Of a stretch of DNA of 64,000 bases, positions 1 through 64,000 are shown piece after piece. A program made the position numbers and the translations under genes. The DNA is from Candidatus Binatia bacterium (GTDB lineage Bacteria > Desulfobacterota > Binatia > UBA1149 > CAITLU01). The DNA lies in assembly GCA_036493895.1 (NCBI GenBank), contig DASXOZ010000011.1, positions 626 through 64,625 of the forward strand, given 5' to 3'. The notes beneath the pieces were generated by a model. That model had not been told where the DNA came from and searched no databases. It saw only the letters and a list, made by a program, of their open reading frames with translations. Positions within the stretch are counted from its first letter, which is position 1, and the number at the start of each line of letters is the position of its first letter.

Positions 1-337
1 CGCAGTTGCCGCCCGAAAGGGCATCGGAGCCGTCGGCGCCGATGTAGATGCCGACGTCGAAACGGTTAGCGTGTCCGGAGCTGATGTTGACCGTGCCGTC
101 GAACGTGAACGTGTCGCCGACGAACTCGCACGCGTGAATCACATTGGTGACGGAGATCGACGAGACGGAGAAGTCGTTGGCGGTGCAGTTCAGGTTGGTC
201 AGGCCGGAGGCTGCCGCCATGCAGTTGGCGGCGTGCGCGGCCGGTGTGCTCGAGATCACGCCGATGGTGGCCAGCAACGCGATCGTCGCCGACAAGCTCG
301 TGCTGCGGCGCCTGGCCGAAGACTCGCGAAACTTCAT
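1..337 (-). CDS. Secreted Cys-rich protein, N-terminal fragment; third paralog of the two giant repeat proteins (runs off the window edge)
   Basis: Manual translation from ATG at 337 (GGGGG SD-like upstream) gives MKFRESSARRRSTSLSATIALLATIGVISSTPAAHA-ANCMAAASGLTNLNCTANDFSVSS...RFDVGIYIGADGSDALSGGNC with no stop to the edge. It has a signal-peptide-like N-terminus (AHA cleavage) and shares LNCTANDF and R(F/Y)DxGxxxGADGxDAL motifs with the head of the 12904..19809 protein. Confidence 0.85.
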   Translation of the reverse strand, partial: MKFRESSARRRSTSLSATIALLATIGVISSTPAAHAANCMAAASGLTNLNCTANDFSVSSISVTNVIHACEFVGDTFTFDGTVNISSGHANRFDVGIYIGADGSDALSGGNC

Positions 338-706
338 GTAGACCCCCTGGACGTCGCGGCGTGGCCGCGCCTGCTGTTTTGCGAGTTCCCGATGGAAGCC
401 GCGTTCCCTGGTTTTTTTGCCGCGCCCGCCTCGCGCCCGAGCCGCGTCCCCTGCAGCGACAGACAAGTCGCCGCGCCGACTGCGCCAGCCCCAAACTGGC
501 ACCCCCCGGATTGGGGGACCATGGCTGGACGTATTGTCAGTTGCAAGGAAAAAATACCTGAATTTGCGGGAAAAATTCGTCACGCTGGCCGACCGGCGAA
601 ACCGGGATTGCGCGGCTGCAAGGGTCCGCCGGGGGTGGTCGGGAGTTCCTGCAAGAGCCGGCTGAGAGCGGTGCCGGCACGCCGGCCGGACCAGGCTTCG
701 TGCCTG

Positions 707-2338
707 TCAGTCGTCGAGCCCGAGCTGGCGCCGAAGCTCTCGCTTGACGATCTTCCCCATCGAGTTGCGCGGCACGCTGGCGACGAAGTGGAAGCGTTCG
801 GGCACCTTGTAGCGGGCCAGGGCGGTCGCGCAGACTTCGCGCAGCTCCTCGGCTGTCACGCTGCCTGCTCCGTCGGCAACCTGGACGGCCGCGACGACCC
901 GCTCGCCGAGCCTTTCGTCAGCAATTCCGAATACCGCACACGCCGCAACGCGCGGGTCCGCATGCAGAACCCTTTCGACTTCGGCCGGGTAGACGTTGGC
1001 TCCGCCTCTGAGAATGAGGTCGCCGCGGCGGCCGCGGATGTAGAGCTGGCCGGAGGCGGGGTCGCGCACACCGAGGTCGCCGGTGTGCAGCACGCCGTCC
1101 ACCAGAGCCGCCGCCGTCTGGTCCGGCTTGTTCCAGTAGCCGAGCATCGGCGTGTACACGCCGGCAAACGGTCCTTGCGACGAAGGGGCGACGCAGATTT
1201 CGCCGACCTCGCCGTCGGCAACCTGGCGTCCGTTCTCGTCGAGCAGCCGGATTTCGATCTGCGGTAGCGGCCGGCCGATCAGGCCGGGCTGCGGCGGCGT
1301 GTCGCCCGGTGAGCGGGTCACGGCGGTCGGTGCCTCGGTCATGCCGTAGCCGATCGACACGTCGGCGCCGAACCTCTCGCGGTACAGGCGAAGAAAAGAC
1401 GGCGGACACTCGGCGCCGCCCACTTCGGGCCGCACGAGGCTGGCCAGGTCTGCCCCGCTTACCTGCGGGTGCGTCAGAAGGTCGTGGTAGGTGGCCGGCA
1501 CCGCGGCAAAATGCGCGACGTTTTCGTTTCGCACCCACTCGGCGACGCCCTCGGCATCGACGCGGTCGATGCACACGCATGTCCCGTCGATCTGGAACAC
1601 CAGCAGCGGCACGAGGACCATCAGGTTGAGCACGCCGAGCGGCAGCAGCACCCCGTGGATCTGCCCGATCGGATGGGCGCCGGTCGCAGCAGCGACGGCG
1701 CCGGGCAGCACGAGGTTGTGCTGGCTGTGCACGGCGCCTTTGGGGAAACCCGTCGTGCCGCTCGTGTAGGCAATCGCCGCGGGCGCGAACGGATCGATCG
1801 CGACTCGCTCGGCCACGTCGTTTCCGGCGTGCGCAAGGGCAGCATTCCACTTCGACTGCGCATCGCCGGGATCGGCATCGAGGACGTGGCGCAGCGACGG
1901 CACCGCGGCGCGCACGCCGTCCACCTGCGCGCACATCGCGCGATCGCCGAGGAACACGCACGCTTCGCAATCGGCGAGGATGTACGCTTTTTCGGCGGGC
2001 GCCAGCGGCCTGGCCACGCCCACCCACAGTGCTCCGAGGCGCATCGTCGCGAGGAATGCAATGACGATCTCGGCGTGGTTGCCGAGGCTTGCTGCAACTC
2101 GGTCTCCCGCACCGACGCCGAGCGATGCAAGCGCTGCCGCAGCGCGGTCGACGGCAACGTCGAGCGTGCGGTACGTGTAACGCGAGTGCCTGGCTACCAG
2201 CGCGGTCCTGTCCGGGCAGCGTGCAAGCGGTCCTGCCAGGATGTCGGCGACCGTCTGCGGCCCTGTTCCCGGAATCGGCGGCCGCGACGCGGGCACGACG
2301 AGATGGCGGGCGCGGACGAGCGATGCCGTGTCTTCCAC
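707..2338 (-). CDS. AMP-binding acyl-CoA synthetase (class I adenylate-forming enzyme)
   Basis: YTSGTTGFPKG P-loop, GYGMTE, LHTGDLG, GRRGDLILRGGANVYPAEVE and C-terminal GKIVK. Start placed at GTG 2338, just after the upstream SDR stop; the longer ORF start overlaps the SDR. Confidence 0.9.
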   Translation of the reverse strand: MEDTASLVRARHLVVPASRPPIPGTGPQTVADILAGPLARCPDRTALVARHSRYTYRTLDVAVDRAAAALASLGVGAGDRVAASLGNHAEIVIAFLATMRLGALWVGVARPLAPAEKAYILADCEACVFLGDRAMCAQVDGVRAAVPSLRHVLDADPGDAQSKWNAALAHAGNDVAERVAIDPFAPAAIAYTSGTTGFPKGAVHSQHNLVLPGAVAAATGAHPIGQIHGVLLPLGVLNLMVLVPLLVFQIDGTCVCIDRVDAEGVAEWVRNENVAHFAAVPATYHDLLTHPQVSGADLASLVRPEVGGAECPPSFLRLYRERFGADVSIGYGMTEAPTAVTRSPGDTPPQPGLIGRPLPQIEIRLLDENGRQVADGEVGEICVAPSSQGPFAGVYTPMLGYWNKPDQTAAALVDGVLHTGDLGVRDPASGQLYIRGRRGDLILRGGANVYPAEVERVLHADPRVAACAVFGIADERLGERVVAAVQVADGAGSVTAEELREVCATALARYKVPERFHFVASVPRNSMGKIVKRELRRQLGLDD

Positions 2339-2352
2339 GCCGATCCCGCTGC

Positions 2353-3117
2353 CTACGGTCTCATGTACCAGCCGCCGCTGATGTTGATCGCTTCGCCCGT
2401 GATGAAGGCCGAGCGGTCCGAGCCGAGGAAAGCCACGAGCTCGGCGACTTCTTCGGGCTTGCCGAAGCGTCGCAGCGGCGTGCGATCGACTTCGCTCTGG
2501 AACTGGTCGGCATAGCGGGCGACGAACTTCGACCAGATCAGGCCCGGCGCGATCGCGTTGCAGCGCACGCCGAACGGGCCGCCCTCGAACGCGACACTGC
2601 GCGTGAGGCCGAACAGCGCGGCTTTTGCACACGCGTACGGCGCCTCGCGGCCTTCGTTCGCATCGCCGAGCCAGCCGGCGATCGACGAGATGTTGACGAT
2701 GGCGCCGCGACGCCTCTCGATCATCCCCGGCAGCAGCAGCCGCGTCAGGTGGAATGCTGCCGTGATGTCGACGTCGAGCACGCGGTCCCAGTCGGTCATC
2801 GTGAATTCGCGAATCGGCGCGAGCACGTTTTCGGCCGCGTTGTTGACGAGCACGTCGACCGGACCGAGCGACGCTTCGATCTCGCCGATGACGTCGCGCA
2901 TGCGCGCGCGGTCGGCGATGTCACCGGGAAACGCAAGCACCCGCGCGCCGGTGTCGGCGGCAATCCGATGCGCGACTTCCCGGCAACGCCGTTCGTGGAT
3001 GTCGACCACTGCCACCTGTCCGCCTTCGCGCGCGATGCGTTCGGCGCTGTGGCTTCCGATACCCGCACCGGCGCCGCCGGTGACCAGCGCGACCTTGCCT
3101 TCGAAGTCTCTCGACAT
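2353..3117 (-). CDS. SDR family oxidoreductase
   Basis: MSRDFEGKVALVTGGAGAGIG, VNNAA, YACAK (YxxxK), NAIAPG. It is the 3' part of ORF 2353..3915; true ATG at 3117. Confidence 0.92.
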   Translation of the reverse strand: MSRDFEGKVALVTGGAGAGIGSHSAERIAREGGQVAVVDIHERRCREVAHRIAADTGARVLAFPGDIADRARMRDVIGEIEASLGPVDVLVNNAAENVLAPIREFTMTDWDRVLDVDITAAFHLTRLLLPGMIERRRGAIVNISSIAGWLGDANEGREAPYACAKAALFGLTRSVAFEGGPFGVRCNAIAPGLIWSKFVARYADQFQSEVDRTPLRRFGKPEEVAELVAFLGSDRSAFITGEAINISGGWYMRP

Positions 3118-3173
3118 GGGGGACTGCCTTTTTTCTGACGCTCGCTCGGGCGGTGGATATACGGGCAGTCGCT

Positions 3174-4370
3174 TCAGGAATTCAGGCCGACCAGGCGGCG
3201 CTGGTTGTCGCGCATGATCAGGCGCGTATCGGCGGCGCTCATCTTTTCGCAGCCGTGCACGAAATCGACCGGTTCGGCGAGTCCCTCGGGATGCGGAAAA
3301 TCGGAGCCGAAGACGACGTGATCGGTGCCGATCAGGCTGCAAAGGTGCGGGATGTCCTCTTCGTGGTACGGCGAGACGTAGACGTGGCGGCGGAACACCT
3401 CGCTCGGTCTTCCCGACCAGCGGCCCCCGATCCACGGCCCGTTGCGGCCCATGCCCTTCATCTTGTCCATCGCCTTGAGCAGGTACGGAACCCACAGGCA
3501 GCCGTTCTCGACGCTGACGACCTTGACGTTCGGGAAGCGGCCGAACAGGTTGTGGAAGATCAGCGCCGACATCGTGTCCATGATCGGACGGTCGCCGTAG
3601 AAATTGCACCACTGGAAGGCCGACTGGCTGTGCGAGCTCGGGTTGGGCTGCTCTCCCCAGGCCACCGACATCGCCTCGTTGTAACCGGACTCGCCGACGT
3701 GGAACGCCACTGCCAGGCCCGCTTCGTTCACCCGCGACCAGAACGCATCGAACACCGGATCGGCCGGTGATTTGCCGCCCTGGGGCCCGGGCCTCATGCC
3801 GATGATGCGCGCACCGCGCGACAGCACCCACTCCAGGTCCTTGACCGCTTCGGCCGGATCGAGAAGCGACAGGATCGGCGGCGCGAAGATGCGGCCGAGG
3901 TACGAGAAGCCCCACTCCTCGTCGAGCCAGCGATTGAACGCGCGCAGGTTGGCGTAGCTTTGCTCGACGTCGTCCTTCATGAAGTGCTCGACGCAGACGG
4001 CGAGCGTCGGGAACAGCAACGCGCTCTCGAGCTTCTGGGCGTCCATCAACGCGAGGCGCGCTTCGCGGTTCACGTAAGCCGGCTGCACCGGCTCCTTGAT
4101 GCCGTCGTCGCCGCCGGAGTGTTCACCGGTCAGGTAGCGCAGGTAGTCGCGAAGAGATCCCGGCTTCAGCGTGACGTCGTAATTCAGCTCCATGTCGGCC
4201 AGGAAAGTGAACGGTTTTTCGCCGATGCGGACGCTCTCGGTGCCGTTGGCCCCGCGCACGACGCGCACCGCCTTGTCGCGATGCTTCGGCTCGATGAAGC
4301 GCGTGAACGCGTCGCGGGTCTCGTAGTAGTGGTTGTCGCCGTCGAAGCTGAGGTAGTCGAGATGAGTCAT
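3174..4370 (-). CDS. Amidohydrolase-2 family metal-dependent hydrolase
   Basis: Starts MTHLDYLSFDGDNHYYE; contains AFHVG, SVENG and VFGSDFPHPEG. ATG 4370 has AGGA upstream. Confidence 0.9.
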   Translation of the reverse strand: MTHLDYLSFDGDNHYYETRDAFTRFIEPKHRDKAVRVVRGANGTESVRIGEKPFTFLADMELNYDVTLKPGSLRDYLRYLTGEHSGGDDGIKEPVQPAYVNREARLALMDAQKLESALLFPTLAVCVEHFMKDDVEQSYANLRAFNRWLDEEWGFSYLGRIFAPPILSLLDPAEAVKDLEWVLSRGARIIGMRPGPQGGKSPADPVFDAFWSRVNEAGLAVAFHVGESGYNEAMSVAWGEQPNPSSHSQSAFQWCNFYGDRPIMDTMSALIFHNLFGRFPNVKVVSVENGCLWVPYLLKAMDKMKGMGRNGPWIGGRWSGRPSEVFRRHVYVSPYHEEDIPHLCSLIGTDHVVFGSDFPHPEGLAEPVDFVHGCEKMSAADTRLIMRDNQRRLVGLNS

Positions 4371-4450
4371 CCGGCGGTTTCCTTCCTGCGGGGGCGCCTG
4401 CGGCGCCCCCGAATTCGCGTGCGCCTGCGGCCCCGACGAGTCACCCGAAC

Positions 4451-4464
4451 AAGAACATGTTCTA
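4451..4464. promoter_or_regulatory. KstR-like palindromic operator, site A
   Basis: AAGAACATGTTCTA (minus strand TAGAACATGTTCTT), about 80-95 bp upstream of the amidohydrolase ATG. The 16-mer CAAGAACATGTTCTAG is identical at 29555-29570. Confidence 0.7.
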
Positions 4465-4525
4465 GTCGGGCAGACAAGGGCCGGCCTGGCGGCGGGGCCG
4501 TCGATCGATCGTGCGGGAGGAAGTT

Positions 4526-4561
4526 CCCGGGCCCGGGCCACCGCAGTGGCCCGCGCCCGGG
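4526..4561 (-). terminator. GC-rich stem-loop just downstream of giant protein 1
   Basis: cccgggc-c-cgggccac-cgca-gtggcccg-c-gcccggg: 15 bp with one mismatch, about 10 nt after the stop at 4572. The U-tract is weak. Confidence 0.45.
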
Positions 4562-4571
4562 GGGAAGGGGA

Positions 4572-7500
4572 TCAGCGGACCGACGTCGAAGAAGCCGTGC
4601 TGGCCGAAGCGCCACTGCCGTCGCTCACCGTCACGCTGACCGGCAGCGAAGTTCCGCTCGCGAGGCTGCTGGAGACCAGCGTCCTTACTTTCACCGATCC
4701 GCTCGCCGAGGCGAGGTTGCTGAAGACGACGTCGTTTCCGGAGACCGTCGCACCGTTCGGCGTCGTGCTTTGCTCGCTCATGCCGTCGGGCAGCGTCAGC
4801 ACCAGCGTTCCGGTGCCGGTGAGATTGGCGTAGTCGGCCGAGACGTCCGACGTCAGGCCGGACGTCACCGTCCGCGGCAGCGTCAGCGACACGGTTGGTC
4901 CCGACGCCGTCGAGCCGTCACGTACGATCGTCGAAGCCTGGCCGTTGTACGTCGTGCCGCTGCCGTCCAGCGCGGAGGCGGCGATCTGCAGCGTCGAGCC
5001 CGCAACCGCGCTCGAGCTGACGGCAACGCGCAGCTTGACCGATCCGCTGGTGTCCGTGAGCCGCCACTGCGCGCCGTCGGGCAGCAGCGACGCGCTCGGC
5101 ACGGCCAGCACCGGCGTCATCTCCGGCGGCAGTGTCATGGTCAGCGTCGAGGGACTCACCAGTCCCGAGTACGAAATCGCCACGTCGGTCGTCGTGCCCG
5201 GAGTCACCGAGCGCAGCGCCGTCACGTCGAGGGCCGGAGTGCCGGACCCGCCGCCCGTCGTGCCGAGGCCGATCACGGTCTGGGTCTCGGATGCAACGAT
5301 GGTGCCGGTCTCGTCGCTCATCGTCATGCTGCCGACGAGCACGGTGCCGGTGGCGACGTCCGCCGCGATCTGTGCGTCGATCTTGACCGACCCGGACGGG
5401 TCCATCAGGTCGCTGAACGTCAGGGTGCGCTCACTGCCACCGCTCGGCGCCGGCTGCGAGCGCAGCACCGTCACTTCGTCCGGCAGCGAGATCGTCAGCT
5501 GGTTGTGCCCGACGGCTTCGCGGTAACGCGCGGTGTAGCGCAGCGTCAGGCCCGCGCGACTGTAGGTCTGCGAGCGGATCGACGCGAACAGCTTGTTCGA
5601 CGCCGTGACGACGCTGGTCTGCTCGCACACGGCGTTGTTGCCCGCACCGTCGTTCATCGTCGCACTGCTCGGCAGCACGGTCTGGTCGGGAGCGAGCGGG
5701 CTCACCTGCGTGTTCACCTTCACCTTGCCGGCGGTGGCCGCGAGCGAGTCCCAGAACAGCGTCTGGCCCTGCTGCGCAGTCGGCGTCGGATAGGCGCTGA
5801 TGATCGTCACATCGTCGGGCATGGTCAGGTTGACCGAGTTGCTCTCCGAGCCGTTCTTGTAACGCAGCTCGTACTTCACGAAGCTGCCGGGCGTCGCGTA
5901 GATCTGCGCGCGCAGGAAGCACGACAGCGTAGCGCCGCCGGTGCCGTCGTCGCGCACGTGGAACACGTTGTCGGCGGTCGCGTAGTGCCCGGCCGGATCC
6001 GACAGCGTCGCGACGTTCAGGACCGACGCGCCGGAGCTCATCGTGGGATCGATCGTCGCGGTGATGAAGCCCTGGCCGACCGTGCCCGCCTTGAACGGGT
6101 CGGCAGTGAAGGTCGCAGTGTTGCCTGAGACGGACGCGGAGGCGTCGCCGGACGACGCCGACACGAGCGTCAGTCCCGCCGGCAGCGGATCGCTGATCGT
6201 CACGTCGGCCAGGTCGTCGGCGCACGCGTTCGACCATTGCAGCGTGTACTGGATCGTGCCGCCCGGGTTGTCGTTGCCCGAGTGCACCTTGCGCAGCGCG
6301 ACCGGGCAGAGGTCCGCCTGCGAACGCACGTTCAGCTTGTCGGTGGCCTCGGCCGACGGGATGCCGGCGGTCGTCAGCGACGCCGTGTTGACGATCGTCG
6401 TCCCCGGCTCGGTGCTGTCGGCGATGCGCACCGTGATCGTGCCCTGGCCGACGTCGCCGCCGCCCCACGAATCCATGTGGAACGTGACGGTGTTGCCGCT
6501 GATCGTCGTCGTCGCCACCGGCGACGAGGCCGACTCGACGGTCATGCCGCCCGGAATCGGATCGGTGACGTTCAGATCCGAGACCGGATTTCGGCACGAG
6601 TTCGACCACTGCAGCGTGTACGTGACCTCGCCGCCCGGCGTGGTATCGCCGGTGTGGGTCTTGCGCAGCGATGCCGCGCAGTCTTCGCAGACCTGGTTGG
6701 TCTGGCAGACCCCGGAAAGACAGGTATCGGGCTGGTCGCAGGAGCTGGAGGCCTGCGAACCGCACGCCGATCCGTCCGGCTTGAAGCCGTCGGACGGGCA
6801 AGAGCCGTTGCCGTCGCAGTTCTCGGCGACGTCGCACTCACCGGCGGCGAGGCGGCACACGATAGACGCGGATGCGTGATTGACCAGGCAGCTTCCCGAA
6901 CCGTCGCAGGTATCGGGTGCGTCGCAGATCGAGCTGCTCGAGCTTCCGCACGCGAAACCTGCCGAGCGGAAGGCGTCGGCAGGGCACGACGTCGAGGCGC
7001 CGGTGCAGTTCTCGGCGGCGTCGCACTGCGAAACCGCCGCGCGGCAGGTCGTGGCCGATGCCGCGAACGAATCGGCGGTGCAGGTGGCCGAGGCGCCGGT
7101 GCAGTTCTCGGCGACGTCACAGACACCGCCCGATCCGCGGCACACGGTCGTCGAAGCGACGAACGCGTCGGCCGGGCAGGACGCCGAGGCGCCGGTGCAG
7201 CTCTCCGCGACGTCGCAGACTCCCGCCGACGGGCGGCAGGCCGTGGTCGAAGAGGCGAACGTGTTGGCGGGACACGCGGCCGACGTGCCCGTGCAGTTCT
7301 CGGCAACGTCACAGATGCCGCCCGATGCGCGACACGTCGTCGTCGATGCGACGAACGAATCGGCGGGGCAGGCGCCGGAAGTGCCGGTGCAGTTCTCGGC
7401 CGGATCGCAGATTCCGGCCGACGGACGGCAGACGCTCGTCGATGCGGTGAACGAGTCGGCCGGACACGCTGCTGCGATGCCGCTGCAGTTCTCGGACGGA

Positions 7501-10500
7501 TCACAGATGCCGGTCGAAGCGCGGCACAGCGCCGCCGCCGACAGGAACGCGTCTCCAGGGCACGCCGCGGAAGTTCCGCTGCAGTTCTCGGCGGTGTCGC
7601 AGACTCCGGCGGAGGGGCGGCACGTCGTCGTCGAAGAGACGAACGCGTCGCCGGGGCAGGCGCCGGAGGTTCCGGTGCAGCTCTCGGCTACGTCGCAGAT
7701 GCCGCCGGATGCGCGGCACGTCGTCGTCGACGAAACGAACGCATCGGCAGGGCAGGCGGCAGCAGTGCCGGTGCAGCTTTCGGGCGTGTCGCAGACTCCC
7801 GTGGAGGTGCGACACGTCGTCGTCGACGAAACGAACGCGTCGGCCGGGCACGCGCCGGAGGTCCCGGTGCAGTTTTCGGCGACGTCGCAGACGCCGCCGG
7901 ATGCGCGGCATGTCGTCGTCGACGCGGTGAATGTATCGGCAGGGCACGACGCTGCGGTACCGGTGCAGCTCTCGGACGGGTCGCAGACGCCCGTCGATGC
8001 GCGGCACGTCGACGTCGAAGAGACGAACGCATCCGCCGGGCAGGCGCCGGAGGTTCCGGTGCAGTTTTCCGCAACGTCGCAGATGCCGCCGGATGCGCGG
8101 CAGACGGTCGTCGATGCGGTGAACGTATCGGCAGGGCACGCCGCTGCGGTTCCGCTGCAGTTTTCGGACGGATCGCAGACGCCGGTCGATGCGCGGCACA
8201 GCGTGGTCGACGCATCGAACGCATCGGCCGGACACGCGCCGGAAGTGCCGGTGCAGTTTTCGGCGACGTCGCAGACTCCGCCGCTCGGGCGGCACACCGT
8301 CGTCGATGCGGTGAACGTATCGGCGGGGCACGCCGCTGCGGTTCCGCTGCAGTTTTCGGACGGGTCGCAGACGCCGGTCGATGCGCGGCACGCGGTGGTC
8401 GAGGCGACGAAAGAATCGGCCGGGCATGTCGACGACAGTCCGGTACAGTTCTCGGCGACGTCACAGACGCCGCCCGAGGCGCGGCACGTGACGGTGGGAA
8501 GCGCGAAGAGGTCGAGCGGGCACGAGGCGAGCAGGCCGGTGCAGTTCTCGGCCACGTCGCAGATGCTGACCGCATCGCGGCAAACGGTGGCGGAGCTGAC
8601 CAGGACATCGGCCGGGCAGGTCGCCGAGGTTCCGGTACAGTTTTCGGCGACGTCGCAGACGCCGCCGGACGCGCGGCAAGTGGTAGTGGACGCGACGAAC
8701 GCATCGGCGGGGCACGCACCAGAAGTGCCGGTGCAGTTTTCGGCGACGTCGCAGACACCGCCGGACGCGCGGCAAACGGTCGTGGATGCCGCGATCGCAT
8801 CGGCGGGACATGCCGCGGCGGTTCCGGTGCAGTTCTCGGACGGATCGCAGACGCCGGTCGACGCGCGGCACAGCGTCGTCGATGCGACGAACGCATCGGC
8901 CGGGCACGCGCCGGAAATTCCGGTGCAGTTTTCCGCCACGTCGCAGACGCCGGCCGAAGCGCGGCACGTGACGGTGGGAAGGGCGAAGACGTCGAGCGGA
9001 CACGTCGCGAGCAGGCCGGTGCAGTTCTCCGACGGATCGCAGACGCCGGTGGATGCGCGGCACAACGTGGTCGACGCGACGAACGCGTCGGCCGGACACG
9101 TCGACGACGTCCCGGTGCAGTTTTCGGCGACGTCGCAGACGCCGGCGATTGAGCGGCAAAGAGTCGTCGATGCAGAGAACGCATCGGCAGGACAAGCGCC
9201 GGAAGTTCCGGTGCAGTTCTCGGCCACGTCGCAGACGCCGGTGGCTGCGCGGCAAGTCGCCGTCGAGGCGACGAACGAGTCGGCCGGGCACGCCGCTGCC
9301 GTTCCGGTGCAGTTCTCGGCCACGTCGCAGACGCCGGTCGATGCGCGGCACGCGGTGGTCGAGGCGACGAACGAATCGGCAGGACATGTCGACGACAGTC
9401 CGGTGCAGTTTTCGGCGACGTCGCAGACGCCGGCCGAGGCGCGGCACGTGACGGTGGGGAGCGCAAAGAGGTCGAGCGGGCACGAGGCGAGCAGTCCGGT
9501 GCAGTTCTCGGCGACGTCGCAGATGCTGACCGCATCGCGGCAATCGGTCGTGGAACTGGCCAGGGTTTCGGCCGGGCAGGTCGCCGAGGTTCCGGTGCAG
9601 CTCTCGGCGACGTCGCAGACACCGGTCGTCGCGCGGCACGTCGTCGTCGAAGACACGAAGGCGTCGGTGGGGCAGGCGGCGGAAGTTCCGGTGCAGTTCT
9701 CCGCGACGTCACAGACGCCGGCCGAGGCGCGGCACGCGGTGGTCGAGGCGACGAACGAATCGGCAGGACACGAGGCCGAAACCCCGGTGCAGTTCTCGGC
9801 AACGTCACAGATGCCACCCGACGCGCGACAGGTCGTTGTGGACGCGACGAAGCTGTCGGCGGGACATGCGGCCGAGGTTCCGGTACAGTTCTCGGCGACG
9901 TCGCAGACACCTCCCGAGGCGCGGCAGGTCGTCGTGGAGGCGACGAACGCATCGGCCGGGCACGCACCGGTCGTTCCGGTGCAGTTCTCGGCGACGTCGC
10001 ACACACCGCCCGTCGAGCGACAGACCGTCGTCGATGCGGAGAACGCATCGGCGGGACATGCCGTCGCAGTTCCAGTGCAATTCTCTGACGGATCGCAGAC
10101 GCCGGTCGATGCGCGGCACGCGGTGGTCGAGGCGACGAACGAATCGGCAGGGCATGTCGACGACAGTCCGGTGCAGTTTTCGGCGACGTCGCAGACGCCG
10201 GCCGAGGCGCGGCACGTGACGGTGGCAAGCGCGAAGAGGTCGAGAGGGCACGAGGCGAGCAGGCCGGTGCAGTTCTCGGCGACGTCGCAGATGCTGACCG
10301 CGGTGCGGCAGACGGTCGTGGATCCGGCAAGGGCATCGGCAGGGCAGGCCGCCGAAGTTCCGGTGCAGCTCTCGGCGACGTCGCAGACACCGGTCGTCGC
10401 GCGGCACGTCGTCGTCGAAGTCACGAAAGCGTCGGTGGGGCAGGCGACGGAAGTTCCGGTGCAGTTCTCCGCGACGTCACAGACGCCGGCCGAGGCGCGA

Positions 10501-12404
10501 CACGCGGTGGTCGAGGCGACGAACGAATCGGCAGGACACGAGGCCGAAGTCCCGGTGCAGTTCTCGGCAACGTCACAGATGCCACCCGACGCGCGACAGG
10601 TCGTTGTCGATGCGACGAAACTGTCGGCGGGGCATGCGGCGGATGTTCCGGTGCAGTTCTCGGCGACGTCGCAGATGCCGCCCGAGCTGCGGCAAGTCGT
10701 GGTGGACGCGACGAAGCTGTCGGCCGGACATGCGGCGGATGTTCCGGTGCAGTTCTCGGCGACGTCACAGACACCGCCCGCGGTGCGGCATGTCGTCGTC
10801 GAGGCTACGAAGCTGTCGGCGGGGCATGCGGCCGACGTGCCGGTGCAGTTCTCGGCGACGTCGCAGATTCCGGCCGAGGTGCGGCACGCGGTGGTCGAGG
10901 CAACGAAAGCATCGGCGGGGCATGCGGCCGACGTCCCGGTGCAGTTTTCGGCGACGTCGCAGATTCCCGCCGACGAGCGGCACGCCGTGGTCGAGGCAAC
11001 GAAAGAATCGGCGGGGCAAGCCGCCGATGTCCCGGTGCAGTTCTCGGCGACGTCGCAGATTCCAGCCGACGAGCGGCATGCCGTGGTCGATGCTACGAAA
11101 GAATCACCGGGGCACGCCGCCGAAGTTCCGGTGCAGTTCTCGGCGACGTCGCAGATGCCGCCAGAAGTGCGGCATGTCGTCGTCGAGGCTACGAACGAGT
11201 CGGCAGGGCAGGCCGCCGATGTCCCGGTGCACTTCTCGGCCACGTCGCAGATGCCGTTCGTCGTGCGACACGTCGTTGTCGAGGCTACGAATGAGTCGGC
11301 CGGGCACGCTGCCGAGGTGCCGGTGCAGTTTTCGGCCGCGTCGCAGACCCCAGCCACGGCGCGGCACGCAGTCGTCGATGCGACGAACGAGTCCGACGGG
11401 CATGCAGCGGAGGTCCCGGTACAGTTTTCGGCACTGTCGCAGATTCCGGCGGAGGCGCGGCAGGCGGTCGTCGAGGCGACGAAGGAATCGGCAGGACACG
11501 CGCCCGAGGTCCCGGTGCATTTCTCGGCATTGTCGCAGATGCCCGCCGAGTTGCGGCACGTCGTCGTCGAGGCGACGAAGCTGTCGGCCGGACAGGCTGA
11601 AGAAGTTCCCGTGCAGGTTTCGGCCGTGTCACAGATGCCGGACGCCGAGCGGCACACGGTGCCGGCCGTCACGAAAAAGCCGCCCGAGCAGCAGGCGCCC
11701 GTCGTGCAGTGCGTGACGGCGATCGCCGGGCTCGGCTCGACCTGGACACATTTGCACTTGGAGTTGGTCGCCGGCCACGCCTGCGTGTAGTCCGCGCAGT
11801 TGTTGCCGGCGTTGTTGTCGTAGCTGGAGCAGATGTTCAGATCGAGGAAACCGTTGTTGTCGGAGTCGTAGCAGCTGACCGTGATGTCACCCGTGTTGAT
11901 GACGAAATTGCCGGTGACCGAGGCCGAGCCCGGGTAGTCGGGGCAGAAGTCGCCGTCGATGTTCTGGCCCTGGTCATAGGGCGCAGGGGCGCCGGGAGTG
12001 CGGATGAGATCGATGTAGCACTGCGTGCTGGTCTCGGCGCTGACGCCGTCCTTCGCGATGTAGACGGCGCCGTCGTAGCGCTGCGGGGATGTCGGGGCGA
12101 TGGTGATGTCCGCGTGGAACGTGACGGTGTCGGTGGGAAGCCCGTTGCAGCCGCCGCCGGTGACGACCGCGTTCGACATTCCCGCGACGCCGAAGTCCGC
12201 GGCCGTGCAGCTCGAGATGGATTTACCGTTCAGCGCGGCTCGCGGCGTGATGCACAGGTCGGGGCCGTTCGGATTGACGACCTGGGCGCCGGCGCCGGCG
12301 CCGCTGCCGAGCAATGCGATCGATGCGGCGAGCAGCGATAGCGCGACGCGCGAACGCCTGCTCGACGAAGGAGATGACCGCCGCGAAGAAGAAGAAACCG
12401 TCAT
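4572..12404 (-). CDS. Giant secreted disintegrin-like repeat protein 1 (2610 aa): signal peptide, Cys-rich head, 49+3 Cys4 repeats, six DUF11/Ig-like modules
   Basis: ATG 12404 has AAAGGGGG SD; MTVSSSSRR...VALSLLAASIALLGSGAGAGA looks like a signal peptide. GACCSGGFFVTAGTVCR leads into tandem CRxxxGxCDxxExCTGxxxxCPxDxF repeats. C-terminal LRKTHTGDTTPGGEVTYTLQWSN...VTDPIP is a DUF11-type module. Confidence 0.9.
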   Translation of the reverse strand: MTVSSSSRRSSPSSSRRSRVALSLLAASIALLGSGAGAGAQVVNPNGPDLCITPRAALNGKSISSCTAADFGVAGMSNAVVTGGGCNGLPTDTVTFHADITIAPTSPQRYDGAVYIAKDGVSAETSTQCYIDLIRTPGAPAPYDQGQNIDGDFCPDYPGSASVTGNFVINTGDITVSCYDSDNNGFLDLNICSSYDNNAGNNCADYTQAWPATNSKCKCVQVEPSPAIAVTHCTTGACCSGGFFVTAGTVCRSASGICDTAETCTGTSSACPADSFVASTTTCRNSAGICDNAEKCTGTSGACPADSFVASTTACRASAGICDSAENCTGTSAACPSDSFVASTTACRAVAGVCDAAENCTGTSAACPADSFVASTTTCRTTNGICDVAEKCTGTSAACPADSFVASTTTCRTSGGICDVAENCTGTSAACPGDSFVASTTACRSSAGICDVAENCTGTSAACPADSFVASTTACRSSAGICDVAENCTGTSAACPADAFVASTTACRTSAGICDVAENCTGTSAACPADSFVASTTTCRTAGGVCDVAENCTGTSAACPADSFVASTTTCRSSGGICDVAENCTGTSAACPADSFVASTTTCRASGGICDVAENCTGTSASCPADSFVASTTACRASAGVCDVAENCTGTSVACPTDAFVTSTTTCRATTGVCDVAESCTGTSAACPADALAGSTTVCRTAVSICDVAENCTGLLASCPLDLFALATVTCRASAGVCDVAENCTGLSSTCPADSFVASTTACRASTGVCDPSENCTGTATACPADAFSASTTVCRSTGGVCDVAENCTGTTGACPADAFVASTTTCRASGGVCDVAENCTGTSAACPADSFVASTTTCRASGGICDVAENCTGVSASCPADSFVASTTACRASAGVCDVAENCTGTSAACPTDAFVSSTTTCRATTGVCDVAESCTGTSATCPAETLASSTTDCRDAVSICDVAENCTGLLASCPLDLFALPTVTCRASAGVCDVAENCTGLSSTCPADSFVASTTACRASTGVCDVAENCTGTAAACPADSFVASTATCRAATGVCDVAENCTGTSGACPADAFSASTTLCRSIAGVCDVAENCTGTSSTCPADAFVASTTLCRASTGVCDPSENCTGLLATCPLDVFALPTVTCRASAGVCDVAENCTGISGACPADAFVASTTLCRASTGVCDPSENCTGTAAACPADAIAASTTVCRASGGVCDVAENCTGTSGACPADAFVASTTTCRASGGVCDVAENCTGTSATCPADVLVSSATVCRDAVSICDVAENCTGLLASCPLDLFALPTVTCRASGGVCDVAENCTGLSSTCPADSFVASTTACRASTGVCDPSENCSGTAAACPADTFTASTTVCRPSGGVCDVAENCTGTSGACPADAFDASTTLCRASTGVCDPSENCSGTAAACPADTFTASTTVCRASGGICDVAENCTGTSGACPADAFVSSTSTCRASTGVCDPSESCTGTAASCPADTFTASTTTCRASGGVCDVAENCTGTSGACPADAFVSSTTTCRTSTGVCDTPESCTGTAAACPADAFVSSTTTCRASGGICDVAESCTGTSGACPGDAFVSSTTTCRPSAGVCDTAENCSGTSAACPGDAFLSAAALCRASTGICDPSENCSGIAAACPADSFTASTSVCRPSAGICDPAENCTGTSGACPADSFVASTTTCRASGGICDVAENCTGTSAACPANTFASSTTACRPSAGVCDVAESCTGASASCPADAFVASTTVCRGSGGVCDVAENCTGASATCTADSFAASATTCRAAVSQCDAAENCTGASTSCPADAFRSAGFACGSSSSSICDAPDTCDGSGSCLVNHASASIVCRLAAGECDVAENCDGNGSCPSDGFKPDGSACGSQASSSCDQPDTCLSGVCQTNQVCEDCAASLRKTHTGDTTPGGEVTYTLQWSNSCRNPVSDLNVTDPIPGGMTVESASSPVATTTISGNTVTFHMDSWGGGDVGQGTITVRIADSTEPGTTIVNTASLTTAGIPSAEATDKLNVRSQADLCPVALRKVHSGNDNPGGTIQYTLQWSNACADDLADVTISDPLPAGLTLVSASSGDASASVSGNTATFTADPFKAGTVGQGFITATIDPTMSSGASVLNVATLSDPAGHYATADNVFHVRDDGTGGATLSCFLRAQIYATPGSFVKYELRYKNGSESNSVNLTMPDDVTIISAYPTPTAQQGQTLFWDSLAATAGKVKVNTQVSPLAPDQTVLPSSATMNDGAGNNAVCEQTSVVTASNKLFASIRSQTYSRAGLTLRYTARYREAVGHNQLTISLPDEVTVLRSQPAPSGGSERTLTFSDLMDPSGSVKIDAQIAADVATGTVLVGSMTMSDETGTIVASETQTVIGLGTTGGGSGTPALDVTALRSVTPGTTTDVAISYSGLVSPSTLTMTLPPEMTPVLAVPSASLLPDGAQWRLTDTSGSVKLRVAVSSSAVAGSTLQIAASALDGSGTTYNGQASTIVRDGSTASGPTVSLTLPRTVTSGLTSDVSADYANLTGTGTLVLTLPDGMSEQSTTPNGATVSGNDVVFSNLASASGSVKVRTLVSSSLASGTSLPVSVTVSDGSGASASTASSTSVR
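6951..11654 (-). repeat. Coding tandem array, 49 x 96 bp (32 aa, 4 Cys per unit)
   Basis: Counted in the translation. The first-unit Cys codon at 11654 and the first variant-unit Cys at 6950 are exactly 49 x 96 bp apart. Three variant units follow to about 6690. Confidence 0.95.
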
Positions 12405-12852
12405 CCGACCCCCTTTCGTCGCTGACGCAGCGCTTTTGACACGCTCATCGACGACGGCAGTCGCTCGGCGTACAGCGTCGAGCGGCTCAAAAAGCGATGG
12501 ATTCGTGAAGAGGAGGCGGGGGGCAGTGAGCGCGCGAACCCTTCCCCGGGATTCTCCGCAATGCGCTCCGTAGTTTCCCCGACCCGATCCCCTCGCCAGG
12601 AACCACTTCGCGACCGTTACCCACCCAAGAAAACGGCCGCTGCGGAATGCATATTCGCCGCGGAAACGTACTGAAGCAAACGGGTTTCGCGTGGCCTGTG
12701 CCGCGTGCCGGGGCAAACCGGGCGGCCGGATTTCCGGATCTGTGGCGGCAGTCACGACCCAGAGGACGGCCTTCCGCAGCCCGGGGTTATCCGGGCGAAA
12801 AAAAGGTGAATCTGGTCGTGATGGGACGCCCGGAAGCAGGAAGACGGGATTG

Positions 12853-12894
12853 GCGGCGGCTGCCGGCCCCGGATCCGGGCCCGGCAGCCGCCGC
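12853..12894 (-). terminator. GC-rich stem-loop just downstream of giant protein 2
   Basis: gcggcggctgccgg...ccggcagccgccgc forms a perfect 14-bp stem plus an inner stem, about 10 nt after the stop at 12904. No clear U-tract. Confidence 0.5.
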
Positions 12895-12903
12895 TGGGAT
12901 TGC

Positions 12904-15900
12904 TCAGCGAACCGACGTGGTACCGGCGGCGCTGGCGCTGGCACCGGTCGTGTCACCGATCTGGCCACTGACAGCCAGCGAGCTGCCGCTTGCGGCGCTT
13001 GCCGGGATGAGCACGCGCACCTTGGCCGTGCCCGATGCGTCGGTCAGCCCGTTCCAGGTCACGTTGCTGCTGCTGATCGCCGCACCGCTCGGCACCGTGC
13101 TCTGGGCCGTGACGCCGGACGGCAGTGTGATGACGAGGTGCCCGGTGCCCTGCAGGCCGGCCCAGTCGGCGTAGAAGTCCGACGTGAGTCCCGCGGTCAC
13201 CGTGCGCGGCAGCGTCAGCGTCATCGACAGGCCCGGCGACGATGTCGTGTCGTCACGCACGATCGTCGAGGCCTGCGCCGTCTGGCTCGCTCCGCTGCCG
13301 TCAGTCTCGGATCCGTTGATGACCAGCGCCTTGCCGGCCGCGGCGGACACACCGACCATCACGCGCAGCTTGATCGAGCCGCTGCTCGTCGCGATGCCGG
13401 ACCAGGTGGCCTGGCCGTCGGTCAGCGTGCCTGACGGCACCGCCAGCGTCGGTACGAGCTCCGGCGGCAGCGTCACCGTGATCGTCGCAGGCGGCTGCAG
13501 GGCGTCGTAGCGGATCGTGATGTCGGTCGTCGTCCCCGGCGTCACCGACTTGACGGTCGTCAGCGTGAGCGCCGAGGTGCCGCCCGCGGTCGAACTCGCG
13601 TCCCCGACCACCGTCTGCGTTTCGGCGCCGACGATGTCCTTGGTTTCGTCGGTCATCGTCAGGCTGCCCACCAGCACGGTGCCGTTGGCGACGTTGCCGA
13701 CCTGCGTGTCGATCTTCACGACGCCCGCCGGAACCGGCAGGTCTTTGAAGATCAGCGTGTTGTCGGTTCCGCCGCTGGGCGCCGGCAGCGCGCGCAGCAC
13801 GGTGACGTCACTCGGCAGTGAGACCGTCATCTGGTTGTGGCCGACTGCATCACGGTAGCGCGCGGTGTAGCGCACGCCGAGGCCCGGCCGGCTGTGGGTC
13901 TGCGCCTTGATCGACGCGAACAGCACCTGCGAACGCGAGACCACGCCCTCGTGCTCGCAGACGGCAACGTCACCGGCGTGGTCGTCGACGAACGCGCTCG
14001 TCGACAGCACGGTCTGGTCGGTCACCAGCAGTCCGACCTGGGTCTCGACCGACACCTTGCCGGCCGTCAGCGCCAGGTTGTCCCATTCCAGAGTCTGCCC
14101 GTCCTGCTTCGACGGCGGCGGGAAAGCGCTCTCGATGTTGACCTCGTCAGGCAGCGTCAGCGACAGCGCGTTGTTCTCGGTGCCGTTGCGGTAGCGCACC
14201 TGGTACTTCACGAAGCTGCCGGGCGACGCGAACACCTGGCCCGACACGGCGCACGACAGGCTCGTCGTTGCCGTGCTTCCGCCTCGGACGCGGAACAGGC
14301 TGTCGGCCGTTTCGTGGTGACCGGCCGGGTCGGAGAGCGTCGCGACGTTGAGGATCGACTCGCCGACGGGTGCCTGCGGATCGATCGTCGCGGTGATCAG
14401 GCCCTGGCCGACGGTGCCGGCGCTCCAGCTCGCCATGTGGAAGATGGCCGAGTTGCCGTCGATCGTGACGTCGGCATCCGACGACGTGGCCGACAGGAGC
14501 AGCACTCCGTCCGGCATCGGATCGGAGATCGTCACGTCGGTGACGTCGGCCTGGCACGCGTTCGACCACTGCAGCGTGTACTGGATCTGGCCGCCCGGGT
14601 TGTCGTTGCCCGAGTGCACCTTGCGCAGCGAGACCGGGCACAGCTCGTCGATGCTGCGTACCGTCAGCTTGTCGCTGCCGGTCGCGCTGTGCGAAGCGTC
14701 GTCGACGTAATGGGCGACGTTCTCGATCGTCGAGCCCGGCGACGCATCGTCGGCAACCCTGGCCGTGATCGTGCCCTGGGCAACGTCGCCGCCGGCAAAC
14801 GTGCCCATGTTGAACGTCACGGTGTTGCCGGCAGTCGACGCCGACGCGTCCGGCGAGCTTGCCGACACCAGCTCGAGTCCGTTCGGCAGCGTATCGCTGA
14901 TGACGGCGTTCGAGATCGGATCGCGGCAGGAGTTCGACCACTGCAGTGTGAACTCGACCGTGCCGCCGGGGGTCGTGTCGCCGTTGTGGATCTTGCGCAG
15001 CGTAACCGAGCAGTCCTCGCAGATGATGTTGTCCTGGCACGAGCCGGCAAGGCAGGTGTCGGGCTTGTCGCACGTCGTCTCGGCCGGGGAGCCGCACGGC
15101 GAGCCGTCGGACTTGACGGAGTCGCCGGGGCAGTGGCCGAAGCCGTCGCAGTTCTCGGCAACGTCGCAATCGCTGGCGGCCGGGCGGCAGACCTTGGAGA
15201 TCGGCGCCAGGTTGCTCTGGCAGGTGCCGGAGCCGTCGCAGGTGTCGGCGCCGTCGCAGACGCTTTGCGCCGAGCTGCCGCAGCTCGAGCCGGACGGCTT
15301 CTTGCCGTCGGCGGGGCAGCTGGCCGCTGCGCCGTTGCAGTTCTCGGCTGCATCGCACTGGTCGGCTGCCGGACGGCAGACGGTGGAAGCACCGAGGAAA
15401 CCGTTGGCCGGGCACGTCGCGCTGACGCCGGTGCAGCTTTCGGCGACGTCGCAGACGCCGGAGGCCGGGCGGCACACGGTGGACGCAGCGACGAAGCTGT
15501 TGGCCGGGCACGCAGCCGAAGCTCCCGTGCACTGCTCGGCGACGTCGCAGACCCCACCTGCTGCGCGACAGGTGACCGAGGCCGATGCGAAGTTGTCCGG
15601 CGGACAGAATGCGAACGAGCCGGTGCAGTTCTCGGGAACGTCGCACACACCGGCCGAAGCACGGCAGACCCTGGACGCGGACGCGAGTGCGTCGCCGGGG
15701 CACGCAGCCGAGTTGCCGGTGCACTGCTCGGCAACGTCGCAGACGCCTGCCGCGGCACGACACGTGGTCGTCGCCGAGACGAAGGTGTCGCCGGGGCAGG
15801 TGGCAGAGCCGCCGGTGCAGTTTTCCGCGACGTCGCAGACGCCTGCGCTCGGCCGGCACGTGGTGGCCGCACCGGCAAACGTATTGGCAGGGCAAAGCGG

Positions 15901-18900
15901 CGATGCACCGGTGCAGTTCTCGGCGATGTCGCAGACACCGGCCGCTGCGCGGCAAGTCACTGCAGCCGAAAGGAAGGCATCGGCCGGACAGGCGCCGCCT
16001 GCGCCGGTGCAGTTCTCCGGCGTGTCGCAAATGCCGGCCGGCGCACGACAGACGGTGGTCGGCGGCAGCAGCGTATCGGCCGGGCAGCTGCCGCTTGCGC
16101 CGCTGCAGTGCTCGACCGGATCACACACTCCGGTGGAGACACGACAGATCGTCGCTGCGGACAGGAACGTATCGACCGGACACGTCGCGCCGCTGCCGGT
16201 GCAGTTCTCGGACGCATCGCAGACGCCGGTCGACGCGCGACAGGTCGTCGCTGCCGACTGGAACGAATTGCCGGGGCACGAGGCCGATGCGCCGCTGCAG
16301 TTCTCCGCGACGTCGCAGACGCCGGCTGACGCGCGACAGAGCGTCGCAGCGCTGAGGAATCCGTCGCCGGGGCAGCTCGCGCTGATTCCGGTGCAGTTCT
16401 CGGGCGTGTCGCAGACACCGGCCTTTGCGCGGCACACGGTGGCCGCGCTCAGGAACGAGTTGGCCGGACACACAATCGAGGTGCCGGTGCAGTTCTCATC
16501 GGTGTCGCAGACGCCGGCGGCTGCGCGGCACGTGAAGTTCGAATTCGCGAACGAGTCGGACGGGCAGGCGGCCTCGGTGCCCGTGCAGTGCTCGGCCAGG
16601 TCGCAGACGCCGGCCGTACCGCGGCACGAGGTCGTCGTGCCGAGGAACAGGTCGGACGGACACGCCGCCGACGTGCCGGTGCAGTTCTCCGCGATGTCGC
16701 AGACGCCGGCGACGGCGCGGCAGGTCGTCGTCGACGCGAGGAAACTGTCGGCCGGGCATGCAACCGATGCGCCCGTGCACTTCTCGGCCGGATCGCAAAC
16801 GCCTGCCGAAGGACGGCACGTCGTCGTCGAGGAGACGAAGACATCGGTCGGGCACGCGGCAGAGGTGCCCGTGCAATCTTCGGCAACGTCGCAGATGCCG
16901 CCCGACGCGCGGCAGGTCGTGGTCGAGGAAACGAAAGCATCGGCCGGACACGCGCCCGAGGTTCCGGTGCAGTTCTCGGCGACATCGCAGACGCCGCCGG
17001 TCGAGCGGCAGACCGTCGTGGACGCGGTGAACGTATCGGCAGGGCATGCCGCTGCAGTTCCGCTGCAGTTTTCGGACGGGTCGCAGACGCCGGTCGATGC
17101 GCGGCAGAGCGTGGTCGATGCGACGAACGCATCGGCAGGACACGCACCGGAGGTTCCGGTGCAGTTCTCGGCAACGTCACAGACGCCGCCGGACGGGCGG
17201 CAGACGGTCGTCGATGCGGTGAATGTGTCGGCAGGGCATGCCGCCGCGGTTCCGCTGCAATTTTCGGATGGATCGCAGACACCGGTCGATGCGCGGCAGA
17301 GCGTAGTCGACGCAACGAACGCATCGGCCGGGCACGCGCCCGAGGTTCCGGTGCAGTTCTCGGCGACGTCGCAGACGCCGCCCGACGAACGGCAGACGGT
17401 CGTCGATGCAAGGAAGGTGTCGCCTGGACAGGCCCCGGAAGTTCCCGTGCAGTTCTCGGCCGGATCGCAGACACCGCTCGAAGCGCGACAGGTCGTCGTC
17501 GAGGCGACGAATGCATCGGCCGGACATGCAGCGTCGGTTCCGGTGCAGCTCTCGGAAGGATCGCAGACCCCGGTGGACGCACGGCAGACCGTCGTCGATG
17601 CGACGAACGTATCGCCAGGACAGGCGCCGCTGGTGCCGGTGCAGTTTTCGGCGACGTCGCAGATACCGCCGGTCGAGCGGCAGACCGTCGTCGACGCGGT
17701 GAACGTATCGGCGGGGCACGCCGCTGCGGTTCCAGTGCAATTTTCAGACGGATCGCAGACGCCGGTCGACGCGCGGCACAGCGCGGTCGACGCCACGAAC
17801 GCATCGGCCGGGCATGCGCCGGAGGTTCCGGTGCAGTTCTCGGCGACGTCGCAAACGCCGCCCGACGCACGGCAGACCGTCGTCGATGCGGTGAACGTAT
17901 CGGCGGGGCAAGCCGCAGCCGTTCCGCTGCAATTCTCGGACGGGTCGCAGACGCCGGTCGATGCGCGGCACAGCGTGGTCGACGCGACGAACGCATCGGC
18001 CGGGCACGCGCCGGAGGTTCCGGTGCAGTTCTCGGCGACGTCGCAGACGCCGCCCGACGAACGGCAGACGGTCGTCGACGCGGTGAACGTATCGGCAGGG
18101 CACGCCGCCGCGGTTCCGCTGCAATTTTCGGACGGGTCGCAGACGCCGGTCGATGCGCGGCAGAGCGTAGTCGATGCGGCGAACGCATCGGCAGGACACG
18201 CGCCGGAGGTTCCGGTGCAGTTCTCGGCGACGTCGCAGACGCCGCCCGACGAACGGCAGACGGTTGTCGATGAGGTGAATGTATCGGCCGGGCACGCGGC
18301 GGAGGTTCCGGTGCAGTTTTCGGCAACGTCGCAGATACCGCCCGAGGAACGGCAAGTGGTCGTCGAAGCGACGAAAGCGTCGGCCGGGCACGCGGCGGAG
18401 GTTCCGGTGCAGTTCTCGGCAACGTCGCAGATGCCGCCCGAGGAACGGCAAGTCGTCGTCGAAGCGACGAAAGCGTCGGCCGGGCACGCGGCGGAGGTGC
18501 CGGTGCAGTTCTCGGCAGCGTCGCAGACGCCGCCCGAGGCGCGGCACGTCGTGGTCGAAGCGACGAAAGCGTCGGCCGGGCACGCGGCGGAGGTGCCGGT
18601 GCAGTTTTCGGCAACGTCGCAAAGGCCGCCCGAGGCGCGGCAAGTCGTCGTCGACGCGACAAAGGCGTCGGCCGGGCACGCGGCAGAGGTGCCGGTGCAG
18701 TTCTCGGCGACGTCGCAGATGCCGCCCGATGCACGGCAAGTCGTCGTCGATGCGACGAAGGCGTCGGCCGGGCACGCCGCCGACGCGCCGGTGCAGTTCT
18801 CGGCGACGTCGCAGATGCCGCCCGAAGCGCGGCAGGTCGTCGTCGAAGCGACGAAGGCGTTGGCTGGGCATGCGGCGGAAGCGCCGGTGCAGTTTTCGGC

Positions 18901-19809
18901 AACGTCGCAGATGCCGCCCGATGCGCGGCACGCCGTGGTCGATGCGACGAACGAGTCGGCCGGGCACGCGCTCGAAGTGCCGGTGCAGTTTTCCGCGGTG
19001 TCGCAGACGCCGGCCGATGGACGGCACACGGTGGTGCTCGGCAGGAAAGAGCCGGCCACGCAGCAGGCACCAACCACGCACGTAGGTACCACTATCTGGG
19101 GAATCGTATCTACATGGGCGCAATTGCACTTCGAGGCGGTTTGAGGGTTGGCCTGATCCACGCTGTTGCAAATGGGGGCAGTGTTGTTGGCCCACGATGT
19201 ACAGACGGCGAGATCGAGGATGCCGTCACTCCCCGCGACCTGGGTAGCGTTGACGATGAAATCCGAGCACGCCAACGTCACGCCGGTGAAGTGGGAAGAG
19301 TAGGTGCCGCTGCTATTGCCGTCCGGGCATGAGTCGCCGTCCTGCACCCACGGTTGACCGGGAATGGGGTACGTGTCGGTCAGCAGGGTTGCCGAGCAAG
19401 TACCGGTAAGCGCATCCACACCGTCTGCGCCCAGCCACAAGCCGATGTCGTAGCGATCGGGTGCATTGGACGTGGCGATCAAATCTCCATCGATCGTGAT
19501 CGTGTCCGAAGGGCTGGTGCAGATGATGTCGGCCGAGTTGACCGTGTCGATGTTAATGTGGGTGACCGCGAAGTCGTTGGCCGTGCAGTTCAGGCTCGTG
19601 CCGGCCTGGTCCTCCAGGCATATATGGGGGTAGACGGCCCAAGCGTCTCTGCTCCAGGCGACTGTGAGTATTGTTACTGCGACTGCAGCCGACGCGACGC
19701 GTGTGAAGAACGCGCGCCCCCCGTACGTACGCCCCCGCGTATTCATGCCGGACACAGTCGTGAGCCTGGCAGCCACCCACGGCTTCCGAGAACAGGTTGC
19801 CTCAGTCAT
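12904..19809 (-). CDS. Giant secreted disintegrin-like repeat protein 2 (2301 aa), paralog of 4572..12404
   Basis: ATG 19809 has AAAGGGGGA SD (alternative ATG 19746); hydrophobic VASAAVAVTILTVAWSRDAWA segment. GACCVAGSFLPSTTVCR is followed by 39+3 Cys4 repeats and the same six-module C-terminus (LRKVHSGNDNPGGxIQYTLQWSNAC shared). Confidence 0.9.
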   Translation of the reverse strand: MTEATCSRKPWVAARLTTVSGMNTRGRTYGGRAFFTRVASAAVAVTILTVAWSRDAWAVYPHICLEDQAGTSLNCTANDFAVTHINIDTVNSADIICTSPSDTITIDGDLIATSNAPDRYDIGLWLGADGVDALTGTCSATLLTDTYPIPGQPWVQDGDSCPDGNSSGTYSSHFTGVTLACSDFIVNATQVAGSDGILDLAVCTSWANNTAPICNSVDQANPQTASKCNCAHVDTIPQIVVPTCVVGACCVAGSFLPSTTVCRPSAGVCDTAENCTGTSSACPADSFVASTTACRASGGICDVAENCTGASAACPANAFVASTTTCRASGGICDVAENCTGASAACPADAFVASTTTCRASGGICDVAENCTGTSAACPADAFVASTTTCRASGGLCDVAENCTGTSAACPADAFVASTTTCRASGGVCDAAENCTGTSAACPADAFVASTTTCRSSGGICDVAENCTGTSAACPADAFVASTTTCRSSGGICDVAENCTGTSAACPADTFTSSTTVCRSSGGVCDVAENCTGTSGACPADAFAASTTLCRASTGVCDPSENCSGTAAACPADTFTASTTVCRSSGGVCDVAENCTGTSGACPADAFVASTTLCRASTGVCDPSENCSGTAAACPADTFTASTTVCRASGGVCDVAENCTGTSGACPADAFVASTALCRASTGVCDPSENCTGTAAACPADTFTASTTVCRSTGGICDVAENCTGTSGACPGDTFVASTTVCRASTGVCDPSESCTGTDAACPADAFVASTTTCRASSGVCDPAENCTGTSGACPGDTFLASTTVCRSSGGVCDVAENCTGTSGACPADAFVASTTLCRASTGVCDPSENCSGTAAACPADTFTASTTVCRPSGGVCDVAENCTGTSGACPADAFVASTTLCRASTGVCDPSENCSGTAAACPADTFTASTTVCRSTGGVCDVAENCTGTSGACPADAFVSSTTTCRASGGICDVAEDCTGTSAACPTDVFVSSTTTCRPSAGVCDPAEKCTGASVACPADSFLASTTTCRAVAGVCDIAENCTGTSAACPSDLFLGTTTSCRGTAGVCDLAEHCTGTEAACPSDSFANSNFTCRAAAGVCDTDENCTGTSIVCPANSFLSAATVCRAKAGVCDTPENCTGISASCPGDGFLSAATLCRASAGVCDVAENCSGASASCPGNSFQSAATTCRASTGVCDASENCTGSGATCPVDTFLSAATICRVSTGVCDPVEHCSGASGSCPADTLLPPTTVCRAPAGICDTPENCTGAGGACPADAFLSAAVTCRAAAGVCDIAENCTGASPLCPANTFAGAATTCRPSAGVCDVAENCTGGSATCPGDTFVSATTTCRAAAGVCDVAEQCTGNSAACPGDALASASRVCRASAGVCDVPENCTGSFAFCPPDNFASASVTCRAAGGVCDVAEQCTGASAACPANSFVAASTVCRPASGVCDVAESCTGVSATCPANGFLGASTVCRPAADQCDAAENCNGAAASCPADGKKPSGSSCGSSAQSVCDGADTCDGSGTCQSNLAPISKVCRPAASDCDVAENCDGFGHCPGDSVKSDGSPCGSPAETTCDKPDTCLAGSCQDNIICEDCSVTLRKIHNGDTTPGGTVEFTLQWSNSCRDPISNAVISDTLPNGLELVSASSPDASASTAGNTVTFNMGTFAGGDVAQGTITARVADDASPGSTIENVAHYVDDASHSATGSDKLTVRSIDELCPVSLRKVHSGNDNPGGQIQYTLQWSNACQADVTDVTISDPMPDGVLLLSATSSDADVTIDGNSAIFHMASWSAGTVGQGLITATIDPQAPVGESILNVATLSDPAGHHETADSLFRVRGGSTATTSLSCAVSGQVFASPGSFVKYQVRYRNGTENNALSLTLPDEVNIESAFPPPSKQDGQTLEWDNLALTAGKVSVETQVGLLVTDQTVLSTSAFVDDHAGDVAVCEHEGVVSRSQVLFASIKAQTHSRPGLGVRYTARYRDAVGHNQMTVSLPSDVTVLRALPAPSGGTDNTLIFKDLPVPAGVVKIDTQVGNVANGTVLVGSLTMTDETKDIVGAETQTVVGDASSTAGGTSALTLTTVKSVTPGTTTDITIRYDALQPPATITVTLPPELVPTLAVPSGTLTDGQATWSGIATSSGSIKLRVMVGVSAAAGKALVINGSETDGSGASQTAQASTIVRDDTTSSPGLSMTLTLPRTVTAGLTSDFYADWAGLQGTGHLVITLPSGVTAQSTVPSGAAISSSNVTWNGLTDASGTAKVRVLIPASAASGSSLAVSGQIGDTTGASASAAGTTSVR
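15283..19026 (-). repeat. Coding tandem array, 39 x 96 bp (32 aa, 4 Cys per unit)
   Basis: The first-unit Cys at 19026 and the first variant-unit Cys at 15282 are exactly 39 x 96 bp apart. Same consensus as array 1. Confidence 0.95.
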
Positions 19810-20218
19810 CAGATCCCCCTTTCGACGATCCACGCACGAAGCCCGTCCGCTTCGTTGCCGGTGTTTCGCCCGCTTCCGCTTAGCGGTCCGGATTCCCGCC
19901 GAATCCGGAAATGCTTTGCCCACGGGTGAAGAGATCCTCTTCACAGCAGGGCTCGCCGGCTCTGGTGAACCGTCGCCCTGCGATTCGTCGGACCGTCGCT
20001 GCGAGCGCGCTCCGCGAAGAGACTCACCCGCCGGGCCCGTAGGCAATCCTTGTCAACCCCGGATTCCGCCGGCTGCGTACTTCCCGCGGCCGTTCCCCGG
20101 AATCCCCCTGGAGGGGGCGGATTATGCGTCAAAATGCCTTGAGAAGTCTAGGGAAAAATATGGCAGTCCGGCTGACATTGGGTGCGGCCGCAGACCCGCA
20201 AACAGCGTGCGAACGTCG

Positions 20219-20977
20219 TCAGAAGACTGCGTAGCCGCCGTCGACCCGGATCGTGTCGCCGGTGTGGAATCGCGACGCCTTCGACGCGAGGTAAACGGCG
20301 ATGCCCTCGAAGTCTTCGGGGAGGCCCCAGCGCCGTGCCGGCGTCCTTTGCACGACGGTGTCCCTCAGCTTTTCCCAGGCCCTGGCCGCTTCGGTCATGT
20401 CGGTCTCGATCCAGCCCGGCAGGATCGCGTTGGCCTGAATGTCGTGGCGCGCCAGCTCGACGGCCAGCGAGCGCACCAGCGCACAAAGTCCCGCCTTGCT
20501 CGCCGAGTACTGGGCCTGGCGCGGCATCCCGTGGATCGAGCCGATCGACGCGATGCCGACGAGCTTGCCGCCGCCGCCGCGCTCGATCATGTGACGTGAT
20601 GCCTCACGAAATACGAGGAAGGCCCCGACAAGGTTGACGTTCATCACCGACTCCCAATCGGATACGGACATCTCGGTGAACGGCCGCGCCAGGCCGGCCC
20701 CGGCATTGGCGAAGCAGGAGTCGATGCGGCCGAAGCGGTCGACCGCCTGCTTCATGCAACTCGAAACCTGGTCCTCGCGTGTCACGTCGACCGCGAAGGC
20801 CTCGGCATCCGCGCCGAGGGAGCGCAGCTCGGCGATCGCCGCGTCGTTCTTGGCAGCGTTCCTGCCCCAGACCGCAATGGCGGCGCCGGAGCGGGCCAGG
20901 CCTCGGGCCATGCCGAGTCCGATCCCTCCGTTGCCGCCCGTTACCAGCGCGACGTGTCCCGCAAGGTCGAAAAGCAT
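20219..20977 (-). CDS. SDR family oxidoreductase
   Basis: MLFDLAGHVALVTGGNGGIG, FANAG, YSASK, NAILPGWIETDM. Confidence 0.92.
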   Translation of the reverse strand: MLFDLAGHVALVTGGNGGIGLGMARGLARSGAAIAVWGRNAAKNDAAIAELRSLGADAEAFAVDVTREDQVSSCMKQAVDRFGRIDSCFANAGAGLARPFTEMSVSDWESVMNVNLVGAFLVFREASRHMIERGGGGKLVGIASIGSIHGMPRQAQYSASKAGLCALVRSLAVELARHDIQANAILPGWIETDMTEAARAWEKLRDTVVQRTPARRWGLPEDFEGIAVYLASKASRFHTGDTIRVDGGYAVF

Positions 20978-21149
20978 TCGGCCTTCTAGCCGGAAGCGCC
21001 CGAGTGTCCAGCTCGCGCGTCGCGCACTGCAATGCAATGCCGCCGCGGGCGCTGGCAAGGGCGCGGCCGGACTGGCAATCTCGCGTCTTTCGGCCGGCCT
21101 CGAGTGGCCTCGTCACTCGCCCTGGCCAGGCCCGTTCGCCGCGACCGTG

Positions 21150-21183
21150 AAGGCGCCACTTAATAAGGCGCCATATAATAAGG
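21150..21183 (+). promoter_or_regulatory. 15-bp tandem direct repeat containing a TATAAT -10 box directly before an ATG
   Basis: aaggcgccacttaat-aaggcgccatataat-aagg-ATG; TATAAT at 21174-21179. Confidence 0.45.
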
Positions 21184-21582
21184 ATGGAAAGCGAAGGTCC
21201 CGTTGCGCTGGTCATCGTCGATCACGGCAGTCGCGTGCCCGCATCCAACGCGGCGCTCGATGACGTGGTCGCGACCGTCTCGGCGCGCTGCGGCAGCGAG
21301 TTCATCGCCGTGCTCGCGGCACACATGGAGCTGGCCTCACCGACCATCGGCGAGGCAATCGATGCCGCCGTGCGGGCGGGAGCAGCCAAGGTGGTGATTG
21401 CGCTGTATTTTCTCGCGCCGGGACGCCATTCCGAGACCGACGTCCCGGCTCTCGCAGCCGAGGCCGCGGCCCGGCATCCCGGCTTGACCGTGACGGTCAC
21501 GGCCTGCCTCGGGCCCGACCCGTTGCTGGCCGACCTCGTCGCCCGCCGCGCCCGAAGTGCGCCAGGCGCAAACAGAATCTGA
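21184..21582 (+). CDS. Small (single-domain) CbiX/SirB-type sirohydrochlorin chelatase-like protein
   Basis: IVDHGSR, AHMELASPTI, YFLAPGRH; both His ligands are present; 132 aa. Confidence 0.82.
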   Translation: MESEGPVALVIVDHGSRVPASNAALDDVVATVSARCGSEFIAVLAAHMELASPTIGEAIDAAVRAGAAKVVIALYFLAPGRHSETDVPALAAEAAARHPGLTVTVTACLGPDPLLADLVARRARSAPGANRI

Positions 21583-21639
21583 CCGGAGTTCGTCCCGCCT
21601 CGTGTTTTTTGACAGATTTGTTCCCAAGGAGACCCGAGC

Positions 21640-22512
21640 GTGAAGTTCGCAGCGGCACTGGCTTTCAACGACCCCACCCATTTTCTCGAGCTGGCTCGCA
21701 CCGCGGACGAAGCGGGATGGGACTGGTTCGCAGTCTCCGACCACATCGTCTTCCCGGAGAAGCTCTCGAGCGCCTATCCGTACGCCAAGGACGGAAAGCC
21801 GTACTGGACCGGCGCGACACCGTGGCCCGATCCGTGGACGGCGATCGCCGCGATGGCCGCGGTGACCAGCCGCCTGCGCTTCATGACCAACATCTACATC
21901 CTGCCGGCGCGAAACCCCCTGCTCATCGCCAAGCAGATAGGCACGGTCGCGGTGATGTCGGGCGGACGCGTCGCGCTCGGCATCGGCACCGGGTGGATGA
22001 AAGAGGAGTTCGAGCTGCTCGGCACCGACTTCCATACGCGCGGCAAGCGCATGGACGAGCAGGTCGAGATCCTGCGCAAGCTGTGGCGCGGCGGCATGCA
22101 GGAGCACCACGGCAAGCACTACTCGTTCGACCGCCTCGAGATGAGCCCCGTTCCGACGGAGCCGGTGCCGGTTCTCGTCGGCGGCATCAGCGACATCGCG
22201 CTGAAGAGGGCCGCACGCATCGGTGACGGCTGGATCGCCGTGCAGCACACGACCAGCGAGCTTCGCGAGCTGCTCGGCAAGCTCGGGGCCCTGCGCAAGG
22301 AGTTCGGCACCGACTCACGACCGTTCGAAGCGGTGGTCGCGTGCACCGACGTGTTCGACGTCGACGGCTACCGCCGCATCGAGGACCTCGGCGCGACGAC
22401 GATGACGACTGCGCCGTGGATGCTCTACGGCGCCGATCCGAACTCGCTCGAAGAAAAGAAGGATGCGCTCAAGCGCTTCGGCGACGAGGTGATCTCGAGG
22501 TTCAAGGGGTGA
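21640..22512 (+). CDS. LLM-class oxidoreductase, probably F420-dependent
   Basis: AVSDHIVFP, PDPWTAIAAMAAVTSRLRF, SGGRVALGIGTGWMKEEF, PVLVGG. GTG start after AAGGAG. Confidence 0.88.
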   Translation: MKFAAALAFNDPTHFLELARTADEAGWDWFAVSDHIVFPEKLSSAYPYAKDGKPYWTGATPWPDPWTAIAAMAAVTSRLRFMTNIYILPARNPLLIAKQIGTVAVMSGGRVALGIGTGWMKEEFELLGTDFHTRGKRMDEQVEILRKLWRGGMQEHHGKHYSFDRLEMSPVPTEPVPVLVGGISDIALKRAARIGDGWIAVQHTTSELRELLGKLGALRKEFGTDSRPFEAVVACTDVFDVDGYRRIEDLGATTMTTAPWMLYGADPNSLEEKKDALKRFGDEVISRFKG

Positions 22513-22516
22513 AGCG

Positions 22517-23200
22517 ATGACAGCCGTCAAGAAACCCAAGCGCATCCGCCGCACCGCCGAGGAGGCCAAGAGCATCATCCTCGATGCGGCCGAGAAGAGG
22601 CTTGGACAGTACGGGCCTGCCGGCATCAAGCTGCAGGAGCTGGCGGCCGACGTCGGCGTTTCGCATCCGGCGATCCTGCATCACTTCGGCAGCCGCGACG
22701 GCCTCGTCGAGGCCGTCGTGAGACGCGCTCTCGACACGCTTCGCGAAGCGGTGCTCGACGAAGTGCGCCAGCAGATGACGCGCGAAGTGGACATTCCGTC
22801 GATCCTCGACGCCGTGTTCGGCATTCTCGCCGAGCGCGGGCATGCGCGCCTGGTGGCGTGGCTCATTCTCGAAGGCACCAACGCGCGCGACGACAGCCGC
22901 CTGATGCGCGCGCTGGCCGAAGCGGCGCACGTGCGCATGGTGAGCGGCGGGTGGACCAAGGGTCGTCGCTTCGAGTTCGAAGACATGCTCTTCGTCGTGA
23001 TGATGGTCGGCGCGGCGGCGCTCGGCACCGGCGTCGTCGGCGAAGCGATGCGGTTCAGCTCGGGACTGGAGGCGGACGAAGGCGCCGAGGGGCGCTTCCG
23101 GCACTGGTTCAGCGCGCTGCTGTCGCGCTACCTGGCGGCGCAGGGGGAGTTCGCGCCGGCGACGGCGCGCAAGAAGGAAGAATCGGACGCGGCCAGCTGA
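22517..23200 (+). CDS. TetR/AcrR family transcriptional regulator
   Basis: IILDAAEKRL...LQELAADVGVSHPAILHHFGSRDGL N-terminal HTH. Confidence 0.9.
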   Translation: MTAVKKPKRIRRTAEEAKSIILDAAEKRLGQYGPAGIKLQELAADVGVSHPAILHHFGSRDGLVEAVVRRALDTLREAVLDEVRQQMTREVDIPSILDAVFGILAERGHARLVAWLILEGTNARDDSRLMRALAEAAHVRMVSGGWTKGRRFEFEDMLFVVMMVGAAALGTGVVGEAMRFSSGLEADEGAEGRFRHWFSALLSRYLAAQGEFAPATARKKEESDAAS

Positions 23201-23247
23201 TCCCCCTACGCCTCGCTGATTCCCCCGCGGCGTTGCGTACTGCCTTG

Positions 23248-23366
23248 GCGGGCGGCGGTGGGCATTCGCGCTCGCTACGTCCTCGGGCGCATGAATCGCA
23301 GTCTCATGAACGGACGCTGGTGGGCGCGCTGCGGAGCCGCGAGCGCGAACGCCCACCGCCGCCCGC
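23248..23366. repeat. Long inverted repeat (28-bp arms, one mismatch, 63-nt loop) between convergent genes
   Basis: gcgggcggcggtgggcattcgcgctcgc (23248-23275) vs gcgagcgcgaacgcccaccgccgcccgc (23339-23366). Confidence 0.8.
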
Positions 23367-23572
23367 TCGCTGCGTTCTCCTTGTCGCGGCGCCCGCTCGC
23401 GACGTCTTCGGGTTCGCGCTGCTCGCTCGCTTCGGTTTCCTGGTTGCGGCGCTCGGTTGCGACGTCCTCGGTTCGCGCCGCTCGCTTGCGACGTTTTCGG
23501 CGTTGCGCCGGCGGCTCGCGACGTTTTTGGTTTTGCGGCGGCTTGGTCGCGAGGGTTTCGGGTTCGAGCCGT
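23363..23572. repeat. Degenerate ~30-bp minisatellite, 6-7 copies
   Basis: Units start near 23363, 23393, 23423, 23453, 23482, 23512 and 23542; consensus approx. YCGCTCGCGACGTYTTCGGGTTYGCGSCGC. Confidence 0.65.
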
Positions 23573-23599
23573 ATCGCGCTGGTCGCTTTCGACAGGGTG

Positions 23600-24529
23600 C
23601 TACTTGATTGCCAGGGGGTTGATCGGGGAGCCGATGCCGCCGGTGACTCGCAGGGGCGGCGCGGTCAGCAGGAAATCCCAGCACCCGTCGGCTTCGCAGT
23701 CGCGGGCGAGCTCGTCGAGTTCGAACATCTCGCCGAACGGCATTCCCATGTCGCGGATGCACAGCAGGTGAAGCGGATACAGGAGCGAAGGATCCTCGCA
23801 CGGCATCACTTCGACGGCGGTCGTGTCGGAGCAGACCGCGGCAAGATCGCGCTCACGGATCCATTCGGCGGCGTCGAGGCCGAGACCGGGGCCCTGCCAG
23901 AGGTAAGTTTCGCGGTCCCCGTCCTTCGTGAACACCGAAAGGTGACCGGTGCGAAGCACGAGGATGTCGCCGGGCAGAAGCCGGCAGCCCTGGGCGGCAA
24001 GCGCGTCGTCGAGCTCCGAGGGGCGGATCGCAGTGCCGGGCGCGATGCGTTCGACGCCGCGATGGCGGGCCAGGTCGACGAGCACTCCGCGTGAGACGAT
24101 GCCTGGCGACGCAAGCTTGTCGATGCCGTTGCGCGTGGCGCCGCCGGCGCCGAGGTGCTCGCCGGCCGCATAGCCGTTGTAGAGCTTCCCGTCGTAGTGC
24201 ACGTGCGCGAGGCTGTCCCACTGCGTGGACGATTGCAGCGGCAGCGACAGCACGTCGTCCGAGTAGCAGAAGCCGCGCGGGTCTTCGCCGATCAGCGTGC
24301 CGATCGCGGTCATGTAGTGCTGGGGATTGAAGCGGCCGATTACCGATCCGGTCTGCGGCCCTTCGGGCCCGAGCGAGAGGCCGAGACTGAAGACGTCCCC
24401 GCGCCGCACGCACGCCACCGCGCGCCGGACGACCTCGGGCGTGATCAGGTTGAGCGTGCCGCGCTCGTCGTCGGCACCCCAACGCCCCCAGTTCGAAACC
24501 TTCCCCGCAATATCCCGGACTCTTTTCAT
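23600..24529 (-). CDS. Cyclase family protein (kynurenine formamidase-like metal hydrolase)
   Basis: SNWGRWGADDERGTLN, STQWDSLAHV, GIVSRGVLVDL, GDILVLRTG, GEMFELDELA, GIGSPINPLAIK. Confidence 0.9.
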   Translation of the reverse strand: MKRVRDIAGKVSNWGRWGADDERGTLNLITPEVVRRAVACVRRGDVFSLGLSLGPEGPQTGSVIGRFNPQHYMTAIGTLIGEDPRGFCYSDDVLSLPLQSSTQWDSLAHVHYDGKLYNGYAAGEHLGAGGATRNGIDKLASPGIVSRGVLVDLARHRGVERIAPGTAIRPSELDDALAAQGCRLLPGDILVLRTGHLSVFTKDGDRETYLWQGPGLGLDAAEWIRERDLAAVCSDTTAVEVMPCEDPSLLYPLHLLCIRDMGMPFGEMFELDELARDCEADGCWDFLLTAPPLRVTGGIGSPINPLAIK

Positions 24530-24540
24530 AACTCTTGTGT

Positions 24541-24581
24541 AATGGGGTCAGGCACCACAGGAATAGTGCCTGTCCTCATTC
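24541..24581. repeat. REP-like inverted doublet abutting the LLM stop codon
   Basis: aatggggtcaggcac-cacaggaata-gtgcctgtcctcattc; near-identical to the last unit plus inverted arm of the 25975-26163 array. Confidence 0.8.
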
Positions 24582-25820
24582 CTAGTAGTGGAACTCCGGA
24601 AGCACCTTGGTGACGAACAGCTCGAGCTGCTCGGCCTGCACGTCCATCGGCACCGTGCCCTGGTAGAAGAAGTTCCACGAGATCCACTCGAGGTCTCCAT
24701 CGCCGTGGCACTTGACCAGTGCGGCAAGCTGCTTCTTGACGTCGTCGATGGTGCCGCAGAGCTGGTAGCCGCGGTCGATCATCCTCTGCGTCGCCGCGTG
24801 CTCGTCCTTGAACTTCAGCGGCATGATCGCCTTGTCGTCGTCTGGAGTGCGGAACACTTCGCCGAAACCGAACAGGTTGAAATAGTGGTGGTACTCGTAC
24901 CCGGTCGTGCGCGCGGCCAGCTCGAAGGCCTCTTCGCGCGTCTTGCCGATCGTGATCGCGCGCACGGCACCGAGCCTCTGCCCGAGCTTCAGGTCGTGGC
25001 CCGCCTTGGCCGCTTCGCTCTGGTAGAGCTTCGCCCACTTCTGGAAGCCCTGCGGCGAAGCTTCGAAGATCCACGGGAGGATCCCGCGACGGGCGCAGTC
25101 GATCAGTGATTTTTCCGACAGAGTAAACGGCGCCCAGATCGGAGGATGAGGGTGCTGGTACGGCCTCGGCACGACGCCGATCTTGCGAATCACGCCGTTG
25201 TCGTCGATCTCGCCGGGCGCTCCGTACTTGCGCGTCCACTCCGGAGCCGCCCAGCCGTCGATTCCGGAGAAAGGGAAGGGAACCTTGTAGTGTTGCCCGT
25301 CGTACGAGAAGCAGTCCTCGGTCCAGGCCTTCTGCACGATCTCGAGCTTCTCGTCGTACACGTCGCGGTTGGCGGCGTCGCCCTTGTCGCCCATGCCGGT
25401 CGCCGACTCGGCACCTTGGCCTAGCACTTTCATCCACTTCTTCTGGTAGCCACGCGCGAACGCGACCGCGACGCGGCCCTTGGTGAGCTGGTCGAGGATC
25501 GCGATGTCTTCGGCAACGCGGATCGGATCGGCCGTCGGCAGCACCACCGACATCGGCGCGAATGTAATTTGCTTGGTGCGCGCCGCGAAGTCCGCGTACA
25601 GCAGCACCGGGTTGACCGAGACCTCGCCGCCTTCGGTGTGGAAGTGGTGCTCGGTGGTCGAGAACGCGTCGACGCCGAGCTCGTCGGCGTGGATGACCAG
25701 GCGTCGCAGCTCCTCGAGCATCATCTGGTAGCGCTCGGTGTTGCGCCCGATCGGCCGCAGCGAGCTGCGCTCCTCGTTGGTGGACGGAATGGTGGGCATC
25801 GCGAACAGGTCGAGCTTCAA
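24582..25820 (-). CDS. LLM-class flavin-dependent oxidoreductase (luciferase-like monooxygenase)
   Basis: TTG start with GAGGAG SD; FSTTEHHFH, DPIRVAEDIAILDQLTKGRV, PRPYQHPHPPIW. Confidence 0.9.
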   Translation of the reverse strand: MKLDLFAMPTIPSTNEERSSLRPIGRNTERYQMMLEELRRLVIHADELGVDAFSTTEHHFHTEGGEVSVNPVLLYADFAARTKQITFAPMSVVLPTADPIRVAEDIAILDQLTKGRVAVAFARGYQKKWMKVLGQGAESATGMGDKGDAANRDVYDEKLEIVQKAWTEDCFSYDGQHYKVPFPFSGIDGWAAPEWTRKYGAPGEIDDNGVIRKIGVVPRPYQHPHPPIWAPFTLSEKSLIDCARRGILPWIFEASPQGFQKWAKLYQSEAAKAGHDLKLGQRLGAVRAITIGKTREEAFELAARTTGYEYHHYFNLFGFGEVFRTPDDDKAIMPLKFKDEHAATQRMIDRGYQLCGTIDDVKKQLAALVKCHGDGDLEWISWNFFYQGTVPMDVQAEQLELFVTKVLPEFHY

Positions 25821-25884
25821 GATTGGTCTCCTCGCGGGGCGATTGCCGCGGCCGCACCGTAAGACAGGCTGCGCCGGGGGCGGC

Positions 25885-25898
25885 TGGAACGTGTTCTA
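25885..25898. promoter_or_regulatory. KstR-like palindromic operator, site B
   Basis: TGGAACGTGTTCTA, a full match to TnnAACnnGTTnnA, 65-78 bp upstream of the LLM start at 25820. Confidence 0.7.
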
Positions 25899-25948
25899 CC
25901 TGCGCTCCCCGGCCGTTTCCAGCCCGCGCGCGTCCCGAGCGACGCGGT

Positions 25949-26163
25949 TGGGGACAGGCACTATGCCATTGCTTGAATGGGGTCAGGCACCAGAGGAATG
26001 GGGTCAGGCACCACAGGAATGGGGTCAGGCACCAGAGGAATGGGGTCAGGCACCACAGGAATGGGGTCAGGCACCAGAGGAATGGGGTCAGGCACCAGAA
26101 GAATGGGGTCAGGCACCACAGGAATGGGGTCAGGCACCACAGGAATGGTGCCTGACCCCATTC
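25949..26163. repeat. REP-like element array: one variant arm, eight tandem 21-bp units, one inverted arm
   Basis: TGGGGACAGGCACTA at 25949. GAATGGGGTCAGGCACCA(G/C)A(G/A) x8 starting at 25975, 25996, 26017, 26038, 26059, 26080, 26101 and 26122. Inverted GGTGCCTGACCCCATTC at 26147-26163 overlaps the VOC stop codon. Confidence 0.92.
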
Positions 26164-26632
26164 AGAGCGGCTTGCCGAAGGGGATGTAGGGATCGCCGGG
26201 GATTTCTACCAGCTCGACCAGGGTGCCGTCGGGGTCGGCGACGAACACGAGGCGAGAGCCGTACGCGGGATAGTCGGTCCGCGTCGAGTCGAGCACCGTG
26301 ACCGACGCCTCGCGCATCTTCGCGAGCGTCGCGTCCAGGTCGTCCACGCGCAGCATGATCGCAGCCAGCCCCGTGCGGTTCATCTGTCGCGGAGGATCCG
26401 GCGGCGGCGACTTCGGCGCGCGGAACTCGAACAGCGCCAGGCGCACGCCGTCGCGCTCGAGGAAGACGGTGGTCTGATCGACGCCGCGAAGACCGAGAAG
26501 CCGGTCGGCATCCTCGCCGCGGACATCCGTCTGCGTCATCGCGCGAAAGCCGAGCAGGTCACGATAGAACGGAACCGACCGGGACAAGTCGGAGACGCAG
26601 ATGCCGATGTGACCGAAACGAACGACTGCCAT
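26162..26632 (-). CDS. VOC (glyoxalase/bleomycin resistance/dioxygenase) family protein
   Basis: FGHIGICVSDLSRSVPFYRDLLGF, LALFEF, FVADPDGTLVELVE. Confidence 0.9.
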   Translation of the reverse strand: MAVVRFGHIGICVSDLSRSVPFYRDLLGFRAMTQTDVRGEDADRLLGLRGVDQTTVFLERDGVRLALFEFRAPKSPPPDPPRQMNRTGLAAIMLRVDDLDATLAKMREASVTVLDSTRTDYPAYGSRLVFVADPDGTLVELVEIPGDPYIPFGKPL

Positions 26633-26666
26633 GGGTGATGGTTGCTCCGCCGCAGGTACGGTCGCT

Positions 26667-27953
26667 TCAGGCCGCGGGGAAGCGCTCCCGCAGCCACGCC
26701 GCGATGATCTTCATTGCGCCCGCTCGTCCGGTCGCGCCGGGCTTGCACTTCGGAGGCAGCCCGAGGTGGTCGCCGTCGACGTAGTGCATCTGCTTGTCGC
26801 GCGCCCCCGAAGCCGCATGGACCGCCTCGAGGTCCGAAATCCACACGACGTTGTCGCTCGTGTAGCTGATGACCAGCGTCGGCGCCTGGATCTTCGGGAT
26901 GCACTCGAGCGTGGACGCGCGCGACGAGAGTCCGGACCAGGTCGACAGCCACGCGCGCGGCGTCTGGATCTTGCCGAAGCCCGCCTCGAGCGAATTGAAG
27001 ATGTCGGGCCGCGGCGAGAAAAATGACCCGTAGTCGCGCTCGGACGCGTGCAGCGAAAGGTCGCAATACGCCGGATTGGCCTCGGTGCGGTGGATCTCCA
27101 TGAAACGCCCGCAGAAGGCGCGACGCCAGACGAACTGCTTCTGCTTGAGGCTCAGGCCCTCGAAGGCCTCGTCGCCCATTTCTCGCTGGTGGTGGCGCTG
27201 CACCTCGATGTAGCTGCGTGCGATCGCGTCGACCCGGGCGACGCGACCTCGCTGCGCGGAGCGGTAGCGCGCGAGGAACTCCTCGCTGTAGCTGCTCGAA
27301 GCGTCGGGTTCCCGAAAGCCGTTGTCCGGGTTGAACATGTCGAGGCCGGGATCGACCGACAGCGGCCCGTCCTCGCGGATCACGGAAGGGTCGATGCACG
27401 TCAGCATCAGCGCGCCCTGCCCGAGATGCGTGGCGAGCTGCACGATGCCGTCGGCAACGGGCATCTCGAAGGCATTGAGGTCGTAGGGGTCGCCGGCAGC
27501 GGTCGTCGTCAGTCGATCCGGCGGCGCCGTGGCTGCCTGGGACTGGTAGAACGTGTACAGCGCGCCGCCGCCGCTGTTGCCGAGCAGCACGATGCGCTCG
27601 AAGCCGCGCTTCTTCAGCTCGCGCATCGAAGCGGCGATGTCGGTGATCAGCATCTCGTGAATCAGGCCGATGTCGTTGTTGACCCAGCGTCCGGCCTGGC
27701 CGAACGCCGCGTAACCTGCGTCGAGCAGCGCCGGAATCGCGTAGTGGCGGCTCATGTCGCCGCGCGGATGCATCATGCAGACGACGGTGCGCTCGCCGCC
27801 TCGCGTGTAGAGTACGCCGTGCGACTCGCCTCGGTCCTGGGCCAGCAGCGGAATGTTTTCGATCGTCACGCCCGAAGGCAGCGAGTCGAAGGACCACAGG
27901 CTGGGCCCGAGCTGGGGATAGCGAAGGAGCTGGATCGCCACGGCCGCGTTCAC
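26667..27953 (-). CDS. Alpha/beta-hydrolase fold protein
   Basis: LLGNSGGG nucleophile elbow and C-terminal YVDGDH. The GTG start overlaps the upstream TGA (GTGA coupling). Confidence 0.75.
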   Translation of the reverse strand: MNAAVAIQLLRYPQLGPSLWSFDSLPSGVTIENIPLLAQDRGESHGVLYTRGGERTVVCMMHPRGDMSRHYAIPALLDAGYAAFGQAGRWVNNDIGLIHEMLITDIAASMRELKKRGFERIVLLGNSGGGALYTFYQSQAATAPPDRLTTTAAGDPYDLNAFEMPVADGIVQLATHLGQGALMLTCIDPSVIREDGPLSVDPGLDMFNPDNGFREPDASSSYSEEFLARYRSAQRGRVARVDAIARSYIEVQRHHQREMGDEAFEGLSLKQKQFVWRRAFCGRFMEIHRTEANPAYCDLSLHASERDYGSFFSPRPDIFNSLEAGFGKIQTPRAWLSTWSGLSSRASTLECIPKIQAPTLVISYTSDNVVWISDLEAVHAASGARDKQMHYVDGDHLGLPPKCKPGATGRAGAMKIIAAWLRERFPAA

Positions 27954-29068
27954 CCGCCCTGGATGAGCTGCACGGCGCTGCGTGCCGTCGCGCGAGCTTC
28001 GGGGGCGATGGCAAGCGGCTTTACCGCGTCGATGTTGACCGCCTGCAGGTCGTAGTACGAAATCGCGTCCCAGTGCTGCTCGGCCATCGCGCGCGCCTCT
28101 TCGCCCGGGCCGTGCACGGAGCCGCGCGGATGCACCATGAAGGTGGCGCGCAGCATCGGCGCTCCCATCATCGTGCCGTCGTGCAGGAACCCGATCTCGT
28201 CGTAGTCCATGTTGCGGTGGTAGTACGGAAGCCGCGCGGTACCGCGCTCCATCTCCGCCGGCCGCGGCACGAAGTTGCAGATCACCCAGCCCGTTCCCTG
28301 GAACAACGCGAACGCCGTCGGCGGCACGTGGTTGCGGTCGCTCACCACCGCGCGGAAGTCGAGGTTGTGGAAACGGAACGGAAACAGGTCTCCCTTCCAG
28401 CCGACGACGTCGAGAGGATGGTGCGCGTAGAAGAACGACGTGAACGCGCCGCAGCGCTTGACGCGCACTTCGTATTCGGCGCGGCCGTCGTTGGCGTAGG
28501 CCGTGGGCTCAGGGATGCCGAGAACGGTCGGATCGTAGGGGTTGTGGCGCCCGAGCAGCGTGTGCTCGGCCAGCGTCACCTCGCCGCTGCTTTCCAGATG
28601 CAGGAAGTAGTTGTCGCGGGTCGACGGAACGACTCGAAAAGTGACACCCTTCGGGAGCACGATGTAGTCGCCGGGCTTGAAATCCAGGGGTCCGAACTCG
28701 GTTTCGACCACGCCTTCGCCGCGGTGGGTGAACCAGATCTCATCGCCGTCGGCATTGCGGTACCAGTACGGCATCGGCTCGCTGCGGCGGCTCACCGAGA
28801 TCACCAGGTCGTCGTTGTAGAAACAGCGCGTGGGGCGCCCGCGCGAGTCGCTGCGATCGTCGGCGTCGATCTTCTGGCCGTCCAGGTCCAGCGGCGCGAA
28901 ATCGCCCTCGACCCGGGTCCACGCCGTCGGCTCGTTGCGGCGGTACATTTCGGCCACTCGGCCCTGGAAGCCTCCGCGCCCGATCTCCTCTTCCTTCAGG
29001 CCCGACGGAACCCGCACGTGGGCCTGCTTCGGAACTTCGCCCTTGCTCAGGTGGATCCAGGACTTCAC
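27950..29068 (-). CDS. hmgA: Homogentisate 1,2-dioxygenase-like cupin dioxygenase
   Basis: YRNADGDEIWF, HHPLDVVGWKGD, PYYHRNMDYDE and VHGP (His/Glu/His iron ligands). GTG start at 29068 is coupled to the NTF2 gene stop. Confidence 0.75.
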   Translation of the reverse strand: MKSWIHLSKGEVPKQAHVRVPSGLKEEEIGRGGFQGRVAEMYRRNEPTAWTRVEGDFAPLDLDGQKIDADDRSDSRGRPTRCFYNDDLVISVSRRSEPMPYWYRNADGDEIWFTHRGEGVVETEFGPLDFKPGDYIVLPKGVTFRVVPSTRDNYFLHLESSGEVTLAEHTLLGRHNPYDPTVLGIPEPTAYANDGRAEYEVRVKRCGAFTSFFYAHHPLDVVGWKGDLFPFRFHNLDFRAVVSDRNHVPPTAFALFQGTGWVICNFVPRPAEMERGTARLPYYHRNMDYDEIGFLHDGTMMGAPMLRATFMVHPRGSVHGPGEEARAMAEQHWDAISYYDLQAVNIDAVKPLAIAPEARATARSAVQLIQGG

Positions 29069-29487
29069 GAGAACAGGGTCCTTTGTGCGTAGAGCGTGTC
29101 CACGTACTCCTTGACGCCTGCGATCTTGCGATCCGCTTCGCCCGGGCCGCCGCGAACCTCGAACAGGAAATGGTAGAAGTTCGAGTAGTCGGCGCCTTTG
29201 GCGGTCGTCGCGCAGATGTGCACTTCGACGGCGACCTTGTGCTCGTCGGCGACCATGCCGAGGATCTCGATTTTCATCGGCTTGGGCGCATACAGCGACA
29301 CGCCCTTGGCGAACATGCCGAGCACGGCGTCCTTTCCTTTGTAAGTACCGGCCATCGGCGACGAAGGCGGCACCCACCAGGTGACGTCGTCGGCGAAGGC
29401 GGCGACGACCTTGTCGCTGGCTCCGCTGGAGACCGCGTCGAAATAATCGCGGATCAGCTTCTTGTTCGCTTCGGGGGTGGATGCCAT
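29065..29487 (-). CDS. NTF2/SnoaL-like (ketosteroid isomerase-like) protein
   Basis: NKKLIRDYFDAV, FADDVTWWVPP, YSNFYHFLFEV, KEYVDT. Confidence 0.85.
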   Translation of the reverse strand: MASTPEANKKLIRDYFDAVSSGASDKVVAAFADDVTWWVPPSSPMAGTYKGKDAVLGMFAKGVSLYAPKPMKIEILGMVADEHKVAVEVHICATTAKGADYSNFYHFLFEVRGGPGEADRKIAGVKEYVDTLYAQRTLFS

Positions 29488-29555
29488 GTGCTGCTCTGCT
29501 CCTGTCGAGTGGCTTGGACGGGCGCCGATGCTACCCTCAGCGCGCCGCCCGAAGC

Positions 29556-29569
29556 AAGAACATGTTCTA
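29556..29569. promoter_or_regulatory. KstR-like palindromic operator, site C (divergent promoter)
   Basis: AAGAACATGTTCTA, identical to site A, centred between the NTF2 ATG (29487) and the O-methyltransferase ATG (29647). Confidence 0.7.
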
Positions 29570-29646
29570 GACCCGGCCCGGAACTCCTCGACATCGTTGG
29601 GGCAGCCGCGCCGCGGCCCGAAGGACGAGCGCGAGGAGACCAGTCC

Positions 29647-30318
29647 ATGTCGGAAACTCCGAAAGCCTTTCACCTGACTCCCCGGATCCAGAAGTACGTC
29701 GTCGACCACAGCGCCGCGGTCGACGAAGTGCAGCGCTCGCTCATCGCCGAGACGGAGGGCCTGGGGTTCATTTCGATCATGCAGATCTCGCCGGAGCAGG
29801 GCGCGTTCATGGAGCTGTTCGCGCGCGCGATCGGCGCTCGCCGCATCATCGAGGTCGGCACTTTCACCGGTTACTCCGCGCTGTGCTTCGCGCGCGCCCT
29901 GCCCGAAGGCGGCAAGCTGCTGTGCTGCGACATCAGCGAAGAGTGGACCTCGATCGGACGTCGCCACTGGGAAAAGGCCGGCGTCGCCGGACGCATCGAG
30001 CTGAAGATCGCTCCTGCCGGCGAGACCCTCGCCGCGCTTCCGGCCGATCCTGTCTGGGACCTCGCGTTCATCGATGCCGACAAGGGCGGCTACCGGACCT
30101 ACTACGAAGAGATCCTCGAGCGCCTGAGACCGGGCGGCGTCATTCTCGTCGACAACGTGCTGTGGATGGGAACCGTGGCCGATCCGACGATGGCAGGCGA
30201 AGACGTCGAAGCGATCCGCGCGTTCAACGACTTCGTCGCGTCCGACTCGCGTGTCGAGGTTGCAATGCTGACGATCGGCGACGGTCTTTCGATGATCCGC
30301 AAGAAGGGAGGCCACTGA
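29647..30318 (+). CDS. SAM-dependent O-methyltransferase (caffeoyl-CoA OMT-like)
   Basis: MQISPEQG, IEVGTFTGYSAL, DLAFIDADK, LVDNVLW. GAGGAG SD. Confidence 0.92.
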   Translation: MSETPKAFHLTPRIQKYVVDHSAAVDEVQRSLIAETEGLGFISIMQISPEQGAFMELFARAIGARRIIEVGTFTGYSALCFARALPEGGKLLCCDISEEWTSIGRRHWEKAGVAGRIELKIAPAGETLAALPADPVWDLAFIDADKGGYRTYYEEILERLRPGGVILVDNVLWMGTVADPTMAGEDVEAIRAFNDFVASDSRVEVAMLTIGDGLSMIRKKGGH

Positions 30319-31322
30319 TGGAGCTGGGATTGATGGTCGGCTATTGGCAGGGCGGCGGTCCCTGGGATTTCGTCACGCACGCGCAACTTGCCGAGAGCCT
30401 GGGCTTCGAGTCGGTGTGGACGGCCGAAGCGTACGGGTCCGACGCGTTTTCTCCGCTTTGCTGGATCGGCGCCCACACGTCGCGGATCAAGCTCGGGACC
30501 GGCGTCTGCCAGATTTCCGCGCGCACGCCCGCTTGCGTCGCGATGACGGCAACTACCATCGATCACATGTCGGGCGGGCGGCTGATCCTCGGAATCGGCG
30601 TGTCCGGGCCGCAAGTGGTCGAGGGCTGGTACGGGATGCCGTTCGCGAAGCCTTTTACCCGCACGCGCGAGTTCATCGAGATCCTGCGCGCGATCTGGAA
30701 GCGCGAGGGGCCGGTTACCTACGAAGGCAAGTACTACCAGCTTCCGTATGGCGGCCCCGGCTCGGTGGGTCTAGGCAAGCCGCTGAAATCGATCACGCAC
30801 CCGCTGCGCGAGCGCATCCCGATCTATCTCGGCGCCGAAGGCCCGAAGAACGTCAGGATGGCCACCGAGATCGCCGACGGCTGGCTGCCGCTGTTCTTCT
30901 CGCCGTACCGGCCGGAGGTGTACGCCGAGTCGCTGTCGCTCGTAAAGCCGGGCTTCGAGATCGCGTGCACTGCGCAGGTCGTCGTCGGCGACGACGTCGC
31001 GAGCTGCCTCATCCCGGTCAAGTGGATGCTCGCGTTCTACATCGGCGGCATGGGCGCCAAGGACAAGAACTTCCACATGAACATCATGGGACGCATGGGC
31101 TTCGAGGCCGAGGTCACCGAAGTGCAGCGCCTCTTCCTCGAAGGAAAGCGCGCCGAGGCGGCCGACGCGGTGCCAGACCAGCTTGCCGACGAGATTTCCC
31201 TGGTCGGCCCGCCGGGACGCATCAAGGAAAGGCTCGAGGCCTGGAAGAAGAGCCCGGTGACGAAGCTGCTGGCGGGAACCCAGGATCCGAACGCACTGCG
31301 CGCGCTGGCAGCGGCGATGTAG
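30318..31322 (+). CDS. LLM-class oxidoreductase, probably F420-dependent
   Basis: WTAEAYGSDA, GTGVCQISARTP, LGIGVSGPQVVEGWYG, IYLGAEGPKN. The ATG overlaps the upstream TGA. Confidence 0.9.
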   Translation: MELGLMVGYWQGGGPWDFVTHAQLAESLGFESVWTAEAYGSDAFSPLCWIGAHTSRIKLGTGVCQISARTPACVAMTATTIDHMSGGRLILGIGVSGPQVVEGWYGMPFAKPFTRTREFIEILRAIWKREGPVTYEGKYYQLPYGGPGSVGLGKPLKSITHPLRERIPIYLGAEGPKNVRMATEIADGWLPLFFSPYRPEVYAESLSLVKPGFEIACTAQVVVGDDVASCLIPVKWMLAFYIGGMGAKDKNFHMNIMGRMGFEAEVTEVQRLFLEGKRAEAADAVPDQLADEISLVGPPGRIKERLEAWKKSPVTKLLAGTQDPNALRALAAAM

Positions 31323-31367
31323 CTGGAGTCCTCGGCCGCGGGCGCGTTGCACCTGCGGCCGAGGACG

Positions 31368-32204
31368 CTAGGCGCGCGACGTGCCTTCGTCCATGCCGCT
31401 CGGGAACGCCTTCTCGAACTCGCCCTTGTAGATGTTCGGCCCGGCCGCGGTAAGCCCGCCGTCGACCACCAGCTCGATGCCGGTGACGAAGCGCGCGTCG
31501 TCGCTGGCCAGGAACACGGCTGCGCCGGCGATGTCGGTCGCGCGCCCGGCCGTCTTCATCGGCTGCGAGGCCGCCATGACGCCGTCCATCGCTTCCTCGT
31601 TTCCGCGGTGGACCAGCGGCGTGTTGATGCCCCCGGGGCAGATCGTGTTGGCGCGGATGTTGTTCCTTGCCAGCTGGACCGCCACCGCGCGCGTCATGTT
31701 GATGACGGCAGCCTTGCACGCGGTGTAGGCCACCGGTCCGCAGCCTCCGCTCAGGCCGGCAACCGAGCCGGTACTCAGAAGGCAGCCGCCCTGGCCCTGC
31801 TCGAGCATCACGCGCGCTCCGTGCTTCATGCCGAGGAACACGCCGCGCACGAGCACGGAAAACGTCTTGTCCCAAGCGGCGGCGTCGATTTTGTCGATCT
31901 TGCCGAGAGCGCCCGGGTAACCGGCATTGTTGAAGACGACGTCGAGGCGGCCGAACTGGGAGCGGGCCTTCTCGATCATTGCCGAGACTTCGGCTTCGTC
32001 GGCCACGTCGGTCCTTTGTGCGACGACGCTGGCGCGGAAGCCCTGGCCTGCCGCCAGCTCGAGCGTTTCGGCCAGAGTGCGGTCGTTGATGTCGCTGGCG
32101 ACGACTTTTGCGCCTTCGGCCAGGAATCGAAGGACGGTATCGCGGCCGATGCCGCTGCCGCCGCCGGTGATCACCGCAACTTTGCCTTCCAGACGTCCTG
32201 CCAT
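31368..32204 (-). CDS. SDR family oxidoreductase
   Basis: LEGKVAVITGGGSGIG, FNNAG, YTACK, NTICPGGINT. Confidence 0.92.
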   Translation of the reverse strand: MAGRLEGKVAVITGGGSGIGRDTVLRFLAEGAKVVASDINDRTLAETLELAAGQGFRASVVAQRTDVADEAEVSAMIEKARSQFGRLDVVFNNAGYPGALGKIDKIDAAAWDKTFSVLVRGVFLGMKHGARVMLEQGQGGCLLSTGSVAGLSGGCGPVAYTACKAAVINMTRAVAVQLARNNIRANTICPGGINTPLVHRGNEEAMDGVMAASQPMKTAGRATDIAGAAVFLASDDARFVTGIELVVDGGLTAAGPNIYKGEFEKAFPSGMDEGTSRA

Positions 32205-32338
32205 GTCGTGTCCTGCCTTGGGAATATTGCGTTCGAGCCGCGATTCTTAGTTGCGAACCGAAGCGGAGTCCAGAGCGCAAGGCCGCGTGACGAGGCCGGC
32301 GCCTGTGTTAAGGTGCGCCCCGAACCGGAGGAAAACAC

Positions 32339-33562
32339 ATGCAACGTTTCACGAGCTGGCTCAGGCATCGTCTCGCGCAGCGTCCAACGTGGATGAATGC
32401 GCTGATGCTGTTCGCGGCGTTCCACGTCTTCCTTTATTCGCCGTGGGACATTTTCGTAAAGCCGCTGGCCAGGGACCAGGACGTCTGGTTCGGCATCATC
32501 TTCACGGGATGGGCCGCCAAGGTCGGCGACACCCTTCATTTTCTCGTCTACGCGGTCGCGCTCTACGGGTTCTGGCGCATGCGCCGCTGGCTGCGGCCGT
32601 GGGCGGCGCTCTACGTCGGCCAGATGGCGTTCGGGATGCTGGTCTGGCCGATCCTCTATGTCGGCGGGTTTCGCGGGTGGCTGATGGGTATCGTCTCGGG
32701 CGCGGTTTTTGCGCTGCTTGCGTGCGCAATCTGGCGCTCCCGCGACGCGTTCCGCGAAAATCCGGTGGACTTCGTGCAGCGCTACGGCCGCTGGGCCGTC
32801 GTTACCGGCGCCACGGCCGGCATCGGCCTCGAATTCGCACGTGCGCTGGCGGCCCGCGGTGTCTCCTGCGTGCTGGCCGCACGCCGCGGCGACCGTCTCG
32901 AGACGCTGGCCGAAGAGCTGAAGGCGTCGAGCGGAGTCGATACGCGCATCGTCGAAGTGGACCTCGCAAGCGATGCCGGACCGGACGAGCTTGCCGACGC
33001 GGTGGCCGACCTCGACGTCGGGCTTCTCGTCAGCAATGCGGGAGTCGGTTACGCGGGGCGCTTCGAGAAGCAGGAGCTTTCGCGCCTGAAGCAGATGATC
33101 GCGCTCAACTGCACGGCCAACGTCACGCTCGCTGCGCGCCTGCTTCCGTCGATGCTGTCGCGGGGGCGCGGCGCCATCATCATCACCGGCTCGGTTGCAG
33201 GGCGCCAGCCGGTTCCATTCCACGGCCTCTACTCGGCGACCAAGGGTTTCGAGCTGCTTCTCGGCGAGGCGCTGTGGGCCGAGGTTCGCGACCGTGGCGT
33301 CGACGTGCTCGTGGTCCAGCCCGGGCCGGTGGCCACCGAGTTCGAGCAGGTGGCCGGCGAGGCGCGGCAGAATCCCGGCGCCGACGAGAGCCCTCAGTCG
33401 GTCGTCGAGACTGCGCTCGATGCGCTCGGCAAGCAGCCGTCGGTGGTCACGGGCTGGCTGAACGGGATCCGCGCCAACGCCAGCCGTTTCGTGCCGCGCA
33501 CGCTGATGGTCTGCATCGCGAGCGATTTCATGGAGGGCCAGACGCCGGCGGCGATGCGTTGA
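32339..33562 (+). CDS. Fusion of an N-terminal multi-pass membrane domain (~140 aa) and an SDR oxidoreductase
   Basis: GGAGG SD before ATG 32339. Four hydrophobic segments, then YGRWAVVTGATAGIG, VSNAG and YSATK in one frame. Confidence 0.85.
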   Translation: MQRFTSWLRHRLAQRPTWMNALMLFAAFHVFLYSPWDIFVKPLARDQDVWFGIIFTGWAAKVGDTLHFLVYAVALYGFWRMRRWLRPWAALYVGQMAFGMLVWPILYVGGFRGWLMGIVSGAVFALLACAIWRSRDAFRENPVDFVQRYGRWAVVTGATAGIGLEFARALAARGVSCVLAARRGDRLETLAEELKASSGVDTRIVEVDLASDAGPDELADAVADLDVGLLVSNAGVGYAGRFEKQELSRLKQMIALNCTANVTLAARLLPSMLSRGRGAIIITGSVAGRQPVPFHGLYSATKGFELLLGEALWAEVRDRGVDVLVVQPGPVATEFEQVAGEARQNPGADESPQSVVETALDALGKQPSVVTGWLNGIRANASRFVPRTLMVCIASDFMEGQTPAAMR

Positions 33563-34223
33563 TGCGCCTGAGCCACGCGGTGCCGCCGAGCGCGTCCATC
33601 TGACGCAGAATCCACTGCTGTCGATGGCGCACGAAGGGCGACGGCGCATCGGCCCGGAAGCTCTCCGGATCGGGAAGAACGGCTGCGAGCAGCGCGCACT
33701 CGGGCGCAGTGAGCTGTCCCGGCGTCTTCGAGAAATAGTGCCGTGAGGCCGCGCCGATCCCGTAGATGCCGTCGCCCAGCTCGGCGACGTTCGCGTAGAC
33801 GTCGAGGATGCGCCGCTTCGTCCAGATCTTCTCGACGATCACGGTAAGCGGCGCTTCCAGCGCCTTGCGCAGCCAGCTTCGGTCGGGCCACAGGAAGAGG
33901 TTCTTGGCCACTTGCTGGGAGATCGTGCTCGCCCCGCGCACGCTGCCGCCGCGGCTGTTGTGCTTTGCGGCGCTCTCGATGGCCTGGAAATCGAAGCCGG
34001 AATGCTCGGCAAACCTCTGGTCTTCGGCGGCGACCATTGCGACCAGGCAAAGAGGCGCGATCCCGGTGTGCGAAGTCCAGCGGTAGTCGATCCATCCGCC
34101 GCGATGGATGCTGTCCTCGACCATGAACGCCGTCAGCGGCGGCGGCACCACGGCCAGCACCGCGACGATGACGACCACCGTCGCGACGAATGCGAGCGTC
34201 AGCCTGAGGATCAGCAGCAGCAA
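33528..34223 (-). CDS. mtgA: Monofunctional biosynthetic peptidoglycan transglycosylase
   Basis: AAEDQRFAEH, GASTISQQVAKNLFLW, RKALE, YANVAELG. Start codon uncertain. Confidence 0.92.
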   Translation of the reverse strand: MLLLILRLTLAFVATVVVIVAVLAVVPPPLTAFMVEDSIHRGGWIDYRWTSHTGIAPLCLVAMVAAEDQRFAEHSGFDFQAIESAAKHNSRGGSVRGASTISQQVAKNLFLWPDRSWLRKALEAPLTVIVEKIWTKRRILDVYANVAELGDGIYGIGAASRHYFSKTPGQLTAPECALLAAVLPDPESFRADAPSPFVRHRQQWILRQMDALGGTAWLRRINASPPASGPP

Positions 34224-34248
34224 TCGAGGCGACGCAGCCGGCCGGAGC

Positions 34249-35025
34249 TCAGGCGCAGGTCGCCATTCCGCCGTCGACCGGGATGACGGCGCCGGTGACG
34301 TACGCTCCGGCGCGGGATGCGAGATAGATCGCGACGCCGGCCATGTCCTCGGGTTCGCCGATGCGTCCGCGCGGCACCTGGGCGACGATCATGTCTCCGA
34401 AGCGCTCGAGGGTTTCCTTCATCATCTTGCTCTGGAAAGGACCCGGCGCCACCGCGTTGACGGTGATGTTCTCGGACGCCAGGCGCTTGGCCAGGCTGCG
34501 GGTCAGGTGATGCACCGCCGCCTTGCTGGCCGAGTACGCGTACGTCTCGAGCACCGGCACGTGGATGCCGTCGATCGAGCCGATGTTGATTACTCGCGCC
34601 GGATCTTCCTTGGTCGCAGCGTTGCGGAGAAGCGGCAGCAGCTCACGAGTCAGGTTGAACACCGATTTGACGTTGGTCGCGAGCACTTTCTGGAAGGCAT
34701 CGTCGCTGTAATCTTCCAGTGACGCTCCCCAGTTGGTCCCCGCGTTGTTGACGAGGACGTGCAGCTTCTGTTCCCGCGACGAAAGCCCGGACGCGAGAGC
34801 CTTGACGCCGTCTTCGGTGCTGATGTCGCCGGCGATCGCAATGCACGTGCCCGGCCCCGCGGCGTTCAGCTCGGCGGCCACTTCGTCGCAGGCCTGCTGC
34901 TTGCGCGACGCGACGTAGACGCGCGCGCCGGCCTCGACATAGCCGCGCGCGATCATCAGGCCGATGCCGCGCGAGCCGCCGGTGACCAGCGCCGTCTTTC
35001 CTTCGATCGAAAACAGGTTCTTCAT
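34249..35025 (-). CDS. SDR family oxidoreductase
   Basis: LFSIEGKTALVTGGSRGIG, VNNAG, YSASK, NAVAPGPF. Confidence 0.92.
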   Translation of the reverse strand: MKNLFSIEGKTALVTGGSRGIGLMIARGYVEAGARVYVASRKQQACDEVAAELNAAGPGTCIAIAGDISTEDGVKALASGLSSREQKLHVLVNNAGTNWGASLEDYSDDAFQKVLATNVKSVFNLTRELLPLLRNAATKEDPARVINIGSIDGIHVPVLETYAYSASKAAVHHLTRSLAKRLASENITVNAVAPGPFQSKMMKETLERFGDMIVAQVPRGRIGEPEDMAGVAIYLASRAGAYVTGAVIPVDGGMATCA

Positions 35026-35056
35026 CCGGATATTGTCTCCGCGGGCGCCGTTGCCG

Positions 35057-35725
35057 TCAGCTGGCGGCGGCCGCTGATTTCTGGTCGCTCTTCCTGCCGC
35101 TGTTTTTGCCGCTGTTTTTGTCGTTCTTTTTGGCCAGCGCGTGCTCGACGAGCACCAGGCGATCGTTGCCGAAATACATGTCGTCGCCGTCGATGAACAT
35201 CGTCGGCGAGCCGAAGCCGCCGCGCGCGATCAACTCCTCGGTATTGGAACGCAGCTCGTCCTTGACTGCCGGATCGGCCGCGGCGGCAAGCAACGCTGCG
35301 GCGTCCAGCCCGATTCCCGCGGCGATGTCCGCGAGCACGTCGTCGCGCGAAATATCGCGCAGATCTCCCCAGTAGGCTTCGAAGACGCGGCGTGACCACA
35401 GCGGCAAGAGGCCGGTTCGATTCGCGACCAGGGCCGCGCGCATCGCCTTGACGCTGCTCACGGGGAAAACCGCCGGCTGGCCGATGCGCAGCCCGTACAA
35501 GGACGCCCAGTCCTGCAGGTCCTTCACGTACCAGCGCAGCTTCGGCATGACGGGGCTGCGGCGCTGCTCGTAGACGCTCTGGTTGACCGCGTTGAACACG
35601 CCGCCGACGAGGATCGGCCTCCACACGAGCGTGGCTCCGGCGCTGGCCGTCACTTCCTCGATGCGGTGGAACGCAAGGTAGGTCCAGGGGCTCGAGCAGT
35701 CGTAGAAGAATTCGAGGTTGGCCAT
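35057..35725 (-). CDS. 2-hydroxychromene-2-carboxylate isomerase / kappa-GST (DsbA-like) family protein
   Basis: [42 protein letters not shown]. Confidence 0.88.
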
Positions 35726-35885
35726 GCGATTTCTGCGGCGGATTCGAAGATCCTGCGACGAAAAGGGCAGGGGGTCCAGCAGGCCGCAGATGTTGCCACG
35801 ACGCCCGCGCGTTCCCAACCAGCGAGAGGGAAGCGGGCCGCGGCCCGCTGTGGCCATCGCGACGGTGCGCGGCTATGGTCGGCCG

Positions 35886-36653
35886 ATGCCGCGCGAAAAA
35901 CTCGCATTCGTGGCCTCGACGACTCCCGAAGCGCGCGAGGCGAAGGCGCGCCTGGTGGCGCGCTACGGCGGCGTCGCGGTCGGGGAGGCCGACGTGGTCG
36001 TCGCCCTCGGCGGCGACGGGTTCATGCTCGAGGCCCTGCACGGCCAGCTCCGGCGCTGCACGCCGATTTACGGCATGAACAAGGGGACGGTCGGCTTCCT
36101 GCTGAACGATTACAGCGAGGACGACCTCGTCGAGCGCATCCGCGGCGCGGTTTCGGCATCGATTCACCCGTTGTCGATGCATGCCAGCTGCCGCAACGGC
36201 GTTCTCGTGGACGCGGTCGCGATCAACGAGGTCGCGCTGCTGCGCCAGACCCGCCAGGCCGCCAAGATCCGCGTTTCGATCGACGGCCGCGTGCGCCTGG
36301 CCGAATTGATCTGCGACGGAGTGCTGGTGGCAACGCCGGCCGGCAGCACCGCGTACAATCTTTCTGCGCACGGGCCGATCCTGCCGGTCGGCTCCAACGT
36401 GCTCGCGCTGACGCCGATCAGCGCGTTCCGTCCGCGGCTGTGGCGCGGCGCGATCCTGCCGCGCGAGGTTTCGGTGCACTTCGAGGTTCTCGATCCCGGT
36501 CACCGCCCGGTCAGTGTCACGGCGGACACGACCGAGGTGCGCGACGTCGTCGACGTCCAGATCTGCGAGAACCGCGACGTGACGCTGCAGATGCTCTTCG
36601 ATCCCGAGCACGCGCTCGAAGAGCGCATCCTCAAGGAACAGTTCATCCCGTAG
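35886..36653 (+). CDS. nadK: NAD kinase
   Basis: [44 protein letters not shown]. Confidence 0.93.
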
Positions 36654-36669
36654 CCCGGCGGCGTCGCCG

Positions 36670-37302
36670 TCAGCTTCCGGCGCTGGTCTCGGCGATCGGC
36701 GCCGGCGAATGCGTGTAGATCCGGTCTCCCTGGTTGGAGCCGTCGGCGTTGGCGCAGTTTCCGGCGGCGAAGAACCCGATGCGGCCGATCCTGGCGGCCG
36801 GCGCTTTCCAATCGAACGTCCATGACGTGCCGCCGGTCTGGCCGATCGCCGTGCCTCCGTAGTTGTGCTCGATGTAGGACCGCGTCCCCATCGCCGCCGG
36901 GAGCACCTGCGTCGTCGCACCGTCGGACGAGAATTCGCCGGCGCCCGAGCCGTCGCTCATCGCGATCGCCGTCATCTGGAAGCCCCAGCGCAGCACTTTC
37001 GCATCCTTGTGCGCCAGGTGCACCGTCAGCGTGTACGTCTTGCCGGGCTCGTACTTCGGCGGCACCCCGTCGATGGTGATCGAGCCGTCGCCGTCAGGGT
37101 TGGCGGGGAACTGGTTGTGGCACTGGATGCACAGGCTCTCGGCGGCCTGGCCGGCGATTGCGGGCGCACCCGTCACCGCCGGCTGAGGACCGGCCGAGGC
37201 GGCGAACGTGTTGCTCGCTCGCAGCACCAGCATGGATGCGACCAGCAGTGCAATGCGTGCGGCGCGCGCGCTCCGCCGGCCGGCGAGCCGGGCATCAGCC
37301 AT
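36670..37302 (-). CDS. Secreted Reeler / choice-of-anchor-V-like protein with a CxxCH motif
   Basis: Signal-like N-terminus; TGAP...CIQCH, YEPGKTYTLTV, WGFQMTA, SWTFDWKAP, FFAAGNCAN. Confidence 0.7.
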   Translation of the reverse strand: MADARLAGRRSARAARIALLVASMLVLRASNTFAASAGPQPAVTGAPAIAGQAAESLCIQCHNQFPANPDGDGSITIDGVPPKYEPGKTYTLTVHLAHKDAKVLRWGFQMTAIAMSDGSGAGEFSSDGATTQVLPAAMGTRSYIEHNYGGTAIGQTGGTSWTFDWKAPAARIGRIGFFAAGNCANADGSNQGDRIYTHSPAPIAETSAGS

Positions 37303-37948
37303 TCGGATGCTCCGCAAAGCCCCGCAGCCATGCGGTCACTCCGCCAGCGAGATCCGCGACGCCGACCACGCGCGCGTCGCGCTGTTCGAGAATCGACGCG
37401 CTGCGGTCGCGCGCGTGAACGGTGACATCGTCGATGACGAAGTCGATGCCGGCAAGACTCTCCAGCGGCATGTCCCATCCGTCTACGTTTGCAATGGCCC
37501 CGCGGCGCGCGATCACCGCGAGCAGCCGCGGCGGCGCGAACAGCGCAAGCGTCGTCGAGAGCACGCCGCCTTGCCCGTCGCCGCCGAGCACGAACGGGCG
37601 CTCGAGCGCGAGGACGAAATTTTCGACCTCGCCGATCGCATCGGCGAAGCTCGCCGCTTCGGGCCGCTCGTGATCGTCGCCGAGGTACCACGAAAATCCG
37701 GCGTAGGAATCCGACGAGCGAAGGTTGCTCTGCATCGGGTTGCAGGGACGCGCGGCCTGCAGCGCGAAGATGTCCGGCTCGCTTCCAGCCAGGGTGCGCG
37801 CGTCGCCAAGTCCGCCGCCGGCGTCGCCGCCGCGCGCATGCAGCCAGACGACGACCGGAAGAAGGTCACCGGCGCTTCCCGCCGAGTGGGAGCGAAGGAG
37901 CGAGCAGTCCGGCGCAGGGCCGGAAGTCGGGCGCCCTGGCGGGTTCAG
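37295..37948 (-). CDS. Phospholipase/carboxylesterase-like alpha/beta hydrolase homolog lacking the catalytic Ser; probable CTG start
   Basis: VVWLHARGGD, GFSWY and FVLGGDGQGG (canonical GFSQGG). There is no ATG/GTG/TTG in frame after the upstream stop, but CTG at 37948-37946 overlaps that TGA with AAGGA upstream. Confidence 0.6.
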   Translation of the reverse strand: MNPPGRPTSGPAPDCSLLRSHSAGSAGDLLPVVVWLHARGGDAGGGLGDARTLAGSEPDIFALQAARPCNPMQSNLRSSDSYAGFSWYLGDDHERPEAASFADAIGEVENFVLALERPFVLGGDGQGGVLSTTLALFAPPRLLAVIARRGAIANVDGWDMPLESLAGIDFVIDDVTVHARDRSASILEQRDARVVGVADLAGGVTAWLRGFAEHPNG

Positions 37949-39741
37949 TCGATTTCCTTGACCGGCGCGGCCGCCGCGCCCTTTCCTGCGAGCATCGCGA
38001 ACGTGATCGCCGGTCCGAGGGTGCCGCCGCCGCCGTAGTAGTACTGGCCGGTCGGCGACGCGATGCAGTTGCCGGCACCGTACAGGCCCGCGATCGGCTC
38101 GCCGTCGGCGCCGAGCACCTGCGCGCTCGCGCTGGTCGCCGGACCGCCGTTGGTGTCGAGCGTCCCGGCCGCAAGGATGATCGCGTACAGGTGACCGGTC
38201 GGGTCGATCGGATGCATCGTCGGATTGAGCGTCTGGCCGATTGCCTGCGAGGTGCCCTGGTTCGGATACGACCAGACGTGCGAGAACCAGAGGCGGTCGT
38301 AGAGTTTCTCGCCGCGATGGAAGTCGACGTCGATGCCGTGGCCGGCAAACTCGTTGTAGCGCTTGAAGGTCGTCGACAGCGTTGCGGCGAACCCTTCGTC
38401 GAGCCGTACGCCGCCGGTCTTCGGCGCGAGCCTCAGCAGACGCTGGTCGATCGCGTCGGCCAGCTCCTGGGGGTTGGCACCGGTGATCACGTACGGTGCC
38501 TGGGTTCCGGCCGGCGGGATCGGGAAACGTCCGCCGAACAACTCGGCGCTGCGCTGGTCGTAAACCATCAGCATCAGCATGTTCGGCCATTCGTGCCGCG
38601 AAGGATCCCACGCAAAATGCACGCGCGTGCGCTCGTTGTAGTTCGAGCATTCGTTGACGACGCGGCGCCCGTAGCGGTTGACGAGGACCATCGAGTCGCC
38701 CGGCGGCATGAAGACGTCGTCGGGAGTGCTCGAGAACTGCAGCGCCTGCTCGAGCACGATCTCGGCGCGCCACGCCGAGCTCATGTTGCCGAGGCGCGCT
38801 CCTGCGGCGGTGGCCATGTAGACGAAGTCGCCTTCGTTGGTCGGCACCGCGCAGCCGCCGAAGATCGGTCCGGGCTGGAACGCCGTGGTCAGCTCGCGAT
38901 TCTGCGTGAAGCCGCCGCTTCCGAACACGACGCCTTTTTTGGCGCGAAGCCGCACGATCGTCTTGTCGATCTTTTCCGCCTCGATGCCGACGACCTCGCC
39001 GGCGTGGTTGCGAAGGATCGTCACGACACGGTGGCCCATCAGCGTCGCGATCTTGCGCGAGTCGATCGCGGCCCTGAGCTGGCGGACCATCTCGTCGCCG
39101 AGCCCGAACGAGCCGTCGGGTTTTTTCGCCCACAGGCGCCGGTCCACCGGCGTGATGTCGTCGACGGCTTCTTCGAAGTAATCGGGCATCGCGCCGAACG
39201 GCGGCATGTCGGCCGGCTGCGAGATCAGCGCTTTCATGTTCTCGAGCTCGTCGACGACGACGGGGCCGTTGTCGTAGAGGGCTTTGAGAAGGTCGTACTG
39301 GAGCTGGGAGAGGCCGAGCGTCTTGTCGTCGGCGCGAAAGAGCTGGGGATACGAAAAGCGCGCCATCTTCGCGATCGTCTTGTCGCGAGGCTCTTCGACG
39401 CCGCGCTCGCGCAGGAAGCGGTTGTTCGGGATCCAGTAGACTCCGCCGGACTTCGACGTCGTGCCGCCGAACAGCAGGGCCTTCTCGACGAGGGCCACCG
39501 ACGCACCGGCCTCGTGCGCGAACAGCGCCGCGACCGATCCCGCCGCGCCGCTGCCGACGACGACGACGTCCACTTCCTGGTCGAACTTGAGCTTGTCGGC
39601 GGCGCGGGCCTCGCGCACGCCCGGCAGCGTAGCGGCGCCGGCACCGGCGGCGGCCACGCCCGCGAGCCTCAGAAAGTCACGGCGAGAAATTCCCGGACGC
39701 GCCGGCGGCGCGCCCCCTGCTGCGGAGCTGTCGTCGTTCAC
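37945..39741 (-). CDS. Tat-exported FAD-dependent oxidoreductase, 3-ketosteroid-delta1-dehydrogenase (KstD)-like
   Basis: SRRDFLRLAG twin-arginine signal; DVVVVGSGAAG, GGTTSKSGGVYWIPNN, VNRYGRRVVNE, GTLDTNGG, GLYGAGN, GGTLGPAITF. Confidence 0.85.
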   Translation of the reverse strand: MNDDSSAAGGAPPARPGISRRDFLRLAGVAAAGAGAATLPGVREARAADKLKFDQEVDVVVVGSGAAGSVAALFAHEAGASVALVEKALLFGGTTSKSGGVYWIPNNRFLRERGVEEPRDKTIAKMARFSYPQLFRADDKTLGLSQLQYDLLKALYDNGPVVVDELENMKALISQPADMPPFGAMPDYFEEAVDDITPVDRRLWAKKPDGSFGLGDEMVRQLRAAIDSRKIATLMGHRVVTILRNHAGEVVGIEAEKIDKTIVRLRAKKGVVFGSGGFTQNRELTTAFQPGPIFGGCAVPTNEGDFVYMATAAGARLGNMSSAWRAEIVLEQALQFSSTPDDVFMPPGDSMVLVNRYGRRVVNECSNYNERTRVHFAWDPSRHEWPNMLMLMVYDQRSAELFGGRFPIPPAGTQAPYVITGANPQELADAIDQRLLRLAPKTGGVRLDEGFAATLSTTFKRYNEFAGHGIDVDFHRGEKLYDRLWFSHVWSYPNQGTSQAIGQTLNPTMHPIDPTGHLYAIILAAGTLDTNGGPATSASAQVLGADGEPIAGLYGAGNCIASPTGQYYYGGGGTLGPAITFAMLAGKGAAAAPVKEID

Positions 39742-39750
39742 GCGCCGATC

Positions 39751-40722
39751 TCAGGCTGCAGCGGCGGCGCCGGTCGGCGCCGAGTAGAACTGCCGCGTCC
39801 ACTGGCGGTACTCCCCGATCGGGCCGTCGGATTCGCAAAGGGCCGGCCGCGCCTGGAATCCCTTGTGTTCCCAGATCTGGAAGTCCTGCTGGATCGCCAG
39901 CGACTGGTCGTCCATGTACAGCTTGAGCAGCGCGCGCGTCTCGTCTTCGCTGCGGCCGTCCTTCTTGCCGATCACGCCGAAATGGATGCGCGTGATCTCG
40001 TCGTCGACCGGCGTGAGCCCTGCGACGATCACCGTCGTGAACATCCCGGAGTAGATCAGCCAGTCGAACCCGAGCCCCCAGTTCTGCGCCTGGATGTTGA
40101 AGTCGTCGCTGACGCCGCCCATCGTCTGCACGTCCTTGCGCGTCCAGATCGCCCACTTGAACATGTGCTGGTGGAATTCGTGGGAGCGATTCTTCGGCGC
40201 GTCCATCAGGTGCACGAAGTTGAAGTGGGGCCAGTCGATCGCGTTCTCCATGATGTCCTGGGGATGCGTGCGGACGTCCCAGGAGTATTTGTCGTAGCTG
40301 GAGGTCCAGTCGTCGGCGCCGAAGTACTCGATCGCCGGGATCTCGAAATCGGGCGCCGCGCCTTCGGCGTGGTACCAGACGAACACGAGCCCGCTGTGCT
40401 CGAGCACCGGGTAGGCGCCGGCGCGCGCCTTGGCGGGAATCTTGTCGGTGTACGGGATGTGGCGGCAGGTGCCGCCGGTATCGAACTGCCAGCTGTGGAA
40501 GGGACAGACGAGGCGGTTGCCTTCGACTTTTCCGCCATACCCGAAGTGGGCGCCGAGGTGAGGGCAGAACGGCTCGAAGGCCCCGGCTTTTCCGTCTTCG
40601 CCGCGGAACAGCACGATGTCGCGGCCGAGGTAGTGGACGGTCTTCACTTCGCCTTTGGCAAGCTCGTCCGAATAGCAGACCTGGTACCAGCTGTTGGGGA
40701 TGCCGAACGGAAATCGGGCCAT
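39751..40722 (-). CDS. Rieske non-heme iron oxygenase, KshA/sterol-oxygenase-like
   Basis: CPHLGAH...CPFHSW Rieske motif and ENAIDWPHFNFVH mononuclear iron motif; starts MARFPFGIPNSWY. Confidence 0.88.
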   Translation of the reverse strand: MARFPFGIPNSWYQVCYSDELAKGEVKTVHYLGRDIVLFRGEDGKAGAFEPFCPHLGAHFGYGGKVEGNRLVCPFHSWQFDTGGTCRHIPYTDKIPAKARAGAYPVLEHSGLVFVWYHAEGAAPDFEIPAIEYFGADDWTSSYDKYSWDVRTHPQDIMENAIDWPHFNFVHLMDAPKNRSHEFHQHMFKWAIWTRKDVQTMGGVSDDFNIQAQNWGLGFDWLIYSGMFTTVIVAGLTPVDDEITRIHFGVIGKKDGRSEDETRALLKLYMDDQSLAIQQDFQIWEHKGFQARPALCESDGPIGEYRQWTRQFYSAPTGAAAAA

Positions 40723-40748
40723 CGCGATGAACCTCCGGGGCAGATACG

Positions 40749-40763
40749 TGGGGTCAGGCACCA
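40749..40763. repeat. Single REP-like arm
   Basis: TGGGGTCAGGCACCA, identical to the core of the 24541 and 25975 elements, in the 5' leader of the Rieske gene. Confidence 0.7.
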
Positions 40764-40826
40764 GCGGCCACGTGCGCAATCACGCCTCGGTGGATAGCTG
40801 GCGTCGGACCCCGGATTTCGCCCATA

Positions 40827-40840
40827 TAGAACGTGTTCCA
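40827..40840. promoter_or_regulatory. KstR-like palindromic operator, site D (divergent promoter)
   Basis: TAGAACGTGTTCCA, a full match to TnnAACnnGTTnnA, between the Rieske gene and the SDR-crotonase-MFS operon. Confidence 0.72.
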
Positions 40841-40992
40841 GTGCCCGTGCAAGGGGCGGGCGGCGCGGCTACCATGCGGCGCGCAGCCGCCGACGGGGCG
40901 GGGGCAGGCCGGGGGACCGGCCGGCGGCGGATCTGGCAATGAAACCGGGACGAGCGGGACAAGCAGACCAAGAGGGACAAGGAGGAGAGGCG

Positions 40993-41778
40993 ATGACAGC
41001 GCGTCGGTGCCTGGAGGGAAAAGTCGCGGTGGTTACCGGTGCCGGGTCCGGCATCGGAAGGGCCACGGCCCTGCGCTTCGCGCGCGAAGGCGCCGCGGTC
41101 GTCGTCGGCGACCTGCAGGCAGCGAGCGCCGAAGCTGCGGCGGCGGAGATCGTCGCATCGGGGGGCCTTGCGGTGGCGCGCACCGTGGACGTCGCGGTCT
41201 CCGCCGAAGTCGATGCCCTGATCGACGATGCCGTCAGCCACTTCGGGCGCATCGACATCCTGATGAACAACGCGGCCGCCCCCCATGGTGCGCCGATCCT
41301 GGCAACTACCGATGCCGACTGGCGCCGCGTGATGTCGGTAACGCTCGACGGAGTCTTCTTCGGGCTTCGCGCGGCACTCGGGCGCATGACTGCCCAGCGC
41401 TCGGGCAGCATCCTCAACATTTCGTCGGGAGCGGGTCTCGGCGGCGAGGTGATGCTCGGTGCCTACGGCGCGGCCAAGGCCGCCGTGATCAACCTGACCA
41501 AGACCGCTGCCGTCGAGAACGCCGGTTACGGCGTGCGCATCAACTGCATCTGCCCCGGGCCGATCTCGACGCCGCCGCTGCATGCATGGCTCGGTGCGAT
41601 TCCGGGCGGGGTCGACGCGTTCTCGCGACAGATTCCCGCACGTCGCATCGGCGAGCCGGAGGAGATCGCTGCAGTCGCGACGTTCCTCGCCAGCGACGAA
41701 GCCTCTTACGTGACCGGCGCCGTCGTTGTCGTCGACGGCGGGGTGAATGCCCGGACGGGGACGCCGCGGTTCGACTAG
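40993..41778 (+). CDS. SDR family oxidoreductase
   Basis: LEGKVAVVTGAGSGIG, MNNAA, YGAAK, NCICPGPI. GGAGGAG SD before ATG 40993. Confidence 0.92.
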   Translation: MTARRCLEGKVAVVTGAGSGIGRATALRFAREGAAVVVGDLQAASAEAAAAEIVASGGLAVARTVDVAVSAEVDALIDDAVSHFGRIDILMNNAAAPHGAPILATTDADWRRVMSVTLDGVFFGLRAALGRMTAQRSGSILNISSGAGLGGEVMLGAYGAAKAAVINLTKTAAVENAGYGVRINCICPGPISTPPLHAWLGAIPGGVDAFSRQIPARRIGEPEEIAAVATFLASDEASYVTGAVVVVDGGVNARTGTPRFD

Positions 41779-41808
41779 AAGGCGGTACCTGCTGTAGAGA
41801 GCGGCGCG

Positions 41809-42603
41809 ATGGGATACGACGACATCCTCGTGGAGAACTCCGGCGGCATCGCGTGGGTCACGATCAATCGCGAAGCCAAGGGCAACGCATTCCGCGTGCA
41901 GACCGTGCGCGAGCTGATCGACGCGCTCGAGCAGGCCCGCCGGGACGCCGACGTGCGCAGCATCGTGCTGACGGGCGCGGGAACCCGCTTCTTCTGCATC
42001 GGCGGCGACCACGATCACGGCGGTGAGGCGGATCACGACGACCGCATCCACTACGGCAACGTCTTCCCCGTCACCGACCTCTACGACCTGATCGACAAGG
42101 TGCCGAAACCCATCGTCGCGATGGTCGCCGGTTTCGCCGTCGGAGGCGGCAACGTGCTCGCGCTGATGTGCGATCTGACGATCGCGTCCACTGCGGCGAC
42201 CTTCCGCCAGGTCGGGCCGATGATGGGCAGCTTCGATGCCGGCTTCGGCACCTGGTACCTCGAGGAAGCCGTCGGCCGCAAGAAGGCGAAAGAGATCTGG
42301 ATGCTCAATCGCAAGTACGCAGCGGCCGAGGCGCTCGCGATGGGGCTCATCAACGAAGTCGTCGAGCCCGAAAAGCTTCGCGCGCGAGTCGTCGAGATCT
42401 GCGAGGAGCTGGCCGATCGCGGGCCCCAGGCGCTGGCAGCGATCAAGGCCTCGTTCCACGCGCGCCACGGCGGTGTTGCCGGCCTTTCGCGCGTCGCGCT
42501 CGACCTGCTGACGCCGAACTACTACCGCAGCGACGAGAGCAGGGAGCTCGGCCGCGCCTTCGGCGCAAAGCAGAAGCCGGATCGAAAGAAGTTCTACCGA
42601 TGA
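41809..42603 (+). CDS. Crotonase-family enzyme of the MenB/BadI (ring C-C forming or cleaving) type
   Basis: FFCIGGD, GFAVGGGNVL, FRQVGPMMGSFDAGFG, VGRKKAKEIWML. Confidence 0.82.
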   Translation: MGYDDILVENSGGIAWVTINREAKGNAFRVQTVRELIDALEQARRDADVRSIVLTGAGTRFFCIGGDHDHGGEADHDDRIHYGNVFPVTDLYDLIDKVPKPIVAMVAGFAVGGGNVLALMCDLTIASTAATFRQVGPMMGSFDAGFGTWYLEEAVGRKKAKEIWMLNRKYAAAEALAMGLINEVVEPEKLRARVVEICEELADRGPQALAAIKASFHARHGGVAGLSRVALDLLTPNYYRSDESRELGRAFGAKQKPDRKKFYR

Positions 42604-43829
42604 CGCGCGCCGGCTGGCGCGGCGGGCCCGGCTTCGTGCTGCTGACGCTGACGCTGGTCAACACCGTCAACTGGGCCGACCGCCAGGTCGTCCCGATCCT
42701 GGTTCCCGCGATCAAGGCCGATCTTGCCCTCACCGATACCCAGCTCGGCCTCGTCGGCGGCCTGGCCTTTTCGCTGATCTACGCGCTGTCGGCGTTTCTC
42801 TTCGGATTTCTCGCCGACCGGAGCAGCCGCCGCCGCGTCATCCTGTTCGGGCTGGTGTGCTGGAGCGTGGCGACCGCTGCCGGCGCTTTCGCGCACGACT
42901 TCTGGTCCTTGTTCGCTGCGCGCTTCGTCACGGGAATCGGCGAGGCTTCGCTGTATCCCTGCGCGATGTCGCTGCTCACCGATGCGTTCCCCACCGAGCG
43001 TCAGGGGAATGCGATCGGAATGTTCGGTGCTTCCACGGCGGTCGGCAGCGGCCTCGGGATCGGGCTCGGCGGCCCGCTGGTCGCCCACCTCGGCTGGCGC
43101 AGCGTCTTTCTTCTTTACGGAGGCGCGGGCCTGCTCGTGCTTCCGCTGCTGCTGATGATGGAGGAGCCGGCGCGAAGCGGCAGCGAAGTCGCGCTGGCGC
43201 ACGATCCTCCCGTTTCGATCATCCGCGGCGCTCTCGGCGACGTCCGTCTGCTGGCCGTCTGGCTGACCGGAACCCTGCTGATTGCAGCGGCGACGGGATG
43301 GATCACGTGGGCGCCGACGTATTTCGTCCGCGATCTCCAGTTCGACGTCGGAAGCGTCGCGGGGATCTTCGGCATCGCGCAGCTTTTCGGCGGTGTGGCC
43401 GGCAGCATTGCCGGGGGCCGCCTCGGCGACCGTTATCGCAAGCGGCGCGTGGCCGGACAGCTGTCGGTCGCCGCGCTCGCGTCGCTGGCGGCCGTGCCGC
43501 TGTTCGGCGTCGCGCTTCTCGACGTTCCGCACCCGCTGCTGATGACGTGCGCCGTTCTCGGGCCTTTCGCGATCTTCGCGGCTTTTCCGAGCCTGCAAAG
43601 CCAGGTCGCCGAGATCGTCCCGGCGCGCCGCCGTGGGCTCGTCTTCGCAGTGCACGTGTTTTTTCTGAGCGGAATCGGCGCCGCGCTCGGGCCTTTCCTC
43701 GTAGGATTTCTCTCGGACCGCACCGGGAGCCTGCGCGCCGCGCTGCTTGCGCCGCTGCTCGGCGTGCTTCTTGCCTCGCTGAGCGCGATGTTCGCCGCGC
43801 GCGTCGTCAGGGCGCGTACACCGTCGTGA
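42600..43829 (+). CDS. MFS transporter (spinster-like)
   Basis: VNWADRQVVPIL, GFLADRSSRRR, ARFVTGIGEA; about 12 hydrophobic segments; ATGA overlap. Confidence 0.9.
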   Translation: MTRAGWRGGPGFVLLTLTLVNTVNWADRQVVPILVPAIKADLALTDTQLGLVGGLAFSLIYALSAFLFGFLADRSSRRRVILFGLVCWSVATAAGAFAHDFWSLFAARFVTGIGEASLYPCAMSLLTDAFPTERQGNAIGMFGASTAVGSGLGIGLGGPLVAHLGWRSVFLLYGGAGLLVLPLLLMMEEPARSGSEVALAHDPPVSIIRGALGDVRLLAVWLTGTLLIAAATGWITWAPTYFVRDLQFDVGSVAGIFGIAQLFGGVAGSIAGGRLGDRYRKRRVAGQLSVAALASLAAVPLFGVALLDVPHPLLMTCAVLGPFAIFAAFPSLQSQVAEIVPARRRGLVFAVHVFFLSGIGAALGPFLVGFLSDRTGSLRAALLAPLLGVLLASLSAMFAARVVRARTPS

Positions 43830-45418
43830 GCCTCGACCCGCTGCATCCGCCGAAGACCTCGGGTGCTGGCACGGCGCCGGTATCGTGGGCCGCGCAGGTC
43901 GCGGTTCCCCGCTACCTGACGCTGCGCGAAGGACACCGGCCCATCATCGTCGTCGCGCCGCACGGCGGGCGCAGGCTTCGCCCGATCCGGCGCGGTGACA
44001 GCGTCAACGATCTCTACACCGCCGAGATGGCCGCGCACCTGGCCGAGCGCCTGGGCGCGCACGCGATCATCAACGGCGGCCTCGATCGCAACGAGATCGA
44101 CCTCAACCGGATTTCCCATCTTGCCGCGAAGGCGCCCGAGGTGCTCGCGCTGCTTTTGACTGCGATCGATGCGGCGGGCGCCGGCGGCGAGGTCCCCTTG
44201 GTGCTGTTCGTGCACGGCTGGAACATGGTTCTTGCCTGCTGCGACGTCGGCGTCGGCCTTCGGCGTCGGGGCCCGCGGCTTTCCGGACGGCATCCGACGC
44301 TCTCGCGCGGCCGCTTCGAAGGAACGATCGCCGATCTCGAACACGAAATGGCTGCGCGCCAGCTGACGGCGTCGATCGGGCGGCGCTATGCGGCCAGTGG
44401 TCGCGACAACGCTGCCCAGCTCTTCAGCGGCCGTCATCACGACCATGAGGATGCGCTGGTTGCGCGCCTGGCGCGTCTTTCGCTCGGCGGCCGCGTCGAT
44501 GCGGCGCAGCTCGAGCTGGGCATTGCGCTGCGCTGGCCGGGTTGGAGGCGCGACGCCTGCATCGACGCGATAGTGGCTGCGCTCGAGCCGCGCGCCGGGT
44601 CGGGCCGCTTGCCGGTGGCTCCGGCGCGAAACTGGCTGGAGGCACCGATCGGCGAAGAAGAACCCGCGGCGCCGCTCGAGCGCGGGTTTTCGCTGCAGGC
44701 CGTGCTGCAGCGCGATGGCAGCGCAGCGCTGTTCTGCGGCGTCGAGGCGACGTCGGCCCATTCGATGGCGGCGCGCTTCTGCTTCGTGTTCGCCGACGGG
44801 ACGATGATGCTGCTCGTCGGCGAAGGGGACTGGGACGGGCGCGCGGGTCACTACTCGCTCGAAGGCGCGTCGTGGGTTTCGTCCCCGGACGCCGGTCGCA
44901 TCCGCATTTCGATTCGCGCTCCCTTCATCCGTTACCCGACGCACGACGCTTACCTCGACCTGGAAGCGGGACTGTCTCGTGCCGAGCTGGTCGACGCGCA
45001 GGTGGAGCTTTCGTACGAGGCGAGCGCGGAAAAGCACGGAAGGCTCCACGGGCATGTCGTCTTCGACGGGCGCCGCATGGACATCGGCGCCGTCGCATTC
45101 ACCGATCGCGGCGGACGTCGCGGCGGCGATGCCTCGCGGGTGCGCGTGTTCGCCGCGGCGGCAGACGAGACGATGATCGTGGCGGTCCGCGACGACACGC
45201 TCGAGATCTGCGACGCGGAAGACGGGACGGCCGTCATCCGCACGATCCCGGAGCTCGCGGCGCCGCTGCGGGAGGCCCGCATCATCGCGCGAGTGCCGGT
45301 CTGGCGTCCTCTCGGCGAAGGTCGTTTCGCGCGCTGGACCTTCGGCATCGCGCAGTGCCGCCTCGGTGCCGGCGACGAGTGGGTGGCCGGGCTCTTCGAT
45401 TCCCTCGAGATATTCTGA
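43826..45418 (+). CDS. Hypothetical protein with an N-formylglutamate amidohydrolase-like N-terminal domain and an unassigned C-terminal half
   Basis: IIVVAPHGG, RNEIDLNR and LFVHGW resemble FGase-type Zn-hydrolase motifs; GTGA overlap with the MFS stop. Confidence 0.55.
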   Translation: MSLDPLHPPKTSGAGTAPVSWAAQVAVPRYLTLREGHRPIIVVAPHGGRRLRPIRRGDSVNDLYTAEMAAHLAERLGAHAIINGGLDRNEIDLNRISHLAAKAPEVLALLLTAIDAAGAGGEVPLVLFVHGWNMVLACCDVGVGLRRRGPRLSGRHPTLSRGRFEGTIADLEHEMAARQLTASIGRRYAASGRDNAAQLFSGRHHDHEDALVARLARLSLGGRVDAAQLELGIALRWPGWRRDACIDAIVAALEPRAGSGRLPVAPARNWLEAPIGEEEPAAPLERGFSLQAVLQRDGSAALFCGVEATSAHSMAARFCFVFADGTMMLLVGEGDWDGRAGHYSLEGASWVSSPDAGRIRISIRAPFIRYPTHDAYLDLEAGLSRAELVDAQVELSYEASAEKHGRLHGHVVFDGRRMDIGAVAFTDRGGRRGGDASRVRVFAAAADETMIVAVRDDTLEICDAEDGTAVIRTIPELAAPLREARIIARVPVWRPLGEGRFARWTFGIAQCRLGAGDEWVAGLFDSLEIF

Positions 45419-45454
45419 GCTTCGTGACTCGGAAGCCACGCAAGCGAGAAGTGC

Positions 45455-47005
45455 TCAGTGCACCACCGCCCACGACCACGTTTCGGTGAGCGCTCCCTTG
45501 TCGTCGCGCAGGAACGCGCGCAGCTCGATCGGCGCGTCGGTCTTCGGCTTGATCTGGAACGCGAGGCGCCATCCGCCGGTGTCGGGATTGCGCAGCACGT
45601 GGTGGTCGAGAAGCTCGGCGACCTCGGGAGGCGGCGTCGTGATCACCGCCGTCGGCGGGGAGGCGTCGGGAATCGCGTTCAGGTCTTCGCCGGCAAAATC
45701 GATCACGAATCGTTTCGTGTCGCCCTTGGCTCCGCTGTCCTGGCGGGTCGCGATGATGCGGCCGCCCGGCGGAACGGCGGGATCGTCGGTGTAGAACGAA
45801 ACCGAATACGCGAAATCGAGCTGCTGGCCGGGCTGCACCGCGGTGTCGGGCACCCAGTACGCGACCATGTTGTCGACCAACTCGCTGTCGGACGGAATCT
45901 CGTCGAGCTCGACCCGCCCGTCCCCCCAGTCTCCGTGCGGCTGCACCCACGTGCTCGGTCTCTGTTCCGAGTGCGTCTCCAGGTCCTGGTAGTCGGCAAA
46001 GGCGCGGTCGCGCTGCAGCAGCCCGAAACCGCGCGGATTGTGCATCCGCGAGCTGCTCGCGTTGATGCGCATCGGGTTGTCCAGGGGCCTCCACAGCCAC
46101 TCGCCGTTGTCGAAGTGCAGCAGCAGGCCGTCCGAGTCGTGCACCTCGGGACGGAAGTCGTCGAAGTGGCGGCGCGAGTCCTCGCCGAAGAAGAACATGC
46201 TGGTGAGCGGCGCGATGCCGAGCTTGGCGACCGGCCGGCGCGGGAACAGGTGGGAAGTCACGTCGATGACGGTGCTGGCTCCGGGCGTGATCTCGAAGCG
46301 GTAGGAGCCGGCGATGCTCGGTCCTTCCATCAGTGCGAGGATCACGAGGCTTTTTGCGTCGGGAGCAGGTTTCTCGAGCCAGAACTCCGAGAAGTGCGGG
46401 AACTCCTCGCCGCCGGGCTCGACGGTGTTGATCGCGATGCCGCGTGCCGAAAGGCCGTAGACGTTGTCACGGCCGAGGGCGCGGAAATACGTGGCGCCGA
46501 GGAAGACGATGAGGTCGTCGAAGTAGGCCTGCGAGCGAAGCTGGCAGTGGACGCGAAATCCCGCATATCCGATGTCGGGCGGGATCTTCGCCGCGAAGTC
46601 GTTCTTGCCGTAATCGAACGAATGGATGTCGAAGGGAACGGGATGCACGCCGCCGTCGTCGATCACGTTGACCGCGACCGTCCGGTCGTAATAGAGGCCG
46701 GGATGAAACATCTGGACCTGGAACGGAAGGCCATCGGTTTTCCACAGCGCCTTGTCGGGATTGAAGCGGATGTCGCGCCACTGGTCGTACGTCATCGAGC
46801 CGACGAGCATCCACTTGGGCACCTCGTGACGGTGGTCGACGTACTCCTCTTTGGAGAGCGCCTGGGCCCTGGTCGTGACGTCGTCGAGGGAGAACGCGCG
46901 GGCCGCCGCGGGTGCCGCCAGGAGCGTCGCCGCAGCGAAAAACCAGGTCGCAGCCGCTCGGGAAGGGCAAAAGGCCCGCAGGAAGTGCAAGGTCGGTCGG
47001 GTCAT
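45455..47005 (-). CDS. opgG: Periplasmic glucan biosynthesis protein G/D family
   Basis: YDQWRDIRF, VFLGATYFRALG, YGLSARGIA, EEFPHF, RPEVHDSDGL, GFGLLQRDR, DNMVAYW, TETWSW; signal peptide. Confidence 0.92.
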   Translation of the reverse strand: MTRPTLHFLRAFCPSRAAATWFFAAATLLAAPAAARAFSLDDVTTRAQALSKEEYVDHRHEVPKWMLVGSMTYDQWRDIRFNPDKALWKTDGLPFQVQMFHPGLYYDRTVAVNVIDDGGVHPVPFDIHSFDYGKNDFAAKIPPDIGYAGFRVHCQLRSQAYFDDLIVFLGATYFRALGRDNVYGLSARGIAINTVEPGGEEFPHFSEFWLEKPAPDAKSLVILALMEGPSIAGSYRFEITPGASTVIDVTSHLFPRRPVAKLGIAPLTSMFFFGEDSRRHFDDFRPEVHDSDGLLLHFDNGEWLWRPLDNPMRINASSSRMHNPRGFGLLQRDRAFADYQDLETHSEQRPSTWVQPHGDWGDGRVELDEIPSDSELVDNMVAYWVPDTAVQPGQQLDFAYSVSFYTDDPAVPPGGRIIATRQDSGAKGDTKRFVIDFAGEDLNAIPDASPPTAVITTPPPEVAELLDHHVLRNPDTGGWRLAFQIKPKTDAPIELRAFLRDDKGALTETWSWAVVH

Positions 47006-47229
47006 GTCCTGTGCTCGTGGCTTGCCGGATTCCGTCGTGGCGGCGTTGCCGCACCCGCCATCGGCGACCCCGGGCGAAAGGCGATATTCTTAAGGAAAAA
47101 GGCGCAACGCAACTGCGGCGACTGCAGCGGGCGAAGCGACGGCAGCCACAGAGGACGGCTGCGACAGGTAGCGCCTGCCGGGATCCGGCCGCTTTCGCGC
47201 AGCGCCGCTCGGCGGTACAAGGGACGGAT

Positions 47230-48009
47230 ATGAAACTCCTTCGCGTGTTCGCGGTGCTGTTCGCGCTGCTGGCAGTGTCGAACTTCCTCAAGCCGATCCT
47301 CGAGAACGGCGAGACCGGATTCGTGTTCCTCGGCCGGCGCCTGGCCGGTCCACCGAACCTGATCGCGGCATGGACGTTCATGGCGTTCCTCGTCGCCTAC
47401 GCCGTGTCGCTGTGGCGGGAAAGGGCAGCCGCCCTTCCTCTCGGCATCGCGTACGCGTGCTATGTGACGGCCAACCTCTACCTGTTCACGATGAGGACTG
47501 CGCCGCCCACCGGAAACGCGAAAATCTTCGGCATCGTCTTCACCGTCCTCGCGCTGGCCGGATCCTGGGGCGTGGTCGCGCTGATGATCCGCGACGGCTT
47601 CGCATCGCGCGACAGCGCTCCCGGTCGCATCCTGCTGCGCGCTTTTGCGCTGCTGTTCGCGTTGATGGCGCTGTCGGATGCGATCAAGCCGTTCGCGTAC
47701 ACGGCGGACGTCGGGTTCGTGCTGTTCGGCCAGAGGCAGACCGGCATGGCCAATACCGTGGCTGCCCTCGTGTTCGCGTCGCTCCTTGCCACCTACGCGG
47801 CGAGCATCTGGCAGGAAAAGCGCCTCGCGCTCACGCTCGGCGCTGCGTACGCGGCCTACGTGATCGCGAATCTCGTGCTGTGGAATTTCCGAAAGCCGCC
47901 GGGAACCGAGCTGCCGCTTTCGTTCATCGTCCCCTATCTGTTCAGCGCCGTGGGGGTGTCCAACGGCGCAGCGCTGCTGCTGTGGCGCCACCGCGAGCGC
48001 CTGACCTGA
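47230..48009 (+). CDS. Integral membrane protein made of two internal repeats
   Basis: Halves align: FAVLFALLAVSNFLKP..GFVFLGRR vs FALLFALMALSDAIKP..GFVLFGQR; YAVSLW vs YAASIW; AYACYVTANL vs AYAAYVIANL. Confidence 0.8.
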   Translation: MKLLRVFAVLFALLAVSNFLKPILENGETGFVFLGRRLAGPPNLIAAWTFMAFLVAYAVSLWRERAAALPLGIAYACYVTANLYLFTMRTAPPTGNAKIFGIVFTVLALAGSWGVVALMIRDGFASRDSAPGRILLRAFALLFALMALSDAIKPFAYTADVGFVLFGQRQTGMANTVAALVFASLLATYAASIWQEKRLALTLGAAYAAYVIANLVLWNFRKPPGTELPLSFIVPYLFSAVGVSNGAALLLWRHRERLT

Positions 48010-48085
48010 ATCGAAATGCGGGACAGCCCCGCAGGACGCCGTGATGGCGGGACCGTAACGTGTACCTGTTGCGGACTGCGCGCGT

Positions 48086-49672
48086 TCAGGCTTTCGCCCG
48101 CTTCGGCGCGTCGTCCTCCTCGATCTCCCGCACGCTGATGCGGCCGGCAGCGTTGGTGCACACGCCGTCGCCGAGCGAGAAACGCCAGTGGTGGCCCGGG
48201 CAGACGATCTGCCCGCCTTCGACTTCGGCCTCCGAAAGATCCGAGCCTCCGTGCGGGCACCAGCGCTGCACTTCGTAGCGGCGCCCTTCGTGCTCGAGCA
48301 CGAACGTGTCGTGCGCGCGGTCGGCGGTCTCGACTTTCTGGATCGCGGCAAGGGCCCTGGAGTCGGACATTTTGAACAGCGTGAACAGGTGCTGGTTGTA
48401 GCGGTCGGGATCGCGGTGCGCCTTGAAGCGAAGCGACAGGAACGCGTCCTCCCAGCCGAGCTCCTCGCGCATCACCTGGTCGATCAGCGTCGAGGTCATT
48501 TCGAACTCGTACTGGCAAGGCTCGCCGTCCCAGGCGTAGACCAGCTCCGCTTTCGGCTCGGGGCGGAAGTCGACGACCCAGTCGCCGCCGTGCGCCCCGG
48601 TCACGCGAAACAGCACGCGGATGCCGATGTGCTCGACGAAATACGGATGACCCTTGAGAAACGGCAGGAAATGCCGGCGAAAGCGCTCGAACAGGCCCGG
48701 CGAAGCCGGCGTGATCGCGGCGAGCACGTCGGCGACGACGCGCTCTTTTTCGGCGCGGTGGCGCGCGTAGTACGCGCCGCGGTCGCGTTCGTAGTCGAAT
48801 CCTTCGTACGCGGGGTCGCGTTCCAGACGGAACTCGCCGGCGGTGCCGCGCGCGCCGATATTCAGCCGGTCGCCGGGATTCATCACCATGCCCGGGATCG
48901 TCGACTCGCCCGCAAGGCGCCCGGCCGCCACCGGCGGCGTCGGGAACATGCTGGCTTCGCCGAAGAAAAACGGAGCCAGCTCCGGATCGAAGAAGCAGGG
49001 CGGTCCCGCGAACGGAATCGCCAGTCGCGGCTGCAGGGCCTTTGCCGCGGTTACGAACGACGCGATCGCCGATTCGCGGCGCTGGGCGGCGAGAAGTCGC
49101 TTGGTCGCTTCGTCGTACGTCGTGTAGACGAGCGGATACCAGATGGCCGGCGTGGCCTGCGCGAACAGCACGTCGATTCCCTCGGCGCGGATGTCGGCCA
49201 CCGGCAGCGCGAGGTTGCAGTCGTTCAGGTTGAAGATCTTGTGGCCGTCCACCTCGATCAGTGCGCAGGAGTCGAACCAGTGCGGAGGGCAGTGGAAAGT
49301 CGGCGTCGAGATCTTGACGGTGAACCCCGGCGCGACCTCGAATGGCTCGAAGTTGTCCAGCTCGACGATGGTACGAAAGCCGAGACGCCGCAGGCGCGAG
49401 ACGAGGCGCTTCTTGTGCGCGCGTCCCGTCAGCACCGGCACGCTGCGATCGATGCGCCCGAGGAACTCGGGGTCGTAGTGGTCGGGATGCTCGTGGGAAA
49501 TGTAGAGCACGTCCGGCGACGACAGCGCTTCCAGATTGCCCTCGTACTGCGGGTACTGGAACCAGCTCGCGTTGTAGGATCCCTTGCGCGACATCCACGG
49601 GTCGCAGACCAGCAGCTTGCCGCCGTGGCGAAGAGCCAGGCCGCTGTGTCCGATGAATTCGATGCTCGTCAT
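48086..49672 (-). CDS. namH: MBL-fold plus C-terminal Rieske hydroxylase, NamH (Rv3818)/CMAH-like
   Basis: GHSG, CDPW, ASWF, LYISHEHPDHYDP, FNLND, AIWYPLVY, AGPPCFFDPEL, FLSLRFKAHR, QRWCPH...CPGHHW. The motif order matches my recollection of mycobacterial NamH; the symbol denotes homology, not proven function. Confidence 0.75.
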   Translation of the reverse strand: MTSIEFIGHSGLALRHGGKLLVCDPWMSRKGSYNASWFQYPQYEGNLEALSSPDVLYISHEHPDHYDPEFLGRIDRSVPVLTGRAHKKRLVSRLRRLGFRTIVELDNFEPFEVAPGFTVKISTPTFHCPPHWFDSCALIEVDGHKIFNLNDCNLALPVADIRAEGIDVLFAQATPAIWYPLVYTTYDEATKRLLAAQRRESAIASFVTAAKALQPRLAIPFAGPPCFFDPELAPFFFGEASMFPTPPVAAGRLAGESTIPGMVMNPGDRLNIGARGTAGEFRLERDPAYEGFDYERDRGAYYARHRAEKERVVADVLAAITPASPGLFERFRRHFLPFLKGHPYFVEHIGIRVLFRVTGAHGGDWVVDFRPEPKAELVYAWDGEPCQYEFEMTSTLIDQVMREELGWEDAFLSLRFKAHRDPDRYNQHLFTLFKMSDSRALAAIQKVETADRAHDTFVLEHEGRRYEVQRWCPHGGSDLSEAEVEGGQIVCPGHHWRFSLGDGVCTNAAGRISVREIEEDDAPKRAKA

Positions 49673-49861
49673 CCGGATCGTTTCCCCCGAAGCGCCGTCC
49701 CCGCGACGCCGCACCAGTACCTTTAATTGCTACGGCGAGCGGACGAAAATCGGCACCGGCGCGCATTCGGCGCAGTGCCGCGGCGCGTAACCCGGCATCC
49801 ATCTTCGATTTGGGCGATTTGTGGCTTTTTTCGGCGCAGCGCGGCGCGTACATATGCGCGC

Positions 49862-51481
49862 GTGCCGTCCCGGAGCGCCTCTGCGGACAGCCCCGCCTCC
49901 CGCCGCATCCTCGCCGCGGGTGCCTGCGCACTGGCGATCGCCGCCGCAGTCGCCTGGACGGCGGCGTGGCACCTGCGCTTCACGTCGCTGTGGTACCCCG
50001 ACGCCTGCGATTACGCGCAGCTCGGGCGCCGCATCCTGCGTGACGGCAGCATGACGACGGGCCAGTCCTTTCCGTATGTGCTGGCGTGGCTGCGCGCCCA
50101 CGCGCTGGCCACGACGGCACCCTGGCCCAACGTCACCCGCTTCGTTCTTCCTGCGCTCGTTCGCGCTGCGTCCTTCTCGGTGTTCGGCGTCAGCGATTTT
50201 GCCGCGGTGCTGCCCGACGCGCTGTTCCACTGCGCGACCGTCGCGTTGTGCTTCGTGCTCGGCGCCCGCCTGGCCGGTCTTGCGGCGGGGTGGTCGGCGG
50301 CGGTCCTCGTCGCCTTCAGCCCGACGATGCTCGGCTACGCACTGAGCGGCCTCAGCGAAACCGGCGCGGGATTGCTCGTGCTCGCCGCCGCAGCGGCCGT
50401 CGCTTGCGTCGTTCCCGATGATCGCGCAGCGAAGGGCGCTGCGAGGAATGCCGCCGTTGCGGGGGCGTTGATCGGCCTCTGCTTCCTGCAGCGCTCGAAT
50501 CTCGTTCTGCTCATCATCCCCGCCGTCGCGCTGATCCTCGGCGCACGCGGGCTCGGGGAGCTTCGCGCCCGAGCGCGCATCGCGGCCGTCTTGTGTGCGG
50601 CCTGCGTGGCCGTCGCCTCGCCGTGGCTGCTTCGCAACGCATGGAGTTTCGGAACGCCGACGCTTTCGCTGACGATGGATCGCAACGTCGGGTGGGCGCT
50701 GCTCGGCAAAGACGTTTTCTACGAGTTTACACTGATCGATGCGGGACAGGTGATTCGTTCCCACGCAGCGGACGTCGTCGCGCGCCTGGATCCGCGGCCT
50801 CTGGCCGGCCACTGGAGCGATTTTTTCGGCCCCGATTTCGGGCCGTTGCTCCCGGCGTTCGTCGTCGCGTCGGTTGCAGTATCGCTGCCGCCGCGCGCGC
50901 GCGTGCTGCGAACGCTGACGTGGGCGACACTGCTGCTGAGCTTCGTCGCGTTCGCCCCGCTCGTCGTGGGTAATTTCCTGGATCGTTACTACGAGCCGTT
51001 CGCGCCGCTGGTCGTCCTCCTGGTCGTCGTGCAGCTTGCGATCCTTGCGCGCCGCTTCGGGCGCGCCGGCCCGGCCGTTCTCGCGGTGGCATGCAGCCTT
51101 GCCCCGCTGTGGTGGATCAGCCACGGGTTCGCGTCGACCGTCGCGCGGCGCGACCCCGCTCTCGGCCAATGGGATCGCTGGGTTTCCGAGGCGGTGGCTC
51201 CCGATGCCGTCGTTGCATCCGACCAGTCCTGGTACGTCGCGTGGCAGGCCGACCGGCCGTCGGTGCGTTTCTATGGAGACGGCGCCCAGCTCGCCGAGCT
51301 CGAGCGCGGCTACACCCCGATTTCCGCCGTTTGGCTGACCGCGGCCGACAGCCGCCGATTCGAGCTCAGCATCGACGCTGCCGGCGGCGCCGCTCGCTGG
51401 CGGCTGGTTCGCCGCAGCGACGACGGCGGCTCGCTGTGGCTCGCGGCGCCTGCGACCCCGGTGACCCCGGCATCGCCCTGA
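49862..51481 (+). CDS. GT-C (ArnT/PMT-like) membrane glycosyltransferase
   Basis: N-terminal TM then YPDACDYAQLGRRI, many TM segments, SETGA, PWLLRN, RYYEPF and a C-terminal periplasmic domain. GTG start tentative. Confidence 0.75.
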   Translation: MPSRSASADSPASRRILAAGACALAIAAAVAWTAAWHLRFTSLWYPDACDYAQLGRRILRDGSMTTGQSFPYVLAWLRAHALATTAPWPNVTRFVLPALVRAASFSVFGVSDFAAVLPDALFHCATVALCFVLGARLAGLAAGWSAAVLVAFSPTMLGYALSGLSETGAGLLVLAAAAAVACVVPDDRAAKGAARNAAVAGALIGLCFLQRSNLVLLIIPAVALILGARGLGELRARARIAAVLCAACVAVASPWLLRNAWSFGTPTLSLTMDRNVGWALLGKDVFYEFTLIDAGQVIRSHAADVVARLDPRPLAGHWSDFFGPDFGPLLPAFVVASVAVSLPPRARVLRTLTWATLLLSFVAFAPLVVGNFLDRYYEPFAPLVVLLVVVQLAILARRFGRAGPAVLAVACSLAPLWWISHGFASTVARRDPALGQWDRWVSEAVAPDAVVASDQSWYVAWQADRPSVRFYGDGAQLAELERGYTPISAVWLTAADSRRFELSIDAAGGAARWRLVRRSDDGGSLWLAAPATPVTPASP

Positions 51482-51612
51482 ACGCCTGCAAGGCCGCGAT
51501 TTTTTGGAACCGAGCCGGCGTGCTACGAAGGCGGTCCCCGATGCGGCAGCACGCGCGCGTCGCTTTCTCGGGCGGGACGCGCGCGAGTCCCTTTGTCAGG
51601 CGGGAGCAGGAA

Positions 51613-53238
51613 TTGAGCTGGAACATCGCAGACATCCTCGTCGCGATCGCCCCCGTTCTGGGTGACGAAAGCGCGCTCATTCATGCTGGGAGCGGCAGCG
51701 GCCGTCCGCCGCGTGTCGTTTCGTGGAAAGACTTCGACCGCAGGACCAACGCACTGGCGCGGCTTCTGATCGAGCGCGGCGCCAGGCCGAACGACAAGGT
51801 CGCGATCTATTCATACAACCGGCCCGAGTGGCTGGAGTCGGTGGCCGCGTGCCTCAAGGCCCGGCTGGTTCCCGTCAACGTCAATTACCGTTACCGCGAC
51901 GAAGAGCTCCATTACCTGCTCGAGAACAGCGATGCGGTGGCGCTGCTGTTCGAGGGCACGTTCAGCGAAAACGCGGCGCGGCTCGCGCAGGCACTGCCGC
52001 TGCTTCACACGCTGGTACGCATCGACGACGGCGGGCCGCGCTGCAGCGGCGCGCTCGACTACGAGACCGTGGTCTCGGGACCTTCCGCGCCGCTGGAGCT
52101 CGAGCGCAGCGGCGACGACCTGATCCTGCTGTACACCGGTGGCACGACCGGCATGCCGAAGGGCGTGATGTGGAGGCAGGAGGATGTCTTCCGCACGCTC
52201 GGAGGCGGCGGCGATCCTCTCGGCACCAGCCCGAGGCCGGCCAACCTTGCCGAGCACGTCGCCAACGTCGCGGCCGGAATGCAAAGGCAGCGCCTTCTTC
52301 CGGCTTGCCCGCTGATGCACGGCACGGGACTGTTCACTGCGATCAACGCGCTGCTGAACGGCGGCAGCGTCGTCACCACCGACTCGCGCCGCCTCGATGC
52401 GCACGCGCTGTGGTCGGCAGTCGAGCAGCACCGCGTCGAGGCGATTTCCATCGTCGGCGACGTGTTCGCGCGCCCGATGCTGCAGGCATTGAACGAGCAC
52501 CGATACGACCTGGACAGCCTGCGCCTGATCGTGTCGTCGGGCGTCATGTGGTCGCTGGAAAACAAGAAGGCCCTGCTCGAGCACCATCCGTCGATGCTCC
52601 TGTTCGACTCGCTCGGCTCCTCGGAAGCCACCGGCCTTGGCGCCTCGGTGATGGGAATGGGGATCGAGATGCAGACGGCGTCGTTCAAGGTGGGCGACCG
52701 GGTGCGCGTCGTCACCGACGACGGGCGCGACGTGGTGCCGGGAAGCGGCGAGAGGGGGATGGTTGCACGCAGCGGCCCGATCCCCGTCGGCTACTACAAG
52801 GACGAAGAGAAGACCGCGAAGACGTTTCGCACCATCGGCGGCGTGCGCTACTCGATCCCCGGAGATTTCGCGACGGTGGAGGTCGACGGCACGTTGAGGC
52901 TTCTCGGCCGCGGCTCGGCGTGCATCAACACGGGCGGTGAGAAGGTTTTTCCCGAGGAAGTCGAGGAAGTGCTCAAGCGGCACCCTGCCGTCGAGGACGC
53001 CGCAACCATTGGTCTGCCCGACCCGCAGTGGGGCCAGGCGATTCATTCCCTCGTCGTTCTCCGGGGCGGGCAGCAGTGCGCCGAGGCGTTGCTTCGCGAG
53101 CACGTGCGGGAACACCTTGCCGCGTACAAGATTCCCAAGCGCATTTTCATCGTCGACACGCTCGGCCGGTCTCCGTCGGGAAAGATGGACTACAAGGGCG
53201 TGACCGCGCGCGCGACCGAGCTCGCCGCGCGGACCTGA
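51613..53238 (+). CDS. Acyl-CoA synthetase (FadD19-like)
   Basis: WNIADI, LYTGGTTGMPKGVMW, PACPLMHGTG, DSLGSSE, YSIPGD, INTGGEKVFPEEVE, SGKMDY. TTG start with GGAG/AGGA upstream. Confidence 0.9.
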   Translation: MSWNIADILVAIAPVLGDESALIHAGSGSGRPPRVVSWKDFDRRTNALARLLIERGARPNDKVAIYSYNRPEWLESVAACLKARLVPVNVNYRYRDEELHYLLENSDAVALLFEGTFSENAARLAQALPLLHTLVRIDDGGPRCSGALDYETVVSGPSAPLELERSGDDLILLYTGGTTGMPKGVMWRQEDVFRTLGGGGDPLGTSPRPANLAEHVANVAAGMQRQRLLPACPLMHGTGLFTAINALLNGGSVVTTDSRRLDAHALWSAVEQHRVEAISIVGDVFARPMLQALNEHRYDLDSLRLIVSSGVMWSLENKKALLEHHPSMLLFDSLGSSEATGLGASVMGMGIEMQTASFKVGDRVRVVTDDGRDVVPGSGERGMVARSGPIPVGYYKDEEKTAKTFRTIGGVRYSIPGDFATVEVDGTLRLLGRGSACINTGGEKVFPEEVEEVLKRHPAVEDAATIGLPDPQWGQAIHSLVVLRGGQQCAEALLREHVREHLAAYKIPKRIFIVDTLGRSPSGKMDYKGVTARATELAART

Positions 53239-53315
53239 CCGCCCTGGAGGGGCTCATTCGCCGCACTTCTGCCGAACCCTGCGCGCCTGCTGCGGCGGCG
53301 CGCCCGCTGCGCGCG

Positions 53316-55172
53316 GTGCCACTGGTGGTGGCGGCCCTGGCAATGCTTTCCACCGGTTGCGCGACGATCTCGCGCACTCTCCAGCCTCTCGGCCTCACGA
53401 AAGCTCCCGGTTACAACTACGACGTTCGCATCACCGGCGCCGATTCGGATGTGACCGACCGTATCGAGGAAGTCTCGGCGTTGTTCGCGAAAAAGGGACA
53501 GCCTCCGGCGACGGTGCAGGGCCTCAAGCGACGGACCCAGTCGGACCGTGACCTCTACCTTCGCGTGCTGCGCTCGCGAGGCTACTATGACGGCAAGGTC
53601 GAATGGTCGATCGACCAGGCCGCCAGGCCGCCGGTCGTCACGATGAAAGTGACGCCGGGCAGCGCGTATACGTTCTCCCGTTTCCAGATCGAGGGTCTTC
53701 CGCCGGAGGCGGCATCGCTGGCGACCGGCGACAGCCTGGACCCCGTCAAGACCGGCGCGCCGGCGCTTGCCGAGTCGGTGCTCAATGCCGAGACGGTGCT
53801 CGTTGCCGGCCTCGCCGCGCATGGTTTCCCGTACACGGCGCCTCCGGTGCACGAGGCCAGGATCGATCGCAGGTCGCGCACGATGGACGTCGTCGTGCAC
53901 ATCGACGCCGGTCCCCACGTTCGATTCGGTGAGCCGCGCGTCGCGGGAACCCAGCACGTCAGCAAGCAGTTCGTGATCAACAGGCTGCGGTTTCACGCCG
54001 GCGAAGCGTATTCGCCGGCGAAGATCGACGAGTCGCGCAAGATCCTGTTCGCCAGCGGCGTATTCTCGGCCGTCAGCATCACCCCGGCAAGCCGCGGTGA
54101 AGTCGGCCCCGACGGCCTCGCCCCGATCAACGTGCACGTGACCGAAGGCAAACCGCACACCGTGGGTGCGGGGCTCAAGTACTCGTCGGCCGACGGGATC
54201 GGCGGCAAGGCGTTCTGGGAGAACCGCAACCTCACAGGAATTGCCGACCGGCTGCGCGCCGAGCTGGAAGTCAGTCAGGAAATCTACACCGGCGGCCTCT
54301 CGTATCGGCGGCCGGATTTCTACAGCGTCAACCAGAGCCTGCTGCTCGATGCGAAAGCCGAAAACGACAAGCCGCCGGCGTACGATCGCTACGCACTTTC
54401 GACGTCGGCCGGGCTCGAGCGCCAGTTCTCGCGGCACCTGACCGTGACGGGCGGCCTTTCGCTGGAGCAGTCGTCGGTGCGCAGCGAAGCCGACCTGATC
54501 GACGGTCCCCCGGAAGTTCCCTCCAACGTCAGCGGCACCAAGCACTACACGCTGTTCGGGCTCCCGCTCGGGCTTCGCTACGACGGGACCGACAATCTTC
54601 TGGATCCCTCCCACGGCCACCGCACGCTGCTCAGCGTGACTCCGTTTGCGAGCGTGCTCGGCACGCGCGTGCAGATCGCGGTGATGAGGGCGACCGAAAG
54701 TTTTTACGTACCGCTCGACTCGCGCCACCGCGAGATCTGGGCCACGCGCCTGACGCTCGGCTCCGTGGTCGGCGCCGAGCGCAACGACATTCCTGCCGAC
54801 AAGCGCATGTACGCCGGCGGCGGCGACTCGGTGCGCGGCTACCAGTACCAGTTTGTCGGCGACATCTTTCCGGACTCCTCCAGCGGGAAGCTCGAGTGGA
54901 AGCCGTCGGGAGGCCGCTCGCTGCTGCAGGCCGGCACCGAGCTTCGCTGGAAGGCGACCGAGCGCCTGGGCATCGTGCCGTTCGTCGAGGGGGCAGGCGT
55001 TTACGACGCCGGTTATCCCGATTTCCAGAAGACGTTCCGCTGGGCGGCCGGGCTCGGACTTCGCTACTTTACGGTGGCGGGACCGATCCGGCTGGACGTG
55101 GGTTTTCCGGTCAATGCTCGCAAGGCCGACGACATCTTCCAGATCTACATCAGCCTGGGGCAGGCGTTCTGA
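53316..55172 (+). CDS. tamA: Omp85-family translocation and assembly module outer-membrane subunit
   Basis: POTRA-like RSRGYYDG and GFP, GYQYQ/RGY motif, AAGLGLRYFTVAGPIRLDVGFP, C-terminal YISLGQAF. Start approximate; LSTGC lipobox-like motif. Confidence 0.9.
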   Translation: MPLVVAALAMLSTGCATISRTLQPLGLTKAPGYNYDVRITGADSDVTDRIEEVSALFAKKGQPPATVQGLKRRTQSDRDLYLRVLRSRGYYDGKVEWSIDQAARPPVVTMKVTPGSAYTFSRFQIEGLPPEAASLATGDSLDPVKTGAPALAESVLNAETVLVAGLAAHGFPYTAPPVHEARIDRRSRTMDVVVHIDAGPHVRFGEPRVAGTQHVSKQFVINRLRFHAGEAYSPAKIDESRKILFASGVFSAVSITPASRGEVGPDGLAPINVHVTEGKPHTVGAGLKYSSADGIGGKAFWENRNLTGIADRLRAELEVSQEIYTGGLSYRRPDFYSVNQSLLLDAKAENDKPPAYDRYALSTSAGLERQFSRHLTVTGGLSLEQSSVRSEADLIDGPPEVPSNVSGTKHYTLFGLPLGLRYDGTDNLLDPSHGHRTLLSVTPFASVLGTRVQIAVMRATESFYVPLDSRHREIWATRLTLGSVVGAERNDIPADKRMYAGGGDSVRGYQYQFVGDIFPDSSSGKLEWKPSGGRSLLQAGTELRWKATERLGIVPFVEGAGVYDAGYPDFQKTFRWAAGLGLRYFTVAGPIRLDVGFPVNARKADDIFQIYISLGQAF

Positions 55173-58100
55173 TGCGCGCGATGCGAAGACTCCTGCTGTC
55201 GCTCGTCGCCGTCATCGCGGTGCTCGTCATTGTCGTCATGGCCTTGTACGGGGCGGTCGCGTCCGGCCGGCTGACGAGCCGCCTCGATGCGATCATCACG
55301 ACGCTGGCGCAGAAGAAGGGCTCCTTCTTCGTTACGGCCGAGGGAGTTTCCGGAGACGATATTCCGGGGCACTTCCGCGTGCACAAGGTCGAAGTCGGCG
55401 ATGCGTACGGCGTGTGGCTGACGGTCGAGGACGGCGAGGCGAGCTGGAACCCGTTCGACCTTTTTCATCCGTTCGACAGCGTCAAATGGCGCGTCAACGT
55501 CGACGACGTGCACGCGCGCCACGTGCTCTGGACGAGGCTTCCTCGAGACGGACCCGACGAGCCGGAGACGCCGTTCCACTGGGACCGCTTCATCCGGATT
55601 CTCGTCGGCCACATCCTCGTGGACGACTTCGAGCTTTCCGGCGCCATCCTCGGCGGCGCCGACGACCACGTTCGCGCCGAAGGGCACGGGGTGCTCGGCG
55701 AATGGGATCACGGGCGCGTGGTGCTCGATATCGTCCACGTCGATTCCGCAACCGGACACGCCCGCGTCGATCTCGAGACGCACGGGTCTCCGCTGCAATT
55801 GTCGGGAAGCATTGTCGCGGAGGAAGGAGCCGGCGGTGCGCTCGCGGCGCTCGCGCGGCTGCGCGACGCGGGCGCCGTGACGTTGAACGCGAGCGGTTCG
55901 GGGCCGATGCGCGACTGGAAAGGCAAGGCCGACGTCACGGCGGCCAATATCGGCGACCTCCACGCGACGACGTCGCTCGCATTCACCGCGGACGGTCCTT
56001 TCGAGGCCCGCGGGACGTTCGATCCGGCGCCCGCCCAACGAGAAAAATACCTCGTCGGGCCCGGCGCTCCGCTGGCGATCCATGCAAAGGGCGACTGGGC
56101 ACCCCAGGTCGAAGTGAAGATCGACGAGGCCACGCTGGATGCCGATGGGCGCAAGCTTGCGGCCAGCGGCCGCCTCGATCTCGCGACCAGGCAGTTCCAC
56201 GTTTCCGGCTCGCTGACGCGCCCTTCGGACGATGCCCCGGTCGTGCTCACGCTGCTCTCGGCGGCTTCTGCACGCATCGACGGCAGCGGTGTGCTCGGCG
56301 ACGGCGGCTACCTCGATGCCACGCTCGACGTCGACGCACCGTCGCGTGCCGACGTGCATGCAAGGAGCGCCCACGCCGATTTCCACGCCAGGGACGTCAA
56401 GGGCGACAGCGTCCCGACTTACGATCTGGCGGCCACGTTCGATGCCCTCGGCCTCGGCGACGGACCGTTGCCGCTGTTCGGAGAGCACGGCAGCCTCCAG
56501 GCATCTGGATCGATCGATCTTTCCGCCGGCGTGCTCGATGCACCGCGTTTTCGCGCCGAAGGCAAGGACGTCGTCGTCGACGGACCGCTGTCGTTTTTCG
56601 ATGACTGGAAATCGATGAAGGCTTCGCTCGCACTGCATGCGTCGTCGCTCGCGACGCTCTCGCAGCTTGCGAAGACGGATGTTGCAGGAAAGGCCGAGGC
56701 GACGTTCGAGGTGAATTCGCGATCGGCGCTGAAGGATCTCGACGTGGATGCTGCCGGCCAGGCATCCGGCGTCGCGATCGCCGAAGCCGGATGGAACGCG
56801 CTCATCGGACCCGAAGCGACGTTCAAGGCATCGCTTCACTCTGCTGCCGGCAAGCCCGGGCACGGTGATCTCGAGGTCGATGCGACCGGCATCCACGCGG
56901 CCGCAAAGGGGGACGTCGATGCGGACGGAGAAAATCTCACTGCCGACGGGAATTTTCGCCTCGACAATCTCGCACGCCTGGCCGAGCCCGCTCGTGCTGC
57001 GATCGCCGGACGCCTCGAAGGCAGCGTGAGCGCCCGCGGCACGCTCGCGGACTTTTCGATGACGGCAAAACTTGCCGGCGATCGGTTCTCGTGGGAGGGC
57101 ACGCGCTTCGACCGCGTGACGGCCGACGTGGCCGCCGATGGCCTGCCGTCGAAATGGAACGCCTCGGTGCGCTCCCGCGCGAGCTACGGCAAGCTCGATG
57201 CGAGCCTGGACGCCGCTGCATCGATGCCGGCGCCGCAGCGGCTCGTGCTTCGCGATGTCGTGCTCAAGGGACCGCAGACCGATGCCCGCGCATCGCTCGA
57301 CATCGATCTCGAGGACCGCACGGCCTCCGGCAAGGTCACGATCACCAGCGCCGACCTGGCCGCGTGGCGACCGATGACCGGAATCGCGCTTTCGGGCGCC
57401 GTGCGTGCAGACCTGACGCTCGGCTCTCGCGCCGGCGGCCGCTCGGGCGACACGACGCTCGTCAGCGGCAGCGCAAGCATTCGCGGCGGACAGCTTCCTG
57501 TCGGATCTTCGATCGTTGCCATCGGGACCATCGACGTCGAAGCCGACGGTCTCGAGCTTGGCGCGACGCCCGGAGGCGTCGCGCGCCTTCACGCTGGTAA
57601 CGTACGGTCCGGCGAGCTGCTGCTGGCCGATGCAAACGCCGAGCTGCGCGGCGACGGGCGGCTGTGGAACGTCACGTCGCACGTCGATGTGAGACGCGAC
57701 GGCCAGCTCCTGCTCGATCTGGCCGGCACCCTGCTTTCTTCCAATGCACCGGAGGTCACGCTGACCAGGGCTGACGGCACGGCGGCAGGGGTTCGAGTGT
57801 CGCTGGCGCAGCCTGCGACGCTGCGACTGGCTTCGCGCGACGCTGCGAAGTGGGACCTCTCGTCGTTGGCGCTCGCGCTCGGCGACAGCGGCCACGTGAC
57901 GGTGCATGCGTCGCGAGGCCCGTCCGGCGTCCACATCGACGGCGATGCCACCACGCTTCCGCTGGAAGTCGTATCGTTCGTCGCGCCGTCGCTCGACCTC
58001 AAGGGGTCGGTGGACGGCAGCGTGCTCTTCGACGGTGCGAGCCTGATCGGCGGCAGCGGATCGCTGACGCTGCACGGACACCACATCATCAGTGCGGATC

Positions 58101-59584
58101 TCGAGGACGACGCGAGCGCACCGCTCGACGTCAGCGCCAACGGCACTCTCGGCAAAGGAAGGCTTTCCGGCTCCGCATCCGTGCTCGGTCTCAAGGACAC
58201 GAGCATCGACCTGACGCTGGACGCGCCGCTCAGCTCGGCCGCGGCCGCCGGCGCGGTGGTCGTGGACCTCAGGTGGAAAGGCGACGTCGCCCAGGCCGAG
58301 GCACTGCTGCCGATCGGGGAAGACCAGGTTTCCGGGCATATCGACGCCGACCTCAAGCTTTCGGGCAACGTGTCCGCTCCGCGCGTGACCGGCCGCGCGG
58401 TGCTCGACGGGGGCGGCTGGGAGCATTCCCAGTCCGGACTGGTGCTGCGCGACGTGCATGCCGAGCTGGAAGGCGACGGCACCGCGCTGGTGCTGCGCAG
58501 CCTCACCGCGACCGACAGCGAGAAGGGCAGGATCGATGCGCACGGGCGCATCGACTTCCAGGGTTTTCCGGCCTTCGACGCAAGCTTCGACCTCGATGCG
58601 AAGAATGCCATGCTCGCGCGTCTCGACCTGGTGACGGCCAAGGCCGACGCGACGATTTCGGTCCGCGCTTCCCGCGGCGCGGAGCACGATGCGGCGGTGG
58701 AAGGCGAAGTAAAGGGGTCGGTGCACGTCGATGACGCGCGCATCGAAATCCCGCAGAAGTTCGTCGCCGACGTGCCCGAGATCGACGTGATCGACGTCGC
58801 TGCCCAGCTCGAACACGCTGCCGAGCTTGCGCCGGCACCGCGCCGCTCGCGTCTCGCGCTCGACGTCGATGTCACCGGCGACAACAGGATTTTCCTCACC
58901 GGCCGCGGGCTGGATTCCGAGTGGAGCAGCGACGTGCACGTGCGCGGCGATACCGCCGATCCGCGAGTGCAGGGCACGGTGACCTCGGTGCGTGGGCAGC
59001 TCAGCCTGCTCGGACGCCGCTTCGACGTCACCAACGGCACGCTCCGTTTCGATGGAGACAAGGGCAACGTGCCCTACCTGACGCTCACCGCGCAGGCAGA
59101 AGCCAACGACATCACGGCGTTCGCCGACATCACCGGGCCTGCAACCAAGCCGACGATCGAGCTTCGCTCCGAGCCGGCCCTTCCGCGCGACGAAGTCCTC
59201 TCGCGCGTGCTGTTCGGCCAGAGCGCCGCGACCCTGACGCCGATGCAGAGCATTCAGCTCGCCCGCTCGATCGCCGAGCTGACCGGCAGCCCTCTCGGCG
59301 GGGGAGGCGATTTCCTCGGCGGCATCGGCCGTTCGATCGGCCTGGATCGCCTCGGCATCGATTCGACCGAGAGCAAGACCAGCTCCGGAAGCAGCGGGGC
59401 TGCTGCGCTCACGGCCAGCAAGTACCTGACTTCCAACGTCTACCTGCGCGTGCAGCAGGGCCTGACGCCGGAGACGAGCGCGCTCAGCCTCGAATGGAAA
59501 GTGCTCAAGCACATCACGATCGAAAGCGACGTCAGCCAGGACGCCCAGGGTGAAGTGGGCGCCACCTGGCGTTGGGACTACTAG
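55172..59584 (+). CDS. tamB: Translocation and assembly module inner-membrane subunit (DUF490)
   Basis: N-terminal TM anchor and long beta-rich body; GRGLDSEW, GRRFDV, ASKYLTSNVYL, terminal WRWDY; coupled to tamA. Confidence 0.9.
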   Translation: MRAMRRLLLSLVAVIAVLVIVVMALYGAVASGRLTSRLDAIITTLAQKKGSFFVTAEGVSGDDIPGHFRVHKVEVGDAYGVWLTVEDGEASWNPFDLFHPFDSVKWRVNVDDVHARHVLWTRLPRDGPDEPETPFHWDRFIRILVGHILVDDFELSGAILGGADDHVRAEGHGVLGEWDHGRVVLDIVHVDSATGHARVDLETHGSPLQLSGSIVAEEGAGGALAALARLRDAGAVTLNASGSGPMRDWKGKADVTAANIGDLHATTSLAFTADGPFEARGTFDPAPAQREKYLVGPGAPLAIHAKGDWAPQVEVKIDEATLDADGRKLAASGRLDLATRQFHVSGSLTRPSDDAPVVLTLLSAASARIDGSGVLGDGGYLDATLDVDAPSRADVHARSAHADFHARDVKGDSVPTYDLAATFDALGLGDGPLPLFGEHGSLQASGSIDLSAGVLDAPRFRAEGKDVVVDGPLSFFDDWKSMKASLALHASSLATLSQLAKTDVAGKAEATFEVNSRSALKDLDVDAAGQASGVAIAEAGWNALIGPEATFKASLHSAAGKPGHGDLEVDATGIHAAAKGDVDADGENLTADGNFRLDNLARLAEPARAAIAGRLEGSVSARGTLADFSMTAKLAGDRFSWEGTRFDRVTADVAADGLPSKWNASVRSRASYGKLDASLDAAASMPAPQRLVLRDVVLKGPQTDARASLDIDLEDRTASGKVTITSADLAAWRPMTGIALSGAVRADLTLGSRAGGRSGDTTLVSGSASIRGGQLPVGSSIVAIGTIDVEADGLELGATPGGVARLHAGNVRSGELLLADANAELRGDGRLWNVTSHVDVRRDGQLLLDLAGTLLSSNAPEVTLTRADGTAAGVRVSLAQPATLRLASRDAAKWDLSSLALALGDSGHVTVHASRGPSGVHIDGDATTLPLEVVSFVAPSLDLKGSVDGSVLFDGASLIGGSGSLTLHGHHIISADLEDDASAPLDVSANGTLGKGRLSGSASVLGLKDTSIDLTLDAPLSSAAAAGAVVVDLRWKGDVAQAEALLPIGEDQVSGHIDADLKLSGNVSAPRVTGRAVLDGGGWEHSQSGLVLRDVHAELEGDGTALVLRSLTATDSEKGRIDAHGRIDFQGFPAFDASFDLDAKNAMLARLDLVTAKADATISVRASRGAEHDAAVEGEVKGSVHVDDARIEIPQKFVADVPEIDVIDVAAQLEHAAELAPAPRRSRLALDVDVTGDNRIFLTGRGLDSEWSSDVHVRGDTADPRVQGTVTSVRGQLSLLGRRFDVTNGTLRFDGDKGNVPYLTLTAQAEANDITAFADITGPATKPTIELRSEPALPRDEVLSRVLFGQSAATLTPMQSIQLARSIAELTGSPLGGGGDFLGGIGRSIGLDRLGIDSTESKTSSGSSGAAALTASKYLTSNVYLRVQQGLTPETSALSLEWKVLKHITIESDVSQDAQGEVGATWRWDY

Positions 59585-59654
59585 CCGTGTGCCGGCTCGC
59601 GGGCGTCGTGCTCGAAGAACTCCTTCCTCCGTTGCATCGCACCGTCGCCAGCCG

Positions 59655-60416
59655 TCACTGCCCGATCGTCAGCCCTCCGTCGATGATGTGCACCTGTCCG
59701 GTGATGAGGTCGTTGGTGACGAGCGCAACGATTGCGGCGGCGACGTCTTCCGGCTCGCACACTTTCTTCAGCACCGCACGCGCCGTGGCGAGCTGCTCGA
59801 TCATCTCGTAGCTCTCGCCGTAGCCTTCCTGGAGCCAGCGCCCGCGGATGAAGCCCGGTGCGACGGCATTGACGCGGATGGAAGGGCCGAGCGCGCGTGC
59901 CAGCGTCAGCGTCAGGTTGTTGAGCGCGGCCTTGGACGCGCAGTACGGGATCGACGATCCGACGCCGTTGGTGCCCGCGATGCTCGAGGTCATGACGATC
60001 GCGCCGCCGCCGGCCGAATCCATCGCCGCCTTCACGGCGCGCGCGCATTGAAAAGGCCCGATGAGATTGACGCCGAGGATGCGCTGCCAGACTTGCGGCG
60101 TCAGGCGGTCGAGCTCGTGGTGCGCGATGAATTCGGTGGTGCCGGCATTGGCGACCAGTACGTCGATGCGACCAAGCTCGGCCGTGGCGGTCGCAGCGAG
60201 GCGGCGGCAGTCGTCGTCGGCGGCGACGTCGGCCTGGACGGCGATTGCCCGGACGCCGAGGGCGCGCGCTTCGGCGGCTGTCTCCTCCGCGGCCTGCTTC
60301 GACTTCGAGTAGTTGACCGCGACCGAGCAGCCCCGGCCGGCCAGCATCAGGGCCGTCGCCCGTCCGACACCGGTCCCGCCGCCCGTTATGACTGCAGCTT
60401 TTCCGTCCAGATTCAT
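59655..60416 (-). CDS. SDR family oxidoreductase
   Basis: LDGKAAVITGGGTGVG, VANAG, YCASK, NAVAPGFI. Confidence 0.92.
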   Translation of the reverse strand: MNLDGKAAVITGGGTGVGRATALMLAGRGCSVAVNYSKSKQAAEETAAEARALGVRAIAVQADVAADDDCRRLAATATAELGRIDVLVANAGTTEFIAHHELDRLTPQVWQRILGVNLIGPFQCARAVKAAMDSAGGGAIVMTSSIAGTNGVGSSIPYCASKAALNNLTLTLARALGPSIRVNAVAPGFIRGRWLQEGYGESYEMIEQLATARAVLKKVCEPEDVAAAIVALVTNDLITGQVHIIDGGLTIGQ

Positions 60417-60435
60417 CACTTTTCCCTCATTTCGG

Positions 60436-60454
60436 CCGGCAGCCTGGCTGCCGG
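60436..60454. promoter_or_regulatory. Perfect 19-bp palindrome in a divergent intergenic region
   Basis: ccggcagcc-t-ggctgccgg between the SDR and the HTH-aminotransferase gene. Confidence 0.35.
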
Positions 60455-60514
60455 AGCATTGATATCCCCAATTTTCTACTTTCTTCCCACTGGTGATCTG
60501 TTAGGATCGCCGTT

Positions 60515-62074
60515 GTGACGGAAAAGAAAGACGAAGTCCCGGTCTCATCCCAGGCGCTGCTGACGATGAAAGAGGTGGCCGCCCGCACCGGCCTGCACCT
60601 CAAATCCGTCTACCGCCTGGCCGAGCGCGGCCAGCTTCGCACCGTGCGAGTCGGAAACCGCACGCTGCGCGTCCCGGCCAGCGCTCTTGCCGACCTCGCG
60701 TCGGGCCGAGACGACCAGCAGGAGGCCGGGCCGGTGCCCGGCGCGGAGGCAGACGTGTCCCAAGAACAAGGCGCAGTTCCTTCCCGTCGTCGCGGCCCGA
60801 TGCAACCGGTCCTCAAGTCCGACAAGCTGCGGAGCGTCTGTTACGACATCCGCGGTCCGGTGCTCGCCCGCGCCAAGCAGATGGAGGACGAGGGCCAGCG
60901 CGTCATCAAGCTGAACATCGGCAACCCGGCCGCATTCGGATTCCGCGCGCCCGAGGAGATCGTCCAGGACGTCATCCACAACCTTCCCGACGCGTCGGGC
61001 TACTGCGATTCGAAGGGGCTGTTCGCGGCGCGCAAGGCGATCATGCACTACACGCAGACCAAGGGCGTGCGTGGAGTGACGATCGAAGACATCTACATCG
61101 GCAACGGCGTGAGCGAGCTGATCTCGATGACGATGAACGCGCTGCTGAACAACGGCGACGAAGTGCTGATCCCCGCACCCGACTACCCGCTGTGGACCGC
61201 CGCGGTCACGCTCTCCGGAGGCACGCCGCGCCACTACCTGTGCGACGAGAGCAAGGGCTGGATTCCCGACCTTGCCGACCTGCGCTCGAAGATCACGTCG
61301 CGCACCCGTGCGCTGGTCGTCATCAATCCCAACAATCCGACCGGCGTGCTTTACCCCGACAGCGTGCTGCGCGAGCTCGTCGCGATCGCGCGCGAGCACG
61401 GCCTGATCATCTACGCCGACGAGATCTACGACAAGGTCCTCTTCGACGGGCTGCGGCACACGGCGATCTCCACGCTGACCGGTGACCTGCTGTGCCTCAC
61501 CTTCGGCGGCCTGTCGAAGAACTGGCGCGCCTGCGGTTACCGCTCGGGCTGGTGCATCGTCACCGGCGACAAGAGCCAGGCGCGCGACTACATCGAAGGC
61601 CTCGACATCCTGGCGTCGATGCGTCTTTGCGCGAACGTCCCGGGGCAGCACGCGATCCAGACGGCGCTCGGAGGATACCAGAGCATCGACGATCTCGTCG
61701 CTCCGGGCGGCCGCCTGACGCGCCAGCGCGACCTTGCGTGGGAAATGCTGACGGCCATCCCTGGTGTGACCTGCGTCAAACCGCAGGCGGCGATGTACCT
61801 GTTCCCGCGCCTGGACCCGGAGATCTATCCGATCGAGGACGACGAGCAGTTCGTGCTCGAGTTCCTGTCGGAGGAAAAGGTGCTCGTGGTGCAGGGCACC
61901 GGCTTCAACTGGCCGTCCCACGATCATCTTCGCGTCGTGTTCCTGCCCAACCCCGACGACCTCACCGAGGCCATCGGGCGCTTCGCGCGCTTCCTCGAGG
62001 GGTACCGCCAACGCCACGCCGGCCACCGCGCGCGCAAGGCGGCGGCGGGCACCGAGGCCACCGCGGTGGCCTGA
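60515..62074 (+). CDS. alaA: Excisionase-type HTH domain fused to an AlaA-like PLP-dependent aminotransferase
   Basis: LLTMKEVAARTGLHLKSVYRLAERGQLRTVRVG (HTH_17-like), a linker, then KSDKLRSVCYDIRGP, KLNIGNP, GNGVSELI, NPNNPTG, DEIYDK, GGLSK. Confidence 0.85.
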   Translation: MTEKKDEVPVSSQALLTMKEVAARTGLHLKSVYRLAERGQLRTVRVGNRTLRVPASALADLASGRDDQQEAGPVPGAEADVSQEQGAVPSRRRGPMQPVLKSDKLRSVCYDIRGPVLARAKQMEDEGQRVIKLNIGNPAAFGFRAPEEIVQDVIHNLPDASGYCDSKGLFAARKAIMHYTQTKGVRGVTIEDIYIGNGVSELISMTMNALLNNGDEVLIPAPDYPLWTAAVTLSGGTPRHYLCDESKGWIPDLADLRSKITSRTRALVVINPNNPTGVLYPDSVLRELVAIAREHGLIIYADEIYDKVLFDGLRHTAISTLTGDLLCLTFGGLSKNWRACGYRSGWCIVTGDKSQARDYIEGLDILASMRLCANVPGQHAIQTALGGYQSIDDLVAPGGRLTRQRDLAWEMLTAIPGVTCVKPQAAMYLFPRLDPEIYPIEDDEQFVLEFLSEEKVLVVQGTGFNWPSHDHLRVVFLPNPDDLTEAIGRFARFLEGYRQRHAGHRARKAAAGTEATAVA

Positions 62075-62084
62075 GGACCCGGGG

Positions 62085-62816
62085 TTACGGCGGCCCGAGG
62101 CTGTCGGCCTGGCCGGCCACGCCGACTTCGGTCGCGAGCTTGGCGACGTTCTTGATCCAGACGTAGCCGCTGCCGGTTTCGACCAGGCCGTCCTTCTTCC
62201 ACTGTTGCAGGATCTTGTTGACCGTCTCGCGCGAGCTCGAGATGCTCGCCGCCAGCTCGCGCTGGGGCAGGCGGTGCAGCACGCGAAGGCCTTCGCCGGT
62301 GGTCTCGCTGTTGACCTTCGCGAAATCGAGCAGGCAGCGGAACAGGCGCGCGGCCGGCGACAGGAACGCCGAACGCTCGGCCATCTCGTTGGTCGCGCGC
62401 AGCTTGCCGCACACGACCGACAGCACGCGGAACAACAGGTCGGTGCGCACGCGCAGGAAGTCGAGCACCGACTGGCGGTCGAGGCTGAGCAGCGTCACGT
62501 TGGTGAGCGCCACCGCGTCGGCCGATCGCTCGCGGCCGTCGAGCACCGACAGCTCGCCGAAGAGCTGGCCGCGCTCGACGATGTTGAGCAGCAGCTCGGT
62601 GTTGCGCGGCGATGTCGCAATGATCTTGACGCGTCCGGAGACGACGATCAGCATCGTGTCGCCCGGCGCCCCGCGGTGCAGCAGCACCGTGTCGGCCTTG
62701 GCGCGCACGACGCGCACGGCGTCGGCAAGCGGGGCCACCTCGGCGTCCTGGAGGCCGCGGAAAAGCAGCGACTGACGCAGCAGGGTGCAGATCTCGCGAA
62801 TCGACGGCTCGCTCAT
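62085..62816 (-). CDS. Crp/Fnr family transcriptional regulator
   Basis: cNMP-binding GELSVLDGRERSADAVA and C-terminal HTH LPQRELAASISSSRETVNKIL. Confidence 0.92.
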   Translation of the reverse strand: MSEPSIREICTLLRQSLLFRGLQDAEVAPLADAVRVVRAKADTVLLHRGAPGDTMLIVVSGRVKIIATSPRNTELLLNIVERGQLFGELSVLDGRERSADAVALTNVTLLSLDRQSVLDFLRVRTDLLFRVLSVVCGKLRATNEMAERSAFLSPAARLFRCLLDFAKVNSETTGEGLRVLHRLPQRELAASISSSRETVNKILQQWKKDGLVETGSGYVWIKNVAKLATEVGVAGQADSLGPP

Positions 62817-62909
62817 CGGCAGCTAGATACGGCAGGCGCCGGGCTTAGGAAAGAAGCCGAACCGAGGGGCAATGCGATGCGCACCGGCCGGTAGGCATCG
62901 ATCCGTGGG

Positions 62910-64000
62910 TCAGTGAAAATCCCGGCTCGCGGAGGGCTCCGGCCTGCGCACGAGATCGGGTGCCCACAGCTCGCGGGCGACGACGTGCACGACGCCGCCG
63001 TCGGACTGCAGGGTGCCGGCGACGCCGAGGAACGAAGCGCTACGGGCGAGCACCGGATACCGGTCGAACACGCTCTGCCACAGGATCACGTTGACGAAGC
63101 CGGTTTCGTCCTCGAGGGTCATGAAGACGACGCCCTTGGCCGTGCCCGGCCTCTGGCGACAGATGACGATGCCGGCGTAGCGCACCCGGTTTCCCCCTGG
63201 CACGCGCGAAAGCTCGACAGCGGTCGGAAGCCCGCGGCGGCGCAATTCCGGCCTGAGCGGCTCGAGCGGATAGCCGCGCACGCTGTGCGCCGTGCGCAGG
63301 TGGTCCCACGCGATCGTCTCGAAGCGGGTCAGCTGCGAAAAATCGGGCTGGGGGGAGCGGTCCTCCAGCAAAAGCGCCGCATCGTCGCCGTCGGCGGCGC
63401 CGGCCTGCCACAGCGCGCGGCGCCGGTCGCTTTCGAGGTTTTCGAGGGCGCCGGCCTCGGCGAGGGATTCGAGCGCGCCGCGGCCGATGCCGCTCTTGCG
63501 TGCAAGATCGTCGATCGACGCGAACGGCGTGGTCGCCTCCGCCTGCCTGGCGCTCACGATTGCCTCGGCATCCTTCCTGGCCAGCCCCTTGACGAAGCGC
63601 AGACCCATCCTCACCGCGAAGTCGGCGGCCGTCAGCTCCATCGTCGAATCGACGTCGCTTGCGAGCACGTCGATCGGCAGCACCTCGACGCCGCTGCGCT
63701 GGGCATCGGCGACGATGGTCGAAACCGAATAAAACCCCATCGGCTGGGCATTGAGCAGCGCGCACGTGAACTCGACGGGCCAGTGGCAGCGCAGCCAAGC
63801 CGTCGCGTAAGCGATCAGCGCAAAACTGGCGGCGTGGCTTTCGGGAAAGCCGTACTCGCCGAAGCCGCGGATCTGCTCGAACACGCGCTCGGCGAACTCG
63901 CGGCGAATTCCCTTGGCCATCATGCGGGCGGTCAGCCTTTCGCGGTGCTTCTCGATGCGGCCGGTGCGGCGCCACGCGGCCATGTCGCGCCGCAGCTGGT
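62910..64000 (-). CDS. dnaE2: Error-prone DNA polymerase III alpha DnaE2, 3' part (runs off the window edge)
   Basis: [56 protein letters not shown], terminal SRDFH. Confidence 0.95.

Follow-up and report, generated by a model that had tools for sequence, protein, structure and literature searches.

The gene cut off at the start of a Candidatus Binatia contig encodes a 974-residue secreted protein with a head of an unnamed family, probably a displayed binding module

The 64,000 nucleotides of Candidatus Binatia DNA analyzed here (referred to as the window) begin inside a gene, of which positions 1 to 337 hold the 5' end on the minus strand. An earlier note had taken this end for a third paralog of two very large repeat proteins encoded in the same window (proteins 1 and 2), sharing with them a conserved, unannotated head domain, and had suggested that diversified heads are mounted on a common stalk. 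We asked what the truncated gene encodes and what its head does. In the reading that we favor, and that we consider rather probable, positions 1 to 337 are the 5' end of a gene for a 974-residue secreted protein whose head, from an unnamed family, is a displayed binding module. The following features of the window are relevant to this question.

2..583, minus strand: open reading frame of the edge gene, from the ORF listing; its 3' end is open and runs off position 1
230..337, minus strand: start codon and signal peptide of the edge gene, residues 1-36 (MKFRE...TPAAHA), read from the sequence rather than by a predictor
2..229, minus strand: first 76 residues of the edge-gene head, by BLASTP to the heads of proteins 1 and 2
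338..706, no strand: intergenic region, from the stop of the AMP-ligase gene to the edge-gene start
4572..12404, minus strand: protein 1, 2610 amino acids, with a signal peptide, the head, at least 47 disintegrin-like 32-residue units and a DUF11/CLIPPER region
12270-12404, minus strand: signal peptide of protein 1
11706..12269, minus strand: head of protein 1, 188 amino acids, residues 46-233, from alignments and the HMM (278.8 bits)
12904..19746, minus strand: protein 2, 2280 amino acids from MNTRGR, with a signal peptide, the head, at least 33 disintegrin-like units and a DUF11/CLIPPER region
19636-19746, minus strand: signal peptide of protein 2
19078..19635, minus strand: head of protein 2, 186 amino acids, residues 38-223, from alignments and the HMM (274.0 bits)

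The likeliest start of the edge gene is the ATG at position 337, with AGGGGG 7 nt upstream; a promoter scan of the region 338..706 gave no match to a sigma-70 consensus. Read by eye, the N terminus, MKFRESSARRRSTSLSATIALLATIGVISSTPAAHA, has a basic n-region, a hydrophobic core and an AHA cleavage-type site, and a signal peptide of this build with an AxA-type site can be read in all three proteins. After the signal peptide, the translation continues as ANCMAAASGLTNLNCTANDFSVSSISVTNVIHACEFVGDTFTFDGTVNISSGHANRFDVGIYIGADGSDALSGGNC up to the window edge. The strings previously quoted from it (NLNCTANDFSV, DTFTFDG and RFDVGIYIGADGSDALSGGNC) were all found in the minus-strand translation, and the motifs quoted for protein 1 and those quoted for protein 2 were present in their respective translations. 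By BLASTP, the 112-residue edge fragment was 43% identical to the N terminus of protein 2 over 80 residues (E=9e-18) and 31% identical to protein 1 over 105 residues (E=4e-7), and a six-frame HMM scan of the window and of the contig described below found exactly three copies of the head. These similarities far exceed what chance would give, and the third paralog exists. A scan of the 112-residue fragment against genome contigs gave no match.

Between protein 1 and the edge gene, positions 707-4541 of the window encode an amidohydrolase_2 protein, an SDR protein and an AMP-dependent ligase, all on the same strand. No link of these three metabolic genes to the surface proteins was seen. One member of the 90%-identity cluster of the SDR protein (gene at 2353-3117) is labeled Ca. 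Limnocylindrales (Chloroflexota), whereas a partial protein identical to the edge protein (see below) is labeled Ca. Binatia, which leaves some doubt about the taxon label.

The complete edge gene was obtained from L001, a 12.2-kb JGI short-read metagenome contig reached by an exact look-up of the neighboring SDR protein. L001 was 100% identical to the window across the 621 nt that the two share (window 80-700). It carries the following features of the edge gene.

9243-12167 of L001, plus strand: whole edge gene, 974 amino acids (protein P0003); the part beyond the window is 9579-12167
9971-10861 of L001: tandem array with a 153-bp period, 5.8 copies and 81% matches, encoding a 51-residue, 8-Cys repeat
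11295-12164 of L001: C-terminal 290 residues of the edge protein, modeled by AlphaFold2 as a beta-helix (pLDDT 94.3)

The edge ORF goes on for 862 residues past the window edge, repeats included, and an early stop just outside the window, which would have left the fragment without repeats, was thus not found. The complete head, residues 37-207 of the edge protein, contains ADTCGDYDGN, FDMNVCTSWDVNKNHTC and PSAGSKCQC, that is, every motif listed earlier for proteins 1 and 2. It is followed by a stalk of about six 51-residue, 8-Cys units (GSCDDGNFCTVGDTC.DG.C.G..N.C.D.N.CTTDSC...LQ.CSN....) and about three degenerate copies, and the repeat motif in the L001 array is CDDGNFCT..DTC.DG.C...CDDNNDCTTDSC. 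Disintegrin units and DUF11 are absent from the completed protein. The 51-residue Cys repeats are a second, different type of Cys-rich stalk in one genome. Against Dicty_CTDC (PF00526), the edge stalk scored 22.4 bits (cutoff, 27), and that of a relative, P0005, scored 31.2 bits, over the cutoff.

The C-terminal 290 residues of the edge protein had no match in a Pfam search. Their AlphaFold2 model (pLDDT 94.3) is a right-handed beta-helix with a flanking alpha-helix. Every one of the 31 best PDB matches of this model was a DUF3494 ice-binding protein, with a probability of 1.00, E values down to 7e-7 and TM scores up to 0.78 when normalized to the target; two relatives of the edge protein, P0239 and P0241, scored 24.2 and 24.9 bits against the corresponding family, PF11999, under its cutoff of 28.7. 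The domain is therefore predicted to share the beta-helix fold of the DUF3494/ice-binding family. It differs, however, in being about 290 residues long, compared with about 200 to 230 in the solved DUF3494 structures, and in having a sequence of its own without a Pfam match. Its source is also a soil-type MAG without evidence for ice binding.

A deposited partial copy of the edge protein (P0238, annotated as hypothetical in a Candidatus Binatia MAG) was 100% identical over the C-terminal 290 residues searched. The exact P0003 sequence is missing from the protein collection because the gene caller chose an upstream start (1017 amino acids); at positions 1-5008 of L001, the gene caller also gave a spurious 900-residue antisense ORF. 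Repeats break the assemblies here: L001 begins within the repeats of protein 1, and P0238 is partial and begins within the 51-residue repeats. Such breaks, together with the origin of L001 as a short-read metagenome contig, are what could be said for an assembly artefact, in which L001 misjoins the head to an unrelated repeat/beta-helix gene and the third architecture does not exist. We consider such a misjoin extremely unlikely. L001 equals the window across the 621 shared bases, and many relatives have a PxC..C..D.N.CT..C entry motif directly after the head. Furthermore, P0005, an independent protein of 968 amino acids, has the head, the 51-residue repeats and the beta-helix in the same order as the edge protein, which argues that the join in L001 is not chimeric.

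With the complete edge protein at hand, the three full heads could be aligned end to end, with 34 to 44% identity. In proteins 1 and 2, the last Cys of the head passes straight into the first stalk unit, and the Pfam match to Disintegrin starts at residue 216 in protein 1 and at residues 207-208 in protein 2. The head was also considered as a part of the disintegrin repeats (PF00200), and this assignment was rejected because the matches start at 207-216, past the last head Cys, and the edge fragment has no such match. When the three heads and 24 diverse relatives were compared with Pfam-A, NCBIfam and PHROGs, only downstream-domain or spurious matches were found, and searches of all PDB sequences with the head profile gave nothing better than E=1. 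The match to a characterized Pfam domain that would have undone the claim of an unannotated head was therefore not found. No paper on the head was found in the literature on bacterial disintegrin/DUF11 proteins, which yielded only general papers on fibrillar adhesins and CLIPPER.

The HMM proposed in the earlier note, built from the three heads, was searched against 1.84 billion cluster representatives, and matches were counted as clusters at 50% identity. At E<=1e-3 it found 1,492 proteins, with lengths from about 200 to 3,189 amino acids; 844 of them reached E<=1e-10, and 28 reached E<=1e-30. A word-index homologue search with the edge head region gave no match, whereas a query with an alignment retrieved relatives; the three-head alignment scanned over genome contigs hit a single locus, in a Rudaea MAG. 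Named sources of the head are Acidobacteriota, Chloroflexota (Caldilineaceae), Gammaproteobacteria (Parahaliea, Rudaea and Alcanivoracaceae) and Binatia; one cultured carrier is Parahaliea mediterranea, with a homologue of 313 amino acids (P0174). The head thus defines a conserved family without annotation, and it is large, with members at the start of thousands of surface proteins in bacteria.

Heads of this family are about 165 to 190 residues long. According to the alignment of 188 members, ten Cys are conserved at 89 to 100%, and R57, D59, G61, D98, G101, D102, D121, W136, P152 and K157 are conserved to a comparable degree (89 to 100%). The short signature of the 188 members is CTAND[VF] / RYD.G / DG..A..G / D.CGD / C.D...DG..D...C.SW / P...SKC.C, and the full one is C..CTAND[VF]..C..GDT..RYD[IV]G..DG..A..G..C..P.P..D.CGD..C.D.D.DG..D...C.SW.N....C...A.PGT.SKC.C. 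The spacing from one Cys to the next is almost fixed, except in the C77-C100 loop between the fourth and fifth Cys, which spans 15 to 47 residues (SD, 8.3). Judging from this pattern, the ten Cys most likely pair into five disulfides.

A second conserved element is an acidic loop with the consensus C-x-D-x-D-x-D-G-x-x-D-x-x-x-C, in which D121 is conserved in 90% of the family, D125 in 70%, G126 in 80% and D129 in 74%. The edge copy reads TDSNGNGTFD and that of protein 1 YDSDNNGFLD; both contain a D-x-[DN]-x-[DN]-G motif and a further acidic ligand. Calcium-binding loops of the DxDxDG type occur in EF-hand-like loops and in thrombospondin type 3 repeats. The head loop has the same type of consensus and, on this ground, probably binds Ca2+; unlike those loops, it sits in a beta-sandwich between disulfide cysteines. 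In protein 2, the loop between Cys 119 and Cys 133 (window 19250-19300) carries an insertion of eight residues, FIVNATQV, within the DxDxDG-type acidic loop. This loop is the longest among the 188 family members, whereas protein 1 and the edge protein have it uninterrupted. The insertion may have cost protein 2 its putative Ca site.

An AlphaFold2 model of the head, made with a 74-sequence alignment, was all-beta with about eight strands (pLDDT, 87.8; pTM, 0.86), from which a beta-sandwich fold is predicted with confidence. When the model was compared with PDB and BFVD by Foldseek, as had also been proposed, no match reached E<=1e-3; the best PDB matches were generic sandwiches with E>=0.012 and TM<=0.36. 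Relationships to CnaA/CnaB, CLIPPER, CBM or lectin domains were also considered for the head, and they had no significant Foldseek support in PDB or BFVD. The Ig-like/CnaA-CnaB-type sandwiches of adhesins and pilins (e.g., CLIPPER, PDB 9IFR) are all-beta and resemble the head in size and in the proteins that carry them. However, where CnaA/CnaB-type domains have a Lys-Asn-Asp/Glu isopeptide triad, the head has ten conserved Cys and the DxDxDG-type loop, and neither Foldseek nor Pfam gave a significant match of the head to a CnaA/CnaB-like isopeptide fold.

The conserved polar residues raise the question of whether the head has a chemical activity, either as a Ca-dependent hydrolase or lyase or as a self-crosslinking domain that forms an amide or ester bond between the Asn of CTAND and the Lys of SKC. 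N19, D20, R57, D59, D98, D102 and K157 are conserved at 85 to 99%, and in the model N19/D20 directly precede the first long strand and K157 the last one, as such a reading would have it. The neighboring stalk domains CLIPPER and SpaA do self-crosslink (PMC12617251), but the known intramolecular isopeptide bonds are all found in CnaA- or CnaB-like folds (PMC12617251), and the head model had no significant match to these folds or to any enzyme. Ca2+ ligands are also a simpler account of the conserved acidic residues. An enzymatic or self-crosslinking head is accordingly very unlikely in our judgment. Equally improbable, we think, is the boldest view of the family, namely, that the head is a new Ca2+-dependent, disulfide-locked class of adhesive or targeting domains with an uncatalogued fold, comprising about 1,500 or more clusters at 50% identity, possibly with a covalent lock between the CTAND Asn and the SKC Lys, and spanning Binatota, Acidobacteriota, Chloroflexota, Gammaproteobacteria and AT-rich small-genome bacteria. 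If true, the CTAND Asn-SKC Lys lock would be the first intramolecular isopeptide outside the CnaA/CnaB folds.

To which stalks, then, is the head attached? Downstream of it in the family are SpaA_2/3/4, DUF7507/CLIPPER_2, DUF11/CLIPPER, Dicty_CTDC-like and DUF4215 Cys repeats, disintegrin-like units and Peptidase_C25. Several proteins of about 260 to 280 amino acids (P0155, P0158, P0034 and others) consist of a signal peptide, the head, a Pro/Thr-rich linker, a hydrophobic helix and an Arg-rich tail; in these minimal members, the head is the sole globular domain on a membrane tether. In P0054, P0063, P0109 and P0114 (about 1,150 amino acids), the head is N-terminal on gingipain-like Peptidase_C25 proteins, as confirmed by Pfam for P0054 only. 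At two loci of cultured or MAG relatives, no conserved gene neighborhood was present, and the neighbors were unrelated.

These architectures do not agree with the earlier proposal, in which one common stalk would carry different heads. The third gene has 51-residue, 8-Cys repeats and a DUF3494-like tail without disintegrin or DUF11, and across the 1,492 clusters the head precedes many stalk types, a C25 peptidase, or a linker and membrane tail. The accompanying statement that heads diverge far more than stalks held in one comparison and failed in another. Between proteins 1 and 2, identity was 39% in the head, 59% in the C-terminal 706 residues and about 68 to 70% in the 32-residue stalk units; between P0003 and P0005, it was 53% in the head, 55% in the stalk and 39% in the C-terminal domain. 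Moreover, the repeat units are likely homogenized, which makes them a poor yardstick for head divergence and may in part explain why proteins 1 and 2 differ more in their heads than elsewhere. The head is thus the constant module, while stalks and tails vary, and there is no variable tip on one common stalk. Since two copies in this locus sit on disintegrin-like and CLIPPER/DUF11 stalks and one on a Cys-repeat/beta-helix scaffold, the head is a portable module.

A portable head could still be without a ligand of its own, acting as a structural cap or folding nucleus, or as an export or assembly module, for long repetitive stalks. A cap would suit the position of the head, which is in every case followed at once by repetitive or elongated regions, and the extreme rigidity and conservation of its Cys scaffold. 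In proteins 1 and 2, its final Cys also abuts the stalk directly (Disintegrin match from 207-216). However, in the minimal members only a Pro/Thr linker and a membrane tail follow the head, and there is no stalk to cap; the head is also found before the nonrepetitive C25 peptidase. In addition, the stalk folds are unrelated (Ig-like domains and Cys-knot-like repeats), which makes one shared folding nucleus unlikely. A role as a cap or assembly module alone is therefore unlikely, in our estimation.

The role that we favor for the head, from its position, architecture and conservation, is that of a surface-displayed binding or targeting module, probably stabilized by Ca. According to this model, the head protein would be exported by Sec, and the head would fold, disulfide-locked, outside the cytoplasm. 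The spacer after the head would extend it away from the cell, with the N terminus as the distal end, and there the head would work as an adhesive or targeting module; the variable loop between the fourth and fifth conserved Cys would be the likeliest determinant of specificity. In 144 of the 192 representatives, the head started no later than residue 70, and 53 of the 192 ended in a hydrophobic stretch and a basic tail. The N-terminal position, this tail and the minimal tethered members support display and binding, as does the fact that the stalk domains after the head are those of fibrillar adhesins. Its position before a C25 peptidase fits a targeting module and suggests that, on these proteins, the head targets a secreted protease. 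What speaks against a distal, binding head is that it is internal, after residue 150, in 31 of the 192 representatives (about 16%), and that the DUF3494-fold domain, as modeled, could be the functional end of the edge protein.

The latter possibility leads to the opposite orientation, in which the head would be a cell-proximal attachment domain that binds an envelope component (peptidoglycan, LPS, the S-layer or an outer-membrane component) and the C-terminal parts would be distal and functional. No C-terminal anchor or sorting signal was recognized in the three proteins of this locus: the C terminus reads ...TSVR in both large proteins and ...SFNGF in the edge protein, with no hydrophobic tail. 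For these three proteins, either end could be the distal one, and a proximal head is plausible, especially for the beta-helix-ended edge protein. In ice-binding adhesins, the DUF3494 fold is the surface-binding end, and the C-terminal domain is the most divergent part between P0003 and P0005 (39%). For the family, though, the hydrophobic and basic C-terminal tail of at least 53 of the 192 representatives puts the head at the far end, and the head has no similarity to known domains that bind the wall or envelope, such as LysM, SLH, OmpA-like or PG_binding. Attachment to the envelope as the general function of the head is therefore unlikely in our view, and a displayed binding module remains the preferred reading.

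How do these proteins relate to known surface proteins? Fibrillar adhesins have been surveyed by Monzon et al. (PMC8286594 and PMC9210967), and the CLIPPER/DUF11 domains in a further study (PMC12617251), in which CLIPPER, DUF7507 and SpaA are established stalk domains of fibrillar adhesins. Like fibrillar adhesins, the proteins described here have a signal peptide, an N-terminal nonrepeat domain and a long tandem-repeat stalk, and relatives in the head family share CLIPPER/DUF11, DUF7507 and SpaA-type stalks with them, often together with a C-terminal anchor tail. Of the defining traits of fibrillar adhesins, the signal peptide and the tandem stalk were found here, whereas a recognized adhesive domain and an anchor were not. 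The head differs from the catalogued adhesive domains of fibrillar adhesins in that it matches none of them and nothing in Pfam, the three proteins of this locus lack an anchor, and their stalks are made mainly of disintegrin-like half-domain units in two cases and of 51-residue Cys repeats in the third. The large, unnamed head family is real, and it adds a new module to modular surface proteins whose design is familiar; it does not amount to a system of a new kind.

In uncultured bacteria, the annotation of large surface proteins comes mostly from their stalk repeats, and the functional end domains are usually left blank. The head family would give one such domain, which opens well over 1,000 protein clusters of several phyla, a name and a signature, together with its boundaries and a confident model, and the head alignment could directly seed a Pfam entry. 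It would also show that a single tip has been put to use on unrelated stalks, in front of a protease and by itself on a membrane tether. The head scaffold is compact and disulfide-locked and has only one variable loop, which makes it an obvious target for a ligand screen.

Follow-up and report, generated by a model that had tools for sequence, protein, structure and literature searches.

KstR is a TetR-family repressor of cholesterol and lipid catabolism in Mycobacterium and Rhodococcus (Kendall et al. 2007, PMC1995591). Reviews count it among the handful of regulators known for steroid catabolism and assign it to the actinobacteria. In the 64,000-nt stretch of DNA analyzed here (hereafter, the window), four short palindromes resembling the KstR operator precede catabolic genes, which raises the question of whether a regulon with KstR-type operators exists in a bacterium of another phylum and, if so, which protein would act on it. 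The closest genomes are metagenome-assembled genomes (MAGs) of Candidatus Binatia, and the window encodes TamA, TamB, and MdoG, in agreement with the diderm, non-actinobacterial host proposed in a preliminary description of this DNA. We found no paper in the full-text literature that joins KstR with the Binatota, and KstR outside the Actinobacteria is not reported in the part of the literature mentioning KstR, Proteobacteria, and steroid that we covered.

A pattern scan located WRGAACNNGTTCYA at positions 4451, 25885, 29556, and 40827, exactly where the preliminary description had placed the four palindromes. The pattern gives six strand-matches in the window, against 0.04 expected by chance, and none of 100 shuffles reached the observed count. 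Site A (4451..4464; AAGAACATGTTCTA) lies 80 bp upstream of g4, which is on the minus strand, and a -35-like hexamer, TTGTCT, is found 7 nt upstream of the site in the g4 orientation. Site B (25885..25898; TGGAACGTGTTCTA) lies 64 bp upstream of g11, also on the minus strand. The other two sites occupy divergent intergenic regions: site C (29556..29569; again AAGAACATGTTCTA) between g15 and g16, 68 and 77 bp from their respective start codons, and site D (40827..40840; TAGAACGTGTTCCA) between g27 and g28, at distances of 104 and 152 bp. In other words, the sites are located 64-152 bp upstream of the start codons of six transcription units. Intergenic DNA constitutes 6.8% of the window and all four sites fall inside that fraction, an arrangement with a chance probability of ~2e-5; the claims that the palindromes are intergenic and that they stand ahead of catabolic genes thus hold, and within the window they are enriched over chance. 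The described details of the sequences are also accurate: sites B and D match TnnAACnnGTTnnA, the KstR consensus, in full, sites A and C deviate only at position 1 (A instead of T), and the 16-mer CAAGAACATGTTCTAG is common to sites A and C.

The resemblance to the mycobacterial boxes was quantified with a weight matrix built from 47 published mycobacterial KstR sites only, none of them from Binatia. Under this matrix, the four sites are the top four of the window (24.7 bits for B and D, 21.5 bits for A and C), and the next best match scores 15.4 bits. The validated KstR sites themselves score 10.7-26.0 bits under the same matrix when each is left out in turn (median 23.1), and no match of at least 20 bits was found in 1.93 Mb of unrelated control loci. 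The match covers all 12 specified positions of the ideal palindrome TAGAAC(N2)GTTCTA. The 14-mers of sites B and D are listed KstR sites of M. smegmatis, that of site B being identical to the MSMEG_0305/0306 site, and the half-site variants seen in relatives of the window (TAGAAC, TGGAAC, TGAAAC, and TGTAAC) are the same set that is tolerated in mycobacteria. As far as nucleotide sequence goes, the window sites are not distinguishable from KstR boxes. The likeness to the KstR regulons of M. tuberculosis, M. smegmatis, and Rhodococcus extends to their layout, in which the boxes lie in divergent intergenic regions and serve several dispersed operons, and probably also to an overlap with the -10 element, which has been reported as partial for the KstR box.

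The six units encode a varied set of enzymes. Unit A (707..4370, minus strand) comprises g4 (Amidohydro_2; 3174-4370), g3 (a short-chain dehydrogenase, SDR; 2353-3117), and g2 (an acyl-CoA ligase; 707-2338), and unit B (23600..25820, minus strand) comprises g11 (a luciferase-like monooxygenase, LLM; 24582-25820) and g10 (a putative cyclase; 23600-24529). To the left of site C (26162..29487, minus strand) are g15 (SnoaL/NTF2-like; 29065-29487), g14 (an HgmA-like cupin; 27950-29068), g13 (hydrolase-like; 26667-27953), and g12 (VOC/glyoxalase; 26162-26632). To its right (29647..31322, plus strand) are g16 (a class I O-methyltransferase; 29647-30318) and g17 (an F420-dependent LLM; 30318-31322), which belongs to the Rv3520c family (442.5 bits to TIGR03559, whose cutoff is 335). 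The Rv3520c/Rv3521 region of M. tuberculosis carries a validated KstR site. Site D is flanked on the left (37945..40722, minus strand) by g27 (a KshA-family Rieske oxygenase; 39751-40722) and g26 (a cyclohexanone-dehydrogenase-like flavoprotein; 37945-39618), and on the right (40993..45418, plus strand) by g28 (an SDR; 40993-41778), g29 (a MenB/BadI-like crotonase; 41809-42603), g30 (an MFS transporter; 42600-43829), and g31 (unknown; 43826-45418).

Two assignments of the preliminary description fared differently. The KshA-like Rieske oxygenase is confirmed: g27 contains PF00355 (Rieske, 1e-24) and PF19298 (KshA_C, 4e-41), and its top PDB matches, all full length, are the KshA structures 4QDC (2e-39), 4QDF, and 2ZYL (2e-39 to 4e-35). 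Since it has both domains and KshA is its best characterized homologue, we class g27 as a KshA-family protein of putative substrate specificity; it reaches no NCBIfam equivalog cutoff. The supposed KstD-like flavoprotein, on the other hand, did not survive comparison, because g26 is far closer to the cyclohexanone dehydrogenase of A. denitrificans (PDB 8AM3/8AM6/8AM8; best match 8AM8, 2.5e-118) than to KstD (1e-37), and scores 229 bits against the KstD cutoff of 789. Other members of the set also recall alicyclic pathways (BadI, ChcB, and ChcC families), although each scores below its curated cutoff: g29 resembles BadI of alicyclic acid pathways (260 bits), g2 resembles cyclohexanecarboxylate-CoA ligase (212 bits), and g28 and g3 score well against hydroxy-cyclohexanecarboxylate dehydrogenases. 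Control of such alicyclic pathways by a KstR-type box is not known. With the KstR regulon, the Binatia cargo has in common a KshA-family oxygenase, an Rv3520c-family F420-dependent LLM, SDRs, LLMs, and an acyl-CoA ligase, and both the KshA and the Rv3520c-type LLM families are KstR-regulated in M. tuberculosis. Unlike that regulon, the window lacks mce4, hsa, fadE, and cyp genes, its desaturase is of the cyclohexanone-dehydrogenase type and not KstD, and its cluster, in a diderm Binatia-type and not an actinobacterial host, holds an unrelated TetR gene, g9. Judging from these homologies, the cargo seems to serve the breakdown of alicyclic or steroid-like rings. The preliminary description had proposed a steroid, terpenoid, or lipid regulon; the conserved operator set stands, but steroid is only one option among alicyclic substrates, because no protein of the window reaches a steroid-specific NCBIfam cutoff.

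Conservation in related genomes, named beforehand as a check, was observed at all four positions: the sites are kept in orthologous promoters of Binatia-type MAGs whose flanks have diverged. Site A is kept upstream of g4 orthologues in loci L070, L072, L090, and L173. Site B is kept in L068, L069, L070, and L072, and its only absences coincide with a g12-g11 gap reduced to 9-23 nt, where the intergenic promoter region has itself been lost. Site C is kept in L067, L070, and L071, the last with an altered central dinucleotide and unaltered arms. Site D is kept in L001, L003, L004, L005, and L082, as well as in L002 as the TGTAAC variant (23.2 bits), and it is present in constant orientation in all 34 metagenome loci that have a KshA-like gene at least 59% identical and upstream DNA. 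Across the relatives, the central NN is variable and the arms are fixed, and a second KshA-like paralogue forms a seventh unit. When 37 unique orthologous promoters are aligned, a -35-like TTGNCN and a -10-like TAWWNN flank or overlap site D. The alignment suggests a g27 core promoter at 40823..40852 (minus strand), with TTGCAC at 40847-40852 as the -35-like and TATATG at 40823-40828 as the -10-like hexamer; site D occupies the spacer, and its last two bases (TA) are the first two of the -10-like hexamer. A strict sigma-70 consensus scan called no promoter at sites C and D. An operator lying between two such hexamers fits a repressor. In view of these observations, we hold with high confidence that the four palindromes are shared transcription-factor operators, and a conserved regulon with a KstR-type operator outside the Actinobacteria is real; the identity of its repressor is what we infer below.

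The explanation to which we lean, by a small degree only, is that a single trans-acting dimeric repressor of the KstR type of TetR proteins, encoded outside the window, controls ring-catabolism units through the four operators. Because each operator would lie inside or adjoin a core promoter, the bound dimer would block RNA polymerase at six units. This repressor would most likely belong to the TetR family, carry a DNA-binding domain of the KstR type, and be released by an intermediate of the pathway, perhaps an acyl-CoA. The controlled enzymes, which include two luciferase-like monooxygenases (one of the F420 type), a cupin dioxygenase-like protein, and a hydrolase, would serve to open the rings of a substrate that is alicyclic, terpenoid, or steroid-like. 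That the operator-binding protein belongs to the KstR family has, in our estimate from sequence comparisons, an even chance. The window, ~0.45 Mb from Binatia-type genome loci, and 0.42 Mb from metagenome loci (~0.9 Mb of related DNA in total) yielded no member of the family (PF00440 plus PF17925, TetR_N plus TetR_C_20, with an AVQMR...GTLYRYFPSK domain) and no TetR with a KstR-like recognition helix, for which a search had been suggested. The proposal that the repressor is encoded elsewhere therefore stands insofar as the window contains no cognate gene; its identity as a KstR-type TetR is not established by the ~0.9 Mb searched. No kstR gene was thus found, linked or otherwise, unlike in the KstR regulon. 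Named members of the family found in three large protein searches and PLSDB all come from Actinomycetota. The DNA-binding domain hardly varies even among members with an overall identity of only 36-48%, and boxes of at least 17.7 bits occur near all three of the distant family genes examined on metagenome contigs. In two of these contigs (L225 and L226), the box sits at the start of the regulator gene itself (P0200 and P0167 being distant members with such own-start boxes); in L227, the boxes are ~7.5 and 9 kb upstream of the regulator gene, ahead of other genes in the same run.

The strongest competing explanation, which we consider unlikely but by no means negligible, accepts a shared repressor and assigns it to another TetR subfamily or helix-turn-helix family that recognizes GAAC-N2-GTTC through convergence or through an old shared ancestry of the DNA-binding domain. 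The empty search around the regulon genes and the actinobacterial origin of the named family members both favor it, and boxes have unrelated TetR genes as neighbors in individual genomes (at 2347-3114 in L082, divergent from site D; at 12029-12754 in L173; and in L186). However, these neighboring TetRs do not recur from genome to genome, their recognition helices are not KstR-like, the match to the mycobacterial boxes extends over every specified position together with the same spectrum of variants, and the distant KstR-family members retain both their DNA-binding domain and, in the three checked, a nearby box.

Far less probable is that g9 (22517-23200), which the preliminary description overlooked, acts as the repressor at the four sites, TAGAACNNGTTCTA. 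No other regulator is encoded in the conserved cluster, and L067, L069, and L070 retain g9 at 72-77% identity in its place between sites A and B. However, g9 has the Pfam TetR_N domain only, KstR is not among its 44 PDB matches, phmmer and HMM comparisons with KstR give no match, and its recognition helix reads SHPAILHHFGSR as against VGTLYRYFPSK in KstR. There is no box upstream of its operon, and none occurs in the 14-17 kb loci fetched for L089 and L091, where orthologues of 69-72% identity adjoin g16 and g13. A box is missing from about 70 homologues that share the DVGVSHPAILHHFGSR helix, 44 of which have instead a palindrome of their own, ACT[TG]ACA-N4-TGT[AC]AGT, 30-200 nt upstream of the gene. 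On the basis of these comparisons, we regard g9 as a very improbable regulator of sites A-D.

The weakest alternative, that the palindromes are promoter elements, repeat remnants, or products of chance, has very little left in its favor: the right half does overlap a -10-like element, so that conservation may be partly promoter-driven, and a dispersed REP-like repeat, GGGGTCAGGCACC, is indeed present in the window, but both arms preserve the dyad symmetry over the 37 diverged promoters, no promoter function is known for the left arm, the repeat has no sequence in common with the sites, the chance expectation and the control loci speak against coincidence, and a 6-bp stem with a 2-nt loop would not form a stable RNA hairpin.

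Two other steroid regulators help to place the proposed KstR-type repressor. KstR2, of actinobacterial C/D-ring catabolism, reportedly recognizes AnCAAGnnCTTGnT. Like KstR, it is a TetR repressor whose palindrome spans 14 bp around a 2-nt center, and the ring degradation genes under its control include the MenB/BadI-like EchA20, comparable to g29; however, its half-site is CAAG, as opposed to GAAC here, and the window sites do not fit its pattern. EdcR of the alphaproteobacterium Caenibius tardaugens is a TetR repressor of estradiol degradation (PMC8700777) and is thus an example of a TetR controlling steroid catabolism in a diderm. Its palindromic operators overlap the -10 element of several promoters; its operator, TnnCnnTACnAnTnGTAnnGnnA, is unrelated to the Binatia sites, and its gene lies inside its own cluster with an operator of its own.

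The regulon described here, whose operators recur at equivalent genes in dozens of genomes from uncultured diderms, defines a co-regulated set of catabolic genes in a phylum without cultured members and helps to assign functions to otherwise anonymous SDR, LLM, and Rieske genes, and its operators offer an experimental handle for the KstR of M. tuberculosis or for a host protein. It is also relevant to the question of how regulator-operator pairs spread from phylum to phylum or endure in several of them; should the protein that binds here prove not to be KstR-like, it would be an example of convergence toward an identical operator of 14 bp. We suggest, more tentatively, that a KstR-type system with an unlinked regulator and a non-canonical ring opening is widely conserved in this uncultured diderm phylum, in the Binatota and neighboring lineages labeled "delta/Myxococcota". 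If this is true, it would be the first KstR regulon outside the Actinobacteria, its ring-opening pathway would parallel the actinobacterial 9,10-seco route with mostly non-orthologous parts, and the regulator and its operators would have been transferred together between phyla or would form a pair of much older origin.

The pattern WRGAACNNGTTCYA occurs as 14-bp palindromes at positions 4451 (site A), 25885 (site B), 29556 (site C) and 40827 (site D) of the window, where the preliminary description had placed them, and its six strand-matches compare with 0.04 expected from shuffles of the window. For KstR, the actinobacterial TetR-family cholesterol repressor, Kendall et al. (2007; PMC1995591) defined the palindrome as TAGAAC(N2)GTTCTA, found that it overlaps the -10 region in part, and gave 47 sites for M. 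tuberculosis and M. smegmatis. Sites B and D agree with the published core TnnAACnnGTTnnA at every position, and identical 14-mers are present among the M. smegmatis KstR sites; sites A and C, which have the 16-mer CAAGAACATGTTCTAG in common, carry adenine instead of thymine at the first position of the core. The earlier reading of two full matches and two that are off by one end position is thus borne out. With a symmetric weight matrix derived from the 47 mycobacterial sites only, the best four matches in 64 kb are sites B and D (24.7 bits each) and A and C (21.5 bits each), and the fifth scores 15.4 bits; the mycobacterial sites, left out one at a time, score from 10.7 to 26.0 bits (median 23.1). 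No site of 20 bits or more was found in 1.93 Mb of unrelated loci from Sphingomonadaceae, Actinomycetota, Polyangia, Parvibaculaceae and Gammaproteobacteria.

Because the G+C content of the window is about 67%, genes were called by codon-usage score; they were annotated with Pfam and NCBIfam. All four sites are intergenic, as had been claimed, though intergenic DNA makes up 6.8% of the window (P ~2e-5). They lie 64-152 bp from the start codons (n = 6), with A upstream of gene g4, B upstream of g11, and C and D, again as described, in divergent intergenic regions (g15/g16 and g27/g28). Judged from sequence, sites A to D are very probably the operators of one regulon, whose units would be g4-g2, g11-g10, g15-g12, g16-g17, g27-g26 and g28-g31. 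Two weaker box-like sequences, TGGAACACGTTGTC at 5959-5972 (15.4 bits, within the coding region of the giant gene g5) and TGGAACCCGTTCGA at 55445-55458 (13.0 bits, within that of tamB), are probably due to chance.

The genomes nearest to the host are MAGs labelled Candidatus Binatia, with 67-90% protein identity; the same clade also appears as “uncultured Myxococcales” or “Deltaproteobacteria”. Since TamA, TamB and MdoG are all encoded in the window, the host is a diderm. In related genomes the sites are kept in orthologous promoters, the outcome that the proposed check on conservation had looked for. Site A is kept before g4 in four genomes, one of them a Myxococcota-labelled MAG, and its position in a fifth (MAG CAYYZO01) is masked by 100 N in the g7-g4 intergenic region (locus L067, 15591-15690). 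Site B is kept before g11 in four genomes and lost only in two, in which g12 and g11 have come to lie just 9-23 nt apart, which makes g11 part of the upstream operon. Site C is kept in three genomes; one has an altered central dinucleotide with unchanged arms. Site D is kept in five loci (L001, L003, L004, L005 and L082), and L002 has it as a TGTAAC variant (23.2 bits); the intergenic sequence around it has diverged among relatives. A fifth box stands before a second KshA-like paralogue in six genomes, and in relatives the units are gathered in one cluster of about 25 kb.

A metagenome scan for g27-like loci returned 46 loci. Exactly one box is present in each of the 34 that reach 59% identity or more and include upstream DNA; it lies 37-206 nt ahead of the start, in constant orientation. 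The four that include upstream DNA and have no more than 54% identity lack a box. Across 424 kb of metagenome loci, matches of 16 bits or more are limited to these boxes and one other, TAGAACGCGTTCCC, of 17.8 bits, at 20545-20558 of L182, a relative's metagenome contig (78% identity, 947 kb). This second L182 box lies just 5' of a membrane-anchored SDR gene like g19, whereas g19 of the window (32393-33562) has none; regulon membership therefore differs between lineages.

In an alignment of 37 unique site-D promoters, the box is preceded at 6-8 nt by a conserved cTTGtCa/TTGCAC hexamer, and the terminal TA of the box runs on downstream as TAAT(T/C)N or TATAWN. We infer from this a -35 and a -10 element; the operator would fill the spacer between them and overlap the latter, as reported for KstR (PMC1995591). 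A TTGTCT-N7-box arrangement is seen at site A too, in three genomes. Scanned with a strict sigma-70 consensus, neither C nor D gave a promoter call. Taken together, the predicted regulon is shared by a broad clade of uncultured diderms, and its operator is of the KstR type.

With respect to the cargo, the product of g27 combines a Rieske domain with a KshA_C domain, and the solved structures closest to it are KshA proteins, matched over the full length (2e-39 to 4e-35); by these matches it is a true KshA-family protein, and this part of the earlier assignment stands. The flavoprotein encoded by g26, which had been called KstD-like, resembles Alicycliphilus denitrificans cyclohexanone dehydrogenase (2.5e-118) much more than KstD (1e-37). 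The product of g17 (30318-31322) scores above the curated cutoff of TIGR03559 (442 vs 335 bits), an F420-dependent LLM family named from Rv3520c, which implies that this lineage uses coenzyme F420; the Rv3520c promoter has a validated KstR site (PMC1995591). The g29 product is MenB/BadI-like, and g2, g3 and g28 score best, always below the curated cutoffs, against long-chain, steroid or cyclohexanecarboxylate CoA ligases or hydroxy-acid dehydrogenases. The remaining cargo consists of an HgmA-like cupin, a hydrolase-like protein, a small VOC protein, a SnoaL/NTF2 protein, an O-methyltransferase, an FMN-type LLM, a cyclase-family protein, an amidohydrolase_2 and an MFS transporter. This content reads as a putative pathway that opens the rings of an alicyclic, terpenoid or steroid-like compound by oxidation, and it differs from the canonical cholesterol pathway.

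Two further genes should be mentioned. Outside the Binatia-type clade, the g11 monooxygenase has its nearest relatives in Actinomycetota (Solirubrobacterales, Pseudonocardia and Paraconexibacter; 51-59% identity; L073-L085), none with a KstR-type box within 10 kb, which hints at gene exchange between phyla independent of the operator. At 48086-49672, 3 kb from g28-g31, a gene without an upstream box encodes an Rv3818-type fusion of a metallo-beta-lactamase fold, an SCP2 domain and a Rieske domain.

Which protein binds these operators? Searches were made with a KstR query 100% identical to PDB 5AQC (phmmer) and with an HMM built from KstR and 85 family representatives, run on all ORFs of the window and about 230 fetched loci. 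A KstR-family TetR is the likeliest candidate, with roughly an even chance of being the binding protein. In the family, the DNA-binding domain is almost invariant even in members just 36-48% identical to KstR, and boxes lie near all three of the distant metagenomic members examined: P0200 has a 23.5-bit box 38 nt before its gene, P0167 a 17.7-bit box at the gene start, and P0416 has boxes of 23.4 and 18.1 bits 7.5-9 kb upstream, in front of other genes. A KstR-type domain is therefore well predicted by the box. The main rival, that a different protein converged on the same palindrome, is a possible though less probable explanation, against which this predictive value speaks. In its favor, neither search found a KstR-family member, nor therefore the TetR with a KstR-like recognition helix that had been sought, in the window, about 0.45 Mb of Binatia-type genome loci or 0.42 Mb of metagenome loci; the only matches, weak ones in L082 (74 bits) and L186 (47 bits), are confined to the DNA-binding domain. 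Moreover, Actinomycetota predominate in large protein searches and account for every named match in these, in an exhaustive search of cluster representatives and in a cluster look-up, and for 19 of 19 matches in a PLSDB tblastn search. P0200, P0167 and P0416 show no link to Binatia-type DNA.

The window's own TetR, g9 (22517-23200), whose operon also contains a CbiX-like gene and an LLM, is most unlikely to be the cognate regulator. It was undetected by both KstR-based searches, KstR is missing from its 44 PDB matches, and its upstream region has no box. Its orthologues in L089 and L091 (69-72% identical) stand beside g16 and g13 in loci without a box. The g9 family (helix SHPAILHHFGSR) occurs widely among Polyangia and Parvibaculaceae (L094-L165), where the DNA-binding segment, DVGVSHPAILHHFGSR, is nearly unchanged in about 70 homologues; none of these has a KstR-type box, and 44 have a distinct palindrome, ACT[TG]ACA-N4-TGT[AC]AGT, 30-200 nt before the gene. 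This palindrome is absent from the window (best match 5.8 bits, at 21606) and from the Binatia loci, in which g9 is placed behind the CbiX-like gene and the LLM. The prediction of a repressor encoded outside the window holds. TetR genes adjoining boxes in single genomes (L082 2347, L082 19964, L173 12029, L186, L182 and L217) are mutually non-orthologous and lack the KstR recognition helix, and an AraC-family gene between g2 and site E of L070 is not conserved; a 14-bp dyad is also not where a protein of the AraC type would be expected. The LexA/Cheo box, GAAC-N4-GTTC, is ruled out because its spacing differs and the targets here are catabolic genes.

From about base 9800 to its end, the window matches JGI metagenome contig Ga0376682_0000153, which has no TetR in the 8.8 kb past the window end; that stretch holds imuA/imuB/dnaE2. 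The mutagenesis cassette (imuA-like, imuB (IMS), an unknown 813-aa gene and dnaE2; window 62910-63998 and L065 1-9907) adjoins a Crp-family regulator (62085-62816) and a MocR-type regulator (60515-62074). The opposite window end enters another giant adhesin-like gene: a truncated minus-strand gene (2-337) encodes the signal-peptide end of a third Disintegrin-type giant protein. The other two giant ORFs (minus strand, 4572-12968 and 12904-20046; at least 2580 and 2051 aa) have 28 and 23 Pfam Disintegrin-domain matches plus DUF11. Compared with four related genomes, this pair is inserted between g7 and site A/g4; a homologue is present in L069. Such large Disintegrin arrays are, to our knowledge, unusual in bacteria. 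Between g12 and site B, a 21-nt unit, GAATGGGGTCAGGCACCACAG, forms 8.3 tandem copies followed by an inverted copy (25975-26159); its 13-mer core, GGGGTCAGGCACC, occurs singly in intergenic DNA at 24544-24556 and at 40750-40762, 65 nt from site D. The unit looks like a REP-like dispersed element.

A 2021 paper assigns KstR and KstR2 to actinobacteria. We found no report tying KstR to Binatota, the literature pairing Binatota with “steroid” was not relevant, and the part sampled of that on KstR, Proteobacteria and steroids places no KstR outside Actinobacteria. What is new here is a known operator, as predicted, in a new phylum, with a different cargo and an unlinked regulator.

Follow-up and report, generated by a model that had tools for sequence, protein, structure and literature searches.

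What is the short repeat that stands flush with the stop codons of two neighbouring genes in a Candidatus Binatia bacterium, and how did one of its copies come to be an eight-fold tandem array? We analysed the window, a 64-kb stretch of this genome, together with related loci in other genomes. With a probability of about 80%, we regard the window copies as a small non-autonomous equivalent of a REP/REPIN, whose 13-nt core GGGGTCAGGCACC is a TIR recognised by a widespread clade of RAYT-like Y1 HUH enzymes (TIRYT). The core is linked to the transposase and co-varies with it, has a patchy, multi-copy spread over many phyla, lies at gene 3' ends and is absent from the corresponding loci of relatives.

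Arrangement of the repeat in the window

The copies of the repeat and the genes next to them are as follows.

24541-24581, no strand assigned: imperfect inverted doublet (hetero-dimer) between the stop of the luciferase-like monooxygenase (LLM) gene and the cyclase start
24544-24556: direct arm of this doublet, AAT-GGGGTCAGGCACC, followed by the loop ACAGGAAT at 24557-24564
24565-24577: inverted variant arm of this doublet, AGTGCCTGTCCTC, followed by an ATTC flank at 24578-24581
24582-25820, minus strand: LLM gene, context and not part of the element, with the doublet flush against its stop
25885-25898, no strand assigned: palindromic site TGGAACGTGTTCTA, operator-like, between the array and the start of the LLM gene
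25950-25962, plus strand: variant single arm GGGGACAGGCACT, with two mismatches to the core, 12 nt before the array
25975-26142, plus strand: eight direct 21-bp units, each GAAT + GGGGTCAGGCACC + A(C/G)A(G/A)
26143-26163, minus strand: complete inverted unit GAATGGTGCCTGACCCCATTC, 100% complementary
26162-26632, minus strand: VOC/glyoxalase gene, whose stop overlaps the inverted unit
40750-40762, plus strand: lone arm, an exact GGGGTCAGGCACC, between divergent genes

Direct reading of the 64-kb window agreed with the sequence description of the first-pass annotation. As reported there, the first doublet is flush with the LLM stop: it abuts CTA 24582-24584, the TAG stop of this minus-strand gene, and lies 11 nt short of the cyclase start at 24529. 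Its inverted arm deviates from perfect complementarity at 3 of 13 positions; it is similar to the variant arm GGGGACAGGCACT (25950-25962), which belongs to the same subtype. The second doublet (26122-26163), also correctly placed at the VOC stop, is a perfect 18-bp hairpin of unit 8 and the inverted unit (26122-26139 / 26146-26163), and its final two bases are shared with the VOC stop TGA (26162-26164, minus strand). The description of the doublets as bracketing the LLM gene did not hold; rather, each doublet follows a stop codon.

Tandem Repeats Finder delimited the array at 25975-26148, with a period of 21, 8.3 copies, 95% matches and no indels, in accordance with the eight left-arm repeats at exactly 21 bp noted earlier. 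The linkers of units 1-8 read AGAG, ACAG, AGAG, ACAG, AGAG, AGAA, ACAG and ACAG, so that the alternation of linker tails claimed in the annotation is seen in units 1-5 and lost in units 6-8. The core is invariant and the units differ only at linker positions 2 and 4 (0/104 mismatches in cores versus 4/56 in linkers). In the whole window, the 13-mer core occurs in 11 exact copies, and 13 copies are found at up to two mismatches, compared with 2.3 expected; none of 100 shuffles reached 13. In all, the window contains a single arm, a variant single arm, a dimer and a cluster, the variant and the lone arm both having been recognised at first pass. The lone arm at 40750-40762 is located ~65 nt from a KstR-like operator (40827-40840).

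Predicted RNA folding of the first doublet gave -23.3 kcal/mol (z -2.9) for the minus-strand transcript. The inverted-unit hairpin reached -37.7 kcal/mol on the plus strand (z -7.9) and, with its flanks, -46.6 kcal/mol on the minus strand (z -8.7). Rfam at gathering thresholds matched nothing anywhere in the window.

Copy number of the array

Public data for the array locus consist only of k=31 unitigs from two soil metagenome runs, and these break inside the array, so that the copy number of eight is that of the assembly. Unitig depth over the array (400-1270 versus ~10) is inflated by multi-mapping and was left out of the copy-number estimate. The assembler might accordingly have mis-expanded or mis-collapsed the repeat, the true locus being a plain doublet or an array of another size: the unitigs cannot order the units, and the repeat (168 bp plus the inverted unit) exceeds a typical short read. 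However, both array-flank junctions and the junction of unit 8 with the inverted arm are present in independent runs, and similar arrays of the same core occur in unrelated assemblies. In addition, 150-bp reads could anchor the array over its full length, because the AGAA linker, unique to unit 6, is 126 bp away from the left flank and 63 bp away from the right one. We consider an artefact quite unlikely. Direct arrays of 8, 7 and 6 copies of the same core are found in a Coprococcus MAG, and many triplets occur as well; given these, the eight-fold direct array is not unique to the window locus.

Host genes and the corresponding loci of relatives

The host genes encode a cyclase (PF04199), the luciferase-like monooxygenase (PF00296) and the glyoxalase/VOC protein (PF00903). 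LLM orthologues with 81-90% identity, from Binatia-type MAGs, lack the element at the same locus, and in the orthologous loci of relatives, the same intergenic sites are occupied by other palindromes of the GGGGWCAG type. The VOC protein ends in ..GKPL*, two to three residues shorter than its relatives, which end in ..PYSGA*, ..PYTGA* or ..PYQA*. The operator-like site TGGAACGTGTTCTA is present four times in the window, versus 0.05 expected, and the copy upstream of the LLM gene is kept in the relatives' loci (L080-L084). This site points to a separate, regulated promoter for the LLM gene and to a position of the array at the end of the upstream transcription unit.

Distribution of the core and its placement at gene ends

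Further copies, as the first-pass annotation had anticipated, were found both in the same soil metagenome, where unitigs of the same ~10x depth carry the unit with other flanks, and far beyond it. We found the hairpin GGGGTCAGGCACC-N4-14-GGTGCCTGACCCC at 78 loci, which belong to 37 species genomes of many phyla (~0.003 expected by chance), with lineage-specific loops and flanks and several copies per genome, and adjacent pairs of the exact core are present in ~72 species genomes of very different phyla. Cultivable carriers include Calidifontibacillus erzurumensis P2 and Clostridium sp. Marseille-P3244. Such sharing of an exact 13-nt core was not found in the literature searched.

The clustering of copies at stop codons proposed at first pass was borne out: the stop of an ORF of at least 100 codons lay within 40 nt of the hairpin in 50 of 79 cases, versus 18% of random positions, and stops flanked it on both sides in 22 of 79, versus 0.9% of controls. 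Most hairpin-to-stop distances were 10 nt or less. Among loci not selected for inverted pairs, the head-out order (GGGG...CCCC) outnumbered the tail-out order 7 to 1. The 78 hairpin loci share no recurrent neighbouring protein family and have no fixed neighbour except a rare transposase. The lineage-specific 23-mer of core plus linker is absent from the species genomes, a 20-mer gave two matches in JGI metagenomes, both chance coding matches, and IMG/VR viral contigs contain no copy of the hairpin. Searching the literature for sequence strings returned only primers and chance matches, including one Pseudomonas match to an unrelated hrp-box table.

A position at the 3' ends of genes, in many cases between convergent ones, would also be expected if the hairpins were terminators or mRNA stabilisers evolved by the host, inherited vertically and alike through selection for one good stem. 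Frequent A-run and T-run flanks, as in bidirectional intrinsic terminators, point in the same direction, as does one site kept in two Actinomycetes MAGs (L029/L044) with intact arms and a changed loop. But an identical 13-mer in more than 10 phyla cannot be convergent, and the element is missing from orthologous sites at 81-90% identity. Moreover, the window copies lack a U-tract, a terminator scan of the surroundings gave no prediction at the elements, and the same core brackets and co-varies with a transposase gene. An origin as host stem-loops is therefore very improbable; a host function of the hairpins is compatible with mobility and no replacement for it.

Other candidates were discarded. 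A mini-hairpin within a single arm (flank + GG / CC + flank) was rejected, because the core variants differ at position 13 and in the inner pairs. Complementarity to conserved RNAs (the 5S rRNA segment CCUGACCCCAU and the SRP RNA segment GGUCAGG) and likeness to a tRNA 3' end (..GGCACCA) are probably coincidence, the flanking bases being genome-specific.

Linkage of the core to a Y1 transposase

In one MAG, the start of a Y1_Tnp protein (PF01797, E 1.7e-13) lies ~60 bp beyond a perfect core doublet; at this locus (L101/L004), the exact core lies upstream of the transposase gene and the contig breaks off on the 3' side. An Omnitrophica MAG (L063) has doublets of a one-mismatch variant, GGGGTCAGTCACC, on either side of the transposase gene. 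We confirmed 462 relatives and retrieved 80 homologous loci, 74 of them complete. The exact window core was present at a single one of the retrieved transposase loci. In ~60 of the 74 complete loci, which span many phyla, a 13-nt core stands on one side of the gene and its reverse complement on the other. The bracketing repeat is a 17-nt inverted repeat with 0-1 mismatches, placed 20-45 nt upstream of the gene and at its stop codon, and at ~29 loci the transposase stop is the TGA inside ..CCTGAC... Across ~60 loci, core variants co-vary with subclades of the transposase protein. Neither this co-variation nor a stop supplied by the core was found in the literature searched. The first-pass proposal of a REP/REPIN-type family spread by an HUH (RAYT) enzyme is thereby supported, since the same core flanks a Y1 gene in other genomes and its variants track the subclades. 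As also noted at first pass, the 64-kb window contains no homologue of the transposase by tblastn. A DDE-type MITE was rejected for lack of target-site duplications and because the gene linked to the repeat encodes a Y1 enzyme.

The transposases comprise 220-231 aa. They carry the motifs NHFH, (F/Y)QGRY and YVERNP, and their C-terminal extension of ~100 aa is conserved; Pfam detected no C-terminal HTH domain. The H-x-H motif and the catalytic tyrosine (H60, H62, Y122) are invariant in 80 sequences, and among solved structures E. coli TnpA(REP) is the closest (4ER8, E 1.7e-6). The L102 protein scored 78.7 bits against NCBIfam REP_Tyr_transpos and 17.8 against IS200. The scores of 63.7 (truncated L004 protein) and 78.7 (L102) are both just below the NCBIfam equivalog cutoff of 80 bits; the clade is a sister group and not the curated E. 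coli-type equivalog. Motifs and length are compatible with the published description of subclass 2.1 (Quentin 2018, Table 1): ~238 aa, NH[YF]H/NHVH, FQ or W[EQ], a Y[IV]xLNP-like motif and an HTH-like C-terminal extension. On these features, the linked genes appear compatible with Group 1 RAYTs, that is, subclass 2.1.

Assignment to the TIRYT-associated TIRs

The repeat is a new member of the TIRYT-associated TIR class, which has been described but little studied. We assigned it to the TIRs because the core GGGGTCAGGCACC fits the GGGGWSAS motif; the main arm GGGGTCAG and the variant arm GGGGACAG both do so. The TIRs beside TIRYT genes have GGGGWSAS in common and make up families of moderate abundance, whose members occur singly, as dimers or in clusters (Di Nocera, De Gregorio, Rocco 2013, BMC Genomics 14:522; PMC3733652), and the 26 examples of that study come from cultured genomes (Stenotrophomonas, Koribacter, Rhodopirellula and others). 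The family is thus not uncharacterised, as it had been called at first pass, and belongs with the TIRYT/TIRtron class and not with GTAG-tagged REPs; a repeat from an anonymous soil MAG is now tied to a named, barely studied transposase class.

Like the TIRs of TIRtrons, the repeat lies, at loci of other genomes, at a short fixed distance from a RAYT-like Y1 gene or overlaps it, and lacks the GTAG tag of canonical REPs. TIRtrons pair their repeats with a TIRYT gene, whereas the window itself has no transposase gene. The PMC3733652 text searched describes neither an exact 13-nt core spread over ~72 species genomes of many phyla nor a transposase stop within the core or direct arrays of 6-8 arms. 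The TIRYT group probably corresponds to subclass 2.1 of Quentin and Group 1 of Bertels, which has the widest taxonomic spread and signs of horizontal transfer (PMC5581495). Group 1 comprises the most IS-like RAYTs: flanking 16-mers occurred 12 times, some copies are on plasmids and horizontal transfer is more frequent (Bertels 2017, PMC5581495). Against the reading proposed here, Quentin et al. (2018) found no REP-like sequences near subclass 2.1 genes.

Compared with the REPIN-RAYT systems of Pseudomonas and Enterobacteria (Group 2/3), the family likewise consists of extragenic, hairpin-forming inverted doublets enriched after genes (Bertels & Rainey 2011, PMC3116915; Bertels 2017, PMC5581495), with a cognate HUH Y1 gene flanked by the same repeats and one repeat family per transposase variant. 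As in a REPIN, two inverted repeats form one hairpin (26122-26163), arranged as around the transposase gene. Canonical REPs are defined by a 5' GT[AG]G tetranucleotide at the hairpin foot; this GTAG/GTGG foot, present in REPIN-RAYT systems, is absent from all window arms and from the 78 hairpin loci, which have A/T-rich flanks. The associated protein, at ~225 aa, exceeds those of Group 2/3 in length and is probably a member of Group 1. Furthermore, Group 2/3 systems are lineage-specific and vertically inherited, whereas the window core is common to many phyla, a counter-example to REPIN-type populations being strictly lineage-specific.

E. coli BIMEs resemble the array in being local multi-REP clusters with regular linkers at gene ends, and their Y/Z hetero-dimers recall the T..C and A..T arm subtypes of the window. 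BIME units alternate in orientation, whereas the window has eight direct arms and only the last is inverted; BIMEs bind host factors (IHF, gyrase), of which none is known for the window family. IS200/IS605 elements and their palindrome-only derivatives also combine a Y1 HUH enzyme, hairpin-folding ends and a lack of target-site duplications, but they have a Y...Q motif in place of YVERNP and distinct left and right subterminal hairpins in place of true inverted repeats.

Proposed mobility and effect on the host genes

In the TIRtron layout, a core between A/T flanks precedes the transposase gene by 20-45 nt and a reverse-complement core follows it; dispersed doublets keep the same head-out order (GGGG...CCCC), with a 4-14 nt loop in place of the gene. 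By homology to TnpA(REP) and IS200/IS605, the transposase would cut and rejoin the folded single-stranded repeat at replication and so spread it. We assume a cognate transposase gene in the window's organism, whose protein would have ~225 aa and the motifs NHFH...YVERNP and would be bracketed by GAATGGGGTCAGGCACCATTC. No biochemical activity has been reported for any TIRYT in the literature; the 21-nt unit offers a concrete substrate for a first biochemical test of a Group 1 RAYT/TIRYT.

The stop-flush hairpins may affect VOC and LLM expression, a point of relevance to annotation. In the transcripts, a highly stable stem-loop free of a U-tract would stand 0-1 nt from the two stops, where it could serve as a 3'-exonuclease barrier or attenuator, or could disturb terminating ribosomes. 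The remaining seven arms would be unpaired in the sense transcript.

Origin of the array

Two GAATGG hexamers lie 21 bp apart, at the start of the direct arm (GAATGGGG) and of the inverted arm (GAATGGTG). The array probably began by slippage on this microhomology during replication and may have grown by slippage or unequal exchange in a 21-bp and perhaps a 42-bp register, helped by stalling at the hairpin; 42-bp slippage is plausible. Recurrent growth of single arms into direct arrays was not found in the literature searched.

IS200/IS605 enzymes insert next to a specific short target. A transposase could similarly have built the array, without slippage, by repeatedly inserting single arms beside an existing arm whose core carries its own target. 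Direct multi-arm clusters of the core are common in many genomes and beside transposase genes, and linkers drift while cores stay identical (divergence across arrays, 5/377 in cores versus 20/208 in linkers, is biased, the arrays having been selected by exact cores). However, linkers are alike within an array and different between arrays, and at one locus (L224) neighbouring units are most alike, the pattern expected from local duplication. The GAATGG microhomology yields exactly the 21-bp unit, and no target or cleavage site is known for TIRYTs. A transposase-built array is thus unlikely. Similarly doubtful is the broader idea that TIRtrons are the still-active, horizontally moving counterpart of REPIN-RAYT systems and that the enzyme itself generates head-to-tail arrays of single arms; if so, HUH enzymes would amplify repeats in tandem in a manner not described for REPs, and arrays such as that of the window would be footprints of recent activity.

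The 21-bp period is a multiple of 3, ORFs are open through the array, and a plus-strand ORF (25977-26189) reads MGSGTRG eight times, as if the repeat encoded a heptad-repeat peptide. Alternatively, regularly spaced A(C/G)AGGAAUGG motifs resemble CsrA-binding GGA sites, with GGA in the loop of the plus-strand hairpin, as in a sponge RNA. Both readings have a next to negligible probability: the ORF is antisense to the VOC gene and overlaps it, Rfam gave no match and nothing points to plus-strand transcription. Equivalent arrays elsewhere have periods of 17-27 bp, mostly not multiples of 3, and linkers free of GGA. For genome annotation, the repeat flags spurious small ORFs and likely assembly break points.

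Repeat organization in the window

Re-reading the window bore out the first-pass description of an inverted doublet behind the luciferase-like monooxygenase (LLM) gene and a direct array behind the glyoxalase (VOC) gene. Both are built on a 13-nt core, or arm, GGGGTCAGGCACC, and the copies are distributed as follows.

24541-24581, read on the plus strand: inverted doublet AAT-GGGGTCAGGCACC-ACAGGAAT-AGTGCCTGTCCTC-ATTC
25950: variant arm GGGGACAGGCACT
25975-26142, plus strand: eight direct units, GAAT + GGGGTCAGGCACC + A(C/G)A(G/A)
26143-26163: complete inverted unit GAATGGTGCCTGACCCCATTC
40750: lone arm, exact core

The window contains 13 core matches with at most two mismatches, 11 of them exact, against 2.3 expected; none of 100 shuffles reached 13. 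The doublet directly adjoins the CTA (TAG stop) of the minus-strand LLM gene (24582-25820), 11 nt from the start of the minus-strand cyclase gene (23600-24529), and the inverted unit shares its last two bases with the TGA stop of the VOC gene (26162-26632, minus). Tandem Repeats Finder placed a repeat of period 21 bp at 25975-26148, with a copy number of 8.3, 95% matches and 0 indels. All eight array cores are identical, variation being restricted to linker positions 2 and 4 (units 1-8: AGAG, ACAG, AGAG, ACAG, AGAG, AGAA, ACAG, ACAG). Public k=31 unitigs confirmed both array-flank junctions and the hairpin junction; the number and order of the eight units come from the assembly, since these unitigs can neither order nor count them. 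Same-depth unitig contigs also carry the unit with different flanks, placing copies outside this locus, as expected of the repeat family first proposed. ORFs of 66-110 aa run through the array (25977-26189, plus; 25961-26161, minus; 25823-26155, plus). They stay open only because the 21-bp period is divisible by three (e.g. MGSGTRG x8), and gene callers are likely to list them as hypothetical proteins.

The core recurs at gene ends in distant genomes

The lineage-specific unit (core plus linker) was not found in 185,579 species genomes or, save two chance coding matches, in JGI metagenomes. The bare hairpin GGGGTCAGGCACC-N4-14-GGTGCCTGACCCC occurred at 78 loci in 37 species genomes, against a chance expectation of about 0.003. 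Its hosts include Binatia, Steroidobacteraceae, Hyphomicrobium, Solirubrobacterales, Nitrospirota, Planctomycetota, Omnitrophica, Lachnospiraceae, one cultured Clostridium and one cultured Bacillaceae, with 5-10 copies in several genomes, counted in the small retrieved part only. Across these loci the 13-nt arms are identical, and the loops and flanks are genome-specific. The proximity to stop codons proposed from the window held here as well: in 50/79 cases the hairpin has the end of an ORF (100 codons or more) no further than 40 nt away, usually within 10 nt (random positions, 18%), and in 22/79 it has one on both sides, as with convergent genes (random positions, 0.9%). No recurrent protein family was found beside the hairpin loci, and no hairpin was found in viral contigs. 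At an orthologous convergent-gene junction in two Actinomycetes MAGs (L029 and L044), both arms of the doublet are intact while the 4-nt loop is wholly different (gtgc vs gcct) and the right flank also differs, which indicates that constraint or conversion is confined to the arms.

A Y1 transposase family is bracketed by variants of the core

A motif scan over all fetched loci detected a Y1 HUH transposase ORF beginning about 60 bp past a perfect doublet in the MAG 'bacterium GFS_5288' (L004), and tblastn recovered an Omnitrophica homologue (L063) with doublets of the one-mismatch core GGGGTCAGTCACC on both sides. Both proteins match Pfam Y1_Tnp; the RAYT-like gene anticipated by the first-pass annotation exists, flanked by the repeat, in other genomes. 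Using the alignment of the two proteins as query, we retrieved 80 homologous loci and confirmed at least 462 relatives. Among the matches listed, hosts comprise Patescibacteria, Planctomycetota, Nitrospirota, Acidobacteriota, Gammaproteobacteria, Bacteroidota and others; the proteins span 220-231 aa with invariant H60-x-H62 (NHFH) and Y122 (RYVERNP); and a 17-nt inverted repeat with 0-1 mismatches brackets the gene in about 60/74 complete loci. Bracketed loci have the 13-nt core, with A/T flanks, at 20-45 nt before the ATG, and the reverse complement of this core at the stop. The offset is -9 in about 29 of the listed loci (L103-L176), and the TGA inside ..CCTGAC.. therefore serves as the gene's own stop, which places the CTGAC/GTCAG part of the core under dual constraint. 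In L153, for example, the ORF enters the downstream inverted repeat and ends at the core TGA around 2013-2034 (..GGTTCCTGACACC); many loci encode a conserved C-terminal G-R-P-K-K just ahead of this stop.

Core variants track transposase protein clusters:

GGGGTCAGCCACC: Patescibacteria
GGTGTCAGGAACC: Planctomycetes and Nitrospira
GGGGACGCGGACC, GGGGACGGGAGTC, GGGGATAAGTACA, GGGGACAGGGACA, GGGGTCAGGTACC, GGGGTCAGGAGCC, GGTGTCAGACACC: other protein clusters
GGGGTCAGGCACC, the exact window core: L101, the transposase locus of the GFS_5288 MAG

Of the evidence for the core as the cognate site of the enzyme, this covariation is the strongest. The nearest solved structure is E. coli TnpA(REP) (4ER8, E 1.7e-6); the NCBIfam RAYT model scored 78.7 bits, slightly below its 80-bit cutoff, and the IS200 model 17.8 bits. 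By homology, the mechanism would follow TnpA(REP) and IS200/IS605, with the host genome of the window assumed to carry a cognate transposase. One 0.99-Mb Nomurabacteria chromosome (CP060229.1; L107, L137) carries two such genes with different cores, GGTGTCAGGTACC and AGGGTCAGGTACG, a parallel, within a tiny CPR genome, to the multiple RAYT/REPIN pairs known from Pseudomonas.

The element is a TIRtron-type repeat

RAYT-like genes flanked by terminal inverted repeats (TIRs) instead of GTAG REPs have been described as TIRtrons, and their proteins as TIRYTs, with a common TIR motif GGGGWSAS and 'moderately abundant families of TIRs' present as singles, dimers or clusters (Di Nocera et al, 2013; PMC3733652). 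Both GGGGTCAG and GGGGACAG fit this motif. Subclass 2.1, equivalent to Bertels' Group 1, holds 20/26 TIRYTs and has a median length of 238 aa, an NH[YF]H HuH motif and an FQ motif; REP-like sequences were not found near its genes (Quentin et al, 2018; PMC6006769). Among RAYTs, Group 1 has the widest distribution (21 classes), with moderately abundant flanking 16-mers, some plasmid-borne copies and probably more frequent horizontal transfer (Bertels et al, 2017; PMC5581495). Judged on sequence, our transposase clade is compatible with subclass 2.1 in length and motifs, and Pfam detected no C-terminal HTH domain in it. Because the window element lacks the GTAG foot of canonical REPs, it is not one of them; it belongs to the TIRtron/TIRYT kind. 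The original REP/RAYT reading, with its link to a transposase, is supported and refined: the label "uncharacterised" does not wholly apply, as TIR families were already described.

Origin of the array

Direct arm pairs (GGGGTCAGGCACC-N4-14-GGGGTCAGGCACC) occurred at 70 loci, about as commonly as inverted pairs, three-arm clusters are frequent in other genomes, and a Coprococcus MAG carries direct-arm arrays of 8, 7 and 6 with periods of 24-26 bp; the 8+1 array of the window thus stands at the top of a recurrent pattern. GAATGG starts both the direct (GAATGGGG) and the inverted arm (GAATGGTG), the spacing of the two hexamers being exactly 21 bp. Slippage from one hexamer to the other would copy an arm together with its linker, the observed 21-bp unit, and later 42-bp steps would fit the G/C alternation of the linkers. 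The 42-bp slippage originally read from these tails suits the first five linkers, but the alternation is absent in units 6-8. Local duplication predicts that neighbouring units resemble each other, and in L224, another array locus, adjacent units are most alike. Iterative insertion by the transposase could also have built the array; direct duplicate arms likewise adjoin transposase genes. Within arrays, cores diverge less than linkers (5/377 vs 20/208, Fisher p 4e-6), a comparison biased by arrays having been found via exact cores.

Related loci and predicted RNA hairpins

The window comes from a soil bacterium, and its LLM protein shares 81-90% identity with proteins of MAGs labelled Candidatus Binatia or Myxococcales. 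The element was not found in six orthologous VOC-LLM-cyclase loci of relatives, and by this comparison is not ancestral at this locus. In some of these loci the matching intergenic positions contain different palindromes of this general type: GGGACAGGTAC at VOC-LLM-cyclase intergenic sites of L081 and L082, and, downstream of LLM with A/T flanks, GGGGTCAGACCCC in L082 and GGGGACAGTCCCC in L083. These sites have therefore been occupied repeatedly, by lineage-own variants. GGGGTCAGACCCC and GGGGACAGTCCCC look like centrally collapsed (deleted) doublets of the GGGGWCAG family; one such palindrome lies within a cluster of full arms at L243 3860-3875.

The predicted fold of the sense (minus-strand) RNA pairs the inverted unit with unit 8 in a perfect hairpin, starting 1 nt past the VOC stop (energy including flanks, -46.6 kcal/mol; z -8.7), and leaves the other seven arms largely unpaired. 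The post-LLM hairpin is weaker (-23.3 kcal/mol, z -2.9). Neither is followed by a U-tract, and a terminator scan found nothing at either site. We would expect these hairpins to act as a barrier or an attenuator at the 3' end, or to disturb ribosomes during termination, as E. coli REPs at most 15 nt from a stop codon reportedly do (Liang, Rudd and Deutscher, Mol Cell 2015). The VOC protein is 2-3 residues shorter at its C-terminal end than its orthologues, and repeat insertion may have reshaped this terminus.

Other features of the window

A 14-bp operator-like palindrome, TAGAACRYGTTCYA, which we take to resemble the KstR-type TetR operator TnnAACnnGTTnnA, occurs four times (4451-4464, 25885-25898, 29556-29569 and 40827-40840) against 0.05 expected, suggesting a small regulon over this catabolic gene cluster. 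The copy at 25885-25898, upstream of LLM, is conserved there in relatives and suggests that LLM may have its own regulated promoter, so that the array would mark the end of the upstream transcription unit. Two giant minus-strand ORFs, 4572-12968 (2798 aa) and 12904-20046 (2380 aa), consist of about 48 and about 36 tandem 96-bp (32-aa) Cys-rich units (consensus CRASxGxCDxxExCTGxxxxCPxD), which Pfam Disintegrin (PF00200) matches repeatedly (8 stretches in 300 aa). Directly 3' of the cyclase stop, at 23357-23571, lies a second, unrelated intergenic tandem repeat of about 6-7 30-bp units with a 60-bp higher order, each bearing a GTCGCG...CGCGAC mini-palindrome; repeat or hairpin DNA thus stands behind all three cluster genes.
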